NCBI GenBank assembly: GCA_951406725.2
Contig: OX597825.1
Location: forward strand, 9,858,001-9,922,000
DNA: 64,000 nucleotides
Reading direction: 5' to 3'
Source: Octopus vulgaris
Lineage: Eukaryota
Shown: positions 1 to 64,000 of the stretch, in pieces
How the letters are laid out: each line of letters starts with the position of its first letter
Position numbering within the stretch: the first letter of the stretch is position 1
Made by a program: the position numbers and the translations under genes
Notes under the pieces: model-generated
The model's database searches: none
Told to the model about the DNA's origin: nothing
Seen by the model: only the letters and a program-made list of their open reading frames with translations

Positions 1-268
1 AAATCTAACAAAGAACTTAGTAAAATAACTTAGTTATCATTCAGCTAGTGCTAGGAACATAAATTGTGACTAAAGTTTGGTGGAAGATTTTAATTCAAAA
101 CTTTTGAAAGCAAGACATTTGTACTACAGAACCAGCGGTGGTTTCAGCTGGGTTGGTATCGAAAGGGTTAAACACACCTCTACATTTGGGCTGATGCACA
201 TTAGAAGCAGTTGGAAGGGTGCAGATTGAAGGAAATTTAGGCTATTATTTCTGTTGATTATTTTTCTT

Positions 269-496
269 CTTAACTCTTTCATTACTGTATTTATTTTGAG
301 ATGCTCTGTGTTTCTTTCAATTAATTTTAAATGATAAAGAATTTAGTAAAATAACTTAGTTATCATTCAGCTAGTGTTAGGAACATAAATTGTGACTAAA
401 GTTTGGTGGAAGATTTTAATTAAGAACTTTTGAAAATAAGACATTTGTATTACAGAGCCGGAGCCGGTTTGAGCCGGGTTGGTAATGAAAGGGTTA
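269..496. mobile_element. piggyBac-like MITE (~228 bp); partial copy also at 1-171
   Basis: Family ends TTAA-CCCTTTC...GAAAGGG-TTAA; many copies in window. Confidence 0.8.
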
Positions 497-959
497 ACCT
501 CTTACTAATACTGATTAACAGTGAGCTCACAAAAACTTATACAAATTTTCTTTTCTTTCACACCTGTAGGTCTTAAACTAGATATCAGTACACCTTCAGA
601 GATATTGTAAGCACCTGAGGAGGGCTCTATGTGGTGTGGCTGTGTGGTAAGAAGCTTGCTTCCCAAACACGATTCCACATTTAGTTCCACTGCATGGCAC
701 CATGGGCAAGTGTCTTCAACTATAACCCAAGGTCAACCAAAGCTTTGTAAGTGGTTATGGAAGATTAAAACTGAAAGAAGCATGTCATATATATACACGT
801 ATATATATTTCAATACGGAGCAAATAATTCACAAGAAAAAATAATTCACAAAAATTAATTTGCAAAGATATCATTAACTCTGTTATTATCTAATGTAACA
901 ATTTTAAAAATGATACTAACAGAATCAATAATATAGAAGCTCCTATACGAACAGAAGCT

Positions 960-1634
960 CCTATACGAACAGATGGTGAACACACAGAACAACCATTGGC
1001 TTGCAGTGTCCCCAAATACATCTACTGAGAGTGATAAAAATCGAACATCCACTCAGCATTATGGTGTTTGGAGTGATCGCTAATGATGGCGACGTTATGC
1101 TTTCGTTCATCTTCTCACACAGCCCCAAAACTCAACTCGGAGGCCTACAGCAAGTGCCTGGAGAAGGTAGTGTTGCCCTGAGTCAAGAGGGTGGTTGTTG
1201 GAAGACCCTATACCTGGCAGCAGGATTCTGCACCATGCCACACAAGCAAGAGAACCCAGTCATGGCTGTCAGACAATCTCTGCAACCACATCACCCCTAA
1301 CATCTGGTCACCTAACTCCCCTGACTGCAAGCAACTTTATTATGTGTAGGACGCAGTTGAGCGAGAAACCAACAAATCTCTTTGTAACAAAACAGTAAAG
1401 ATGAACTGAAGGCAAGGATTATGGCAGCATTCACCAACTTAAACAAGGAGACCATCCAGAAGAGTTGCAGGAGATTCTGAAGTCGTGTGGAGGTCACGGT
1501 TGAAGTCAATGGCGATTTTATTGAATAAATTTACTCTTTAGTATTTCAAGATATTCTTATGTAATTTTGGTAAATATTTCTGTTAAAATGAGATGTCAGT
1601 GTAATTCTAATGTTTGCATAATTTAGCCGACAAT
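960..1634 (+). pseudogene. Truncated Tc1/mariner transposase, probably DD37D (maT)-like, plus 3' end
   Basis: IMVFGVIANDGDVM, WQQDSAPCHTS, WSPNSPDC..LYYV* motifs; third catalytic Asp missing; stops and frameshifts. Confidence 0.8.
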
Positions 1635-1692
1635 ATATATATATGTCTAAGTGTGTGTGTGTATATATAATGCCTATGTAAGTGTGTGTGCA

Positions 1693-1795
<103 letters not shown>

Positions 1796-1796
1796 G

Positions 1797-1851
<55 letters not shown>

Positions 1852-2353
1852 CACAGGTAAAGATCAACATATTGAGACTTGTCTTTATCTATCTGAATCG
1901 GTACAAGTGCATGATTTTCTATACATACTCATTCTAAGTGTATGTGTGTATGTATGTGCGTGTATACGTGTGTATGTATGTGCGTGTATGTATATGCATA
2001 TGTGTGTGTGTGTGTATCTAAGTATGCATGTATGAGTATATGTGTTTGGTATGTGCGTGTGTGTGTATGTGAGTGCGTAACTCTCTTTCATTCCTATTAT
2101 AGTGATATATTTGATTTGCTCTTTCTGCTTTCACCCAAACCTGTCTACACTAATCCTGATCACTAAACTAAATATAAACACTGCATCTAAATTGTGAAAT
2201 TCACAAGATTTAATTTCTCTGTCTGAAGAATTTCTAATACAAAATTCCTTACACATCTATCTAGCACGTAAAATCTTGTAATTCCTATTAGCAAATGGAA
2301 CATGTGTAATGGTGAATATATAATTCCAATAAACTTTCAAACTTCCTGTTTTG

Positions 2354-2392
<39 letters not shown>

Positions 2393-2851
2393 GGTGAATA
2401 AATAATTCCAATAATTCCTGTTTTATAAAATTCATATCATTTAATTTTTTCCGTCAGAAGAATTTCTAATACAAAATTCCTTACATATCTATCTACTATG
2501 TAAAATCCTGTAGTTCCTATTAGCAAATGGAACATGTGTAATGGTGAATAAATAATTCCAATAAATGTTCAAACTTCCTGTTTTGTTGTGCATGTGTGTG
2601 TGTGTGTGTTTTGAGTTTGTCTGCCACCACCACTTGACAACTGGTGTTGGTTTGTTTACAGCCCCGTAACTTAGCAGTTTGGCAAAAGAGACCAAGAGAA
2701 TAAGTACTGGACTTAAAATCAAAAATTAGCACTGAAGTTGATTCATTTGACTTGGAATTCTTCAAAGCGGTGCCCTAGTATGGCTGCAGTCTAATGACTT
2801 GCAACTTATTTTGATTAACCAATTTCCAAAATGTCCCAAGAATTTCCATAC

Positions 2852-3003
2852 CCATTTGAAGTCACAGAATATTTCCTCCGGTAGCTACTTCTTGGTCTGG
2901 GAGCAGGACTTGGAGACTGGCCATTTGAACCATTGCTGTACTCCAAATCGAGATGTATGATTTCTTCATTACCACAGAAGCACCACCCATTGTGAACAGC
3001 AAG
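2852..3003 (-). CDS. NPHP4: NPHP4 coding exon 7 (152 nt); gene continues beyond window start
   Basis: ttttttatAG acceptor, GG|GTATGG donor; LAVHNGWCFCGNEEIIHL continues the conserved RRLxxxVHNG motif in phase. Confidence 0.9.
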
Positions 3004-3127
3004 CTATAAAAAAAGGAAATTTTTAAAATACATTTGTAGAAAATACATTAGTCAAAACCACCAAAAATACTGCCAAAATTATATCTTATAAAATGGAAGC
3101 TAGGCACGTCAATTAAAATGTACAGTT

Positions 3128-3842
3128 CAACCTTTTCATTACCATATTTCTGTTGAAATGCTGTCTGTTTCTTTCAATTAATTGTAAATATAACAAAGAA
3201 TTTAGTAAAATAACTTAGTTATCATTAAGCTAGTGTCAGGAACATAAATTGTGACTAAGGTTTGGTGGAAGATTTTTAATTCAAAACTTATGAAAACAAG
3301 ACATTTGTATTACAGTGTCAGACCTGGTTTTGGCCAGGTTAGTATTGAAAGTGTTAAATTAATCATTTGTTAACCCTTTTGTTACCATATTTCTGTTGAG
3401 ATGCTCTGTCTGTTTCTTTCTATTACTTTAAATATAACAAAGAATGTAGTAAAATAACATAGTTATAATTAAGATGGTTTTAGGAACATAAATTGTAGCT
3501 AAGGTTTGGTGGAAGATTTTAATTCAGAACTTATGAAAACAAGACATTTGTATTACAAAGCCAGAGCCTGTTTCAGCCAGGTTAGTATTGAAAGGGTTAA
3601 ATTAATCATTTGCTAACCCATTTGTTACCATATTTCTGTTGAGATACTGTCTGTCTCTTTCAATTACTTTAAATATAACAAAAAATTTAAGAAAATAACT
3701 TAGTTATCATTAAGCTAGCGTCAGGAACATAAATTGTGACTAAGATTTAGTGGAAGATTTTTAATTCAAAACTTATGAAAACAAGACATTTATACTACAG
3801 AGCCAGAGGTGGTTACAGCCAGGTTAGTATTGAAAGGGTTAA
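3128..3842. mobile_element. Three tandem copies of the piggyBac-like MITE
   Basis: ~240-bp unit repeated three times, joined by the same ATTAATCATTT spacer. Confidence 0.85.
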
Positions 3843-4554
3843 TGTGGTGAGCTGAAAGAACCATTAGCATGCTAGGTAAAATTCTTAATGGCATTTTGGT
3901 TCTCTGTACATTCATAGTTCAAATTCTGCCACGGTTGACTTTGTCTTTCATCCTTTTAATAAATATACAATAGCTTTCCCATCCATAACAGAGGATTCCA
4001 AGGTTGGCTATCTATGAGGACTTTTGTTTATCGATGGCCTAGTTCCCAAGGGTGTTGGTCACCTGTTACTGCCTCCATGAGGCCCAATGCTCAAACGGTG
4101 CTTTTTACGTGCCACCGGCACGGGTGCCAGTCAGACAGCGCTGGCATCGGTCATGACTATGATTTAATTTTATTCTTATAACTAAATCCACTCCGTTTCT
4201 TACAAAAAACTTATTTTGCTCAAACAATGACTGTCTGAAAATTTTGCCATCCAATCATCTTGGTTCACAAACAAGGGCATAAAAGTCATCAAACACAAAA
4301 ACTCTGACTGCTGAACCAATCCAATGATGCAATTCTATCCAACTGAAAACTCTTTCTAAAACCTTTAAGCGCTTCACTCCCAGCATAATTCTGATCACCA
4401 TAAAACTCTACAAACTCTCCCTCTCTCTCTCTCTCTCTGGGACTCTCTCTGGAACTGTCTCAGTGGACCTTCTTTTCATCTTCTCAATGATGACCAAACA
4501 GTTACTAAAGAGTCAGGTCTAGGGGAGAATTGCTACTCTACCTCATGTACAATA

Positions 4555-5137
4555 TTCTTTTCTACTTTAGGCACAAGGCCCGAAATTTTGGGGGAGGGGA
4601 CCAGTCGATTAGCTCCACTCTTGTAGGCAACTGGCACTTAATATATTGACCCCAAAAGGATGCAAAGCAAAGTCAACCTTGATGGAATTTGAACTCAGAA
4701 CATAAAGACAGATGAAATATCTATTTCTTTACTACCCACAAGGGGCTAAACACAGAGAGGACAAACCAGGACAGACAAACGGATTAAGTCGATTATGTCG
4801 ACCCCAGTGCATAACTGGTACTTATCTAATTGACTCCAAAAGGATGAAAGGCAAAGTTGACCTTGGCGGAATTTGAACTCAGAATGTAGCGGCAGACGAA
4901 ATACCTATTTCTTTACTACCCACAAGGAGCTAAACACAGAGGGGACAAACAATGACAGACAAACGGATTAAGTCGATTACATAAACCCCAGTGCATAACT
5001 GGTACTTATTTAATCGACCCCGAAAGGATGAAAAGCAAAGTCGACCTCAGCGGAATTTGAACTCAGAACGTAGCAGCAGATGAAATACCGCTGAGCATTT
5101 TGCCCGGCGTGCTAACGTTTCTGCCAGCTCGCCGCCT
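4555..5137 (-). mobile_element. SINE family S2 (tRNA-like head, Nin/Deu-like core), trimeric form
   Basis: Head GGCGGCGAGCTGGCAGAAACGTTAGC, then three GTCGACTTTGCCTTTCATCCTTT cores. Confidence 0.82.
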
Positions 5138-6014
5138 TAATCTGAATATGTGAATATGTGAAATGATATGATAAGATTAGCTAATAAGCCCACTGGTAAA
5201 ACAACAAAAAAAAAAAAACAATGTGGCCACAAACAGGTTAGAAGAATGGTTTAAATATGTTTAATATTAGGATAAAAAGACCTTCAAAATAAACCACTCT
5301 GTAAGGGACAACTAGATTATTGAGACGAATATAAAATACTTCCTGCAAGCGGTAAACAAAATTAGTATAAAATACGTTAGGATAGTAGATGACTAGTTGT
5401 AAGTCATTTCTAAATATAATCTCCTTTCTATACAACTGTATAAAAGAAAGGAAATAACACAAAGACCAACATGAACGACGACAACAACAAGAACAACAAC
5501 AGACTGATCAAATGGTAGCGAATGCAGTGACTTCTATTGAAGATAGATAATATTTGCTTGAGATACGAAGCTGCATCAGTGAGTCTGAAGATATCAATAC
5601 TTTATTGATTGGGTCATGTGTTCAATAAAGAAAAAAAAAAGGAAAAAAATAAAAAGAAAAAAAAAAGAAAAAGAAAAAAATTGTCAAAAAGCAAACATTC
5701 AACCAAGACAAATACAAAAAAAAAAAAAAGCAAAACAAAACAAAAGAACAGTGTAAGATGTCGTAATGACTATTGGAGTTTTCGGAGATCAATAATAAAT
5801 GGTTGATGGGTTTTCTGGTGGAAAGAGAAATATACAAACGAAGGAAGGAAGAGGGAAAGGAAGAAACGAGGAGAAGTAATTATCGTCAACAAATTGTCGT
5901 TGTCAATCCCAAAGTAGGCAAGGTATGAAATGGTTGTGCCAGGAGATTGGTACGGCCCCCATGACCATCACTTATCGTATCTAAAAGACAACCAATGACA
6001 AATCGGTAACTGCT

Positions 6015-6900
6015 ATGACAACAACAACGACAGCAACAATAACAACAACAACAACAATCAGATCACAACAGCATCACTTCAACGAGCAGTACTACACCTT
6101 GACAGCTGTAGTAACTGGACAACTACCTTGTCTTGACAACCACAAACACAACCACCACTACCATCACCACAACAACAATAATTATTGTCAATGTAACAAC
6201 CACCACTACCACCACCAGAACAACAACCACCATTACAGCAAACACTACCACCACCACAACAACCACCTCAACCACCACCACCACAACCACCACCACAGCA
6301 ACAACTACCACAACCACCACAACCACAACCATCACAATCATCACCACCACAACCACCACCACTACCACAATAACCACCACAACCACCTCAACCACCACCA
6401 CCACCACAACCACTACAACAACCACCACCACAACCACCACAACCACCTCAACCACCACCACCACCACCACCACCACCACCACCACAACCACAACCACCGC
6501 CACCACCACAACCACCACCACCACCACCTCCTCCACCACCACCACCACAACCAACACCACCACCCACCACCTCAACCACCACCACCACCACAACCTCCAC
6601 AACCACAACCACCGCCACCACCACCACAAACATCACCACTACCACAATGACCCCAATCATCATCATCATCACCTCAACCACAACCACCACCACCACCACA
6701 ACCACCACTACCATCACAACCATAACAACCACCACTACTACCACAACAACCACAACCATCACCACAATCACTTACAATAACCCCACCACCACAACCAGCC
6801 CACACACTTCAGCAATCATCACTCCACCACAATAATCATGACAACTACAACAACCGCCACCACCACCACCACCACTCCACTCCAACCCACACTACACCCC
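6015..6900. repeat. (CAC/AAC)n low-complexity tract
   Basis: Degenerate trinucleotide repeat. Confidence 0.95.
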
Positions 6901-6944
6901 CGCACTCAACACAGCCTCTCAGCTTGTCAACGCCATATTCCTAC

Positions 6945-7153
6945 TTTGAGTCTTCGTTCTGTGATTGAAACCAGTTCATTAACTGAGATGTTGGTAAGAC
7001 TATCGGCATCCGAGATGTTGTTGAGATAATCTTCGCTGAGACGTTGGCAGAGTTCTTCTTCAAACCGATCGATATTTGGCGGCAGCGACACTAGAATATT
7101 ATTCAGTTGGCACATAAAGACTGGAGATAACTTTGGTTTATGGAACGGATCAA
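6945..7153 (-). CDS. NPHP4: NPHP4 coding exon 6 (209 nt)
   Basis: ttctaactAG acceptor, AAA|GTAGGA donor; DPFHKPKL...LPPNIDRFEEELCQRLSED...ITERRLK matches KPRL...EKFEEEL...LERRLR. Confidence 0.9.
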
Positions 7154-7407
7154 CTAGTTAGAAAGTAAAGAAGAAAAACGAAAAAAAACAAAGAGGAATA
7201 ATATTAAGTAGAATAAAAATTTATTTAAGAAATCACATACATTTTTTTTTATTGTTTTACCTCAAATTTCCCCTTCCCCCTTCTCACCCAATGCAAATGC
7301 GAATAATACATTTTGCAACAGGTCCAACAACCACCACTGCAACTACAGCCACCACCGCAACTTCAAACACCACAACTACATCCACCAACACTGTACTTCA
7401 AAAACCA

Positions 7408-7805
7408 CGCAGGAGTGGCTGTGTGGTAAGTAGCTTGCTAATCAACCACATGGTTCCGGGTTCAGTCCCATTTCGTGGCATCTTGGGCAAATGTCTTCTG
7501 CTATAGACCCGGGCCGACCAATGCCTTGTGAGTGGATTTGGTAGACTGAAACTGAAAGAAGCCTGTCGTATATATGTATATATATATATATGTGTGTGTA
7601 TATGTTTGTGTGTCTGTGTTTGTCCCCTTAGCATTGCTTGACAACCGATGCTGGTGTGTTTACGTCCCCGTTACTTAGCGGTTCGGCAAAAGAGACCGAT
7701 AGAATAAGTACTGGGCTTACAAAGAATAAGTCCCGGGGTCGATTTGCTCGACTAAAGGCGGTGCTCCAGCATGACCGCAGTCAAATGACTGAAACAAGTA
7801 AAAGA
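7408..7805 (+). mobile_element. tRNA-derived SINE family S1 (~400 bp, internal TA/TG microsatellite)
   Basis: A-box TGGCTGTGTGG and B-box-like GGTTCAGTCC head; near-identical copies across the window. Confidence 0.85.
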
Positions 7806-8269
7806 AAAAGAGAGTCCAATAGCCTTCACACTGCCACAATAAATCACAACAACAACATCAGCCACCAAATAACACAACATCACGTGCTGTATAGTGAATG
7901 CTTTAATTATTCTCACATACTTATTGTCAGTTCTTTCTCCCCTAAATAATTAAACCAACACAGTTATATCTACATGATACTGGTTACATCAATACTGCAT
8001 GAGACACAAACAGGTTAACATTGTAATCCTTCCATTACCAGTCTCCTGAGGGACATCAATATGAAATATTATTTTAGCGCAAAAGAACAAGACTAAATAT
8101 TTTTCTCCTTTAATAATTAATTTTCTTCTATTTATGATTAATTCATTTGCTCAATAATGTTAACTATTTGCCTTTTGTTTCCCATTTGCATATTGTTGTA
8201 TCAATTGACAAGGAGTGGTTTGAAAGACATTTAGTTTCAATTGTTAGGAAGTACAACAAAGATGATGAG

Positions 8270-8775
8270 GTTCTTAGCTCCCTAATCCTAACTACTTTTC
8301 TTAGCACCTTAATGCCAACTACTTTTCTTAGCTCCTTAATCCCAACTACATTTCTTAGCCCCTTAATCCTACTTTCCTTAGCTCCTTAATCCCAACTACT
8401 TCTCTTAGCTCTTTAATCCTAACTACTTTTCTTAGCTCCTTAATCTCAACTACTTTCCTTGGCTCCTTAATTTTAACTAGTTTTCTTAGCTCCTTAATCG
8501 AAACTACATTTCTTAACTCCTTAATCCTACTTTTCTTAGCTCCTTAATCCCAACTACTTTTCTTAGCTCCTTAATCCTAACTACTTTCCTTAGCTCCTTA
8601 ATCCTAACCAGTTTTTTTTAGCTCCTTAATCCTAACTAGTTTTCTTAGATTCTTAATCCTCATTACTTTTCTTAGCTCTTTAATCCTAACTTGTTTTCTT
8701 AGCTCCTTAATCCTAACTGCTTTTCTTCGCTCCTTAATCCCAACTACTTTTCTTAGCTCCTTAATCCTAACTACT
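8270..8775. repeat. 27-bp minisatellite, ~19 copies
   Basis: Unit TTAGCTCCTTAATCCTAACTACTTTTC. Confidence 0.92.
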
Positions 8776-9633
8776 AAACAAGGTGGTGGACTTTGTTGTC
8801 ACCCACACAAAAGACATCCAGGTAGTATTCTTCATTCATGAACTGACCCTGTTGAATAAACTCAGTTTTGAACAACTTTCTCCCAATTCAAAAAGACAAT
8901 TTAACACCATCTTTACACTTGAGTGACACCTGTGTATTTTATCTTTTGTGGCAATGATGATCCAGCTCACTGCAAAGCTGCCCTTTTTACTTTTAATATC
9001 AAAGTTATAACCTGTACTTTGTCACGGATTATGATACTTCTTATCAAACAGATCCTGGCTGACTATGTTCATCTATTACGGAGACTCCCTTCGGTCACAA
9101 ATGACCATGGGATTGCACCTAGAAAGTTACCCTGCAAGCCACAAGTCCGGGCAAGGTTGTTTATGGATAACCAGCAGTTGTCCATGCATACCAGCTTCCC
9201 CTCTCCATACCACCGATGTTATCCAAGGGTAAAGCAAAGGCCAATACAGCTTGGCATCATTGACATCGCAACTCATTTCTACAGCTGAGTGAACTGGAAC
9301 AATGTGAAATAAAGAATACAACACACAGCCCAGAATACAAGAATACAACACACGGCCCAGTCCAGGATTCAAACTCACAACCTCACAGTTGTAAGCTCAA
9401 CGCTCTAACCACTAAGTGTCAAGCGATGTTAGAGGGGCAAGCACAGACACACAAACATATACACACACATACATATATATAGATAGATATATATGATGGG
9501 CTTCTTTCAATTTCCGTCTACCAAATCCACTCACAAGGCTTTGGTCGGCCCAAGGCTAGGTGCCACACAGTGGGAATGAACCCGGAACCATGTGGTTGGC
9601 AAGCAAGCTACTTACCACACAGCCACTCCTGCA

Positions 9634-9667
<34 letters not shown>

Positions 9668-9737
9668 AGAATTTTTTGCGTAATAAGATAAAAAAAAACC
9701 AAGGCTGTATAGATATTAGAGTATTCACAGATAGAAG

Positions 9738-9789
9738 GTCTTACAGCTGTTTATAGGATATCAATTAATAATATCCTTTCATCGGAGAC
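9738..9789 (-). ncRNA. Degenerate type I hammerhead ribozyme
   Basis: GUCU-CCGAUGA-A-AGGAUAU-(9 nt)-AUAUCCU-A-UAAAC-AGCU-GUA-AGAC; all three stems present but U4>C and G12>U in the core. Confidence 0.6.
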
Positions 9790-10107
9790 GGTGTGAGAGG
9801 AAAAAATTAAGTCATAATTAGTTATATATATATATTTATAAACCAATGACTAACTGATGTGACGTAATGTGGTTAACGTTAGACAGGTCAAGATCACTCA
9901 AACAAACGCATCACTGCAATTGTAGGCAATGCGGCATCAGCTGGTTGATGCACAGATTTACAAATCTGTTTTTTGTTTGTTTGTTTATTTTTGTGGTTGT
10001 TTTTGTTTTGTTTTGTTTTTTGACAGGGAGAAGATAAAAACAAAAAAAAACAGAGGGAGAGAATAAAAAAGAAAGAACAAAAGTATCCTCGGAAAAGAGA
10101 TACTAAC

Positions 10108-10260
10108 TTGTTTTACCGACATGCTGCAACCCTGGGATCTTGTCTGTTCGTCCAAAGAATACATTCTCGGGTAACAAGTGAACAATTTTGAATAAAGCTT
10201 GATGGATGCTTATCGAACAAGTCAAGTAGCGCCCATTAATTGATTTTAAGTGTTCACAAT
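10108..10260 (-). CDS. NPHP4: NPHP4 coding exon 5 (153 nt)
   Basis: atttcAG acceptor, A|GTTAGT donor; ...IHQALFKIVHLLPENVFFGRTDKIPGL matches HPALEPAFHLLPEN...IPGL. Confidence 0.92.
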
Positions 10261-10837
10261 CTGAAATATAAAGAGTGACAAAAGAACACAATAATGATTT
10301 ACATGAATACAAAAACACAAATTTACATGGGTGAGGCAGAGCTGGATTGAATCAACCACAGTGTATTACTGACATTTATTTTGTTAATCTAAGAAAGTGG
10401 CAATAAAATAAGACAAAAATAATCCCAGCATGAGTTAAACAGACTAGAGAAAAGAAATCCCGCTCAGTAATGGTTCACGATGCTGCAATTTATGTTTAAC
10501 TGAAAAATGTCATATACAACAACAAACTGATAATGAACAAAAGCTAAAACTACAACCACCTCTGCTTGTGGACACAGAATTAAATTCCCCTGACATGTTT
10601 TTAACTTGTCTTTTGCTTCAACTACTCTGAAAGTATGCTGAAGTTCAATGAGTTTAAACTTCTGGCTACTAATGTAAAACAATACTATAGAAATAACTCG
10701 ATATATATTTTATGCTCTGTGAGACTCTCCCTGAGGGCATTTTCAGCACTTTGGTGCTTTACACAAAACAGTGTTTAACCATGCTGTTTACATAGAATAT
10801 ATTAGCAATTTTTCACTATTCATTTATCTATTATACA

Positions 10838-10884
<47 letters not shown>

Positions 10885-11864
10885 CATTATTATTATTATT
10901 ATTATTATTACTAGCAATCTGAATATAAAATCTTGAAGTTTCCAGTGTTTCATTGATTGAAAACTACATTAAAACTTTTAGATTGTTCAGCAAATAAACA
11001 GTTGAATATTTCCAACTTGCACATCTATTACGAACCTCTAAGCTGCTAAAACTCTCCAGTCACCAAGAAAATATATGGCTTCTCAACTGCAGTAATGGAA
11101 GCCAAATAAAAGAACTCCTGGATTCTCTGAACAATCCATTTGTTGCAGTTTATACAAGATGACAGTCTGTTCTGGGTTATGCCAGTAAGACTAACACTCT
11201 CGGTTCAATCACATCATCATCATCGTTTAACGTCCGTTCTCCATGCTAGCATGGGTTGGACGGTTCGACCGGGGATCTGGGAAGCCAGAAAGGCTGCACC
11301 AGGCTTCAGTCTGATCTGGCAGTGTTTCTACAGCTGGATGCCCTTCCTAACGCCAACCACTCCGTGAGTGTAGTGGGTGCTTTTTACGTGCCACCAGCAC
11401 AGGTGCCAGGCGAGGCTGGCATCGGCCACGATCAGATTGGTGGATGAAGTAAAAAAAAAAAAAAAATGTACAATACAACTTTGTAGAAATATCAGCTAAC
11501 AAGAATACACATGGTTATTGGAAAATCATTGTGGAAATCTCTAGGTGTCTGCTTGACCTGCTAGAAAATAATTTGTAGCCAGTTTATGAAGGACTATAGT
11601 AAGTAGTGAGATGAAGAATAACATTGTCAGGATGGGGGAGAAAAACTGCAATGGGTGGCTAGAAAACAACCATTGGGTGGGGGCTGAGACTAAGTACCAC
11701 AGTAAATGGTGGGATATTGAGAATTACCAAATCTATGCCAGCATCAATGAAACACAAAAGGTACAGCCATAAAGTATGGCCAAAAAATATACAATTTAGG
11801 TTTGTGTCAGTTTAACAGTGAGACAAGAATAGGAAAAGTTCATAACAAAATGCAAGCCATCATA

Positions 11865-12693
11865 TTTATTTCTTTATTGCCCACAGGGGGTGGCTAAACA
11901 TAGAGGGAATAAACAAGGACAAACAAAGGGATTAAGTTGATGATATCGACCCCAGTGCGTAACTGGTACTTATTTAATCAAACTTAAAAGGATGAAAGGC
12001 AAAGTCCACCTCGGCAGAATTTGAACTCAGAACATAACAGCAGACGAAATACCTATTTCTTTACTACCCACAAGGGGCTAAACACAGAAGGGACAAACAA
12101 GGACAGACAAACGGATTAAGTTGATTACATCGACCCCAGTGCGTAACTGGTACTTAATTTATTGACCCCGAAAGGATGAAAGGCAAAGTCGACCTCGGAA
12201 TTTGAACTCAGAATGTAACAGCAGACGAAATACCGCTAAGCATTTCACCTGGCGTGCAAACGATTCTGCCACTCGCCACCCTAATGCAAGCCATGATATT
12301 CTTTTCTACTTTTGGCACAATGCCTGAAATTTTGGGGGAGGGGCCAGCCAATCCAACTGACCCCAGTAGGCAACTAGTACTTAATTTATTGACCCCCAAA
12401 AGGATGAAGGGCAAAGTCGACCTCAGTGAAATTTGAACTCAGAACATAACAGCAGACAAAATACCTATTTCTTTACTGCCCACAAGGGGCTAAACATACA
12501 AGGGACAAACAAGGGCAGACAAACTGATTAAGTCAATTATATCGACCCCAGTGCGTAACTGGTACTTATTTAATTGACCCCGAAAGGATGAAAGGCAAAG
12601 TCGACCTCGGTGGAATTTGAACTCAGAACATAACAGCAGATGAAATACCACTAAGCATTTCACCCGGCGTGCTAACGATTCTGCCAGCTCGCC
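11865..12693 (-). mobile_element. Two dimeric SINE S2 copies
   Basis: 11865-12280 and 12297-12693, each with one head and two cores. Confidence 0.82.
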
Positions 12694-12818
12694 ATCCAAA
12701 TACAAGCCATTATATTAAACATCCACAAACCCTGGAAAAAGCCCTTGATCAGGTACTACACTCTGTGTATACATTCGCACACACTCACACACACACAAAT
12801 AGGTAGAAAATAACTTAC

Positions 12819-12877
12819 GTTCAATTGGCTCATCTATAAGAAGGAGCGCCCTGGGTGTACCTTTGTACAGCTGCACT
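12819..12877 (-). CDS. NPHP4: NPHP4 coding exon 4 (59 nt)
   Basis: ttcttgcAG acceptor, C|GTAAGT donor; VQLYKGTPRALLLIDEPIE contains the NPHP4 LYxGTPRALL motif; phases 2/1 fit both neighbours. Confidence 0.93.
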
Positions 12878-13111
12878 CTGCAAGAAATGAATACATCAGT
12901 GTCATTACCAGACCAGATTCTACTGCTATATATCTGGAATCCATTGCTTTATTCTACTTGTAGTTGATATCAATAGTTTAAACAAAAGATACAGCTTCAA
13001 AGGCACACAGGCTTCTGCTGCGTTTCACAGAAACAAAATTTCATCTTTACATGCGTCTATATGTGCATGTAACTGTGTACATGTATTTGTGTGTGCAAGT
13101 GTGTGTGTATA

Positions 13112-13489
13112 TCTTTATATATAAAAGTGAAGTTGTGTGTCTGTCTCCTACGATTTAGATTCCTAACAACTCCCACATTTTGCGGTGCAGTTTAACCAGT
13201 CGTGATTCATATCGAGCCCTTCTGGGTATTAGCGTATGTCTACAATGAGTCTACGATTTAAAAAAAAAATTTACCATCAATTTTTCCCATTTTTTAATGC
13301 ATTTTTGGCATATATAAGGGAAGTAACTCTCTAAAAATTTATTCTCAGAACGTAAAAAGCTACAGTAACACTCCCCCCCCCACCTTTGTGGTTAGCCATA
13401 TTGAGATGGCTATTATACTTTACATCTCTAAAAATGCTTATATAGTTATTTCCTTTACAAACCCGAGCAACACCGGGCGATACTGCTAG
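13112..13489 (+). mobile_element. Non-autonomous Helitron
   Basis: 5' TC, 3' CTAG with subterminal hairpin CCCGAGCAACACCGGG, inserted between A and T; second copy at 23105. Confidence 0.85.
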
Positions 13490-13579
13490 TATTTATATAA
13501 AAATAATAATAATAATGATAATAATAACAACATCCAAAAACACCTTAGGAATGAGAACCCAGGTTCGAAATTTCCCCGA

Positions 13580-13625
13580 GACACCTGATGAAGGCTGGAG
13601 GGTATATCAGCTGAAACGTTGTGTT
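13580..13625 (+). ncRNA. Minimal type I hammerhead ribozyme
   Basis: GACAC-CUGAUGA-A-GGCUG-(10 nt)-CAGCU-GAAAC-GUU-GUGUU; stem III reduced to palindrome AACGUU. Confidence 0.7.
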
Positions 13626-13656
13626 AACAACAAATAAGATGAGGACATATATGTCA

Positions 13657-13758
13657 AATGTAAATAATGTAAATAATGTAAATAATGTAAATAATGTAAA
13701 TAATGTAAATAATGTAAATAATGTAAATAATGTAAATAATGTAAATAATGTAGATAAT
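13657..13758. repeat. 9-bp tandem repeat (AATGTAAAT)n
   Basis: About 11 copies, directly downstream of the 13580 hammerhead. Confidence 0.9.
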
Positions 13759-14113
13759 TCCTCATCTCTCAAATATAGAACTGCAATGTTATAGATGATG
13801 ATACTTATGCACGTACACTCTACGTGTATCTACTCTGTAGTATTTGGTGGGGACCATGCAGTGCATGGGTGACCCTGATCGGGAGGTGTGGGCCTTCCTG
13901 CTAGGGTGGGTAGACTTCTGCTGGTCTACTGCCTAGGTGTCCCGAGTCAGCTAGTTTGATGCTGGCCTGGCTTAGTTAGGCTTCATTAGGTGTCGTGTTG
14001 CGTTGGTTCCCAGTGGGACTGTAGCGGATACTGGGTTCGACTCATCACAAGGGACAGGTGAACAGATTAACGGAGGGAAAGGGTAAATGAGAAAAAGAAG
14101 GAAGAGTTTTCAT

Positions 14114-14150
<37 letters not shown>

Positions 14151-14284
14151 AGGTATATGTGTGCGTGTAAGCACATGTGTGTGTGTGAGTAAAAGAGAAA
14201 GAGAGAAACAAATGTATAAAATCATTAAAAACTATATATACAAAAAGACAGACAAGACACAATACATAGAGACCGTTAAGTAAA

Positions 14285-14611
14285 GGAGAGAGAGACAGAG
14301 AGACAGACAGAGAGAGAGAGAGAAAGAGACAGAGAGACAGACAGAGAGAGACAGAGACAGAGAGACAGAGACAGAGAAAGACACAGAGATAAAGAGAGAC
14401 AGAGAGAGAGAGAGACAGAGAGAGACACATACATAGATAAAGAGAAAGACACACAGAAAGACACAGAGAGAGAGACACAGAGATAGAGAGAGAGACACAG
14501 AGAGAGACAGAGAGAGAGAGAACACAGAGAGAGACAGACAGACAGACAGAGAGATAGAGACAGAGAAAGACACAGAGAGAGAGAGACAGAGAGAGAGAGA
14601 CAGACAGAGAC

Positions 14612-14648
<37 letters not shown>

Positions 14649-15180
14649 CAGAGATAAAGAGAGACACAGAAAGACACACAGAGAGAGAGACACAGAGAGA
14701 GAAACACAGAGAGAGACAGACAGACAGAGAGAAGTGGAGAGGTTTGCAAAAGAGAAGAAAACCAATTTGACTCTGAAACAAAAGAGATGGAAAGTGAAAT
14801 GTAAACTTGTCCGCATCTGGCAAATGGGAAGACGAATGCCATAAGAGAAAGAGTTGGGGACTGATGCAGCCCTAAATGTCTACTTACTTCTTGAGAGGAC
14901 TGTGATCATCTCGCAAAGTGTTTGGGTGTTCGGCATCCACAGCAAAGGGTCTGATGACACCCCAACCGAGTGACCTTGTTTTGCTGACCCCGTCTGAATC
15001 TTTTAATTGGCCAACAAGCTCTGCAACAAGTACAACACTGGGCGCTTTCAAAGTGGTGTGCATGTAGACCACCTGAAGGGAGACAGCAGCAGAAGAAGAG
15101 AGAACAAGAGATATAAACCTGGAGAAATAAAATCAGGCTGAGAAGACAAATACATGGTTGTTGGTTTGTTTCATCCAGAC

Positions 15181-15213
<33 letters not shown>

Positions 15214-15550
15214 GACACAGAGAGAGACAGAGAGAGACAGACAGAGAGACAGAGACAAACAGACAGACAGACAGAGACACAGAGAGAGACAGAGAGACAG
15301 ACAGACAGAGAGACAGAGACAAACAGACAGACAGACAGACAGAGACACAGAGAGAGACAGAGAGAAAGAGAGACAGAGAGAGAGACAGAGAGAGACAGAC
15401 AGACAGACAAACAGAGAGACAGAGAGAGACAGAGAGACAGAGAGAAAGAGAGACAGAGAGAGAGACAGAGACAAACAGACAGAGACAGAGAGAGAGAGAG
15501 AGAGACAGAAAGAGAGAGACACATATAGAGAGAGACACACAGAGAGACAG
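14285..15550. repeat. (GA/GACA)n tracts on both sides of NPHP4 exon 3
   Basis: 14285-14730 and 15177-15550. Confidence 0.95.
14888..15072 (-). CDS. NPHP4: NPHP4 coding exon 3 (185 nt)
   Basis: cccttcAG acceptor, AA|GTAAGT donor; VVYMHTTLKAPSVVLVAELVGQLKDSDGVSKTRSLGWGVIRPF matches LYFHTSL...VVEVV...SCGFGILRIF. Confidence 0.92.
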
Positions 15551-15952
15551 AGTGGTGTGCATGTAGACCACCTGAAGGGAGACAACAGAAGAGAAAACAA
15601 GAGATAAAACCTGGAGAAATAAAATGAGGCTGAGAAGACAAACACGTGATTGTTGGTTTGTTTCATCCGATTCCTAGCGACGTTAGAAGGACCAGCATTT
15701 CAGAAAGGATGAAAATCCTATCACTCTCATCCAGCACAGAAATTTCGTGTTATCCATTTCCTTATTCCCACCTTGATCAGAGGAAATGAGCTTATTTTGG
15801 TATACCTAGTTCCTTTCTCATGCATTCTACCCACCCACCCACTACACACAATGAACAACAGGCAACACAATACCAACATGATTGCATTGAAGGGCACAGA
15901 AAGTAAATTTAAACCCTTATAGCCACAGGAGTGGCTGTGTGGTAAGTAGCTT

Positions 15953-16366
15953 TTCTATCACAAGGGATGGGCTGTCAAGGGATTCTTGGACAGTCTTCTC
16001 CACCGACAAAGTTACGACTCAGTCTGCATTGACTGTCCAAGTTGGTCATGGTAACCTTTGGAAAAGAAGAATTTGCTTTTCTCTTTCCGGGCTCTGACCT
16101 GCCGATGCAGGCTTTCCTGCAGGTGGCAGGGAACTTATGCGGGGCTCAGATGAGAAAGAGGAAGATTAAGAAAAATTTTGTAACTTTTGTGATTTTTTTT
16201 AGTAAAATTGAATAAAAGAACAGTGATTTCGATGGGTTTATCGGTCGGTGGATGCCGGTGCCCCTCCCATTTGTGTTCATCATTATCATCCTCATCTCAT
16301 TAATGTCTTTGTCCAGCCCGCAGCTACATATCTGTATACGGCTTTCATGGCCAATTTGATGAATAA
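15953..16366 (+). mobile_element. LINE-like 3' fragment nested in a SINE
   Basis: 9-bp TSD AAGTAGCTT (15944-15952, 16367-16375); ends in AATAAA; host SINE resumes after it. Confidence 0.6.
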
Positions 16367-16777
16367 AAGTAGCTTGCTTACAAACCACATGGTTCTGGGT
16401 TCAGTCCTACTGCGGGGCACTTTGGGCAAGTGTCTTCCACTATAGCCTCGGGCCGACCGAAGCCTTGTGAGTGGATTTGACAGATGGAAACTGAAAGAAG
16501 CCTGTTGTATATATATATGTATGTATGTATGTGTGTGTATATGTTTGTGTGTCTGTGTTTGTCACCCCAACATCGTTTGACAACCGAGATGCTGGTGTGA
16601 TTATGTCCCCATAACTTAGCAGTTTGGCAAAAGTGAGCAACAGAATAAGTACTAGGCTTACAAAGAATAAGTCCTGGGGTCGATTTGCTCGACTAAAAGG
16701 CAGTGCTCCAGCATGGCCGCAGTCAAATGGCTGAAACAAGTAAAAAAGAGTAAAAGAGTATGTGATAGGTGATTCAC

Positions 16778-16921
16778 CTCATTGAATTGAAGAGTTGTAC
16801 TTTTTCCTCTGCCAGTGGAACCGGTGACGCTTGGACTCTGCCACTGGCAACCAAAGTAACAATGGTAAACAGCATCATAAAGACTGACGTACAATTGGTA
16901 GACTTCTTTGGATTGGGAAAC
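16778..16921 (-). CDS. NPHP4: NPHP4 coding exon 2 (144 nt)
   Basis: ttttccAG acceptor, GAG|GTGAAT donor; VSQSKEVYQLYVSLYDAVYHCYFGCQWQSPSVTGSTGRGKSTTLQFNE matches the NPHP4 segment LRVSFFD..YRHFFGRTW...FNE. Confidence 0.9.
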
Positions 16922-16999
16922 CTGGAAAAGAAAAGGGGAAAAGGTTCAATAGTGGGAAATGATAGGTCGTTGTTCTTGATACAAGTGTTTAGGGGGTTT

Positions 17000-17470
17000 T
17001 AGGAAGGAAGGAAGAAAGAAAGAAACAAACAAACAAACAAAGAAGGAAGGAAAAAAGAAAGAAAGAATAAAAGGAAGGAAGGAAGAACGAACGAAAGAAA
17101 GAACAAATGAAAGAAAGAAAGAAAGAAAGAAAGAAGGAAAGGAAGGGAGGAAGGAAGAGGGATAGAGAAAGGAATAAAGGAAGAGTGAAAGGAAAGAAGG
17201 AAGGAAGGAAGGAAGAAAGAAAGGAAGGAAGAATGAAAGGAAAGAAGGAAGGAAGAAAGAAAGAAAGGAAGGAAGAATGAAAGGAAAGAAGGAAGGAAGG
17301 AAGGAAGGAAGAAAGAACAAATGAAAGAAAGAAAGAAAGAAAGAAAAAAGGAAGGAAGAAAGAAGGAAAGGAGAGAAGGAAAGAAGGAAGGAAAGAAAGA
17401 AAAAAAGAAAGAAAGAAAGAAGGAAAGGAGAGAATGAAGGAGAGAAAGAAAGAAAGAAAAGAAAGAAAAA
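17000..17470. repeat. (GAAA/GGAA)n purine tract
   Basis: Tetranucleotide low complexity. Confidence 0.95.
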
Positions 17471-17572
17471 ATTGGCCACCAGAATCAACAAAATGGGGGC
17501 GGAGTTTCTTAATGGAGCATTTTACAGCTTGTTGATTGATCTTCAGAAACTCAATACATGGGAACTGTATGA

Positions 17573-17611
<39 letters not shown>

Positions 17612-18329
17612 TGTCATTTTCAGGTGACCCTGTTAAAAGTCTACCTCAGGAAAACCACGTCTTTGCTTACATTGTCCTGGTAAGCAAAATCCTGCAGTTT
17701 TCAGAATTGAAAAAAACCCTTATCTGGGATAAGGCTAGAAAATAAGGCTAGAAAATCTGCTTCATCAAAGTTTTGCCTGATCTGTGCCAACAGGAAAAAT
17801 TGGATGTATAAGCTTGTGTGTGTGTGTGTGTGTGCACATATGTGTGAGTGTACATGTATGCGTGTGTACATATGCGTGTGTACATATATGTGTATGTATG
17901 TGCACGTGTGTGTGTGTGTGCACACATGTATGTATATCATGTGTGTATGTGCATATGTATGTGTGCATGCACATACATGTGTGTGTGTGTGTGTGTATGT
18001 GTTGTTATGTTTGTGTTTGTCCCCGCATCACCGCTTGGCAACCGGTGTTGGTGTGTTTATGTCCCCGTAAGTTACCAGTTCAGCAAAAAAGACCGATAGA
18101 ATAAGTACTAAGCTTTAAAAAAAATAATAAATCCTGGGGTCGATTTGTTTGACGAAAACCCTTTGATGTGATGCTCCAGCCTGGCCGTAGTCAAATGACT
18201 GAAACAAGTAAAAAAAAAACTAAAAGAATTTTAAAATATCAAAAAAAAAGGGTGGGGATCAATTGGATAATGTAGTGTTTGATGTTCTTGGAAGTCTCGA
18301 ACACAGCCAACACTGACTACCATCTACCA

Positions 18330-19055
18330 CCCACATACCACCACCACCACCACCATCAGTATACTGCCATCAATGGTCCCATTAACCATGCACCAATGCC
18401 ACCACCACCCAAATAACAACAACAACAACAAGCATCATTCTCTTCATCAACAACACCATCACCACCACCACAACAACACCACCACCACCATCACCACCAC
18501 CACCACCACCACAACACCACCACCACCACCACCACCACCACCACCCATCACCATCACCACAACAAGCATCATTCCCTTCACAAACAACACCACCATCACC
18601 ACCACCACAACACCACCACCACAACAACACCACCATCACCACCACCACAACACCACCACACACAACAACAACACCACCACCACCACCACCACACCACCAC
18701 CACCACCACCACCACCACAACAACAACACCACCACCACCACCACCACCACAACACCACCACCACAACAAGCATCATTCTCTTCACCAACAACACCTCCAC
18801 CACCATTACCACCACCACCACATCACCACCACCACCACCACCACCACACCACCACCACCACATCACCACTACCACCACCACCACCACCACCACCATCATT
18901 CCCTTCACCAACAACACCACCATCACCACCACCACCCATCACCATCACAACAACAAGCATCATTCTCTTCAACAACACCTCCACCACCACCACAAGAAGC
19001 ATCATTCTCTTCACCTCCACCACCACCACCTCCACCACCACCACCACCACCATTA
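18330..19055. repeat. (CAC/AAC)n low-complexity tract with interspersed AAGCATCATTCTCTTC units
   Basis: Degenerate trinucleotide repeat with a recurring spacer. Confidence 0.95.
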
Positions 19056-19309
19056 CCCTAACCTGCATTTACCACTCAAAGCACCAAACGGCAGCTCGTT
19101 AATTATTCTCCATTGACAAACCTGTTTCTAAGCTTCTTCTTCTTCTTCTTCTTCTTCCCCACAAAACAATACCAAAAGACAGATTGAGCAATTTTTTGCC
19201 TTTTTGTATCTTTTGTCTTTGCTTGTGTTTCTCTTTCTATCTCAGAGCAAACTGCCATCTGTCAAATAAATGGCGGCTGGTCAGTAAATGGCCACAGGTG
19301 GCGGTGGTG

Positions 19310-19323
19310 GTTGCTATGACAAC
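19310..19323. promoter_or_regulatory. RFX X-box match GTTGCTATGACAAC in NPHP4 intron 1
   Basis: Exact fit to GTHNYY-AT-RRNAAC; host is a ciliary gene; function untested. Confidence 0.35.
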
Positions 19324-21072
19324 TGCAACAACACATTGCATAACAACAGGAAACTGAAATGGGTGGGGGCGAGGTGGGCCGGGGGGGGGAACTGAGTTTA
19401 GGGTTAATGGGTGTGGGTTGAAATAGGAATCATCACAACTTTGTTCCCTTTACTCTTCCTGCCTCCCTCCAACCTTGCCCACCCACCCTCAAAAACAAAA
19501 TAATGATAAAAGAATGAAATAAAATAAAAAAGTATTAAAATCATCATCATCATCAATATCATCATCATCACCACCATCATCGTTTAACATACGTTTTCCT
19601 TGCTGGCATGGGTTGAACGGTTTGACTAGTAAGCTGGGGAGCTGCATCAGGGTTCCAATCTGATTTCACATGGTTTCTATAGCTGGATGCCCTTCCTAAT
19701 GCCAACCACTCCAACGGTGTAGTGGGCTTTTTTAACATGTCACCAGCACTGGTCTCAGTTATGTAACATCAACATCAGCCGCATGGCCTAGTGGTTAGAG
19801 CAGCGGACTTGCGGTCGAGGGATCGCAGGTTCGAATCTCAGACCGGGTGATGTGTGTTTCTGAGTGAAACACCTAAGCTCCACACAGCTCCACAAGGTGG
19901 TGAGCTGGCAGAATCATTAGCACACCAGGTGAAATGCTTAGCGGTATTTCGTCAGCGGCTACGTTCTGAGTTCAAATTCTGCCATGGTCGACTTTGTCCT
20001 TCCTCCTTTCGAGGTTGATAAATCAAGTACCAGTTGAGTACTGGAGTCGATTTAATCGACTATCTCCCTCCCCACAAAATCTAGGCCTTGTGCCTTGAGT
20101 AGAAAACACTAGCATCAGCCACAGCTATGACCTCACTTGGCTTGACAGGTCTTCTCAAGCACTGTATATTCTTTTCTACTCTCGGCACAGGGCCTGAAAT
20201 TTTGGGGGAGGGGGCCAGTCAATTAGATCAACCCCAATACGCAACTGCTACTTAATTTAATGAGCTGGCAGAATCATTAGCACATCGTTAACAAAATCCT
20301 TAGCAGCATTTCGTCTGTCTTTACACTCTGAGTTCCAATTCTGCAAAGTTCAACTTTGCCTTTCATCCTTTTGGGTTCAACTTCACCTTTTATTCTTTAG
20401 GGTTCAACTTTGCTCTCTTCTTTTTAGGTTCAAATTTGTTTTCATCCTTTTGGGGTCAATTTTGCCTTTCATACTTTCGGGTTCAACTTTGCCTCTCATC
20501 CTCTTGGGGTCATCCTTTCAGGGTCAACTTTGTCTTCATCTTTTCAGATTCAACTTTGCCTTTCATCCTTTTAGGGTCAATCCTTTCAGGGTCAACTGAA
20601 TACTAGGGTTGATATAATTAACTATTGACTGCTTGATCAGGTCTCTCAATTCCCTTAAGTTCTTAATTCAACTGGATGTGAAGCAAACAAAAGGGTTACA
20701 CAAAACGCTAATGTTGTTCTAACCAAAAGACGGTACATAAGGCCAGTGCTTTTCTATGGTTTCTGTAAGTGTTTAGCAGATGTAACAGATAAATTCACCT
20801 CAGGACAGATCAATGGTCCATTTTAACCAAGCTTCTCGGTAAGAACTGGACTCAACACTCTAAGACAATGAATCAAAGAGTAATTTAATAATAAATTAAA
20901 CCACCTCATGGTGCCTAATTACAACTATGTTCACAGGACCATTATCAAGTGTCATAATCACGGATAGATATCTTCCAGATTAATAACGAGATTAGAGTCT
21001 TTCATTTAATCATCCAATGTGCTATAAGTTCAAATACCAGTTAATCCACAGCTAAACAACACATGATGATGT

Positions 21073-21301
21073 TTAACCCTTTCGTTACTGTATTTATTTT
21101 GAGATGATCTGTGTTTCTTTCAATTACTTTAAATATAACAAAGAATTTAGTAAAATAACTTAGTTATCATTAAGCTAGTGTTAGGAACATAAATTGTGAC
21201 TAAAGTTTGGTGAAAGATTTTGATCCAAAACTTATGAAAACAAGACATTTGTACTACAGAGCAAGAGGCGGTTTCAGTCGGGTTGGTAATGAAAGGATTA
21301 A
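21073..21301. mobile_element. piggyBac-like MITE
   Basis: TTAACCCTTTCG...GAAAGGATTAA, same family. Confidence 0.8.
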
Positions 21302-22508
21302 AACCCACCCTTTCTCTCTCTTATTATTACTCCCACTGCCACCATCAACACTACTATTTTTAATAAAAACATCATCAACTCTCCCTAAATTTCTCTTTCT
21401 CTCCCTCTCTTTTTCCTTCTCTCTCCCTTTCTATCTTCACCACTGCCCTCACCATCTCTATGCCTACTATTACTCTCACCCCAACATGAGCAATAGTAGG
21501 AGTGTCAATAAATAGTGAGAGAGGGGGGGAGGTCAAAATGTGACACACTGACACACGGAAATTAGTTTTCGCATTTGTTATATTAGATGACACAGTTTCT
21601 GGTCGTCTATATGCCATCTGTCTTAATCATCTTCCTGGGTCATCTGGTTGTGACAGTCTGTCTGGCAAGATGTGAGATGTGAATGACTCGGCTGCTCTCA
21701 ACATTTTACAAGGAGTCAGGGCACCAAAAGCAACTTCTTCTAGGGCACAATGAAAAGATTCTAGAAGCTTGAATCATGTGATAGCTAAATAGATTGATTA
21801 CATGAAGTTAATGTGGCTCGGTCATGATGGATGACTGGTCACCTAGGTTGTTCAATTTTGAATCACCATGACACATCCATTTGTTTATGATGTCAAAGGT
21901 TTAATATGTCAGCAATGAGCTAGCAGAAATGTTAGCACGCCGGGGGAAATGCTTAGCAGTATTTCATCTGTCTTTACATCCTGAGTTCAAATTCCGCCGA
22001 GGTCGACTTTGCCTTTCATCTTTTCGGGGTCAATAAACTAAGTACCAGTTGTGTACTGGAGTCGATCTAATCAACTGGCCCCACCTCCCTCAAAATTTCG
22101 GACCTTGTGCCTAGAGTAAAAAAGAATATTTGATATAACAAAAAGGTGGCGAGCTGGCAGAGATGTTAGCACGCTGGGCAAAATGCTTAGCAGTATTTCA
22201 ACCATTGCTACATTCTGAGTTCAAATTCCACTGAGGTCGACAAAGAGAAAAATATAGAGAAAAATAGAAAGGGAGAGGGGGAGAAAGAGAGAGAAAGAGA
22301 TAAATAAAGAGAGAAACAGAAACAAAGAGAAAAATATAGAGAAGAGAAAGAGAGAGACAAAGAGAGAAAAGAAACAAAGAGAGAAAATATAGAGAGGAAG
22401 AGAAAAAGAGAGAAAGTGAGAAAGAAGGCAAAAAAGAGAGAGAAAAAAGAAAGTGAAGGAAAGAGAAAGAGTGAGGATGAAAAGAGGGAAAGAGACAGAA
22501 AGAAAGAC

Positions 22509-22552
<44 letters not shown>

Positions 22553-23104
22553 ACCAGCTCAAGAACATAACTGGTATTTCCTTTATCGATTCTCAAAGGA
22601 TGAAAGGTAAAGGTGACCCCAGAAGGATTTGAACCCAGAACAATGAGAACCTGAACAAATAACACAAATATTCAATACTCCAGTGAGTTTGGCAATTGGC
22701 CAAAATATTTGAACGATTAACCTCATTTTTTCCCATTCCCTAGGTTTATCCTTTATCAAAACAATACAAACAGTAATAAAGATAATAGAATCCAATCGTG
22801 TCTGGGCCAGCGTTACCTTCCGGACCTCGAAAAGTTGAGAAGTTGCAGCAAAACCATATTTATATAGGAAAAAAAAAAAGCTTCTCCTCTATAGTAAAAT
22901 TTTGTTGTATACCCAATTGAATATTAGCCATTTTCTATAGCGATGTTTGATCAAAAATTTTAATAATTTTATATTTTGTTGAATTCACCTGTATTTACCT
23001 GTATCTATCTACCTGCAATTAGAGTCACTTTGTGACAAAAATTATAGTATAGAATTGGTTGAGAACATTTCATTAAATTATCTTCCAAAAATCACATTAA
23101 TATA

Positions 23105-23398
23105 TCTTTATATATAAAAGTGAAGTTGTGTGTCTGTCTCCTACGATTTAGATTCCTAACTACTCCCACATTTTGCGGTGCAGTTTAACCAAAGGTATCT
23201 TGTAGTCGTGATTCATATCGAGCCCTTCTGGGTATTAGCGCGCGTCTACGATGAGTCAACGATTAAAAAAAAAATTTACCATAATTTTTTTCCATTTTTA
23301 ATGCATTTTTTGCTATTATATGAGGGAAGTAACTCTCTAAAAATGCTTATATAGTTATTTCCCTTACAAACCCGACCAACGCCGGGCGATACTGCTAG
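23105..23398 (+). mobile_element. Non-autonomous Helitron, second copy
   Basis: Same TC...hairpin...CTAG structure with an internal deletion relative to the 13112 copy. Confidence 0.85.
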
Positions 23399-23564
23399 TT
23401 GATAAATAAAAAAGTTATAGTTGTTTAATGAAACCAGACTAAATTTATGATTATGTTAGAAATTAATTGAAACACACAAGGGGTGTATTTTGGTCAGAAA
23501 TATAGTAAGGAAAGGGTTAAAAAAAGGTTTTCAACCAATGGAAGAAGAAAAGACAGTCACATAC

Positions 23565-23762
23565 CTTTAACTTCTTACTATCATCGTGACCACGGTAACC
23601 TCCACTCCTACCACCACCACCACCACCACTTTGATGCAAGCCTTCACAAACCGAGAAACGAATCCGAAACGGACAGCTATAGCTACGGTGGAGAGGTTTT
23701 GCTTTCTTCGTCAACCGTTCGTGATGTGGTGCCAACCTCCTTTCATAATTCGGTAACACCAT
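23565..23762 (-). CDS. NPHP4: NPHP4 candidate alternative first coding exon 1B
   Basis: ATG with an in-frame TAA two codons upstream; 66 codons MVLPNYERRLAPHHERLTKKAKPLHRSYSCPFRIRFSVCEGLHQSGGGGGG...KKLK; alignable to exon 1A; phase-0 donor AAG|GTATGT compatible with exon 2. Confidence 0.65.
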
Positions 23763-23963
23763 CGTTTAAGGAGATAAACAACAGGTGTTCTGACTTGACT
23801 GCCCAATCAAGAGAGTCTCTTCTAACGATTTTCTTTACATTCACAACAACAACAACAACAACAGCAGCAAAGGTAATTATATCAGTATTTCACCTTCACC
23901 TGCCACCACTGACAGTCCATGGTCAATTAAAACATGGATTTGCTTTTTACTGTCAGTAAAGAC

Positions 23964-23996
<33 letters not shown>

Positions 23997-24242
23997 ACAC
24001 ACACACACAGACATACACACACACACACACACAGAGACTCACACCCACACACACACACTGAGTTTTCCTATCTTAAAGCAGAAAGCTTGGTCGAGTGAAA
24101 CTTGAGCATTCCAACAAAGTTATGAATGATGAGGATAGCTTCTACAATCCAGGAACTCTCTCTCTCTCTCTCCCTCCCTCTCTCTCCCTCCCTCTCTCTC
24201 ATTTGCTTCATTCATTTTTACATCCGGTTTTCCATTAGGCCT

Positions 24243-24284
<42 letters not shown>

Positions 24285-24409
24285 CGTACATATATATATA
24301 TATATATTTGACTGGGCCTGATGAAGCCTTCTGGCTTCACAGACCCCAGCAGAACGTCCAACCCATGCTAGCATGGAAAACGGACGCTAAATGATGATGA
24401 TGATGATGA

Positions 24410-24450
<41 letters not shown>

Positions 24451-24454
24451 CATA

Positions 24455-24509
<55 letters not shown>

Positions 24510-25333
24510 TATATATATATATCACGTGATCACGTGACCGACCAGTCCATCAGATGTAGTTACACATCGCTGGTCACAATGCGTTCGCATTGTTTTAGCC
24601 TTCGAATGACGCCATATATATATATATACACACATATATATACACACATATATATACATATATGCATAGATATATATGTATATTTATGCATATCATCATT
24701 ATTATCATCATCATTTAACATCCATATATATATATATGTACATGTATATATATACATAATACATATATATGTGCATACACACACACACATATATATAATT
24801 TGTATATTTGTGTGTGAATACATACGTATGAAAGCATATTTGCATGAGAGAGAGGGAGGGAGAAAGAGAGAGAGGGGGGAGGGAGAGAGATGGGGAGAGA
24901 AAGAGAGAGAGAGGGAGGGAGGGAGACAGATTTGCCTGACTCCTTTGTTTCTCCTTCTCAATACTTCTAGAAACCAAACAATGCATAGATTCATATTCAT
25001 ATATTACAGGTGTGGATGGGTGTGGATGTGGGTGTTTTTACATCTAGTCTACATATTTATATAAGTGTGTGTAGAGAGATGCACATGCACACACACACAT
25101 TGTATGCAAAAGTGTGTGTGTGTGTGTGTGCGTGTGTACATATATATATATGTATATGTATCTGTATTTTTTCAACATTTACAAATAACATGGAAAAAAT
25201 AAATAGTTACCAGGGTAGCAAAAATTCACATAAGTACCAAGTATATAACAGCCTACTTATAAAGGTAGAAATTCCAGGTTTTGGTCAGAAGTATAAAGAT
25301 TTGAATAACACCTGCGTTTATATATCTATATAT

Positions 25334-26578
25334 CAGGTCATCTTATAAGTTCTGTCCAATTTTACCTTTTTTTTATAAATTGAATGAAATTTAATAGCAT
25401 TTTAGAATGTCTAATGGAATTTTAAATTATTTTTATGCATGTGTACATTTAAACTAATTAAATATCATTTTACAGAATAATAGAATTAAAATTTTTTGAT
25501 TAAAACCCTTTCCAACATGGAAGTATCCAAAGAGCATTTGAGGTACATAATGCTTTATGAGTACAAAAAAGGAAACTCTGCAGCCGAAGCGACTCGAAAC
25601 ATACACTCAGTTTATGGGAAAGAATGCTTGAATGAAAGAACTTGCAGAAGATGGTTTGCAAAATTCAGAAGTGGAGATTTCAGCCTTGAAGATGAAGATT
25701 GAACAGGACGTCCAGTTGAGTTTGATGATAAGCTCCTTGAGGCATTACTTGAAGAAAATCCTGCATTATCAGTTGAAGAATTAGCAATAAAGCTTACTTC
25801 AAACCATACAACTTGGAAACTTTCCTAAACTTGGAAAATAGGTGCCTCATGAATTGTCCAAAAGCAACCACAAATCCCGAGTTGTCATCTGCTCTTCTCT
25901 CCATTCTCGCAAACTCATTTCACCCTTTTTGGATAGACTTGTGACTGGTGACGAAAAATGGATCTTCTATTGAAATGTTAAACGTTGTAAACAGAGCCTT
26001 GGAAAAAAGGGAAAAAGCTCAACTACAACCAAGAAGGGAACTTTATGGGAAAAAGGTTCTTCTCTCTATCTGGTGGGATTGCAAAGGAGTAATTCACTTT
26101 GAATTGTTACCACCTAATACAACAACCAATGCTCAAGTCTACTCTCAGCAATTAGAGTGTTTGAAGCAAGCTTTGAAGAAAAAAAGACCTGCTTTAGGGA
26201 ATCAGAAAGAAGTGATGTTTCACCAGGACAATGCAAAGGTCACATCACAGAAGATTGAAAAGCTTGGTTGGGAAAAAATTCCTCATCTACCTTATTCTCC
26301 CGACCTTGCTCCTTCAGACTACCATTTGTTTCGTAGTTTACAGAATCATTTGGGTGACATAACTTTCACAAGCCAGGAGGAGGTCGAAACTGACATTTCA
26401 GAGTTCTTCACTTTGAAACCAAAAGAGTTTTACATTGATGGGGTTAAAAAGTTTGTAAATAGATGGAAGGAAGTCATAGATAATCAGGGAAAGGACATTG
26501 ATGATTAAATTCCAGTTAAATATAACATTTGATTACTTGTTTTCTTTATTCAAAATTCGGACAGAACTTATGGGATGA

Positions 26579-26582
<4 letters not shown>
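25334..26582 (+). mobile_element. Mariner (DD34D-type) transposon, near full length
   Basis: ~28-bp TIRs (AGGTCATCTTATAAGTTCTGTCC / GGACAGAACTTATGGGATGACCT), inserted in TA repeats, transposase remnant inside. Confidence 0.92.
25517..26508 (+). pseudogene. Mariner transposase pseudogene
   Basis: HTH (RWFAKFRSGDFSLED), *VPHEL, VTGDEKW, FHQDNA and YSPDLAPSDYHLF motifs; several stops, frameshifts and deletions. Confidence 0.92.
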
Positions 26583-26629
<47 letters not shown>

Positions 26630-27250
26630 CCAGCTGCAGAGAATCTATCTCGACAAATTCATTCCGACCCATACAGAAAGCGATCGTTAAAATGATGGTG
26701 ATGATGATAATAATAATAATACTATATGTATGTGTGTATATCTTTTCCCCGCCTTTTACGTGTTCCAGTTATTGGACAACGGTCATGCAGGGGCACCACC
26801 TTGATGGGTTTTATTCGAACAAATATATATATATATATGCCACTCCGTCAGTTACGATGATGAGGGTTCCAGATGATCTGATCAACGGAACAGCCTGCTT
26901 GCGAAATTAACATGCAAGTGGCTGAGCACTCCACAGACACATATACCCTTAACATAGTTCTCAGGGAGATTCAGCGTGACATGGTGTGTGACAAGTGGGC
27001 CCTTTGAAATACAGGTACAACAGAAATAGGAAGAAAGAGGGAGAGAAAGTTGTGGTGAAAGAGTACAGCAGGGTTCGCCACCACCCACTGCCGAAGCCTC
27101 GTGGAGCTTTAGGTGTTTTCTCTCAATAAATACTCACAACAATGCTGGGTCTGGGAATCAAAACCGCGATCCCATGACCGTGAGTCTGCTGCCCTAACCA
27201 TTGAGCCATTGCACCTCCACATACATATGTATATATATATATATATATAT

Positions 27251-27719
27251 AAATTAAATTAGAGACAAAACCACTATTATGCAAATCAAACAATGAAATT
27301 AATTTATATTATTTAGATATGTAACAAATATTAAAAAATATAATTAATATCCACTACGATCTTCAAATTGTTAATTTTTTATATTGTATAAGCCTTAGGA
27401 GTAATAATATTCTCCTTATGTAAATATTGTTGTTTATGTAATGATCTAATTATCGTAATTTTCTATGTTATTAGATATTAAATAATTTAGATAAACTTTG
27501 ATAAAATTAGATATGTTTCTACTAAAGATGGTCTAGGCCATGTCTAATTTATTAGCATAATTTATATTAGATAATTATTCCCATTCATAATTATGTTTAT
27601 AGTACTTATAGTATTTATTTAATACTATATTACTAAGAATGAAATATTTCTATAAGTATTTTACATAAGATTTCGAAAGTCAGTTTACCTCTATTATGTA
27701 TTGTAGTATGATTATGGAC

Positions 27720-27755
<36 letters not shown>

Positions 27756-27811
27756 TTATAATTTATGTGGATGTGTGTGTTTGTATATATGTGTATTTGA
27801 TGATGTGTGTG

Positions 27812-27850
<39 letters not shown>

Positions 27851-28735
27851 GTATATGCATTTATTTATTTGTATGTGTGTGGGTGTGTATATATTGGTGT
27901 AAGTGTATATATTGAGTGTGCATATGTGTATGGGTGTAAGTGTGTGTGTATATATGTATGTATATATGTATATGAATGTATGTGAGTATGTATGTGTATA
28001 TGTGTATGTATATGTATATGTATGTATATGTGTATATGTGTATATATGTATATGTACATGTATATGTATGGATATTTTCTTATATATTTATGTATACGTA
28101 TGTATGGTTATTTTGAAATTAGCTATTTCATCTTTAAATATGAGAAATTAAATATATTAGGTTTTCATTATATACAATTGTTTATAGAGATTATTTTAGA
28201 TCTTGATTATAATATTTATATATATTTTCATTGATAATTTATATATATCAGTCATTTTAAATATCTATATAATTAGATATAGAATAATATGGATATTAGA
28301 ATATGGATTTTCTACCTTATAAGTTAAAGTTAATATTTAACATTATAGTCGATTTCGATATAATCATATTTAATAATTGAGTTTATTATAAGTAAATTAT
28401 TATTTTAGATTATATAGATTATTTATATCTTAAAAATATTGCTTATATTTTAGATTTTGAAATCACCTGATGAATGTCTGCTACTCAATAATTTGATGAC
28501 AGAAGACAGGAAACGACCGTAGTGGATATTAATTATATTTTTTAATATTTGTTACATATCTAAATAATATAAATTAATTTATGTATTGGCTTAAGTCTTT
28601 CATTGTTTGATTTGCATAATAGTGGTTTTGTCTCTAATTTAATTTAATATAATATAATATTTTACTATAAAATTGGATTCAATCCTAAATCTGATTTTTC
28701 CCTGTAAGTTTGGATTTATTCCCTAATATTTATTA
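27251..28735 (+). mobile_element. Non-autonomous Penelope/retrozyme-like element with inverted terminal repeat and hammerhead
   Basis: 27251-27361 is the reverse complement of 28515-28645 (one ~20-nt indel); hammerhead at 28463; AT-rich interior with no RT ORF; (TA)n on both flanks. Confidence 0.6.
28463..28525 (+). ncRNA. Minimal type I hammerhead ribozyme
   Basis: UCAC-CUGAUGA-A-UGUCU...AGACA-G-GAAAC-GACC-GUA-GUGG; core intact, A.G mismatch at base of stem II. Confidence 0.62.
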
Positions 28736-28773
28736 TATATATATAAATATATATATATATTATATATATATAT

Positions 28774-28806
<33 letters not shown>

Positions 28807-28855
28807 CACACATATATATACACATATATATATACACACACACATATATATACAC

Positions 28856-28889
<34 letters not shown>

Positions 28890-28902
28890 TCACTCACTCA
28901 CT

Positions 28903-28967
<65 letters not shown>

Positions 28968-29629
28968 TCACTAAAATTTCATTCATTAAATATTCAGAAA
29001 CATGACACTGATTTCAATCCTTCAGAAAGAATGTATAAAATATTATTAAGTCTTTTATTTTTAGAAATATTTCAGAAGGCAACTCATATCAAAATTCATG
29101 TCTGTACAAGCCACGCCAGGATTTCAACAGACAAAACAATGCAATATTTGTATAACAACTGTGAAATTATACACAAGATATTGGAAATAAGCTGTATTAT
29201 AAATCACCGGATAAATATATTGAACTTGGGTGACCTTTCCCATGTAAATCTGAAGTGAAATTTTAGACAGTTAATCATTCAGTCAAACTTAGAATGTAAA
29301 GAGACGGTAACTAAATACCAGAAGTCATTTCGTCTGCTACACTCACCAAATCTGTTATTCACCAACTTTCTGATATTAATAATGGGTTTTGGAGAGGTGT
29401 TAATCGATATTATTGACCACAGAACTTTTCCCAGTGTTTTATTTTTATCAGTCCTGGAGAGACGAAAGGCAAAGCTGACCTCAATAAGATTGCAAAAGAA
29501 CCAGGGTAAATACTTGCAAGGCCATAAGGATTCTGTGTATCCAACAACTTAGTAATAATGGTGGTGGTGAGGTGATGGTGAGGAGGAGGAGGAGGAGGGG
29601 GAGGTGGTGGAGGAGCAGCAACAGCAAGT

Positions 29630-30002
29630 GGAGGCACAATGGCCCAGTGGTTAGGGCAGCGGACTTGCGGTCAGAGGATCGCGGTTTCGATTCCCAGACT
29701 GAGTATTGTGTGTGTTTTATTGAGCGAAAACACCTAAAAGCTCCATGAGGCTCCGGCAGGGGGTGGTGGCGACCCCTGTTGTACTCTTACGCTCCAACTT
29801 TCTCTCACTCTTTCTTCCTGTTTCTTGATCTCCGACTTACTACGCAACCGCTGAGCTTGGATGCACATTCATCCATCCGTCGATGCTCTCAGTGTCAGAG
29901 GTTGACCTGCTTTCTCTTCTGTGGATCTTACAAATAGCAAAGAACCACGTTTCAGATTTCTCCCACTCTGGGACGAAGACCGCTTCACTCAACAACAACA
30001 AC
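29630..30002 (+). mobile_element. tRNA-derived SINE family S3; other copies 35228-35570 (+), 26840-27220 (-), 54320-54586 (-)
   Basis: Head TGGCCCAGTGGTTAGGGCAGCGGACT...GGTTTCGATTCC; (AAC)n tail; the two minus-strand copies carry a different tail. Confidence 0.8.
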
Positions 30003-31460
30003 AGTAGCAGCAACAGCCGACCAAGAATTTGGACCTGGAGATCTCCATTTCCAGCGACTTCAAGGGCCACCTCCCAGTGGTGTCGGGCGTCAACGAAGAG
30101 CCCTCGACTACAACAAGATGACCAAGGTTTTTTATTTTTGCAAGGTCTAGGGTCTCCCGCCCCTAAGCCCTAGACCATCACCTAATCACCCTTACTTGTC
30201 TTGTTGCTTAACAACAGCTACAGCAGCAGCAGCAGTGGGGCTTTTTTTTAGCCACAAGGGCCTGAGACATTGTGGACAGTACAGGAGATGAAATACACTA
30301 TATGAAAGAGGAACTTACATCAAGCAAACAGAAGTCAACGAAAATAAGACATAGCAAAAAAAAAAACATATTTCATCAAAATTTCAACAAGAAAAAGTAA
30401 GACCCTAGGTAATTTTGGGGTGGGGTAGGGACCCCATAGCAAAGGATCAGATTACTCTGCCACATCCAGCCTAAATGTTCTTCTAGTTTTATGTTAACCT
30501 TTTGCACACTGTAGGTACATCATGTTACCATATGAGTTTTCTCCCTTGTAGTAACAGGGCAATGGCAGGGGAAACAATTTTAGAGAAAATGCAGTGTGCT
30601 AAAGGTTAAGACTGGTCAGATCTGGACTCTCACACCTACCCAACCATGTCATTTTAAAAATAAGCAATCACATAATTGTGATATCAAAATTATGAGAAAA
30701 TGCATCGTTAACTCAAAACGATGTGAATAAATAAACATTACATTTGATGGAAGCTAAAGGGATAAATACATCCAACATCATTAATTTTGCCTTTCAATAA
30801 ATACACAGGCAGGCAGCACCTCCCGTTCCACCCTCACCTTCCTCCTCATGTGGTACTTCATGTCGTACTGTCCCTCTATAGCACTGCCGTGCCAAGGACT
30901 TTTGGAAGTTGTCCATGGTCTGGCCAAAAATCCCCCTCAAGAAACTGCTCGGTCTGTTCACAGAGATGCCCATAGTTACCCTCAGCTTATCACCACTCAG
31001 ACCCTCAAAGAAATTAATCAGATCTTTTAAGACCCTTTAAAAAATTAATCAGAGAGGAAGATGTCTATTTTCAAGCTTTTCTGACTAGTCCCCCATGTAA
31101 CCATTTTCATCAGAACCACCAGACTGAGAACAACTAACTTCCCTTTCCTGCCAAAGAAGGTGGTGTGTTCGATTCTTACCACAGACCCCAGAAGACCCAG
31201 ATTCATCTCATTCGTGATGACAACTTCCTTTTTCTTTTTCTTTTTTTTTTTTTGATACAAGCCCACAAGTCACTAATGCAAGGCTACTAGATAACGGTTT
31301 CAAATTTCGACACAAGGCCAGCAATTTCGGGGGAGGGGTAAGTTGATTACATCAACATCAGTTATCAACTGAAACTTATCGACCCTGAAAAGATGAAAGG
31401 TAAAGTGGGCCTCACCAGGAAAAGATGAATGAAATGCCACTAAGCATTTTGCTTGGCATA

Positions 31461-31872
31461 CTCTCTTTTTACTCTTTTACTTGTTTCAGTCATTTGACTG
31501 TGGCCATGTTGGAGCATCGCCTTTAGTCGAGCAAATCGACCCCAGGACTTATTCTTTGTAAGCCTAGTACTTATTCTATCGGTCTCTTTTGCCGAACCGC
31601 TAAGTTACAGAGACATAAACACATCACCATTGGTTGTCAAGCAATCTTGGGGGGACATACACAGACATACAAACATATACACACACACATATATATATAT
31701 ACATATATACAATGGGCTTCTTTCAGTTTCCATCTACCAAATCCACTCACAAGGCTTTGGTCGGCTTGAGGCTATAGTAAAAGACACTTACCCAAGGTGC
31801 CACGCAGTGGGACTGAGCCCAGAACCATGTGGTTGATGAGGAAGCTACTTACCACACAGCCACTCCTGCACC
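31461..31872 (-). mobile_element. SINE S1
   Basis: Reverse-complement copy of the 7408 element. Confidence 0.85.
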
Positions 31873-34225
31873 TGCTAATGATTCTGTAGCTCACTGCCCT
31901 AAGGACATTAAATAACCCTTTCTACTATAGGCACAAGGGCTGGAATCTAGGAGAAGGGCTTAGTTGATTACACTGATCCTAGTAATCAGCAGGTACTTAT
32001 TTTATCAACCCCAAGAGGATGAAAGGCACAGTTGACCTTGGTGGAATTTGAACTCAGAACATAGAGATGGATGAAAAACTGCTAAGCGTTTTGCCTGGCA
32101 TGCTAACAATTCTGCCAGCCCACTGCCCTAAGGGCACTAAATAATGGCATGCAGCATGGTTTTGTCCCCTGTATGCAACTCAGACAGGTTCAGTTGTTAG
32201 TGCTTAAATACCTGTAAAACTTGTCTCAAACAAGCACTGCCCCTCTATAGCACTGCCATGCTAAGGACTTTTAGAAGTTGCCCATGGTCTGGCCACCCCC
32301 CACCCACCCACCCCGCCCCTCAAGAGACTGCTCAGATTATTCTCAAAGATTCCCATAGTTACCCCCTGCTTATCACCTCTCAGACCCTTTATAGCAGTGG
32401 TTCTCAAACTTTTCAAAAGAATTTTACATGCTGGTCCCCTTAGACATTTTGTGATGATCTGTGGTCCCCTATAAAATGCTGGATAATTGACATGGAAGAA
32501 ATGACGTATCACCGTAATTTCCGGACTATGAACCAGTGTGAGAATGAGTATCTGGCAAAGGGCAAGGTCATGTGGGAACATGGATCGGTGAAGATAATGA
32601 TGGTGAGAGACATGCAAACATGTGGATTGCAATAGTGGAGTGATGAATCATGTGAGCGTAGAATACTGATGACACATGCTCGATCAACTGTAATCCCCTC
32701 ATATTTTCCATTGGCCAATCACACCTGTTGTACAACCAGTGTGATTAGCAAATGAGTGTGCAGGTGAGGCATGGGGTTTTGAGGTCAGCGACAATTAAGG
32801 ATGATAGCATGTGAAAAATGACAAGTCTTGAAATTTCTAAACTTAAGTGTCATATGGCATAGTGGTTAAGAGCGCGTTTGTTGGGGGGGGGGGGGGTATT
32901 ATGTCACTCAAATGCTCCGATACCCCCAGAATACAAGAGGACTAATAGTTCAACCAATGACTTTTCAGATGATGTAAAACTTGGCACGATTATATACTAA
33001 GAAGATATTTTAACTATTTTTTTGTTTTTTTATGTGTGCATGGTAGTCTCATTTTTATAAAATGTGCTCAGCAATCCATGCTTTGTAAGTGCAAATCCCA
33101 GGGCTTTATGGGTTAATGTCCACTTTCCATTCTGACACAGGCTGGACTTAGAAGAGAAAGGAAATACTAACTCGAATAGACCAGAACAGAAAGACCATCA
33201 GAGAAGGGAGACTACTCGATATAACTTTAAAAGTTGAAGGTTAATAAAATTTGAAAAATCGATCCACCCTTATTTTGTTTTAGAAATATTTGAAACACGA
33301 GACAATAAATGAAAAAATATATCTGCTGATCACCAGAGGTACCTGAATACAAATGATTAACCCTAGTTTTATTATGAAACAGCTGACAGAATGATAGCCT
33401 AAATATTAGCTTGAATATATGTCAGAAAATATTGTAGCAATAACGCAGCGAGCTGGCAGAAACGTTAGCATGCCAGGCGAAATGCGTAGCCATATTTCGT
33501 CTGACGTTACGTTCTGAGTTCAAATTCCACCGAGGTCGACTTTGCCTTTCATCCTTTCGGGGTTAATAAATTAAGGACCAGTTACGCACTGGGGTCGATA
33601 TAAGCGACTTAATCCGTTTGTCTGTCCTTGTTTGTCCCCTCTGTGTTTAGCCACTTGTGGGTAATAAAGAAATAAGTATGTTATTTAAAATAACCTTGAA
33701 TTAAAAAGGTTTGGTATTTTCTGAAAGTTCCCCTTCTGTTCATAACTTCTCATCACCAGGCACAAAGCCACTTGCCTCAGTACTACCACCACCACCACCA
33801 GTTGAGGGGGTCTTATTTTGCAAGTTACTACTGCTGGTGCCATATAAAAAGCACTTGGTACATTCCTAAGTGGTTGGCATTAGGAAGGGCATCCATGCAA
33901 AAGCTAACTGTAGAGATTTGTGCAGTGTGACTTGCCAATTCCTTTCAATCTGCCCAACCCATGGCTGCCTGCATAGAAAATGAATGTTAAATCATTTCTA
34001 GGATAGTCAGATAGCCACGACTTTTTCAGGTAATGAACTATGTTCTTTATGAACTCTGGGAAAGAAAGTGCCAGCTTTATTACCTGAGAAAAAACATCTG
34101 CAGTTTGCAGTTTGAAATGCATCAGTTTAAACCTTATGTAGAACTTTAGGTATGAAAAGAGAAAGAGAAGGAAAGAGAGAGACAGACAGACAGAAAGAGA
34201 TTAAGTATTGAAGTTTTATAGGCCT

Positions 34226-34397
34226 AGGAGTGGCTGTGTGGTAAGTAGCTTGCTTACCAACCACATGGTTCTGGGTTCAGTCCTACTGCGTGGCACCTTG
34301 GGCAAGTGTCTTCAACTACAGCCTCGGACCGACCAAAGCCTTGTGAGTGGATTTGGTAGAAGGAAACTGAAAGAAGCCCGTCGTATATATGTATATA

Positions 34398-34428
<31 letters not shown>

Positions 34429-34629
34429 GTGCATGTATATGTTTGTCCCCCCAATATCGCTTGACAACTGATGCTGGTGTATTTACATCCCTGTAACTTA
34501 GCGGTTTGGCAAAGAGACCAATAGAATAAGTACTAGGCTTACAACGAATAAGTCCTGGAGTCGATTTGCTCGACTAAAGGCGGTGCTCCAGCATGGCCAC
34601 AGTATAATGTCTGAAACAAGTAAAAGAGT
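34226..34629 (+). mobile_element. SINE S1
   Basis: Copy of the 7408 element. Confidence 0.85.
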
Positions 34630-35738
34630 AGACGAGTAGCATTTGGGTATCTTTTTTGCAATGCTAAAGTAAGTCTTAGTTTCAAGAAAGGAGAAACCCA
34701 CAGAGAATGGTAACTGGACAAACTTAGCGTGAAGTCATTTAGCAATGTTAAACATCAGGAAATCCAAGAGGCGTTTCAATCTTTCTGAGTCAGGCTTCAG
34801 AGAATTATTTTCTATTTTATATCCATGGTAACAAATGGGTATTTGGGGAAGAAGATATTTGTCATTGCCTCAATGTAATCCTGTGTTTCTTAGCAACTGA
34901 AATAAAGTGGAACAAGTTTCCATAATGCTTCTCAATAATTCTGCAAATGACAATAACATCGTCAAGACAGGCACCAATTCCTTTGATGCCACTGTTAGTA
35001 TATTTATCCTATCCACCAAAATGCTTACATTCACACAAAAGGTTAATCTTGGGAACCTGAATAAGCTTCCATCAGCTTGCAATGCTTTTATCATAATTGT
35101 GGAATGGAATCTGGTAAAATCCTACTTTCAGATCCAGTTCATGGTAGAATTTAAAGTTAGATAAAGAACACAAGAACTCTTTAAATTTAGGAAGTGGATA
35201 TGCATCTAGAAAACAGCAGCATTTGCAGGAGGTGCGATGGCCCAGTGGTTAGGGCGGCGGACTCACGGTAGGAGGATCGCGGTTTCGATTCCCAGACTGG
35301 GTGTTGAGTGTGTTTATTGAGAGAAAACACCTAAAGCTCCAGGAGGCTCTGGCAGGGGGTGGTGCCCTGTTGTACTCTTTCGCCCCAACTTTCTCTCACT
35401 CTTTCTTCCTGTTTCTTGTCCCTGACTTCCTACGCAACCGCTGAGTCTGGTGTCGGGGGTTGACCTGCTTTCTCTTCTGTGAGTCTTACAAATAGCAAAG
35501 TTCCACGTTTCAGACTTCTCCCATTTCGCGAGCTCTGGGACAAAGACCACTTGCTCAACAGCAACAGCATTGCAAATAGTCAATTACAAGATGTTAACTA
35601 GTTTCGGACCACTACAACTTGTCTCTCCTTGGAGAGACTGAGGGATCCATATTACTATCATCAAAGAGAAAAGGGGTAAGATTCAGTAGCGAAGGTATCA
35701 CCAATGTAGGTGAAAGATTCTTGCCAAATCATAGGAGT

Positions 35739-35895
35739 AGGAGTGGCTGTGTGGTAAGTAGCTTGCTTACCAACCACATGGTTCTGTGTTCCGTCCCACT
35801 GCGTGGCACCTTGGGCAAGTGTCTTCTACTATAGCCTCAGGCCGACCAAAGCCTTGTGAGTGGATTTGGTAGACAGAAACTGAAAGAAGTCTGTC

Positions 35896-35939
<44 letters not shown>

Positions 35940-36152
35940 ATATGTTTGTGTGTCTGTTTGTCCCCCCAACATCACTTGACAACCGATAGCAGTGTGTTTA
36001 CGTCCCCATAACTTAGCGGTTCAGCAAAAGAGACCGATAGAATAAGTGCTAGGCTTACAAAGAATAAGTCCTGGGGTCGATTTGCTCGACTAAATGCGGT
36101 GCTCCAGCATGGCCGTAGCAAAATGACTGAAACATGTAAAAGAATAAAAGAA
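35739..36152 (+). mobile_element. SINE S1
   Basis: Copy of the 7408 element. Confidence 0.85.
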
Positions 36153-36345
36153 TATACAACAGAGAACTTTGAATGCTGAAGGGTTAATGAAAAAGTGATT
36201 GAGGAAAATTATTGTTTCACTGTAATCAGTGCAACCTGCAATGTGACTGAAGATTGAAGATATGATAAAAATTAGTTAGCAGAATGTTATTGTCATTCAG
36301 TTGAGTCAAAGAATTCAACAGGAATACTTAGGAATGCAATATTCC

Positions 36346-36457
36346 TAAAAATGTTTGTGTTTAAATGTGAGATATAACAAGAAAAATTCAAATACATATA
36401 TATTTATGTATTTGAATTTTTCTTGTTATATATCACATTTAAACACAAACATTTTTA
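36346..36457. repeat. 112-bp near-perfect AT-rich palindrome
   Basis: ~53-bp arms with one mismatch and a 6-nt loop. Confidence 0.9.
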
Positions 36458-36916
36458 TTCTGATGTTTAATTTTATATCTTGCATTCTGTAGTTGACATA
36501 TACTTGATTTTACAGTTTGTATGACATGCAGAGATGGGATTTACCAACTCTAAAAGACAAGGATACTAGTATACCATGAATTATACCAGAGCTATATGAA
36601 ACCCTAATTTCTCTCTGACAAACTACAATAAACAAAGCAACATGCTCTTAGCACCATCTCATGTTGCATACGGATTTCATTCACCTATACAACGAAAGTG
36701 AAACCGTAGCTATGGCCGTTGCCAGTGTCATGTAAATGGTACCCGTGCCAGTGGCATGCAAAAAAAACACCCATTACACTCTCAGGGCGGTTGGTGTCAG
36801 GAATTGCATCCAGTCATAGAAACCATGTCAAATCAGAATGGAAACTGGTGCAGCTCTCCCACTTACCAGTTCCAGTCGAGCCGTCTAACCCATGCCAGCA
36901 TAGAAAGTGGACGTTA

Positions 36917-36947
<31 letters not shown>

Positions 36948-37775
36948 CATGGAGAACGTACGTGCATAGTATTCCAGAACAAACTTCAAGCCGCATGATA
37001 CCGGCCACTACATATACAGTCGCTTCATAAACATATCTAGACACATCTTCTACCCTCCAAATAAACGTACACATCAAAAAGTAACGGCATCGATAACCTC
37101 ATTAGTTCTAAACACTGTCGGGATACACCAGCAATGATAAAATGAACATTAAACATTACACTCTAGCGAAGCCCACCTCTCTGTTTATATAGTGGTCTCC
37201 ACGAGAACATACAGAAAACGAGGGTATCCTGCATGCAATACGTTTGAAAAGAGGCAATAGCTACGGCAGGGGCCCCTGTTGTTGTCAGCTCGATCAGTAC
37301 TGAACTGAGGCTAATCAACAATAACATTAATAATACGATAATTGGCCAACATGTCAAACAGTCCCATGACAACTCATGAAAAACTAGTACTCGTAGGCGT
37401 GTACGGTTTGGTTTCGCTTCAGTCAGAGGCATTTGCAACGATGGATCTGTGGATCAAACTCGTTCGACCAACAATTTGTGTCGTAGTTATGGTCGATCGA
37501 GGTTGGCCTGGGATGCAACAACACTTAATAATTAGGTCTCATCATTTTGGAGTCAATAAATCAAGTCAAAATAACACAACGGATTTGTATTAATCAGTTG
37601 AAACTCCTGTTATTACAGGACGAACCTGTTGCTAGAGAAAAGAAATTATTTCACACAATACTTAATGTCAAAGTATCTGGCTGATCGCAAGAGAGGTTTT
37701 TTTCTAATCCAATCTCTCCATCTTTTTTTTATTATTATTATTTCTCATTGAGTGCGTAGTGAAATCAGATCTTAC

Positions 37776-37901
37776 CGTGACACCATCAGAGGTTTTAAAA
37801 CAAATCTTGAAAGGAGTAGAGAGCTTCTGTGCGGTTGAAAGTCTTTCGTTTGGCGGTTGGACTATCGGTTTCGGTACCCAATGCGTATTAGGACCCGCCA
37901 T
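37776..37901 (-). CDS. NPHP4: NPHP4 (nephrocystin-4) first coding exon, distal variant 1A
   Basis: AAAAATGGCG start; 42 codons MAGPNTHWVPKPIVQPPNERLSTAQKLSTPFKICFKTSDGVT, resembling the NPHP4 N-terminus as recalled (PPHPQR...ESTAFQCVLKWLDG); phase-0 donor ACG|GTAAGA. Confidence 0.8.
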
Positions 37902-37920
37902 TTTTGGTCACGTGATGTAA
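37890..37920. promoter_or_regulatory. Putative bidirectional promoter core for NPHP4/PIGP
   Basis: Locally CpG-richer region; YY1-type CGCCATTTT overlapping the NPHP4 ATG, directly followed by E-box GGTCACGTGAT; divergent gene arrangement. Confidence 0.45.
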
Positions 37921-39948
37921 ACTAAACCGTTACTAGTGTGATCTGTGAAATGCCTACATCCATGGTCGTGTGTGGTGCTTGTGCAAATAAACCGAATTCT
38001 AGCGTTGTACGTGTTTATAAGCTGTAGATCTGTGTTCGATACCATGTGTCACATGTATAAGTGAACTTAGATCTTTATATTTTATCTTTGTGTGAATTTT
38101 ACGTTGAATGTTTGAAGTTATAAATGTACAAATATTGCACTTCCAGAAAAATTTTTATGTCCCTGTTAGATGATTGCATATATATGATATAAGTATATAT
38201 ACGTAAGTAAATGTGTGCGTATATTCATTCGCAAGTGCGTATTCATCAGCTAAAGACTTTAAATGCTTGTTTCTGTTGCTTTTGTATATAACAACAACGG
38301 TGAATAGCAACAGATGCTAGAAGCGATATGGGAGGTAACTCTAACGGGACTTTGGGATTTCAAAAACAAAAAAAATGTCATTCTGTGTCTCTTTTAAGAT
38401 AGCCTACCTAATGCATTATGATAAGCCTATGTTATCTCTTTATATTCTTCCCGGATCTATTTGATCTTCTTACGTTTTTTCTTTTTCGGGTGGCTGCAGT
38501 GGTGAACCTGGAGGGCTTGAGTTGGGGCGGTTCCCGTTCAAGTAACCTATTTCTTTACTACCCACAAGGGGCTAAACACAGAGGGGACACACAAGGACAG
38601 ACAAACGGATTAAGTCGATTATATCGACCCCAGTGCGTAACTGGTACTTATTTAATCGACCCCGAAAGGATGAAAGGCAAAGTCAACCTCGGCGGAATAT
38701 GAACTTAGAAAGGTAGCGGCAGACGAAATACGGCTACGCATTTCGCCCACTATGCTAACATTTCTGCCAGCTAGCTCGCCTTCTAATGCATTATAATAAA
38801 CCTATATTATCTCTTTATATTCATAGAAGTCACAAGCTAAACACTTGATGTGGCCAAACAAATTGTAGGGGTTTGCATTTAACTTTACTAAATGTAGGGT
38901 CATTTCTCGTAGAATTAGTATTTTGATAACCAGTTAAATGCTTAGTAGAAATAAATCTCTTATGGTTTTGAAATACTTTAATTGTTGAAGTTGTTTTTCA
39001 GACCAGGTTATGCAGTTTAATCCATACGTCAATAACGGGACAATCTAAATGTTATATATACATAAGCTGAAAATTTATTGGAGGCTTTATCGTAATTATT
39101 TCAATTTGTTTTGAACAAACAATCGAATAAAATATAGATGTACTCAATAAAAAAAATTATAAAAAGAAAACAAATGTTTACGTATTTAAAAAATATGAGA
39201 GAAAAGTAAATTTTTGCATTAAAAAGTTAAGGGGAAAGAACTCTGTATTTTTGACGATTTCAGCGAAGAGGCCTTCATCATAGAGACAAAAATCCATTCC
39301 ATTAGCGACCAACGAGGGCCCTCGATGAATTTCGATCTTTTGAAGGCTTCTTCAATGGTGTGTAGACACACACACAGCCAACAGGTGGACTCGCACACCT
39401 GCCGAGTGGTATCAAAGGCGATCTCCACTACGATGGGAAGACGATTTAGTTAAGTGATTTGGGTCAGGATGAAAAAGAACGACGCAATCAAGACAGAAGT
39501 GGAAGCGCACTGTGACCAGCGATGTACAACGGCACCTGATGTCTAATTAATACTGTGATGTGTGCGCGTGTTTCTTTGAGTTTGTGTCTGTTCCCACCAC
39601 CCTCACAGCTTGACAACTGGTGCTGGTTCGATTACGCCCCCGTAACTTAGCGGTTCGGCAAAAGATGTTGATAGAATTAATACCAAACTTAACAACAAGA
39701 TCAGAACTGGTATAGATTTATCCGACTAAATTCTTCAAGACGGTTCCCCAGCATGTCTGCACTCTAATAACAGAATCAAGTAAAAAAAAAAAAAAATCCA
39801 ATTTGTTCGCTGGAAGTCCCTGTGTGACAGTGGTCATTGGGCTAGACTCTTCTCTTCTATTGAATAGTTTTGTTTACTCAAAATATTTCTTGCGTCCAGA
39901 CTTTTAGGTGAGATTATTTATTATTTAACGGGATTCAAGCTTTTCTTT

Positions 39949-39980
<32 letters not shown>

Positions 39981-41176
39981 AACTTTATTTGTCTCTCAGA
40001 TCAGTTGATGTGAAAGAAAATAGTAATCATTATAAACGAAAGGAAACATTTCAAGCCAGAAACCCATCCCCAATGTTGTATATATTTCTTTACTACCCAC
40101 AAGGGGCTAAACACAGAGGGGACAAATAAGGACAGACAAAGGGATTAAGTCGATTACATCGACCCCAGTACGAAACTGGTACTTTATTTATTGATCCCGG
40201 AAGGATGAAAGGCAAAGTCGACCTCGGCGGAATTTGAACTCAGAACGTAAAGACAGACGAAATGCTGCCAAGCATTTCGCCGCCCCAATGTTGTATTATG
40301 TTGATCACGAATTGTAATAAGCTTACTTTATTAGCTTTACAGATTATTAGAAACCGGCGATCCTTCGGTATATGTACCTGATGTGGCTTTGTTTACATTT
40401 CTGAAGATAACAGAAACCCTTTTCTCTCACCCCTAACACAAACCCCCCATATATATATTAAAAAAAAAACACTTTCTTGAAATGTATCGGGTACTTCCGG
40501 TACCTATACCGAAGTTACGCCTAAAATACTCTTTGAATGATTCAACTTGAACAGGGAGGGAGTGAACAAGAGTTCTTGTTTGTTGTCATATAAAAAAAAA
40601 AGGGTAAAAAGCCCCTTCAGCCATGACTGACCATGGAATTGCACCTAGGTTACCCTCCGAGGCACAAGTCTGTGCAAGGTTGTTTATGGAAGACCAACAG
40701 TTACCCATGCATACAAGACTCTCCTCTCCACACCACTGATGTCATCCAAGGGAAAGGCAAAGAGACCGATACAGCTTGGCACCAGTGATGTCGCAACTCA
40801 TTTCTACAGCTGAGTGAACTGGAGCAACGTTAAGTAAAGAGTCTTGCTCAAGAAAATTGTTATAATAATTTTAATATCAGTCTATTCGTACTTGGATAGA
40901 TCTGGAGTATGTTATCATGACACTCCTTTATAGGGTTGCTAGTCTGAGTTACAAGTAGCACATCTAGTTTCAATCCTAGTTAACAGAAAATTGTTCTGAT
41001 TCAATTATCTCTTAGTTTATTAAAATCTGTTAATTTTATCAATTTGTAATTTTATAACTGAAAGACTTTTTTTCCTTTTTCTGATTGAAGCAAAATTGTC
41101 CGTGATGGTTCTCATCTTAATTCTTTATGCTCCCACAGTTTTTATTTCATTTTGTAGGCGATGTCATATTTATACC

Positions 41177-41264
41177 ATGACTAAACCAGAACACACACCT
41201 TTCCCATCGCCTGAAAGAGCTATATATGGATTTGCTCTCTATCTGGGTTCTTTCATCTGTATTG
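41177..41264 (+). CDS. PIGP: PIGP (GPI-GlcNAc transferase subunit P) first coding exon
   Basis: MTKPEHTPFPSPERAIYGFALYL, with the PIG-P PxPERAIYGF motif; acceptor at 41157, G|GTGAGT donor; implies an upstream non-coding exon. Confidence 0.93.
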
Positions 41265-41901
41265 GTGAGTCTACTTCCATTTTGCAAACAGGCTAATTGT
41301 CTGTTTCTTTACTAATTACAATCTGGCTTCCAGTTTATTATTGTGTATATTGAGTATCAGACAAACTGTCTTGTGCTAGTTACATTCCATTACATTCTGG
41401 GTTCAAATCTTGATGAGATCATCTTTGTCTTGTTTGTTGTCATATAAAAAAAAGGGGTAAAAAGCCCCTTCAGCCATGAATGACCATAAGATTGCCCCTA
41501 GAAAGTTACCCTCTGAGACATAGACACTTTCCTTCTCCTCCTATACAGTGGGGGATGTGTTCAAACACATAAACTGAAAGAGAGAGGGTGGAAGGAGGGA
41601 GGAAAAGAAAGGGTGAGAGAATGGAGGAGGGAGGTGAGGAAAGAGAAAGTGGTGAAGAGAGAGAGAGAGAGAGAGAACAAGACAAACTTTAAAACATCTG
41701 ATGTCAAATAAGTCAGCATCGACTCATCAGTGCCAAAACATCTCTTACACCAAAACGTTGATGTGTCATAAGTTTGCTGTGATGAATGAAAGGCCGGTTC
41801 CCACTTTGTGTTGCACAGATATAAGCCCTGAATATGTTTCCTCAAAGAAACCTTGTGTGGTCCCTTATACAATCTGAGTTTATATATTTCTCTATTTTCA
41901 G

Positions 41902-41974
41902 TCCTTTACATCGGCTGGGCCTTTATTCCCGACAGTTACCTCCATTCTGCAGGATTAACGTATTATCCCCAAAA
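41902..41974 (+). CDS. PIGP: PIGP coding exon 2 (73 nt)
   Basis: ttttcAG / AA|GTAAGT; LYIGWAFIPDSYLHSAGLTYYPQK. Confidence 0.95.
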
Positions 41975-42282
41975 GTAAGTACTGTTGATGGATTTGTATT
42001 TGTGTTCTTATAAGCAATGTCAGTTCCTGGTTAAAATGGCTCCCCTCACCTGAGATTCTGTTTCTACCTACAACCAGTCTTAAGCAAGTTACGTGTACAT
42101 CACAACTTCCACTTTACATTGAAGATAGTAAAGCTTATCAAATGACACTGAATTTCTTACTCTTTCAACAAATACTTGTTTGCTGTGCTAATGTGTTTAT
42201 CGCTTGAAGAATTGCACTGGTATGAGACTTGACACAAGAGACAAACTCTCAGTTTCATTTTCAATATATATATACATATGCT

Positions 42283-42599
42283 GAGAACCCCTTCGGTCAT
42301 GACTGACTGTGGCATTGCACCTAGAAAGTTACCCTCCCAGGCACAAGTCCGGGCAAGGTTGTTTATGGAAGACCAGCAGTCGCCCATGCATACCAGCTTC
42401 CCCTCTCTTTGCCGCCAGTGTTATCCAAGGGAAAGGCAGATACAGCTTGGCACCAGTGACATCGCAACTCATTTCTACAGCTGAGTGAACTGGAGCAACA
42501 TGAAATAAAGTGTCTTGCTCAAGAACACAACATGCAGCCCGGTCCGGGATTCCAACTCACAACCGTAAGCTTGACGCTCTAACCACTATGCCATGTGCC
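42283..42599 (-). mobile_element. tRNA-derived SINE family S5; other copies 9080-9415 and 40610-40852
   Basis: Head GGCACATGGCATAGTGGTTAGAGCG; core GTGTTCTTGAGCAAGACACTTTATTTCA. Confidence 0.75.
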
Positions 42600-42600
42600 T

Positions 42601-42650
<50 letters not shown>

Positions 42651-43006
42651 CATATATATATACATATATATATACATATATATATACATATATATATACA
42701 TATATATATATATATGCATATATATATATGCATATATATATATGTATATATATATATGTGGCTGTGTGGTAAGAAGCTTGCTTCCCGACCACATAATTCT
42801 GGGTTCAGTCCCAATCCTTTATGAACTCCTAGTCCTGAGCTATGGTTAATCATTCATGAAAATATCATTTTCGTCCATGATCAACTTTACGATTTTTTCT
42901 GATGAGATTGGAGGGTAATCAATCTTTTTCCTGCTCAACAGTTTTAGAAAAATAAATCTTAACGTATTACTGTTTCATGATGTATTTTTATTTTTCTTCT
43001 TTCAAG

Positions 43007-43125
43007 GTACTGGGCTGTTGCAATTCCTGCCTATATCATAATGATCGTTCTTCTTGGCTATTTAGCATATTTTGCCTTTGTTTTTATAAGCACAGAAAAC
43101 TTAGACTCCCTCAATACCATCACCG
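43007..43125 (+). CDS. PIGP: PIGP coding exon 3 (119 nt)
   Basis: ttctttcaAG / G|GTAAGA; YWAVAIPAYIIMIVLLGYLAYFAFVFISTENLDSLNTIT (second TM helix). Confidence 0.95.
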
Positions 43126-43685
43126 GTAAGAAATACTTCATTAATACAAATAATTAATCAAGTCTTGTTTTGTCAAGTTTGTCTCCAGGGTGAAAGTTTC
43201 TGTAGTTTGTATGCTGTCATTAGTGTTGTACAATGATCAAAGCCCTGATCATCATCATCGTTTAACGTCTGCTTTCCATGCTGGCATGAGTTGGACGGTT
43301 TGACTGAGGACTGGCGAGCCAGATGGCTGCACCAGTCTCCAATCTGATCTGGCGAAGTTTCTACAGCTGGATGCCCTTCAAAGTCAACCACTCCGAGAGT
43401 GTAGTGGGTGTTTTTTTACGTGCCACCGGCACGAGGGCCAGTTCTGGCTACGACCACACTCAAAAGGTGCATGGGATCCAGTCCAGCCGCACTGGCAACG
43501 ACCATGCTTAAACGATGATTTTCACGTGCCGGTAGGCGACACTGGTAACAATCATGCTTGAATGATGCTTTTCATGTGTCACCAGCACGGGAGCCAATCT
43601 GTGGCCCTGGCAACGATCACGCTCGGATGTGCTTTCAACATTCCACTGGCATGAGTGCCAATACATATTGGCTTTTAACTCCGAT

Positions 43686-43714
<29 letters not shown>

Positions 43715-43717
<3 letters not shown>

Positions 43718-44135
43718 CGTAAATATAAGAGAGTGACCACTATGTGGTCGACTCTAACACTAAAAATAGATCTGCTACGGTTTCAACCACGAAGAATTGT
43801 TTCCGATGAAAGTTATCACAACTATTAGCATAAACGAACAGGGCAAATAAAAAATAACAAAAATGCAGATTAATTCTGGACAATTGTTTCGCTATTAATA
43901 AATTATGTAATTTTACTCACATAACATATCTGTAGCTCCTCAGCAGAATTTGTCTAGAGTACAATTTACTCAACCGCATCTATTTTTAGTGCTAGAGTCG
44001 ACCACATAGTGGTCACTATCTTATATTTACGTATAAACTTTATTGTATTCCTGGTTTTTATGCACTAAGCCACTTGGTGTTAAATTGATGGTACTATTAA
44101 ATTAGTATCCAATTTTCTCACCCTTATTAGTTGAT
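43715..44135 (-). mobile_element. Short Penelope/retrozyme-like element with 57-bp inverted repeats and hammerhead
   Basis: 43715-43771 inverted at 43978-44034; hammerhead between them; (TA)n flanks. Confidence 0.6.
43872..43950 (-). ncRNA. Type I hammerhead ribozyme, intact core
   Basis: Minus strand: AAUUCUG-CUGAGGA-GCUA...UAGC-GAAAC-AAUU-GUC-CAGAAUU; 7-bp stem I, 4-bp closing stem II, minimal palindromic stem III, GUC cleavage triplet. Confidence 0.8.
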
Positions 44136-44241
44136 TATATATATATATATATATCTATATTTATATACAGAATGTTTTATTACAGACAATGATATTAAGA
44201 GGAAGCCTGCTTTACTTTCCTTTTCTTGTTTTCTTTTGCAG

Positions 44242-44363
44242 ACAAATACGCTTTGTGCAAAAATGAAGAAAATATTGTAGAGAATTCCATACCAAATATT
44301 TATGACTTAAGTGTTTCTGAAGTAACTAGAAAATATTATTTAAATGGAGAATCATTTAATTAA
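44242..44363 (+). CDS. PIGP: PIGP last coding exon; spliced CDS 402 nt = 133 aa
   Basis: ttttgcAG acceptor; DKYALCKNEENIVENSIPNIYDLSVSEVTRKYYLNGESFN*; AATAAA overlaps the stop (44362-44367). Confidence 0.92.
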
Positions 44364-44483
44364 TAAAACTAATTTAAAACAGAGACCAATGAGTTCATAT
44401 TTAAATCTTCACAGGTAAACACCATTACCTCCGGTTATACAATGAACTAATGTTCTTTTCACCATCTAACAGCATTCATGGTG

Positions 44484-44713
44484 TTAACCCTTTTGTTACT
44501 GTATTTATTTTGAGATGCTCTGTGTTTCTTCCAATTTCTTTAAATATAACAAAGAATTTAGTAAATTAAATTTATCTATCATTCTGCTAGTGTTAGGAAC
44601 GTAAATTGTGACTAAGGTTTGGTGGAAGATTTTAATTCAAAACTTAACGAAAAAAAGACATTTGTTTCTCAGAGCCAGAGCCAGTTTCAGCCGGGTTGGT
44701 AATGAAAGGGTTA
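44484..44713. mobile_element. piggyBac-like MITE with a SINE inserted at its end
   Basis: Same family; terminal 16 bp duplicated at 44950-44965 by the SINE insertion. Confidence 0.8.
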
Positions 44714-44718
44714 TGTAA

Positions 44719-44949
44719 GGTGGCGAGCTGGCTGAAACGTTAGCACGCCAGGCGAAATGCTTAGCGGTATTTCGTCTGCCGTTACGTTCTGAGTTCAAAT
44801 TCCGCCGAGGTCGACTTTGCCTTTCATCCTTTCGGGGTCGATTAAATAAGTACCAGTTACGCACTGGGGTCGATATAATCGACTTAATCTGTTTGTCTGT
44901 CCTTGTTTGTCCCCTCTGTGTTTAGCCCCTTGTGGGCAATAAAGAAATA
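44719..44949 (+). mobile_element. Monomeric SINE S2 with 16-bp TSD
   Basis: GGTAATGAAAGGGTTA at 44698-44713 and 44950-44965; other monomers near 19896, 21916, 33447, 38546, 40083, 46592, 46819. Confidence 0.85.
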
Positions 44950-45930
44950 GGTAATGAAAGGGTTAATTTAGTAAACCACAAGAGCAGTACAGTTAGCAAG
45001 TAACTGAAGAATGTGAGATTAGGAACAGTTTGTTCTTTAGATTCTGTGTCTAAATGCTAATAAATAAATTGTTGTTCATTCACTCTAAGGTAAATATAAG
45101 AAGCTTAGTAAGTTACTGGGAAGACATCAGTTCATTTTGCTAGTACAGCCCTATAAAAATTACTTGAGTTACCAAAAGATGTTACTGTAAAGTTGAGGTG
45201 TCAAACAAACTGAATTGAATTTTTGATATTTCATTTAGCAAGACATGACCATTGAATAGTCTTGTTTTCTATAAATCTGGAACCTTTAATTAAATCAGAA
45301 CTTGTTGGAGATTATCTCTTTTACTCGTTTCAGTCATTTGACTGTGGCCATTCTGGAGCACCGCCTTTTAGTCGAACGAATCGACCCCAGGACTTATTCT
45401 TTGTCCACCACATCGCTTTCGCCAACCCTGAAGGGGAGCTGGGGCAATTGCTTCGTAGATGAATTCTCCTGGTTGACGATAGAGGGCATAAACAAAGGCA
45501 TTAGAAGTTCAGCTTCTTAAATAAGTATCAAGAATAGATTAAAGTTCATTCTGTTGATTACAATTATTGTTAAACTGATGAAAGACAAAATCTGAAATCA
45601 GAAAGGTAAAACAATAAAAATAACAAATTCATGCTTGAAGCCATCATGGCTGCATTAAATACAACAACAATATCAAATTTTATTTGGGTTATTTACATCG
45701 TCTTCTCTGGGAATGTTAAGGGGCCATAAGTATTCTGGGTGGTATTTTGATCTTTTGGTCAAATTGTCTTACATTTTGCTGGTTGGAGGACCATGCCAGT
45801 TGGTCAGGCCATTCTAGTGTCAGAAAATAATCAGTCATTCAAGAATAGCAAAAAGAAAAAAAAAATGACTGTTGACAGTTTCTGGTTTCATCAGAGATTT
45901 TAGTTTTGTAACAGTATGAAACACATGTCC

Positions 45931-46000
45931 TTACATTCCCATTCCTGCACGTTCTGATTGCTCAATACAAGCCTGAAGATTTGTTTCAAAAAGATTACAC
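45931..46000 (-). CDS. TRAPPC4: TRAPPC4 exon 5; spliced CDS 651 nt = 216 aa
   Basis: ttattttAG acceptor; CNLFETNLQACIEQSERAGMGM*; candidate AATAAA on minus strand at 45679-45684. Confidence 0.93.
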
Positions 46001-48691
46001 CTAAAATAAATACAAATACACAGATTGAGACAAATGTTCATACAAAGTAACCATCTTCATAACACTATAAACAAAATTTTAATTTTTGGTGGGGCTTTGG
46101 TCATTAAGTGTCAGCAATCAGAGGAAATGACTACTATTCCCTTGAAATTTGCTTTTATGACCCGATATCAATATTCTGAAACTGACCTATTTTCCATTAC
46201 ATTTCAAACAGGCTCAGGACTGAATTGCTGAAGCAGAAATATCGTTACAGCAAATATTCTGCTCAGTACTACAGATTTGCTTGGCTCTAACCATTCAAGC
46301 ATGTCCCTGAGTGGCTGACAATAATTGTATCCCTGATCATGAGCAGGAATACTTGGGGTGCATCATAACCATGTGCTGAGAGGGATTCTTTGGGGGTCTG
46401 AATAAATTTAACAAAAGCAAAGTTTGAAGGAAATATTAACCATTTTTCATAGTTCCTAGGGGTGAGCAAGAAACAACAGTTGCTACCCGAGGACAAAAAT
46501 CCTGTTACATAGGGTGATAAAAACTTGTTGCATCAGCATAGACCATCAGGTTATATGGGAGGATTATAGTCAATGAAACTATCAGAATATAAGGCAGCAA
46601 GCTGGCAGAAACGTTAGCACGCTGGGTGAAATTCTTAGTGGTATTTCGTCTGCCGTTACGTTCTGAGGTCAACTTTGCCTTTCATCTTTTCGGGGTCGAT
46701 TAAATATGTACCAGTTACACACTGGGGTCGATATAATCGACTTAATCCATTTTTCTGTCCTGGTTTGTCCCCTCTGTGTTTAGCCCCTTGTGGGTAGTAA
46801 AGAAATAGGTATTTAAAGGAGGCGAGCTGGCAGAAACGTTAGCATGCCGGGCGAAATGCTTAGCGGTATTTCGTCTGCGCTATGTTCTGAGTTCAAATTC
46901 CGCTAAGGTCAACTTTGCCTTTCATCCTTTCGGGATCGATTAAATAAGTACCCATTATGCACTGGAATCGATATAATCAACTTAATCCGTTTGTCTGTCC
47001 TGGTTTGTCCCCTATGTGTCTAGCCCCTTGTGGGCAGTAAAGAAATACGAAACTATCAGAATATTACTGATACAGTTCTGCCATCAATCCCAAAGAATTA
47101 AAAAGCAATGTCGTCAATTCTGATAAAATTTGATATTTAGATTTAAAGGGAGGCAAATAAGCATTGCAAACATTTCGTTCGGTGATCAATTACACTTTTA
47201 TTTTTTTTTACATTTCTACTCAAAGGCTGTGGCCATGCTAGAGCACCAATTAATAATGGTTTCTTACATTGGTATATTCAATTGATATCTCTGTGCCACA
47301 GAGATAACACATCAAGTAGACATGGCAAAGACAATTTAATGATTTGAGAAATACTTGGAAACCAAGGTTTAGATCACAACCTTCAGATTGAATATATTTT
47401 CAAACAACTAAAACATCTTAATGGTATATCTATCAATATCACCTTAATTTTCTATGTCTGGTTTTCCATGGTCGAGTGAGTCAGATGGATCCTTTACTGT
47501 ACAACAGGTCACCAAATATTGCTGTCTTTTGTCATTTTCCATACGAAGTTGCTTATGGGTTGAGCCGGCTTCTTCTCTGGTCCTAACGACATCACGAACC
47601 ATGGCAACCCACGCTCGACGGTCCCGTGCGAGGTCACTGGAGATAGCGAGTCATTCGCAGTTCCATCTGCGCAGACCGACCACCAGCGGACTGCACAGAT
47701 GGAACCGCAAATGGCTTCTTCTATGACTCCTACTACTACCATACGAAGTTCAACATCATAAGATCTACTTCCGTCCTTGTCTGCTTCCAATTCCTTCCAC
47801 TTGGATCTTTTGGCATTTCTCTATCCATCTCTTATTATCCACACATATCATTTGTGTACAACAATAATCATCTCTCTTACACACAGCATCTGACTCTTCT
47901 TATGCCCAGTTTTTCTTTCAGTATATTTGTACCACATCACACTTCATCTCTCTCCAGCCTTGGCACACACAGCCACTGTATTCATCATCATCATCATCGT
48001 TTAACGTCCGTTTTCCATGCTAGCATGGGTTGGATGATTTGACCGGGGTCTGGGAAGCCAGGAGGTTGCACCAGGCCCAGTCTGATCTGGCAGTGTTTCT
48101 ACAGCTGGATGCCCTTCCTAATGCCAACCACTCCATGAGTGCAGTGGGTGCTTTTTACGTGCCACCAGCACAGGTGCCAGACAAGGCTGGCAAACGGCCA
48201 TGATCAGTTATTCAATATCCAGATATCACTACCATACAACATTAAAATTCACACTCAGGCAATTTATGATCAACCCTTCACTTAAAGAAAGAAATTCCTT
48301 GTTATCAGCAGATATAATAGCTCCCTGAACTTTGTCCATCTTGTTCCTATCCTGGTTACTATGCTTTCAAAGCATCCTTCTCCATGGCTGATTAGATTGC
48401 TCTGGTTGCAAAAGCAATCAACTACAGCTATGGAGCATTCCAAGTATTGAAAAGAATTCTACTGATGTTCTGTGCAGGAGGACAGAAACTACAGGTAAGA
48501 TCTGACTCAGACCAGAACCCATCCAACACATACCAGAATAAAAACATAGACACAATATGCTGCTGATGGTGGTGGTGGTTGGATAAGGAATCTGGAATTT
48601 GTTATTGGCAGGATCTAGTCAGAACTACAGATAACTTTTATAGAAAGTAGTTCTGTTGTTAACAGATGTATACCACAAACGAACTCACTGT

Positions 48692-49045
48692 AGTAAAGAT
48701 TGTTTGCCAACATAACATGGCAGTCCTGGTTTAGGACTAATGTTGCCATGTAATTTAGCCCCAGAAGACATCGTCTCCAGCTGGCTGTACAACATGATCT
48801 GTGTCCTTATATTTTCGAACATGGGAATCTAGCACCCCTGCCCTCAGCTCAAAACAATATCTGTGTATCGTGATTTCGGGGGTACACAGATATTGTTTTC
48901 ACTGAGATGTTAGATTCCCATGTTTGAAAATATAAGGACAGATCATGTCATATAGCCAGCTGGAGACATGTCTCCTGGGGCTAAATTACGGCAACATTTG
49001 TCCTAAACCAGGACTGCCATGTTATGTTGGCAAACAATCTTTACT
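48692..49045. repeat. ~355-bp foldback (inverted repeat) in TRAPPC4 intron 4
   Basis: Arms of ~170 bp are reverse complements around a short loop near 48868-48882. Confidence 0.9.
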
Positions 49046-49333
49046 CCAAAGTACTGTTGCTGAACATCTCACATTGTGAGATTTAAAAATAGTAATTTTC
49101 TAAACGAACTCATGTTAACGAGAACTTTTCCCCACAGAAAGTTTTGGAAGTGTTGCAGGTAATGTGATACCATTTATTTCTATGCTCAGTAGAGTCAACT
49201 TCATCTTTCATCTTCCCAAGGTGAGAAAGATAAGACTTGGTAATAAAGAAGAGACCATCTTCATTGAATTTACTAAACAACCCAACACTGAGAAACACCT
49301 CCATTGTGTCAAGAAAAACGACATCTCCCTCAC

Positions 49334-49460
49334 CTGATTGGCATGTCCAACGAGTAAAATGGATTCTTTAAGGCGTAGTCAGAGTAAACTTCATACATTT
49401 TCCTAAGAAGCTGTTCCACAGCAATTTGTCGCAGATCCGTGAGTGCCAGAAACTTGAGGC
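49334..49460 (-). CDS. TRAPPC4: TRAPPC4 exon 4 (127 nt)
   Basis: [42 protein letters not shown]; atttcAG / AG|GTGAGG. Confidence 0.97.
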
Positions 49461-50119
49461 CTGAAATAAGAAAAAAATACATTCAATAATTATAACTAGA
49501 GTCCTCTTCTCAGTCACCATCAATCTCTTGTAGAGATGATGATGATAATAACAAAGGTGGATGCCTATCTATGGGCTCCATCTGTCTCTCATATCAGTGG
49601 CTCCCTGTTAGATCATGCTATTGTGGCATACATTGATGAAGTAAGTTCAAATTCCGCCGATGTCGACTTTGACTTTCATCCTTTTGGGGGTTGATAAATT
49701 AAGTACCAGTTGCGTACTGGAGTTGATCTAATCAACTAGCCCCCTCCCCCAAAATTTCAGACCTTGTGCTTAGAGTAGAAAAGATTCTATTGACTCCCTA
49801 TAAAATATATTTCTTTAAACTCTTGTTTCGGTCTATCTAATCTCCAATCATTTTCAGTTGTCTTAGCTTTATACATTTTCCACCAAAACAAAACTGGAGC
49901 TTCTGGGTTCAAATCCAATCTAGAGGAATGTGTGTGTGTTTAGGGACAAGGTAATTTTAAAATTTTAAATGACCGGATCAACTGGAAACTAGTCTTTAAC
50001 AGAGGAATATGAAAAACTAAGACCAATCATCTTGAACATTTAAATTAATAGGAACTGTTGGCTCTTTGACAAAAAAACAGAAAGTAAAACTTGAACAAAT
50101 CAATCAGTTTTTGCCTTAC

Positions 50120-50223
50120 CTGTCATACTTTGGAAACAATGTAATTTGAATGTGTCTGTCTCTATCAGGTCAATTCCAGAAGAACGTGGCTCAGGAGAAA
50201 GTTGGCAGCTGATGGTGTATAAT
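50120..50223 (-). CDS. TRAPPC4: TRAPPC4 exon 3 (104 nt)
   Basis: [35 protein letters not shown]; ctgtAG / AG|GTAAGG. Confidence 0.97.
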
Positions 50224-51273
50224 CTACAGATAAATGATAAAATTAATTAAACAATGAAGCTTTAAAACGGCTGCTCAACCTATTCACTGTAGAAATCTCA
50301 TGCGATCACAAGAGTTTCCCTGTGAAGAACCTCATTTTGTGATATAGGTCTTCTTGAGTAGGGGTGACTAAAGATGCTGAATAATGAAAGATAATATACA
50401 TCCTCAATTAATGTCCAGTTTCTGAGCTGACATGGGTTCTGACAAGCTAGGGGACTGCACCAAACTTCAGTGTTAACTTTATCATCATCATCATTTAACG
50501 TTCGTTTTTTTATGCTGGCATGGGTTGGACGGTTTGACTGAGGTCTGGGAAGCCAGGAGGATGCACCAGGCTCCAATCTGATCTGGCAATGTTTCTACAG
50601 CTAGATGCCCTTCCTAATGCCAACCACTCTGAGAGTGTAGTGGATGCTTTTTACATGCCACTGGCACAGGAACCAATCAGGTGGACCTGGTATATATCAT
50701 GTTCAGAAAGTAATTATTACATGCCACCGGCACGGGAGCCAGTCAGTGGGTACTAGCATTGGCCACATTTGGATGGTACTTTTTACATGCTACTGGCAAT
50801 GTCAAGTGGCATGCCAAATGAAGACAGATAAATTAAGTACCAGTTGCATACTGGGGTCGATCTAATTGACTGACCTCCTCCCCCAAAATTTTGGGCCTTG
50901 TGCCTAGCGTAGAAAAGAATATTTCTACTTCAGAAACTCAGTACTGTCTGAAATGTAATGGAAAATCACTCAGTTCTAAAACATTGATGTTCAGGTCAGA
51001 AAAGCAAAGGGTGAAGGGAATAGTAGTCATTTCCTTTGATTTCTAGATAGAAGAAGCAAAGAGGAAATAACACTTACTGACCAAATACAAAAAAAAGATA
51101 AAAATTTTCTTACACAGTGTTCTCCATCAGTGATGGGTAAATCTGTGATGCAGAGGAAAATTTCCATTTCATCAACTTCAAAAACAGAAAACTGCAGCAA
51201 ACACTGGATTCTGAATCCCTCAATAACTACAAATGGAATAAAACAACATGGAGGATGAAGGAATTCAACTTAC

Positions 51274-51448
51274 GAGTGAAACATGCTGGCAAGCATAATT
51301 CTTTCGTTTGTCGTTAATTTTGGCCGACCAAATTTTATGTTGATTGGGTAATTTTCTTCACAGGCCAAAAGTTCCAGAATGTCACGGCCATCCTTGAGAT
51401 ATCGACCCTCGGCCGTAATTCCATTAATACCAAGTACAGTATGTCCCA
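51274..51448 (-). CDS. TRAPPC4: TRAPPC4 exon 2 (175 nt)
   Basis: [10 protein letters not shown]...[27 protein letters not shown]; gttcAG / TC|GTAAGT. Confidence 0.97.
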
Positions 51449-51571
51449 CTGAACAGAGAGAAAAAAACTGAATTGTACAAATAGCCATTTTATGGACAAT
51501 AAAACAAAAAGTCAAAAATATAAGGTAGACATTCTTCTTTTCTATGTCTGTGTGTCTTATCATCATCATTA

Positions 51572-52330
51572 TTTCTCTTTATCACAGGTTTTGTTGGAGC
51601 TCCTGGAGTCTTGCATTCATAGCAGGCTTGCTACCTGCACCCTACGGTACCATGCTATCCATTCTTTACAGTTATCTAATACTTTCCTGATTATTCTGGC
51701 CATGCCAAGGAGGCAAACCTTTTGTAACAGTTCTACTGGGCACTCTATTCCAATTTCCTTTATATTCCCCTTGATGCCTTCTGATACTGTTCTCAAGGAC
51801 CCAACAATAACTGGCACTATCTTCACCTCCTTCATTTTCGATAGCCAAGTTATTTCGTACTTAAGAGGGTTGTATCTATCTTTTTGCCTTCCTTCTTGAC
51901 TATTCGTCTGTCAAAGGGGCATGCAACATCAACTATATAGCACATGTGTTGCACCTTGTCCACCACCACTAGGTCTGGTCTGTTATGCTCTAGCACCTGA
52001 TGTGTTGGCATTGGGAAATCCCAGAAGATTTTGCTAGTCTCCGACTCTGCCACTCTCTGCACTTTGTGCTCATACCATGTCTTGCCTCTCTCTAGGCCCT
52101 ACTGTTCACACAGTTTCCAATGTAGCACTTTTGCTACTTGATTGGGACACCACAACTTGTAGTGGTTTTGGGCAAGTCTAAGGCATCCATTCATGATATG
52201 GCCAATGGTTTCATTCACTCCATTGCAGATACACCATAGCGGAGACACTTGGTCATTCCTAAGGCTGATCCTTCAGTCTGTGGCCAAAGCTTGGTCTTGC
52301 GCTGCCAACACAAAGCTCTCAGTCTCTTTT
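51572..52330 (-). mobile_element. R4/Dong-like LINE 3' fragment
   Basis: AAQDQAL, zinc-knuckle remnant, KIFWDF...HNRPDLVVVDK...IVDVACPFD, LQKVCLLGMARIIRKVL; flanked by (TTA/TCA)n microsatellite. Confidence 0.85.
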
Positions 52331-52689
52331 ATGATTATTATTATTATTATTATGTGTGAGGATGCATGACCTAGTGGTTAGGGTGTTACCCTCACAACTG
52401 TGACATCATGGTTTCACTTCCTAGACCAGGTGGTGTGTTGTGTTCTTGAGCAAAACACTTTATCTCACATTACTTTGCAATTACTTTGATACCAGACGCA
52501 TGATATGCTGTGTCTGGTCATTCAACAAAAAGCTGACCACTCACACATCATCTTTGACTGAAGAGTCCATCGTCATTATTATTATTGAAGGCAGGCAGTG
52601 AGCTGGCAGAAATGTGAGCACACCAGGTGAAATGCTTAGCGGTATTTCATCTGCCATTATATTATGAGTGCAAAAAACTACTCTTGGAT

Positions 52690-52960
52690 CATCATCATCA
52701 TCATCATCATCATCGTTTAACGTCCGTTTTCCATGCTAGCATGGGTTGGACGGTTTGACTGGGGTCTGGGAAGCCATGGAGGCTGCACCAGGCCCAGTCT
52801 GATCTGGCAATGTTTCTACGGCTGGATGCCCTTCCTAACACCAACCACTCCATGAGCGTAGTGGATGCTCTTTACATGCCACCAGCACAGGTGCCAGACG
52901 GGGCTGGCAAACGGCCACGATCGGATGGTGCTTTTTATGTGCCACTGGCACAGGGGCCAG
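52690..52960 (-). mobile_element. (ATG)n-tailed retroposon family S4; copies near 11213, 19560, 36700, 43248, 47983, 50480, 59250
   Basis: Shared TTAGGAAGGGCATCCAGC...CCAACCCATGCTAGCATGGAAAACGGACGTTAAACGATGATG. Confidence 0.75.
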
Positions 52961-53071
52961 GTGAGACTATCCTTAAAATAACAATGGAAATATTTCCTCG
53001 GAAAGAAGCGAAATTTAAAAGTAACTATAGCTTTTATCCATAATATTATAACAGATTGTTATATATATCCG

Positions 53072-53105
<34 letters not shown>

Positions 53106-53236
53106 ATATATATATATATATATTCAAAGCTACTATGTTGCTATCCAAAGTCTCTGCTTTTTATCAGAAATAAAAACGGAAAGGTTTATACCTTATGTCC
53201 ACTGAGTAGCGACGGAGTTGAAAACTCAGCTTATTC

Positions 53237-53280
<44 letters not shown>

Positions 53281-53511
53281 GGTACTATTTAAGAAGAATG
53301 GTCCCGGTGCGCGCACTCGCGCTAGCTGGTCGGGACTAGTCGATCCTTACTTTGTTTTTGTTTTATTTACTTTGTTTAACAAAAATTATTTATTTTGTGT
53401 TTTATTTACTTTGCTCGGTAGTCGTTGTAGGATCGAATAGTCACGACTAGCTAGCGCGGATGTGCGTGTACGCGAGTGCGCGCACCGGGACCACTCTTCT
53501 TAAATAGTACC
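53281..53511. mobile_element. Mutator-like MITE
   Basis: Long GC-rich TIRs GGTACTATTTAAGAAGA.TGGTCCCGGTGCGCGCACTCGCG; 9-bp TSD TATATAAAT (53272-53280 and 53512-53520). Confidence 0.85.
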
Positions 53512-53822
53512 TATATAAATTATTCCTAAACAAGAATAATTCTTGGCAGTGACTTGGAAGTCACTGCCAGTTAAGTATATATAAAGAGAGAGAATTTTCC
53601 CTCCCGTTTGTAATTTCAGGTACGTTTTATATGCAATTGCAAAAAGTAAATATAAAAAAAAGACAGATAGAATGTGTGTAGGGTTTAATCTGAAATAAAA
53701 TTTAAGTTTAAACGGGTGGAAATATGAATAAATATGAAAATTAGATGAAAAAAGAGAAAGGAGAGAGACCCACCTCCCAAGGTTTTTGGTTGGAGAGAGA
53801 GAGAGGAAGGGTCAATACAAAC

Positions 53823-53997
53823 CTTTAACGCCGTCGCGTTCGCCAAAAGAAACAACAACTTTGTCATCGTGAACCTTCAGAACGATGTCCAAAGGATAAC
53901 CAAACGTCTTCTCTATTTCGGGTCTGTTCGAATTCTGGTCGAATTGATAAATAAGGCCTCCAGCCTTGTTAATGATGTAAACACTCAAAACAGCCAT
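53823..53997 (-). CDS. TRAPPC4: TRAPPC4 (TRS23/synbindin) exon 1 (175 nt)
   Basis: [20 protein letters not shown]...[11 protein letters not shown]...[12 protein letters not shown]; AAG|GTTTGT donor. Confidence 0.97.
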
Positions 53998-54218
53998 TTT
54001 TCAGTGCAGACAACTCGATGTGGGGAGGAGTATGAATTATCATCGACCAGTGTGATGGATGGAGGACTTCAGACGAACAACAACATATCCTGTCGACTAA
54101 AAACGAAATTAAAAGGAGCTAATGATGAGTCTCAGCGATAAGTTTTTCTTTCGTTTTGTTTTAAGAGAAGGTTACATTGGTAATATGGCGGAATTCTAGT
54201 TTAAGGACCCTATTTTAC

Positions 54219-54303
54219 GGTACTACTTGAGAACAGTGGTCCCGGTACGCGCTCTCGCGTAGTCGCGCATCCGCGCTAGCTAGTCGCGACTAGTCGGTCC
54301 TAA
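54219..54303. mobile_element. Solo TIR of the same Mutator-like MITE family
   Basis: GGTACTACTTGAGAACAGTGGTCCCGGTACGCGC...GCTAGCTAGTCGCGACTAGTCG aligns to the TIRs at 53281/53511. Confidence 0.75.
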
Positions 54304-55493
54304 ATCGTTAGTACTCCTAACGTAGCTCTCAGGGAAATTCAGCGGGACACAGAGTGTGACAAGGTTGGCCCTTTAAAATACAGATAGAATAGAAACAGGA
54401 AGAAAGAGAGACAGAAATTTGTGGTGAAAGAGCACAGCAGGGTTCGCCACCATCCCCTACTGGTGCCTCGTGGAGCTTTAGGTGTTTTCACTCAATAAAC
54501 ACTCACAACACCCGATCAGGAAATCGAAACTGCGATCCCACGACCGCGAGTCCGCTGCCCTAACCACTGGGCCATTGCGCCTCCACATTGATTAAATAGG
54601 AAGAAAAGTTGCTGAACAAGTAATATTTTACAAGGGAGAGAGTTCGGTGCAGAATAACAAATTGAGATTGCATAGTTTCTTCCCTTGTATTAATTACCCT
54701 TTAGCTGAAGACTAGATTTATCCAGGAGTATTCTTGGACATCCCATGGATATTTAAAGAACTAGAATGGTCGGAAGTTTATGGAGAACCAATAAATATAT
54801 TGTTTATGTCGCAAACTGAATTTCGTAGGAAATATTTGACTCTTTAGATAATGTTAAAAGTCCACATATGTAGTATTGTCTTGGGAGACAAACTTTCTGA
54901 AAGCTGTGGCCCCCTTGTTATAAATTTTCCCCGGCTTCTCTCTTGAGAATTGTGATCTTTATTTATCATTTTACTTGTTTCAGTCATTTGACTGTGGCCA
55001 TGCTGGAGCACTGCCTTTAGTCGATCGAGCAAATCGACATATTCAGCTTCTTGGTGAAAACTCCTCAACGTTCAACAGAACAAAAAAAAATACGAAGAAA
55101 ATCCTTAAACAGAAAGAATAATGGTTTTATTTAATTGTGGTCTGTGCTGCATTGAGATAAGAGTTTCTCAATGTTATGTATGCGAGATAGTAATTAGAAT
55201 ACTTTGAAATAAAAACGATACATCTTATAACCGGAGGACGGTCGTAAGAACAACCTACATACACTCAACGATTCTCATCCAAAGCTCAAATGCTAAAAGG
55301 GAAGATTTTCTTTCGCCTTTTTCGTTTTATAATACGTAGAGCGCAAGTCTCTCACTTCCACGTCATCCAGAAATTCATGGAATGTTCCAGAACATTCTAC
55401 GGAAGGTCACTCCAGCTACATTCCTTTTTTAATTTAATTAACTGAGAGGGCGCTATAGGTCCCACAGCAGATTCAGCTCTGAAGTAATTTATT

Positions 55494-55903
55494 GTATTTC
55501 TTTACTACCCACAAGGGGCTAAACACAGAGAGGACAAACAAGGACAGACAAACGGATTAAGTCGATTATATCGACTCCAGTGCGTAACTGGTACTTAATT
55601 TATTGACCCCCGAAAGGATGAAAAGCAAAGTCGACCTCGGCGGAATTTGAACTCAAAACGTAGCGGCAGACGCAATACCTATTTCTTTACTACCCACAAG
55701 GGGCTAAACACAGAGGGAACAAACAAGGACAGACATAGGTATTAAGTCGATTACATCGACCCCAGTGCGTAACTGGTACTTAATTTATCGACCCCGAAAG
55801 GATGAAAGGCAAAGTCGACCTCGGCGGAATTTGAACTCAGAACGTAGCGGCGGACGAAATACCGCTAAGCATTTTGCCCGGCGCGCTAACGTCTCTGCCA
55901 GCT
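55494..55903 (-). mobile_element. Dimeric SINE S2
   Basis: One head, two core+tail units. Confidence 0.82.
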
Positions 55904-56736
55904 CATTCTTTGAGAGAAATTTGCTATCCTACAACAGAACGTGTGTGTGTGTGTAGTGGCGGATGCAGGGGTGTTGCCCTTGTTGCCCGGGCAACGCCCT
56001 TTCTAGCCGAGCCGACACCAAATATAATAACCTTGTTATTTTATTTCCTGCAGTTTCACAGCATTACTCTTTTATATGCATATCGCCTGCCACAACAACA
56101 TTAGAAGACGAAAAAATGGGTTCATATGTTACGAATTGTTATTCTCACGTTATACAGTATTTATTTTTTTCGAAACTTTTGAGCAACACCCAAAAAAGAG
56201 CCCTGGATCCCCAACCCTGATTTGTGTGTGTGCGTGCGTACGCGCGTTTATTAATAATTCTTTACAATTTTGCCATAAGGCCAGAAATTTAAGGAAAAGA
56301 AGGGATTTGCCGATTACGTTGACCCCCATTGATCAACCGGTACTTATTTTGGCCTGCCTACACAACTGTGCATCCCACCCACGACCACCACCACTGACTT
56401 TGTTTCATCGTAACTTTCAGAAAAATGGATATTTTTCTAACGAAATTTTCTTCGTATATGCTTCAGAGGGTATAGATCTGCCCACGGTCGGGCTGGGTGG
56501 AATTACCGCCCGCTTTGGGACCCACTGATCTATATATACCTTCTGTGTTGGTCTTTGGTAAGCAATAAACAATTTAAGCTCGCGTCAAACTGTCCAATCA
56601 AAGCCAGAATGGAAAACGGACGGATGATGATGATGATGTCGAAAGAATTTATAACTCTACTGTGACATAAAGTATTGATTTCTTACATGTGGCTACGACT
56701 TCGAAAGGTAAAGGTAACAAGACTGTGTAAGATAAC

Positions 56737-57161
56737 TTTCTTTATTGGCCACACAGGGCTGGACACAGAGGGGACAATTACAAATGTAGAGCTTTTCTTC
56801 TCGGCGGTGGAAAAAGAAAAAGAAGAAAAAAAGGAAACAAATGTAAAATTTCGATCAAAAGGGATCGGAAGAAAAAAAAAGCGATTAAAAGGGATCGTGT
56901 ATCACAGTAAGAAAAATTTATTTTTTTTCTAAGTAACAAAAAAGATTAGGTTCATCCGTGGAAAGAAAAGCCTACAGAAAAGACCACGGTAACCTCAGGC
57001 AGGGAGGAAATAAACACATGAGAGCAAAGTGCTCTCTCTCTCTCTCTCTCTTTTACGATTTACAGGATCATACTCAAAGTGGTTTCGTCACTCGCACGCA
57101 CCATCTTTGCTACATTCACCCACCTTTTTTTGAAACTTTCACGAGACAAAACCTGCCTTTC
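56737..57161 (-). mobile_element. 5'-truncated L1/Tx1-like LINE 3' end with 19-bp TSD
   Basis: CAAGACTGTGTAAGATAAC at 56718-56736 and 57162-57180; frameshifted ORF end ERQVLSRESFKK-WMNVAKMVRASDETTLSMIL*, T-rich 3' UTR, AATAAA terminus; clade assignment from recall. Confidence 0.7.
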
Positions 57162-57405
57162 CAAGACTGTGTAAGATAACATGCTTTACCAAAGAACATA
57201 AGACGTGTAAGAGAAATGACTGGGACTGAAAAATCGAAACTAAGTTGTTTGCTCAACTCCTTGGGAATTTATTTAAAATCTTTTATGTTCAACAATATGA
57301 TTGAGAGATCCTTCCTGTGTCACAATCGCATGGTGTAACATCTGTGGTAAATTATTAACCAAGAACCAGTGTTCCGTCAACACCGGCGGTGTTGGTTAAT
57401 TAAGC

Positions 57406-57656
57406 ATGGCGAAGTGCTTGTGTTTTGTGTCTCGTCTTCTTCTGTCGCCAAAATCTGTTTTTCCTGTTCACCCGTCAGTTGTTATTTCCAGTCGTGGTTA
57501 TGCAAGGAAACAGCGATTACCACAAAACCCTCTTGAATTACCGACAGAAAAAGAGGAAATGACATTGATGGACCCCGACAACGACCTGGACGAATGTTTT
57601 GATGATTATTATAACAGCCCCGACAACAAACTTCGGTCGAAATTTGATATCAAAAA
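57406..57656 (+). CDS. NGRN: Neugrin-like gene exon 1 (presequence-like N-terminus)
   Basis: ATGGCG start; N-terminus rich in Arg/Ser/Leu with no acidic residues, ending SSRGYAR; AA|GTACGT phase-2 donor fits exon 2. Confidence 0.8.
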
Positions 57657-57901
57657 GTACGTTTTTTGGCATTTGATGTTCGGAAACTGCAATAGTGTGT
57701 GTGTGTGATACGTTTATTTGAAGGTGTATAAGCTTATGGTGGTTAATAGGATCCAGATATTAACCCTTATGGTCGAGCTTGTGCTACTGGAGACCTCCGG
57801 CGCCCTTGACTAGCAGACCATATCGGGGATGGATTTCGGTATAAGTGCTGGAAGTGGTAATAAATCTTAGAGCGAGTTATAAACAGTAGCTGCAACACAC
57901 C

Positions 57902-58091
57902 ATGACGTATATTTGCCATTTAAATATGGCTAACCCCTGAGGGTGGATGCTACTGTAGTTTGTAGCCCCAGGAGGACACCTCCTCCAGCTGGCTTTAGAC
58001 ACACTTTCTGTGCCCTATCAGTGTTTGCAAAGGCTTCCTTTTGCAAACACTGATAGGGGTTAGCCATATTTAAATGGAAAATATACGTCAT
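57902..58091. mobile_element. Foldback MITE with asymmetric deletion in NGRN intron
   Basis: ~37-bp TIRs ATGACGTATATT..CCATTTAAATATGGCTAACCCCT plus a central 19-bp hairpin. Confidence 0.7.
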
Positions 58092-59525
58092 ACTAGAAGT
58101 GGCTTTGTAAGAAAGTGGTTTTTTATATATATATATATATATGGGGGGTTAGGGTTAGGGTGGGAGAAAGGGGTTTCTGTTATCTTCATAAATGTAAACA
58201 AAGCCACTTACGGTACTTATACCGAAATTCATGCTAAAACAACGGCCTTGACGCACAACACATGAACGAGGAGGCTTCTAGAATGTCACTCAATCTATTA
58301 GAAATAGCAGCTAAGTTTCCTTCAATCACAGTTTTTGTCACCTTAAATAAGGAAGCGTGCACTGGATATTCAACATGTGAAAAATGAAGATGGAATGGTG
58401 GAGTTCTGGTTTAAGTACCCCATGTAACCCCTCAGAACTTTTCTATGTTTTTTTTTTTAATAATCAGAAAAATTTTGCGAATGTGTTCTACACACGGGGA
58501 TTTATACGATTATAGAATTTTTTTTTTTTAGTCCCCCGTAACTTAGCGGTTCGGCAAAAGAGACCGATAGAATAAGTAGTGGGCTTACAAAAGAATAAGT
58601 CCCAGGGTCGAGTTGCCCGATTAAAGGCGGTGCTCCAGCATGGCCACAGTCAAATAACTGAAACAAGTAAAAAGAGTAATTTAAAGTATGGGCAGTTCGA
58701 AATTTTTGCTTAAATCCCAGCAATGGACTCGTAAATGTGTTTATGGGGAGAAAAATATTGAAAAACGTCAATTCATGTGATCAAGAAATGAGGAAGGTAT
58801 CAGGTGGTCGTGAGATGTGCTAAAAATAACAGCCAAATAACCCTTAAATCACACACAAAATATTAATTTTTTTATATTTGTTTTTTTTTTCAAAGGCACT
58901 TCCTTCCAATATCACTCCTCCCCTCTTAAAGGATCTCTTTTCTTATAAATTACTTGGTGACCTTGACAGTGCTCTTGCCACATAGAACCCTTCCAATCCA
59001 TTCTGTAATGTGATTGGTGTTTGGAAGGGCATCCAGTGTGTAAAATCCATACCAAAACAGACTTTGCCAGTGCTGGTGCCACACAGAAAGCATGCAGGTT
59101 ATTCTGTAAAGTGGTTAGCATTAGGAAGGAACCCAGCTGTAAAAGCTATACCAAAACGGACCTTGGAAGTAGAATGAAAAGAGCTGTTGTTGTGTAACCC
59201 CAGGTCAGCTCTGATATGAATATTCCGTCAAGCAGGTCAAGCGACCTCGTACAGGGTCCATTGCTGGTGCCATATAAAAAACATGCAGTCCACTCTGTAA
59301 TGGGGTTGACGTTAGGAAGGGTATCCAGCTGTGAAAACCATGCCAAAACAGACAGTGGGGGCTAGGTACAGTCTTCTGGCTTACCAGCTCCTGTTATGCT
59401 GTCCAACCCATACCAGAGCATGGAAGATGGACCTTAAATGATGATGAATACTTCCAGAACACAATGATAAATAAAGTATGAAGTCAAGACATTATTGGAA
59501 GTAAATACTGTAGAGCTTATATATA

Positions 59526-59692
59526 GGCGCAGGAGTGGCTGTGTGGTAAGTAGCTTGTTTACCAACCACATGGTTCCGGGTTCAGTCCCACTGCGTGGCA
59601 CTTTGGGCAAGTGTCTTCTACTATAGCCTCAAGCCGACCAAAGCCTTGTGAGTGGATTTGATAGATGAAAACTGAAAGAAGCCTGTCGTATG

Positions 59693-59727
<35 letters not shown>

Positions 59728-59938
59728 TTGTGTATATGTTTGTGTCTGTGTTTGTTCCACCAACATCGCTTGACAACCGATGCTGGTGTGTTTACGTCCC
59801 CATAACTTAGTGGTTCGGCATGAAAGAATGATAGAATAAGTACTAGGCTTACAAAGAATAAGTCCTGGGGTCGATTTGCTCGACTAAAGGCGGTGCTCCA
59901 GCATGGCCGCAGTCAAATGACTGAAACAAGTAAAAGAG
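59526..59938 (+). mobile_element. SINE S1
   Basis: Full-length copy starting GGCGCAGGAGTGGCTGTGTGG. Confidence 0.85.
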
Positions 59939-60005
59939 TGTATAAAACTGTAAAAATGGAATCTTATTTGAGAAATTAAAAATTTTTTCTTTGTCTTACT
60001 TTCAG

Positions 60006-61107
60006 GATAATTAATCAGGAGAAGAAGAAGGTAAAACTAAAGATCTTAGAACGCAAATACTTCAAGACTCCTCAAGAAGCAAACTTCCTGACGTGGAGGG
60101 CGAAAGAACAAATTCGTTTCTTAAATGCCGAATATCCTGAAGAATGGACACTTGAAAGACTGTCTCAGAGCTTTCCTATTAGCAAAGCTGGTTTAATTAA
60201 ATTGCTGTCTTCTACTTATGTGATGGATTCTGAGAAAATTTTAAAACATGATTCCAATGTAAAAAAGAGGTGGAAAAAGCTGAATGCAGAACTGTCCTTA
60301 AATGAAAGGGTTGTTAGCCCTGAATTCAAACATTTGATAGAATCAGGTAAATTGGAATTACTGAAAAATGCCGGAGGTTTAATGGAAGCTCCGAAATTGC
60401 CTTCTGAAATGCATAATGTATCAATGAAAAATTCTGAAAAGAAAATGGGTAGATTTGAAAGTATTTTACAAAATTATGAAAGATTTTCTGAAAAGCAAAA
60501 CTATATTTGTAATACTAGCAACAAACAAGATTTGGTTAAGCTGATGCCAGAAGAGCAAGATACAGGTGCCAAGATACCTATTGAAGAGTATAACGAGTCA
60601 AAGCTAGATTGGTCGTCTATTGATTATGAAATTAAAGAAACTGATGTCCGAGCAAGAAATTCTCATTTAGAACCTTCAGAAAACCTTGCTAATCAAATTA
60701 CAGAAGAATACCTGAAAAATGCTCCAAGAAAAATACGGAGAAAAATAAAGAGTGGCGATATTAGTTTGTCTGATCTGACTTACTTGGAGGCTTATCAGTT
60801 AATTGGCACCGAAAAGGTAAAGGATATCGAAACATCATCACAGACCAAAACTAATTACGAAAATGAACAATATTCAGAACACAACAGGGATTCACTGTTG
60901 GAAGAATTACTCTCTAAGTCATCATCCAGTGCTATACCTGTTGCAGGTAGTCACGAGAGAATGCCCGATTTTTCTGGTTTTACTGTTGATGATTATGTAA
61001 ATATACCTGAACATGTTAAAGGATCAAAGGGAACCGTATACAAAAAGGATAATGCATATTATGATGAGTATGGGGAGTTTTTATACAAAGTGCCAATTAG
61101 TGAATAA
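60006..61107 (+). CDS. NGRN: Neugrin-like gene exon 2; spliced CDS 1353 nt = 450 aa
   Basis: ctttcAG acceptor; LTWRAKEQIRFLNAEYPEEWTLERLSQSFPIS matches the neugrin motif LTW...EQIRYL..E.PE.W...RLAE.F; open to TAA at 61107. Confidence 0.88.
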
Positions 61108-61242
61108 ACTGAAAATATTTTTATTAAAATTTGTAAAGACAGATAGATTAAATATATCTTTTTGTGTCCTCATTTGAAATCCTACAAAAGTTGAGTCTGT
61201 ATTTTGTCTTTCAATAACCAGGCAATGTATTTGAGTTGATAA

Positions 61243-61722
61243 AATAAATAATAATAATAATGAAAGTATTGTATACAGTGCTCAGGTGCATCACAACATG
61301 TCAAAAGTGCATATAAAGTATATGCAGTAATGTAAGAATGTCTGGAAAACGAACAGTGTATGAGTCAGATACATGCTTGTGTGTGAATGGAGGGAGAAAA
61401 TCAGGTGTAGTGTTGACGAATCTCAGGAAGCATGGAAGTTTTGAAGGATGCAGTACTCCAACTAACAAATGATGCCAGCAGTTTGTTCCATGCTTCAGCA
61501 ACTCTTAGCATGAAAAAATGTTTCTGAAAGTCATGGGAGCTATGCTGTTTTCTGACTTTGTAAACATGTCCACAGGTGTTAGACAGATGGAGTTTGAAAA
61601 GGTGCTCAGAGTTATTGTTTGTAAGATGGTTAATAATTTTATGGGTGTCTGCCAAGTCAGCTACCAGATGTCGGAGTTTCAATGTATCCATACCCAGGGA
61701 AGTAAGGCATTCAGAATAATAT
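61243..61722 (-). mobile_element. CR1/L2-group LINE 3' fragment
   Basis: TLKLRHLVADL...HFFMLRVAEAWNKL C-terminal motif; (TTA)n tail. Confidence 0.8.
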
Positions 61723-62089
61723 TAGTGTGGTGTGTTCATTATGTCTACATCTACTTCGTGTCACAAAACACAAATACAAACATCACATCTCTTAAATTAT
61801 CATATAGCACGAATCAGAGAAATTTTAAAATAAATTTTTGGAAATGGTGAAATCTCAAAATGGACAATACTACTCTAAGAACTGTAGAACTTAAAAACCC
61901 AGAAGACATTAAAAGACAAACATGCAAATTGAATGTATTGAACAGGAGTTATAAAAAAATAGTCCTATACACATGTTACAAGTAAAACAGAAAATAATAT
62001 TAAGAACAATCAACCTAGAACTGTAAACATAGATTAAGGAATGTTACTATCTAACAATTTGTAAAACATACTCAAAATACAGAAATGTA

Positions 62090-63033
62090 CTCTTTTTACT
62101 ATTTACTTGTTTCAGTCATTTGACTGTGGCCATGCTGGAGCACTGCCTTTAGTGGATCGAGCAAATCGACCCCAAGACTTATTCTTTGTAAGCCTAGTAC
62201 TTGTTCTATCAGTCTCTTTTGCCAAACCGTTAAGTTACGGGGATATAAACACACAAGCATCAGTTGTCAAGCGATGTTGGAGGGACAAACGCAGACACAC
62301 AAACATGTACACACACATACATACGTACATATATATACACACATATATACGACGGGCTTCTTTCAGTTTCAGTCTACCAAATCCACTGACAAGGCTTTGG
62401 TCGGCCCGAGGCAATAGTAGAAGACACTTTGCCCAAGGTGTCATGCAGTGGGAATGAACCCAGAACCATGTGGTTGGTTAGCAAACTACTTACCACACAG
62501 CCACTCCTGTAGTTAATATAAACTAAATGTAATCCAATGGAATAACGTATCACTTTAACTATTAGACTTCAATCATTTTAAAACTACATGACACGGGAAT
62601 AAACCAATGCAAACCAATATCTCTCTCTCTCTTTTACTTGTTTCAGTCATTTGACTGCGGCCATGCTGGAGCACCGCCTTTAGTCGAGCAAATCGGCCCC
62701 GGGACTTATTCTTTGTAAGCCCAGTACTTATTCTATCGGTCTCCTTTGCCGAACCGCTAAGTGACGGGGACGTAAACACACCAGCATCGGTTGTCAAGCA
62801 ATGCTAGGGGGACAAACACACACACACAAACTCACACACACACACACATATATATATATATACATATATACAACAGGCTTCTTTCAGTTTCCGTCTACCA
62901 AATCCACTCACAAGGCATTGGTCGGCCCGGGGCTATAGCAGAAGATATTTGCCCAAGATGCCACGCAGTGTGACTGAACCCGGAACCATGTGGTTGGTAA
63001 GCAAGCTACTTACCACACAGCCACTCCTGCACC
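62090..63033 (-). mobile_element. Two adjacent SINE S1 copies (62090-62509, 62628-63033)
   Basis: Reverse-complement copies of the 7408 element. Confidence 0.85.
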
Positions 63034-63042
63034 TATGATCTG

Positions 63043-63729
63043 TTAACCTTTTTGCTACCATATTTCTGTTGAGATGCTCTGTGTTTCTTTCAATTGATTT
63101 TAAATATAACAAAGAATTTAGTAAAATAACTTTATCATTAAGTTAGTGTTAGGAACATAAATTGTGACTAAGATTTAGTGGAAGATTTTAATTCAGATGT
63201 CTTGCAAACAACTTGCACATGCAAGTGCTACCAGTTAAAAGCTCCGTATACTGGAAGCCAGCAAGTGTATGGGGTCATCAAGAGAGAATGCACGCCGTTT
63301 CGGGGCCTACCTCTCAACGGCATCAATGCTGATATGAAGCCCCGCTTGCTAGATCAGCTGGTTATTAAAATAAACTCAATATCCTTCTAGCCATCACTCA
63401 TCGTCTCTTTTTAACCAAATCCAGTGGCTAGCCTTCACTGTAGATTGGATATCAGTCATGGTGGTATTGACTTTACGATGAGTTAGGCCTAGCGATAACA
63501 ACAATCGTCTCACGCTGTGTCCAACAAACCCTCTACATCCGACTTTGATAGGAAAATGTTCCGCTTTCCAGCCTGCGTCTTCACATTCCTCGAGGAGGTT
63601 TTCATAACGGTTCAATTTTCAAGCCTGAGCAGCGTCCATATTATCTTCATGAGGAACCGTTATGTAAACACGACATTTGTATTACAAAGTCAGAGGCAGT
63701 TTCAGGTACTTTGGTATCAAAAGTGTTAA
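63043..63729. mobile_element. piggyBac-like MITE split by a LINE fragment
   Basis: MITE halves at 63043-63197 and 63661-63729. Confidence 0.75.
63198..63660 (-). mobile_element. RLE-type non-LTR retrotransposon 3' fragment (HERO/NeSL-like)
   Basis: TVPHED...K.NRYENL.EEC..AGW....PIKVGCRGF...ASHWIWLKR, typical of a restriction-like endonuclease C-terminus. Confidence 0.8.
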
Positions 63730-64000
63730 ATATAAACCTTAATTATAGAAATATAAACTGAACCACAAAAGAAATGTTGCACACATACTAAAAAGAAACG
63801 GGTTTATTAACAGGATCTTTGACCGGCAGATTTTTAAAATAATTTCTATGTAACAAAAAAATTTTAAACTTCGTATACTGGTAGAATGTGTTTATAAAAC
63901 ATCTTTTACTCTTGGCTTTCTTGAGAAAATTCTGTAGTTTGTAACATATTTGTTGTTTAATTTCTTGCATTTCGGCAATTTCAACCAATCAATGACGTCT

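What the first reader, a model, noticed from the sequence alone, without database searches (positions are those of the whole stretch)
9661..44135. Four distinct hammerhead-ribozyme-carrying, microsatellite-associated non-coding elements (retrozyme/Penelope-like system)
Seen: four sequences unrelated outside the core (9738-9789 -, 13580-13625 +, 28463-28525 +, 43872-43950 -) each pair by eye as a type I hammerhead (stem I - CUGANGA - stem II - GAAAC - tiny stem III - GUH - stem I). Stem III loops are palindromic (AGCU, CG, GAUC/GACC, AAUU). All lie in short ORF-less elements next to (TA)n or (AAT)n, and two have an inverted copy of the sequence 3' of the ribozyme. Known: minimal type I hammerheads with palindromic stem III occur in the pLTRs of Penelope-like elements and in retrozymes, and are thought to cleave as dimers. 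Inference: this genome hosts several non-autonomous ribozyme retroelement families at high density (4 in 64 kb); I do not know whether these families have been described in cephalopods.
Basis: partly seen in the sequence, partly recalled or inferred. Interest (0 to 1): 0.8.

Follow-up and report, generated by a model that had tools for sequence, protein, structure and literature searches.

The report
Penelope-element hammerhead ribozymes in octopus
Four different short repeats in this octopus DNA carry the sequence pattern of the self-cutting hammerhead RNA (three with an intact core, one decayed) and are most likely the broken-off ends of Penelope-type jumping genes, a known arrangement already recorded in another octopus element.

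Summary
The observation largely holds. Three sites (13580 +, 28463 +, 43872 -) have an intact type I hammerhead core: 3 found against a mean of 0.03 in 200 shuffles, and 43872 reaches Rfam's Hammerhead_1 cut-off. The fourth (9738 -) is decayed (U4C, G12U), but G12 is restored in about 99% of contig depth from other copies in two public runs, so it is a relic of a real multi-copy family. The host is an Octopus of the sinensis/vulgaris group. Two elements show the Penelope-like element (PLE) insertion signature: an adjacent inverted 5'-truncated copy, a tail on one arm only, and (TA)n flanks. No RT or GIY-YIG lies in the window and none of the elements is tandem, so they are most likely truncated 3' ends of several PLE families, not retrozymes. 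The density is unremarkable: 3.7% of the window, against 6.83% PLE DNA in 190 families reported for O. vulgaris. A hammerhead in an octopus PLE (Hydra-1_oBim) is already published. I did not find these four families in the sources I could search. This scan noted the same kind in sharks and other animals. Cleavage, circles and the autonomous partner are untested.

The parts
9665..9825 (-). Element E1, about 160 bp between two (TA)n tracts; a 5'-truncated copy of a multi-copy family
   Evidence: 355 and 324 contigs from two runs laid, depth concentrated on 9650-9859 and zero on 9860-10339; loose ends show other copies running on upstream of 9801
9738..9789 (-). H1, decayed hammerhead (U4C at 9784, G12U at 9753); 7-bp stem II 9755-9761/9771-9777; unpaired A (9778) opposite A (9754); palindromic ACAGCUGU; GUA site after 9742
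   Evidence: 9753 reads as G12 in 6718.8 of 6757.4 depth (39 contigs) and 62942.9 of 63166.9 (34 contigs)
13515..13790 (+). Element E2, after an (AAT)n tract; ends in a hairpin that encloses 11 copies of a 9-bp unit (13657-13758)
   Evidence: a second copy is inferred from the N-terminus of O. sinensis protein P0001
13580..13625 (+). H2, minimal hammerhead: intact core, extra A after A9, 6-bp stem II with G-U at its base, no loop III, N17 = U, site after 13620
27250..27361 (-). Inverted 5'-truncated copy of the E3 3' end; starts inside stem III (GAUC), 7 nt before the predicted cleavage site, and ends in (TA)n
   Evidence: identical to the main copy except the loop base and a 20-nt indel
27362..28733 (+). 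Element E3 main copy (left boundary inferred from the inversion junction): about 1.1 kb of 15-22% GC ORF-less DNA including a microsatellite (27721-28105), then H3, a 3' segment and a tail of about 85 nt (28647-28733) absent from the inverted copy, then (TA)n
28463..28525 (+). H3: intact core, unpaired A opposite G above the core, 5-bp stem II with an upper hairpin, loop GACC, GUA site after 28521
43715..43977 (-). Element E4 main copy, ending in (TA)n; lies antisense in the last intron of the host PIG-P gene (exon 43007-43125, next exon from 44242)
43872..43950 (-). H4: intact type I hammerhead, long stem II, palindromic ACAAUUGU, GUC site after 43879
   Evidence: (RF00163, 34.7 bits)
43978..44135 (+). 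Inverted 5'-truncated copy of the E4 3' end (55 of 57 nt identical to 43715-43771) plus a tail of about 100 nt absent from the main copy, ending in (TA)n

Best explanation
The four motifs are hammerhead sequences in four unrelated short repeats, most likely the 5'-truncated 3' ends (pseudo-LTR fragments) left by four different Penelope-like retroelement families of Octopus. Shown: three intact cores and one decayed core, self-complementary stem III segments, (TA)n or (AAT)n flanks, and in E3 and E4 an adjacent inverted partial copy with a tail on one arm only; E1 is multi-copy and its family keeps G12. Inferred from PLE biology: an RT/GIY-YIG protein encoded elsewhere nicks AT-rich microsatellite DNA and primes reverse transcription at two nearby internal sites near the RNA 3' end. 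That would give two arms of different 3' length in opposite orientation; early termination would leave only the hammerhead-bearing end. In the source elements the hammerheads would fold as stem-III-swapped dimers in tandem transcripts and cleave weakly or with protein help. The solitary copies here are probably inert, except possibly H4. All four main copies, and even the E3 inverted copy, keep sequence 5' of the predicted cleavage site, so the template was likely uncleaved RNA.
For: Descriptor 3 vs 0.03 expected. RF00163 hit for H4. Stem III segments of H1, H2 and H4 are perfect palindromes, with predicted dimer duplexes of -11.1, -1.7 and -6.4 kcal/mol, as described for PLE min-HHRs together with the extra nucleotide after A9 (PMC4209133). 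Inverted 5'-truncated copy, one-sided tail and (TA)n bias are described PLE hallmarks (PMC8557442), and the tail is explained by two internal RT start sites (PMC11167929); both are seen in E3 and E4. Hydra-clade PLE hammerheads lie within about 200 nt of the 3' end, often have an unpaired base on both sides of stem II, and include an Octopus bimaculoides element. E1 family: G12 restored in about 99% of depth; in the stem II region all six listed substitutions fall in the loop (9762-9770) and none in the paired arms; loose ends show G-C instead of A-U at the base of stem II in some copies, and copies that extend further 5'. E2 family: the P0001 translation differs at the free N7 position (Asp to Glu) and implies C11.1 (Leu to Pro) (inferred from amino acids only). 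Host: neugrin 99% identical to O. sinensis and 88% to O. bimaculoides. O. vulgaris has 190 PLE families, 31 recently active, whose 336 young insertions cover 1.83 Mb.
Against: No RT or GIY-YIG domain in 195 of 264 candidate reading frames scanned, and no link of any of the four elements to an autonomous ORF was shown. None of six motifs from the four elements occurs in the published Naiad/Chlamys/Hydra consensus set (exact match, 70-letter lines), and the Hydra-1_oBim hammerhead has a different sequence. E3 has about 1.1 kb of ORF-less DNA upstream of its hammerhead, long for a PLE 3' UTR (about 150 nt in Hydra-1_oBim). The tails here (about 85 and 100 nt) are longer than the 30-40 bp described. 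Copy number was tested only for E1; E2 has one inferred further copy; E3 and E4 have only their own inverted arms. U4 in the E1 family is unresolved.
Confidence: 0.65

Rival explanations
1. Some or all of the families are dedicated non-autonomous elements (dispersed monomers of non-LTR retrozymes) that never carry an ORF, are released by hammerhead cleavage from tandem source loci, possibly as circular RNA, and borrow a PLE RT/endonuclease.
For: No ORF in any of the four; about 1.1 kb of non-coding body in E3; E1, E2 and E4 are in the 150-450 bp range given for metazoan retrozymes (PMC7229834). Vertebrate retrozymes derive from pLTRs and often occur as monomers (bioRxiv 10.64898/2026.07.22.740005).
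Against: No tandem hammerhead-bearing units in the window and no head-to-tail joint across the E1 hammerhead among the contigs laid (contigs drop rare forms). E1 copies extend 5' of this copy. Inversion with a one-sided tail is the signature of PLE-type priming, not of rolling-circle arrays.
Confidence: 0.27
2. E4 (and perhaps E3) is a MITE-like DNA transposon with terminal inverted repeats that captured a hammerhead.
For: 57-nt arms, 96% identical, flank H4, and the site is (TA)n.
Against: One arm is not terminal: it runs on for about 100 nt before the (TA)n. The same asymmetry is seen in E3, where the inverted arm begins inside the ribozyme itself.
Confidence: 0.05
3. The motifs are chance matches in AT-rich repeats.
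For: Rfam does not detect H1-H3; H2 and H3 do not fold as hammerheads in the minimum-energy monomer structure (z -0.63 and -1.61); the descriptor was tuned after seeing the sites.
Against: 3 vs 0.03 expected; H4 above the Rfam cut-off; other E1 copies restore G12 and vary in loop II rather than the stem.
Confidence: 0.03

Closest known systems
Minimal hammerheads (min-HHR) in the pLTRs of metazoan Penelope-like elements (Cervera and De la Pena 2014, PMC4209133)
   Same: Type I topology, tiny palindromic stem III, extra nucleotide after A9 (H1-H3), several sequence families in one genome, mostly solitary truncated copies.
   Different: H1 and H3 lack the G10.1-C11.1 pair and have a purine opposite a purine there; H4 has no extra nucleotide and an unusually long stem II; no linked ORF shown here.
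Hydra-clade PLEs, including Hydra-1_oBim of Octopus bimaculoides (Craig et al. 2021, PMC8557442, Files S1 and S2)
   Same: Hammerhead near the 3' end, (TA)n targets, inverted 5'-truncated copies, often an unpaired base on both sides of stem II, octopus host.
   Different: Different sequences; the listed mismatch above the core is mostly U opposite U, not A opposite A/G; tails here are longer; the clade cannot be assigned without the ORF.
Non-LTR retrozymes of animals (Cervera and De la Pena 2020, PMC7229834; bioRxiv 10.64898/2026.07.22.740005)
   Same: Short, AT-rich, ORF-less, type I hammerhead.
   Different: No tandem units each with a ribozyme in the window; circular RNA not tested.

Membership tests
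Type I hammerhead ribozyme | Core C3 U4 G5 A6 N7 G8 A9 / G12 A13 A14, A15.1-U16.1, H17, stem I closing the ends - sites H2, H3, H4 | tested here: met
Type I hammerhead ribozyme | Same core - site H1 in this copy | tested here: not met
   U4C and G12U. Other copies restore G12; U4 unresolved. U4C is a known low-activity natural variant (PMC3088659).
Type I hammerhead ribozyme | Base pair 10.1-11.1 next to the core | tested here: inconclusive
   G-C in H4; G-U after one extra A in H2; A opposite A or G in H1 and H3. Comparable mismatches are listed for Hydra PLE hammerheads.
Type I hammerhead ribozyme | Rfam RF00163 gathering score | tested here: inconclusive
   met by 1 of 4 (H4, 34.7 vs 34 bits); no hammerhead hit for H1-H3
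Type I hammerhead ribozyme | Self-cleavage 3' of N17 | not testable with these tools
   needs in vitro transcription
PLE min-HHR | Palindromic 15.2-16.2 and loop III allowing dimer formation | tested here: met
   H1, H2, H4 perfect; H3 broken in the main copy but GAUC in its inverted copy
Penelope-like element (EN+) | RT + GIY-YIG ORF joined to the hammerhead-bearing end | tested here: inconclusive
   none in the window, as expected of truncated copies; no genome held to look at other copies
Penelope-like element (EN+) | Inverted 5'-truncated copy adjacent to the 5' end, with a tail at one end only | tested here: met
   2 of 4 elements (E3, E4); tails about 85 and 100 nt rather than 30-40
Penelope-like element (EN+) | Insertion into microsatellites, (TA)n in the Neptune/Hydra/Naiad types | tested here: met
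   E1, E3, E4 in (TA)n; E2 after (AAT)n
Penelope-like element (EN+) | Dispersed multi-copy family | tested here: inconclusive
   met for E1; one further copy inferred for E2; not tested for E3 and E4
Non-LTR retrozyme | Tandem units each carrying a hammerhead | tested here: not met
   none in the window; the rest of the genome could not be searched
Non-LTR retrozyme | Abundant circular RNA monomers | not testable with these tools
   no raw RNA reads were offered

The most novel reading that the evidence does not exclude
E3 and E1 are dedicated ORF-less Penelope parasites of octopus whose hammerheads use a conserved purine-purine apposition (A opposite A or G) in place of the 10.1-11.1 base pair, extending the stack of sheared G-A pairs, and still self-cleave as dimers to release small circular RNAs; H4, with its long stem II, is an active ribozyme sitting antisense in a housekeeping-gene intron.
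Probability: 0.15. Interest if true: 0.5.

Novelty: new member of a known kind. Interest (0 to 1): 0.27.

Why it matters
Modestly. It adds four octopus repeat families to the known set of Penelope-type hammerheads, and it shows that an RNA-motif scan can classify short octopus repeats that Rfam mostly misses (1 of 4 detected); 15% of the O. vulgaris genome is still unclassified repeat. Two details could interest a specialist: an A-purine apposition above the core shared by two unrelated families, which standard descriptors reject, and an inverted copy that starts inside stem III upstream of the cleavage site, in line with uncleaved RNA being the insertion template. It opens no new mechanism.

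Tried and rejected
No genome is held for this window, so there was no genome-wide copy count or partner search. Whole-window Rfam search: 111 hits, none to a hammerhead, nearly all microsatellite artefacts. Exact-pattern scans found nothing in metagenome contigs or genome contigs; these are mostly prokaryotic collections, so the blanks say nothing. The single viral-contig hit (L001) has unrelated flanks and no hammerhead and was rejected as a chance 20-mer. Raw-read runs X22 and X23 gave no test (0 and 9 reads laid, the latter only on TA tracts). No RNA holder is on record; X15 is only guessed to be RNA, so I draw no conclusion on expression. Summed contig depth is no copy number and I do not use it as one. 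The joints listed for X19 join the two TA tracts and were set aside as microsatellite artefacts or empty sites. Position 9784 (U4) and 9777 were not listed as variable, but they lie near contig ends where the tool lists nothing, and the loose ends show both states, so U4 is left open. A protein search with the E4 reading frame found nothing. Extra descriptor hits at 52558, 2223 and 63925 have weak stems or core changes and were rejected. A 13-of-14 match between the E1 core and the opposite strand of E4 has no stem III or GUH and was rejected. Pfam scan: 195 of 264 candidate frames were scanned; the 69 left out mostly overlap the window's high-copy SINE-like repeats. Naiad_Obim, Naiad_Ovul and Hydra-1_Obim as source elements: not matched. 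Look-ups of this scan's earlier notes by place and by sequence gave nothing.
Full report
Host and setting. The window is octopus DNA: the neugrin frame at 60040-61104 is 99% identical to an Octopus sinensis protein and 88% to O. bimaculoides. No whole genome is held. The window is rich in microsatellites and interspersed repeats, some with more than 20 self-matches. It holds PIG-P, a sybindin-family exon, neugrin and a mariner remnant.

Check of the observation. H4 (43872-43950 -) has a 7-bp stem I, CUGAGGA, G10.1-C11.1, a long interrupted stem II and GAAAC-AAUU-GUC; it reaches the Rfam RF00163 cut-off in a local search (34.7 vs 34 bits, E 2.5e-07) and folds better than 199 of 200 shuffles. 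H2 (13580-13625 +) is a minimal hammerhead with an extra A after A9, G-U at the base of stem II, no loop III and N17 = U. H3 (28463-28525 +) has an intact core with an unpaired A opposite G above it and the loop GACC. H1 (9738-9789 -) departs from what was reported: it reads CCGAUGA and UAAAC, so U4 and G12 are both changed. Rfam found no hammerhead at H1, H2 or H3, nor anywhere in the whole-window search. An intact-core descriptor that allows the extra base finds H2, H3 and H4 and nothing else, against a mean of 0.03 in 200 local shuffles; an H1-like descriptor finds H1 and H2 against 0.015. Both descriptors were set after I had seen the sites, so these figures are somewhat flattered. The four elements share nothing outside the core beyond short or AT-repeat matches.

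Are they families? I could lay public sequence on one stretch only and chose E1, the weakest site. Of 4 runs, two raw-read runs gave no test. The two contig sets (X15, guessed RNA, organism label A; X19, DNA, label E) laid 355 and 324 contigs, with depth on 9650-9859 and none on 9860-10339. At 9753 the letter that gives G12 holds 6718.8 of 6757.4 and 62942.9 of 63166.9 of the depth (39 and 34 contigs). In the stem II region all six listed substitutions and a 3-nt deletion fall in the loop, 9762-9770, and none in the paired arms, although the tool hides differences near contig ends, which may affect the 9771-9785 side. Loose ends show copies with G-C in place of A-U at the base of stem II, with G rather than A just before G12, and copies that run on 5' of 9801. 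U4 is unresolved. E1 is thus a decayed, 5'-truncated copy of a real multi-copy hammerhead family, present under two organism labels. For E2, the only hit among 3 candidates was an O. sinensis gene model (P0001) whose first 28 residues match at 89%; two of the three differences fall at N7 and at 11.1, where proline implies C and so a G10.1-C11.1 pair. This is inferred from amino acids. Copy number of E3 and E4 was not tested.

Anatomy. E3 and E4 each have an inverted partial copy of their own 3' end on the 5' side. In E3 the inverted copy (27250-27361) is identical to the main copy but for the loop base and a 20-nt indel; it starts at GAUC inside stem III, 7 nt before the predicted cleavage site, and stops in (TA)n about 85 nt before the main copy does. 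In E4 the arms are 55 of 57 identical and it is the inverted arm that carries about 100 extra nt. E4 lies antisense in the last PIG-P intron (GT at 43126, AG before 44242). Between the E3 junction and H3 lie about 1.1 kb of 15-22% GC DNA without an ORF. No RT or GIY-YIG domain was found in 195 of 264 candidate frames of 55 aa or more. No element is tandem.

Mechanism. Established for PLEs: hammerheads sit in the terminal repeats, have palindromic stem III and an extra base after A9, occur as many families per genome, mostly as solitary truncated copies, and cleave poorly and only as dimers (PMC4209133; parts 1-2 of 4 of the text read; review PMC6765202, passages). Insertions are 5'-truncated, often with an adjacent inverted copy and a 30-40 bp tail at one end, and favour (TA)n (PMC8557442; passages, outline and section 11). 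The tail reflects two internal RT start sites; in that element the hammerhead needs the protein to cleave and uncleaved RNA is the main template (PMC11167929; passages). The window's elements fit each of these points. I infer that they are 3'-end fragments laid down by PLE-type target-primed reverse transcription from uncleaved RNA (0.65). The main rival is dedicated non-autonomous elements (0.27); E3's long non-coding body is its best support. The two readings are close: a 2026 preprint derives animal retrozymes from pLTRs and found cleavage in 1 of 9 dimers tested (bioRxiv 10.64898/2026.07.22.740005; parts 1-3 of 5 read; its supplements are closed). Retrozymes proper are tandem (PMC7229834; passages), which is not met in this window.

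What is already known in cephalopods. File S2 of PMC8557442 lists a hammerhead about 100 nt from the 3' end of Hydra-1_oBim from O. bimaculoides, a (TA)n-inserting PLE, and many Hydra-clade hammerheads with an unpaired base on both sides of stem II, mostly U opposite U (supplement part 2 of 59 read; searches). The giant squid genome paper counts 235 Hammerhead_1 loci (PMC6962438; passages). In O. vulgaris PLEs cover 6.83% of the genome in 190 families, and 31 families are recently active (PMC13282606; passages and the whole supplement); the words hammerhead and ribozyme do not occur in that paper or its supplement, nor in PMC8967140 (passages). The four elements span 2,356 bp, 3.7% of the window, so four families in 64 kb is what that load predicts. 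Literature searches turned up no description of these four families, and six motifs from them are absent from the PMC8557442 supplement. The O. vulgaris consensus library, Repbase and Dfam could not be seen and may well hold them as Penelope or unknown repeats. U4C is a natural low-activity variant, and a mismatch at 10.1-11.1 is a standard ground for rejecting a hit (PMC3088659; passages). A 2017 RNA Biology paper on dimer-cleaving PLE hammerhead variants is recalled, not seen, and may already cover the A-purine form.

Earlier notes of this scan. Notes on shark and other vertebrate windows report the same kind of finding. They are unchecked AI notes; they agree with my reading and did not change it.

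Verdict. The catch is real and was a good one by eye, with one site overstated. It is a new member of a known kind. Interest 0.27. The most novel reading left open, active ORF-less parasites with a purine-purine hammerhead variant, I put at 0.15.

Noticed in passing
P0001 (O. sinensis LOC115224785 isoform X2), residues 1-35; window 13551-13634: A copy of the E2 family supplies the start codon and first residues of an annotated O. sinensis membrane-protein gene model (cysteine-rich, only weak Pfam hits). It may be an exonised hammerhead-bearing repeat in a 5' exon or an annotation artefact.
   Followed up: partly
window 13639-13790 +: Just 3' of H2 an ATG opens a short frame through 11 copies of a 9-bp unit, enclosed by an inverted repeat (13637-13655 / 13750-13767); possibly the start of the source element's ORF or its RT-priming hairpin.
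   Followed up: no
window 13108-13490 and 23101-23400: Two copies of a non-coding repeat beginning TC and ending in a GC hairpin plus CTAGT; looks like a non-autonomous Helitron (label recalled). The first abuts E2.
   Followed up: no
window 36350-36453 and 57902-58091: A near-perfect 100-bp hairpin and a 37-bp inverted repeat pair with an internal palindrome; MITE-like.
   Followed up: no
window 25490-26505 +: Broken mariner/Mos1-type transposase (Pfam HTH_48 and Transposase_1).
   Followed up: no
window 41177-44370 +, 51273-54000 -, 60040-61104 +: Host genes PIG-P, a sybindin-family trafficking gene (TRAPPC4-like, name recalled) and neugrin.
   Followed up: partly
window 51617-51910 - and 61401-61721 -: Frames that resemble the C-terminal ends of LINE ORF2 proteins (resemblance recalled; no Pfam hit).
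   Followed up: no
runs X22 and X23 laid on window 9650-10549: Two 2026 raw-read runs with the same species label as the best holder show no read of the multi-copy E1 family in 1.9 Gb each; a wrong label, another organism in the sample, or the read filter.
   Followed up: no
window 28580-28599: A 20-nt segment is present in the E3 main copy but not in its otherwise identical inverted arm, so it was gained or lost during or soon after insertion.
   Followed up: no

Follow-up and report, generated by a model that had tools for sequence, protein, structure and literature searches.

Two first coding exons of NPHP4 at the octopus locus

The analyzed window (64,000 nucleotides of Octopus vulgaris contig OX597825.1) contains the gene NPHP4, for which protein search gave full-length orthology with nephrocystin-4 and 77 proteins at E<=1e-20, the named ones being mostly nephrocystin-4. 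It matches the O. vulgaris protein CAI9730878.1, whose model uses exon 1A only, and residues 1-240 of the O. sinensis RefSeq isoform X1, which starts with exon 1B, fall in NPHP4 clusters of a protein atlas (0.96). As in known NPHP4, the ortholog carries an N-terminal NPHP4N-C2 domain (PMC3495828, in whose main text the word "isoform" has 0 occurrences).

The coding part of exon 1A (37776..37901, minus strand; 126 nt, 42 aa) is the conserved A-type start, which begins CAI9730878.1 and the O. sinensis isoform X2, and ends at the phase-0 donor ACG/GTAAGA. The coding part of exon 1B (23565..23762, minus strand; 198 nt, 66 aa) is a divergent B-type start, which begins the O. sinensis isoform X1 and ends at AAG/GTATGT, also in phase 0. 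Both are followed by the common exon 2 (16778..16921, minus strand; 48 aa, phase 0, predicted strands 2-3), which has a pyrimidine-rich tract upstream of 16921, and by the common exon 3 (14888..15072, minus strand). The initial annotation had placed these exons and phases correctly: 1A and 1B have their own ATGs and GT donors that fit 16921, while the rating of both donors as "strong" is a judgement by eye. They are thus two tandem exons in one gene, either able to join exon 2 in frame.

It was also claimed that 1B can never be an in-frame internal exon. An in-frame TAA does lie two codons before its ATG, but it excludes only acceptors upstream of the TAA. Because the in-frame AGs inside 1B have weak pyrimidine tracts (5–7 of 17), internal use in frame is unlikely, not strictly impossible. 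The Gly-rich basic linker attributed to a (GGT)n repeat is indeed present, as six GGT codons (23610..23627, minus strand) between predicted strands 1 and 2 of 1B, and among the B starts compared it is seen in octopus B exons only. An assembly artefact was dismissed, with a DNA-like contig crossing the 1B donor (run X7, which runs on to 23495) and both exons present in O. sinensis.

The divergent neighbour is PIGP, whose first coding exon (41177..41264, plus strand) lies 3.3 kb from 1A, with further exons near 41901-41975 and 43008-43118. The Pfam PIG-P model matches two PIGP exons (E 8e-8 and 6e-9), though neither match reaches the cut-off for the whole protein. The promoter which the initial annotation has 1A share with PIGP, and the separate one which it gives to 1B, are both putative.

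Annotated isoforms, transcripts and the promoter side

In O. sinensis, the RefSeq isoform X2 starts with 1A and the isoform X1 with 1B, and the two have 0 differences over the remaining 1451 residues; these are gene models and not cloned cDNAs, and the read support behind them is not visible. The proposal of two alternative first coding exons and two N-termini is borne out at this level, both exons being joined to exon 2 in the annotated isoforms.

Putative transcript sequence was also found at 1B, in runs which we call RNA-like, their RNA status being a guess. One contig, record 8 of run X1 at depth 2.2, agrees with 23563-23784 at every base, and 11 of its letters past 23563 stay unaligned (bases not printed), i.e. 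the contig leaves the genome at the 1B donor, for 23563 corresponds to the donor plus the two letters GT common to intron and exon 2. RNA-like contigs from three studies cover 1B at depths of 2–7, with only one contig at the donor. Words of 1B occur in 5 of 18 RNA-like runs (0.57, 0.43, 0.40, 0.37 and 0.17) and next to none in the other 13, counts which, having no 1A control, are not taken as evidence of tissue restriction. The depth of 0 at 23533-23551 in three RNA-like runs was given no evidential weight.

Upstream of 1B the contigs continue unspliced to 23784, 23776 and 23831, although contig ends cannot mark a transcription start. The unbroken stretch 23763..23831 (minus strand) is the likely 5' UTR of 1B in its minimum extent, and the repeat further upstream is masked. 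At the edge of this repeat there is a possible acceptor (23832), and contig 16 of run X2 leaves 39 letters unplaced there. This would suit an explanation in which 1B is coding but not first, spliced from a non-coding exon near the 1A or the PIGP promoter, so that a single promoter region and ordinary alternative splicing would suffice; the consensus scans, which returned no YY1-like or E-box motif near 1B, and X-box and half-site scans for RFX, which returned nothing near 1A or 1B, agree with it. However, the DNA-like run X7 breaks off there too, leaving 41 letters, and the cut at 23832 is hence a masking effect; moreover, contigs of runs X1 and X3 end upstream without loose letters, and the acceptor has 9 pyrimidines in 17, weaker than those of exons 2 and 3. 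We regard this explanation as improbable.

At 1A, a YY1-like motif covers the start codon with an E-box just upstream (37896..37914, minus strand). These are consensus matches only, and about 0.01 and 0.09 of them, respectively, are expected per 420 bp at the window rate. Forkhead matches near the two exons are at chance level. CpG counts peak at both exons, yet only near the 95th percentile of the window.

Likeness of exons 1A and 1B within octopus

The pairwise BLOSUM62 local score of 1A and 1B is 40, reached by 1 of 20000 shuffles. It is the best among 571 minus-strand intron segments, but of the 3620 segments in the window an unrelated one scores equally high. Profiles from other animals found 1A (E 9e-7), while 1B was not above background with A or B profiles (E 5 and 1.5). 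The ERL motif described as common to both exons is not conserved, since O. sinensis has KRAA where O. vulgaris has ERLT. Taken alone, the octopus likeness judged from these sequences is marginal. With 1B as the only query, protein search gave 0 matches among 3 candidates, and Pfam has no model for either exon; matches of the 1A query to P0003 and P0004 in the 50% representative set were dismissed as chance matches to repeat proteins.

The tied score and the profile E-values above 1 would be expected if 1B were not homologous to 1A, but a stretch of intron that became an exon and came to resemble an amphipathic strand by convergence. On the other hand, 1B matches in register at an LxPxxER-like motif and at the strand, with 5 independent rows reaching z of 5 or more, and homologous second starts sit at the same junction in other molluscs. 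Such convergence therefore seems very improbable to us.

A and B starts across animals

Among 16 taxa with isoform sets seen, 9 have a divergent B start besides the conserved A start. They belong to 6 genera and comprise octopus, bivalves (clams and mussels), gastropods (abalone and limpet) and the brachiopod Lingula. In all same-species A/B pairs (9 of 9) the switch point lies where it does in octopus, 13–14 residues ahead of the conserved L[YF]D motif of exon 2, and the next 150 residues are identical in 9 of 9; moreover, the members of each pair lie on a contig of one and the same size. A and B as paralogous genes were rejected on this downstream identity. B-like starts are further seen in nemerteans, echinoderms, a hemichordate, amphioxus and bichir. 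A B start of Aplysia had no usable match in the protein atlas.

With octopus rows removed, the A and B profiles match at 97% in hhalign (E 1e-10), and 14 of 21 B rows match the A profile and 23 of 26 A rows the B profile (P<1e-3), in a comparison whose classes were set by eye and cut at the common strand motif and which is hence biased toward likeness. It used trimmed cores and left out Denticeps A, which has no strand motif; truncated or non-homologous starts among the 77 matches were not classed. At family level, these sequence comparisons argue strongly that A and B are homologous. The mean B-B score (31.8) is barely above the A-B score (28.2).

In the tree of 48 rows, built without the mis-cut Mytilus B, the A/B label takes 3 changes versus 16 when shuffled. 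In 11 AU tests, read at nominal p values on an alignment of only 44 columns, Haliotis-only (p 0.0003), Mercenaria-only (0.017) and gastropod-only (0.022) origins are rejected; a single origin of all B is not (p 0.24), although a single B clade is absent from the free tree, and neither are origins specific to Patella (0.38), Lingula (0.25), Branchiostoma (0.45), bivalves (0.37) or deuterostomes (0.12). The A/B pair is likely older than the gastropod radiation and may go back to the bilaterian ancestor. The old exon duplication supposed in the initial annotation is supported, with homology at family level and a layout reaching far beyond cephalopods. A single B clade including octopus 1B is neither rejected by the AU test nor recovered in the free tree.

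The second starts might instead have arisen several times, with a convergent layout, and octopus 1B would then be a cephalopod or octopod re-duplication, or a conversion, of 1A. The free tree puts 1B beside octopus 1A, inside the set holding P0007 (98/65, unstarred, long branch); octopus 1A is the best match of 1B on trimmed cores (40, then 38 and 37); and in the alignment both exons have a basic residue and F in the strand where most other rows show C and L. Furthermore, no 1B-like exon was seen in the P0007 cluster (3 full-length members, all A), and convergent exon duplication is documented among the cases treated in PMC9741552. Against this, placing octopus 1B among the mollusc B starts lowers the log-likelihood by just 0.17 units (p 0.49), the own-taxon A is never first for the 7 other B rows that have one (ranks 2–17 of 27), and a gastropod-only origin is among those rejected above. 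We consider recurrent origin rather unlikely; the trees do not discriminate between one bilaterian duplication and several, or between an old B and a re-duplicate of 1A for octopus 1B.

Change of exon 1B between octopuses

A comparison of the two octopus proteins shows 3 changes and one gap in the 65 residues of 1B, against 9 changes in 1450 residues downstream (1B versus downstream, Fisher p 0.013) and none in the 42 of 1A. The gap is one whole codon, with one Gly fewer in the Gly run of O. sinensis. In run X7 all 4 coding differences in 1B alter residues, matching the O. sinensis X1. This faster change would fit relaxed constraint as well as positive selection.

These differences, together with the low contig depth, the weak profile scores and an O. 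vulgaris model that uses 1A alone, could also be read as a decaying or leaky exon, transcribed at a low level, modelled by the annotation pipeline and no longer needed. However, the two octopus forms have each kept the reading frame, the ATG and the join, and the changes sit in the low-confidence segment before the predicted strand, leaving the strand itself unchanged. Moreover, B starts persist in the 6 genera, and the B start is identical over 86 residues between two abalone species. We think decay quite improbable.

A predicted C2 strand in the exchanged segment

In the AlphaFold2 model of the O. sinensis X1 start, the N-terminal C2 domain has its first strand at 1B residues 30-43 (23634..23675, minus strand), where pLDDT is 96 for residues 31-40. 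When all 9 other rows of the input alignment were without a homologous exon 1, the first strand was again formed by residues 30-40, at pLDDT 70 versus 29–43 for their neighbours. Foldseek with the model of residues 1-239 returned the C2 domains of AIDA, NEDD4, PI3K and PLC-delta (best E 9e-7); a sequence search found no solved NPHP4 structure. By alignment, 1A residues 30-41 (37779..37814, minus strand) correspond to this predicted strand. According to the models, the exchanged segment is no free tail, and 1B is predicted to supply strand 1 of the C2 domain.

Since strand 1 is predicted to sit in exon 1, only a copy of exon 1 could yield a second start that still folds, which would explain why the second start is homologous, why the strand is kept and why the flanks drift. 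The exchange would alter the segment before strand 1 and the loop after it, and the charge differs, with 15 K+R versus 4 D+E in 1B and 5 versus 2 in 1A. C2 domains of PI3K/PLC-delta topology have the loop between strands 1 and 2 directed to the membrane. With this loop toward the membrane, the exchange of exons likely adjusts how the protein binds membrane or partners at the transition zone, where proteins of the NPHP4 family are known to localize.

Discussion

Homologous alternative first exons with their own promoters are familiar from the protocadherin and UGT1A clusters. A comparable arrangement is IgLON 1a/1b, in which promoter choice selects one first exon to be spliced to common exons (PMC5288359). 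Unlike these three systems, NPHP4 has two copies only, and its exons encode about 40–110 residues with one domain strand and not a signal peptide or a whole domain.

By mechanism, octopus NPHP4 1A/1B is probably an N-terminal tandem-duplicated exon substitution, a well-known class. In the accounts of UHP regions (PMC8373072, PMC9741552), 40 of 236 human events are N-terminal, and many events are old and tissue-specific. The octopus case resembles them in having two homologous exons in one gene, used alternately in the annotated isoforms, which differ in one homologous region. It differs in that terminal UHP regions are described there as mostly exposed, whereas the NPHP4 swap holds a predicted core strand, and in that divergence has brought the likeness of the two copies down to the limit of what can be detected. 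The human UHP table contains no NPHP gene (TPM1 was present as control), and our literature search returned no publication describing a second, homologous first exon of NPHP4.

In summary, we propose that octopus NPHP4 probably has two alternative first coding exons derived from an old duplication. Annotated isoforms join both of them to exon 2, and either would give the predicted strand 1 of the C2 domain, with 1A conserved and 1B likely cell-type-restricted under its own promoter. Promoter choice would set which first exon joins exon 2, the joins being those of the gene models and the promoters putative. From the fast change of B, action in sperm flagella is our leading guess, about an even call.

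More tentatively, one duplication in the bilaterian ancestor might have given a second first exon that remakes C2 strand 1 and the membrane-facing loop for one cilium class, most likely that of sperm flagella. Molluscs, brachiopods, nemerteans, echinoderms, hemichordates, amphioxus and bichir would have retained this exon, and most vertebrates would have lost it. If this is true, most animals have two versions of this ciliary gate protein and humans one.

At stake is the way in which the transition-zone gate varies from one type of cilium to another; NPHP4, a human ciliopathy gene, is regarded as a single protein. The two-start layout across phyla offers a clean test, with isoforms that differ only in the first C2 strand and its adjoining loops, and in animals that can be manipulated, such as sea urchin, starfish, amphioxus and snails. 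The exchanged piece is a predicted core strand, which is unusual among exon duplications, so that fold constraint becomes separable from functional drift. The A/B layout is likely an old, unreported way to fit the NPHP4 gate to different cilia.

Alternative first coding exons of octopus NPHP4

NPHP4 (nephrocystin-4) of Octopus vulgaris has two alternative first coding exons on the minus strand, as the initial annotation proposed. Exon 1A (37901-37776) encodes 42 aa and exon 1B (23762-23565) encodes 66 aa. Each closes on a phase-0 GT donor and fits exon 2 (16921-16778), which matches O. vulgaris nephrocystin-4 (CAI9730878.1, P0001) at 100%. An in-frame TAA does stand two codons upstream of the 1B ATG. 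P0001 starts with 1A, as does O. sinensis isoform X2 (XP_029643356.1, P0082), and in the O. sinensis RefSeq isoform X1 (XP_036363682.1, P0002, in the same cluster as P0001) a 1B start is joined to exon 2, with no differences between X1 and X2 over the remaining 1451 residues. These isoforms are pipeline gene models, which are usually supported by RNA-seq. In O. bimaculoides, all four models (P0005, P0081, P0083 and P0084) begin inside exon 2 and so are devoid of C2 strands 1-3, which is probably an annotation gap; they merit re-annotation for 1A and 1B.

Contigs from three runs guessed to be RNA (three studies) and one resembling DNA were aligned to 23400-23960. The RNA-like contigs over 1B (23563-23784, 23680-23831 and 23638-23776) are free of differences from the window (depth 2-7). 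The first carries an unaligned tail of 11 letters, not printed, past 23563, which is the expected exit point of the 1B-to-exon-2 join because the intron and exon 2 both start with GT. The DNA-like contig continues past the 1B donor to 23495. As the runs are only guessed to be RNA, contig support for 1B transcription is modest. A high-copy repeat (23400-23525), very deeply covered by contigs of each of the four runs, starts some 40 bp past the 1B donor.

Elsewhere in the window, a broken mariner-type transposase (25490-26508, plus strand; PF01359, E 4e-23) lies in the intron that separates 1A from 1B. A cut-down duplicate (15545-15680, minus strand) of the exon 3 acceptor and first codons (15045-15175, minus strand) sits roughly 500 bp ahead of exon 3 and is followed by a CT-rich repeat; it is possibly a decoy acceptor or an assembly echo. 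A long open frame at 59980-61107 (plus strand) matches Neugrin (Pfam PF06413, E 2e-12), and an exon at 51270-51480 (minus strand), which we take to resemble TRAPPC4, gave no match in a Pfam search.

Homology of 1A and 1B

The two exons are real and homologous alternative starts, and the homology rests on relatives and structure, not on the octopus pair alone. Octopus 1A and 1B score 40, equalled in 1 of 20000 shuffles; this is the best among 571 intron segments and is tied by 1 of 3620 window segments, so that their likeness taken alone appears barely above chance. The ERL motif quoted in the initial annotation did not hold up, being KRA in O. sinensis. Profiles built from other animals found 1A; 1B gave no match to them above background. 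Profiles of A-type (conserved) and B-type (divergent) starts, made with octopus rows excluded, aligned to each other (hhalign 97%, E 1e-10), a comparison biased toward likeness by cutting both cores at a common strand motif, and 14 of 21 B rows match the A profile at P<1e-3.

AlphaFold2 modelled P0002 residues 1-239 (54 rows) as a beta-sandwich with pLDDT 83, in which 1B residues 30-43 form the first strand and the Gly-rich linker forms a loop of low confidence ahead of strand 2. The first strand forms again with 9 helper rows without homologous exon 1. Foldseek matched this model to C2 domains of AIDA, NEDD4, PI3K and PLC-delta, in agreement with the NPHP4N-C2 domain described in PMC3495828. 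By alignment to this 1B-form model, 1A residues 30-41 fall on strand 1. The prediction is that either exon provides the C2 domain with its first strand.

A and B starts in other animals

Searching with P0001 returned 77 proteins, whose starts were sorted by eye into A and B types, the latter divergent with varied and often long extensions. Members were listed for 10 clusters, mainly molluscan and multi-member, plus the P0001 cluster; 15 of 56 members of the Mytilus cluster were covered. Both starts occur in 9 of the 16 taxa covered (O. sinensis, Mercenaria, two Haliotis, Patella, three Mytilus and Lingula). Among the members listed, three taxa have A alone (O. vulgaris, Littorina and the P0007 cluster) and four have models starting downstream (O. 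bimaculoides, Argonauta, M. trossulus and Liolophura). In all nine pairs, the switch point lies 13-14 residues ahead of a conserved L[YF]D and the partners are identical over the next 150 residues. What is established is a pair of exons, an in-frame join for each in gene models, and a single switch point across taxa.

Branchiostoma, compared across species, has A and B types with the switch region unchanged, and in hemichordates and echinoderms the type differs by genus, some having A and others B. B-like starts are also found in two nemerteans, three heterobranch snails and Polypterus. The Polypterus senegalus isoform X1 (P0053) is B-like, while gar, sturgeon, eels and caecilians have A. The tree places this start beside Lingula B (94/85; long branch), and it may mark the point of exon loss in vertebrates.

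Rates and descent

B evolves faster than A in most comparisons. Between O. vulgaris and O. sinensis, 0 of 42 residues differ in 1A, 3 of 65 in 1B (plus one codon gap) and 9 of 1450 in the rest of NPHP4 (Fisher p 0.013). In clams, 9/48 differ for A (Mercenaria vs Mya), 61/103 for B (Mercenaria vs Mactra) and about 60/298 for the parts common to isoforms. Mytilus californianus and edulis differ at 2/50 (A) and 7/53 (B), and two Haliotis species at 0/50 and 0/86.

The tree was built from 48 cores (27 A and 21 B; 44 columns), leaving out Mytilus B (mis-cut) and Denticeps A (without the strand motif). A/B labels change 3 times on it, vs 16 when shuffled. Non-cephalopod mollusc A rows form a B-free cluster (94/96) and gastropod B rows a cluster of their own (96/81); octopus 1B falls with octopus 1A in an unstarred grouping. 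Haliotis-only, Mercenaria-only and gastropod-only origins of B were rejected (3 of 11 AU tests). Patella-, Lingula-, Branchiostoma-, bivalve- or deuterostome-only origins were not rejected; the same holds for a single origin of every B, whether octopus is included or not, and for a grouping of octopus 1B with mollusc B. From the tree and AU tests, therefore, the A/B pair likely predates the gastropod radiation and may have a single bilaterian origin. On these alignments octopus 1B could belong with octopus 1A or with mollusc B.

Promoters and possible roles

A YY1-like motif and an E-box occur at the 1A start and neither at 1B; the divergent neighbour gene PIGP, with which 1A may share a promoter, was confirmed from 41177. 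Choice of promoter would pick 1A or 1B, and the C2 fold would preserve strand 1 while the flanks drift. With 15 K+R in 1B vs 5 in 1A, the basic, Gly-rich 1B loop may change membrane or partner binding, and the B form may be used in a restricted cell type. That B acts in sperm is our guess, because of its rate and the male-infertility phenotypes in mouse. Nphp4 is down in Rfx2-null testis, according to PMC4498915.

The octopus starts work like an N-terminal tandem-duplicated exon substitution (PMC9741552, PMC8373072) and agree with its testable features: tandem exons joining a common next exon in frame, isoforms that differ only in the swapped region, and homology of that region. A term search of the PMC8373072 supplementary table returned TPM1 and no NPHP genes, and searches for NPHP4 isoforms found no report of two homologous starts in listings and abstract openings, outside subscription journals and bioRxiv supplements. 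NPHP4 adds a case to this known class, with a two-start layout shared more widely than was first guessed. Nematostella isoform X2 (P0057), whose cluster has one further member, has an A-type start; if Nematostella also has a B-type start, the duplication would be older than the cnidarian split.
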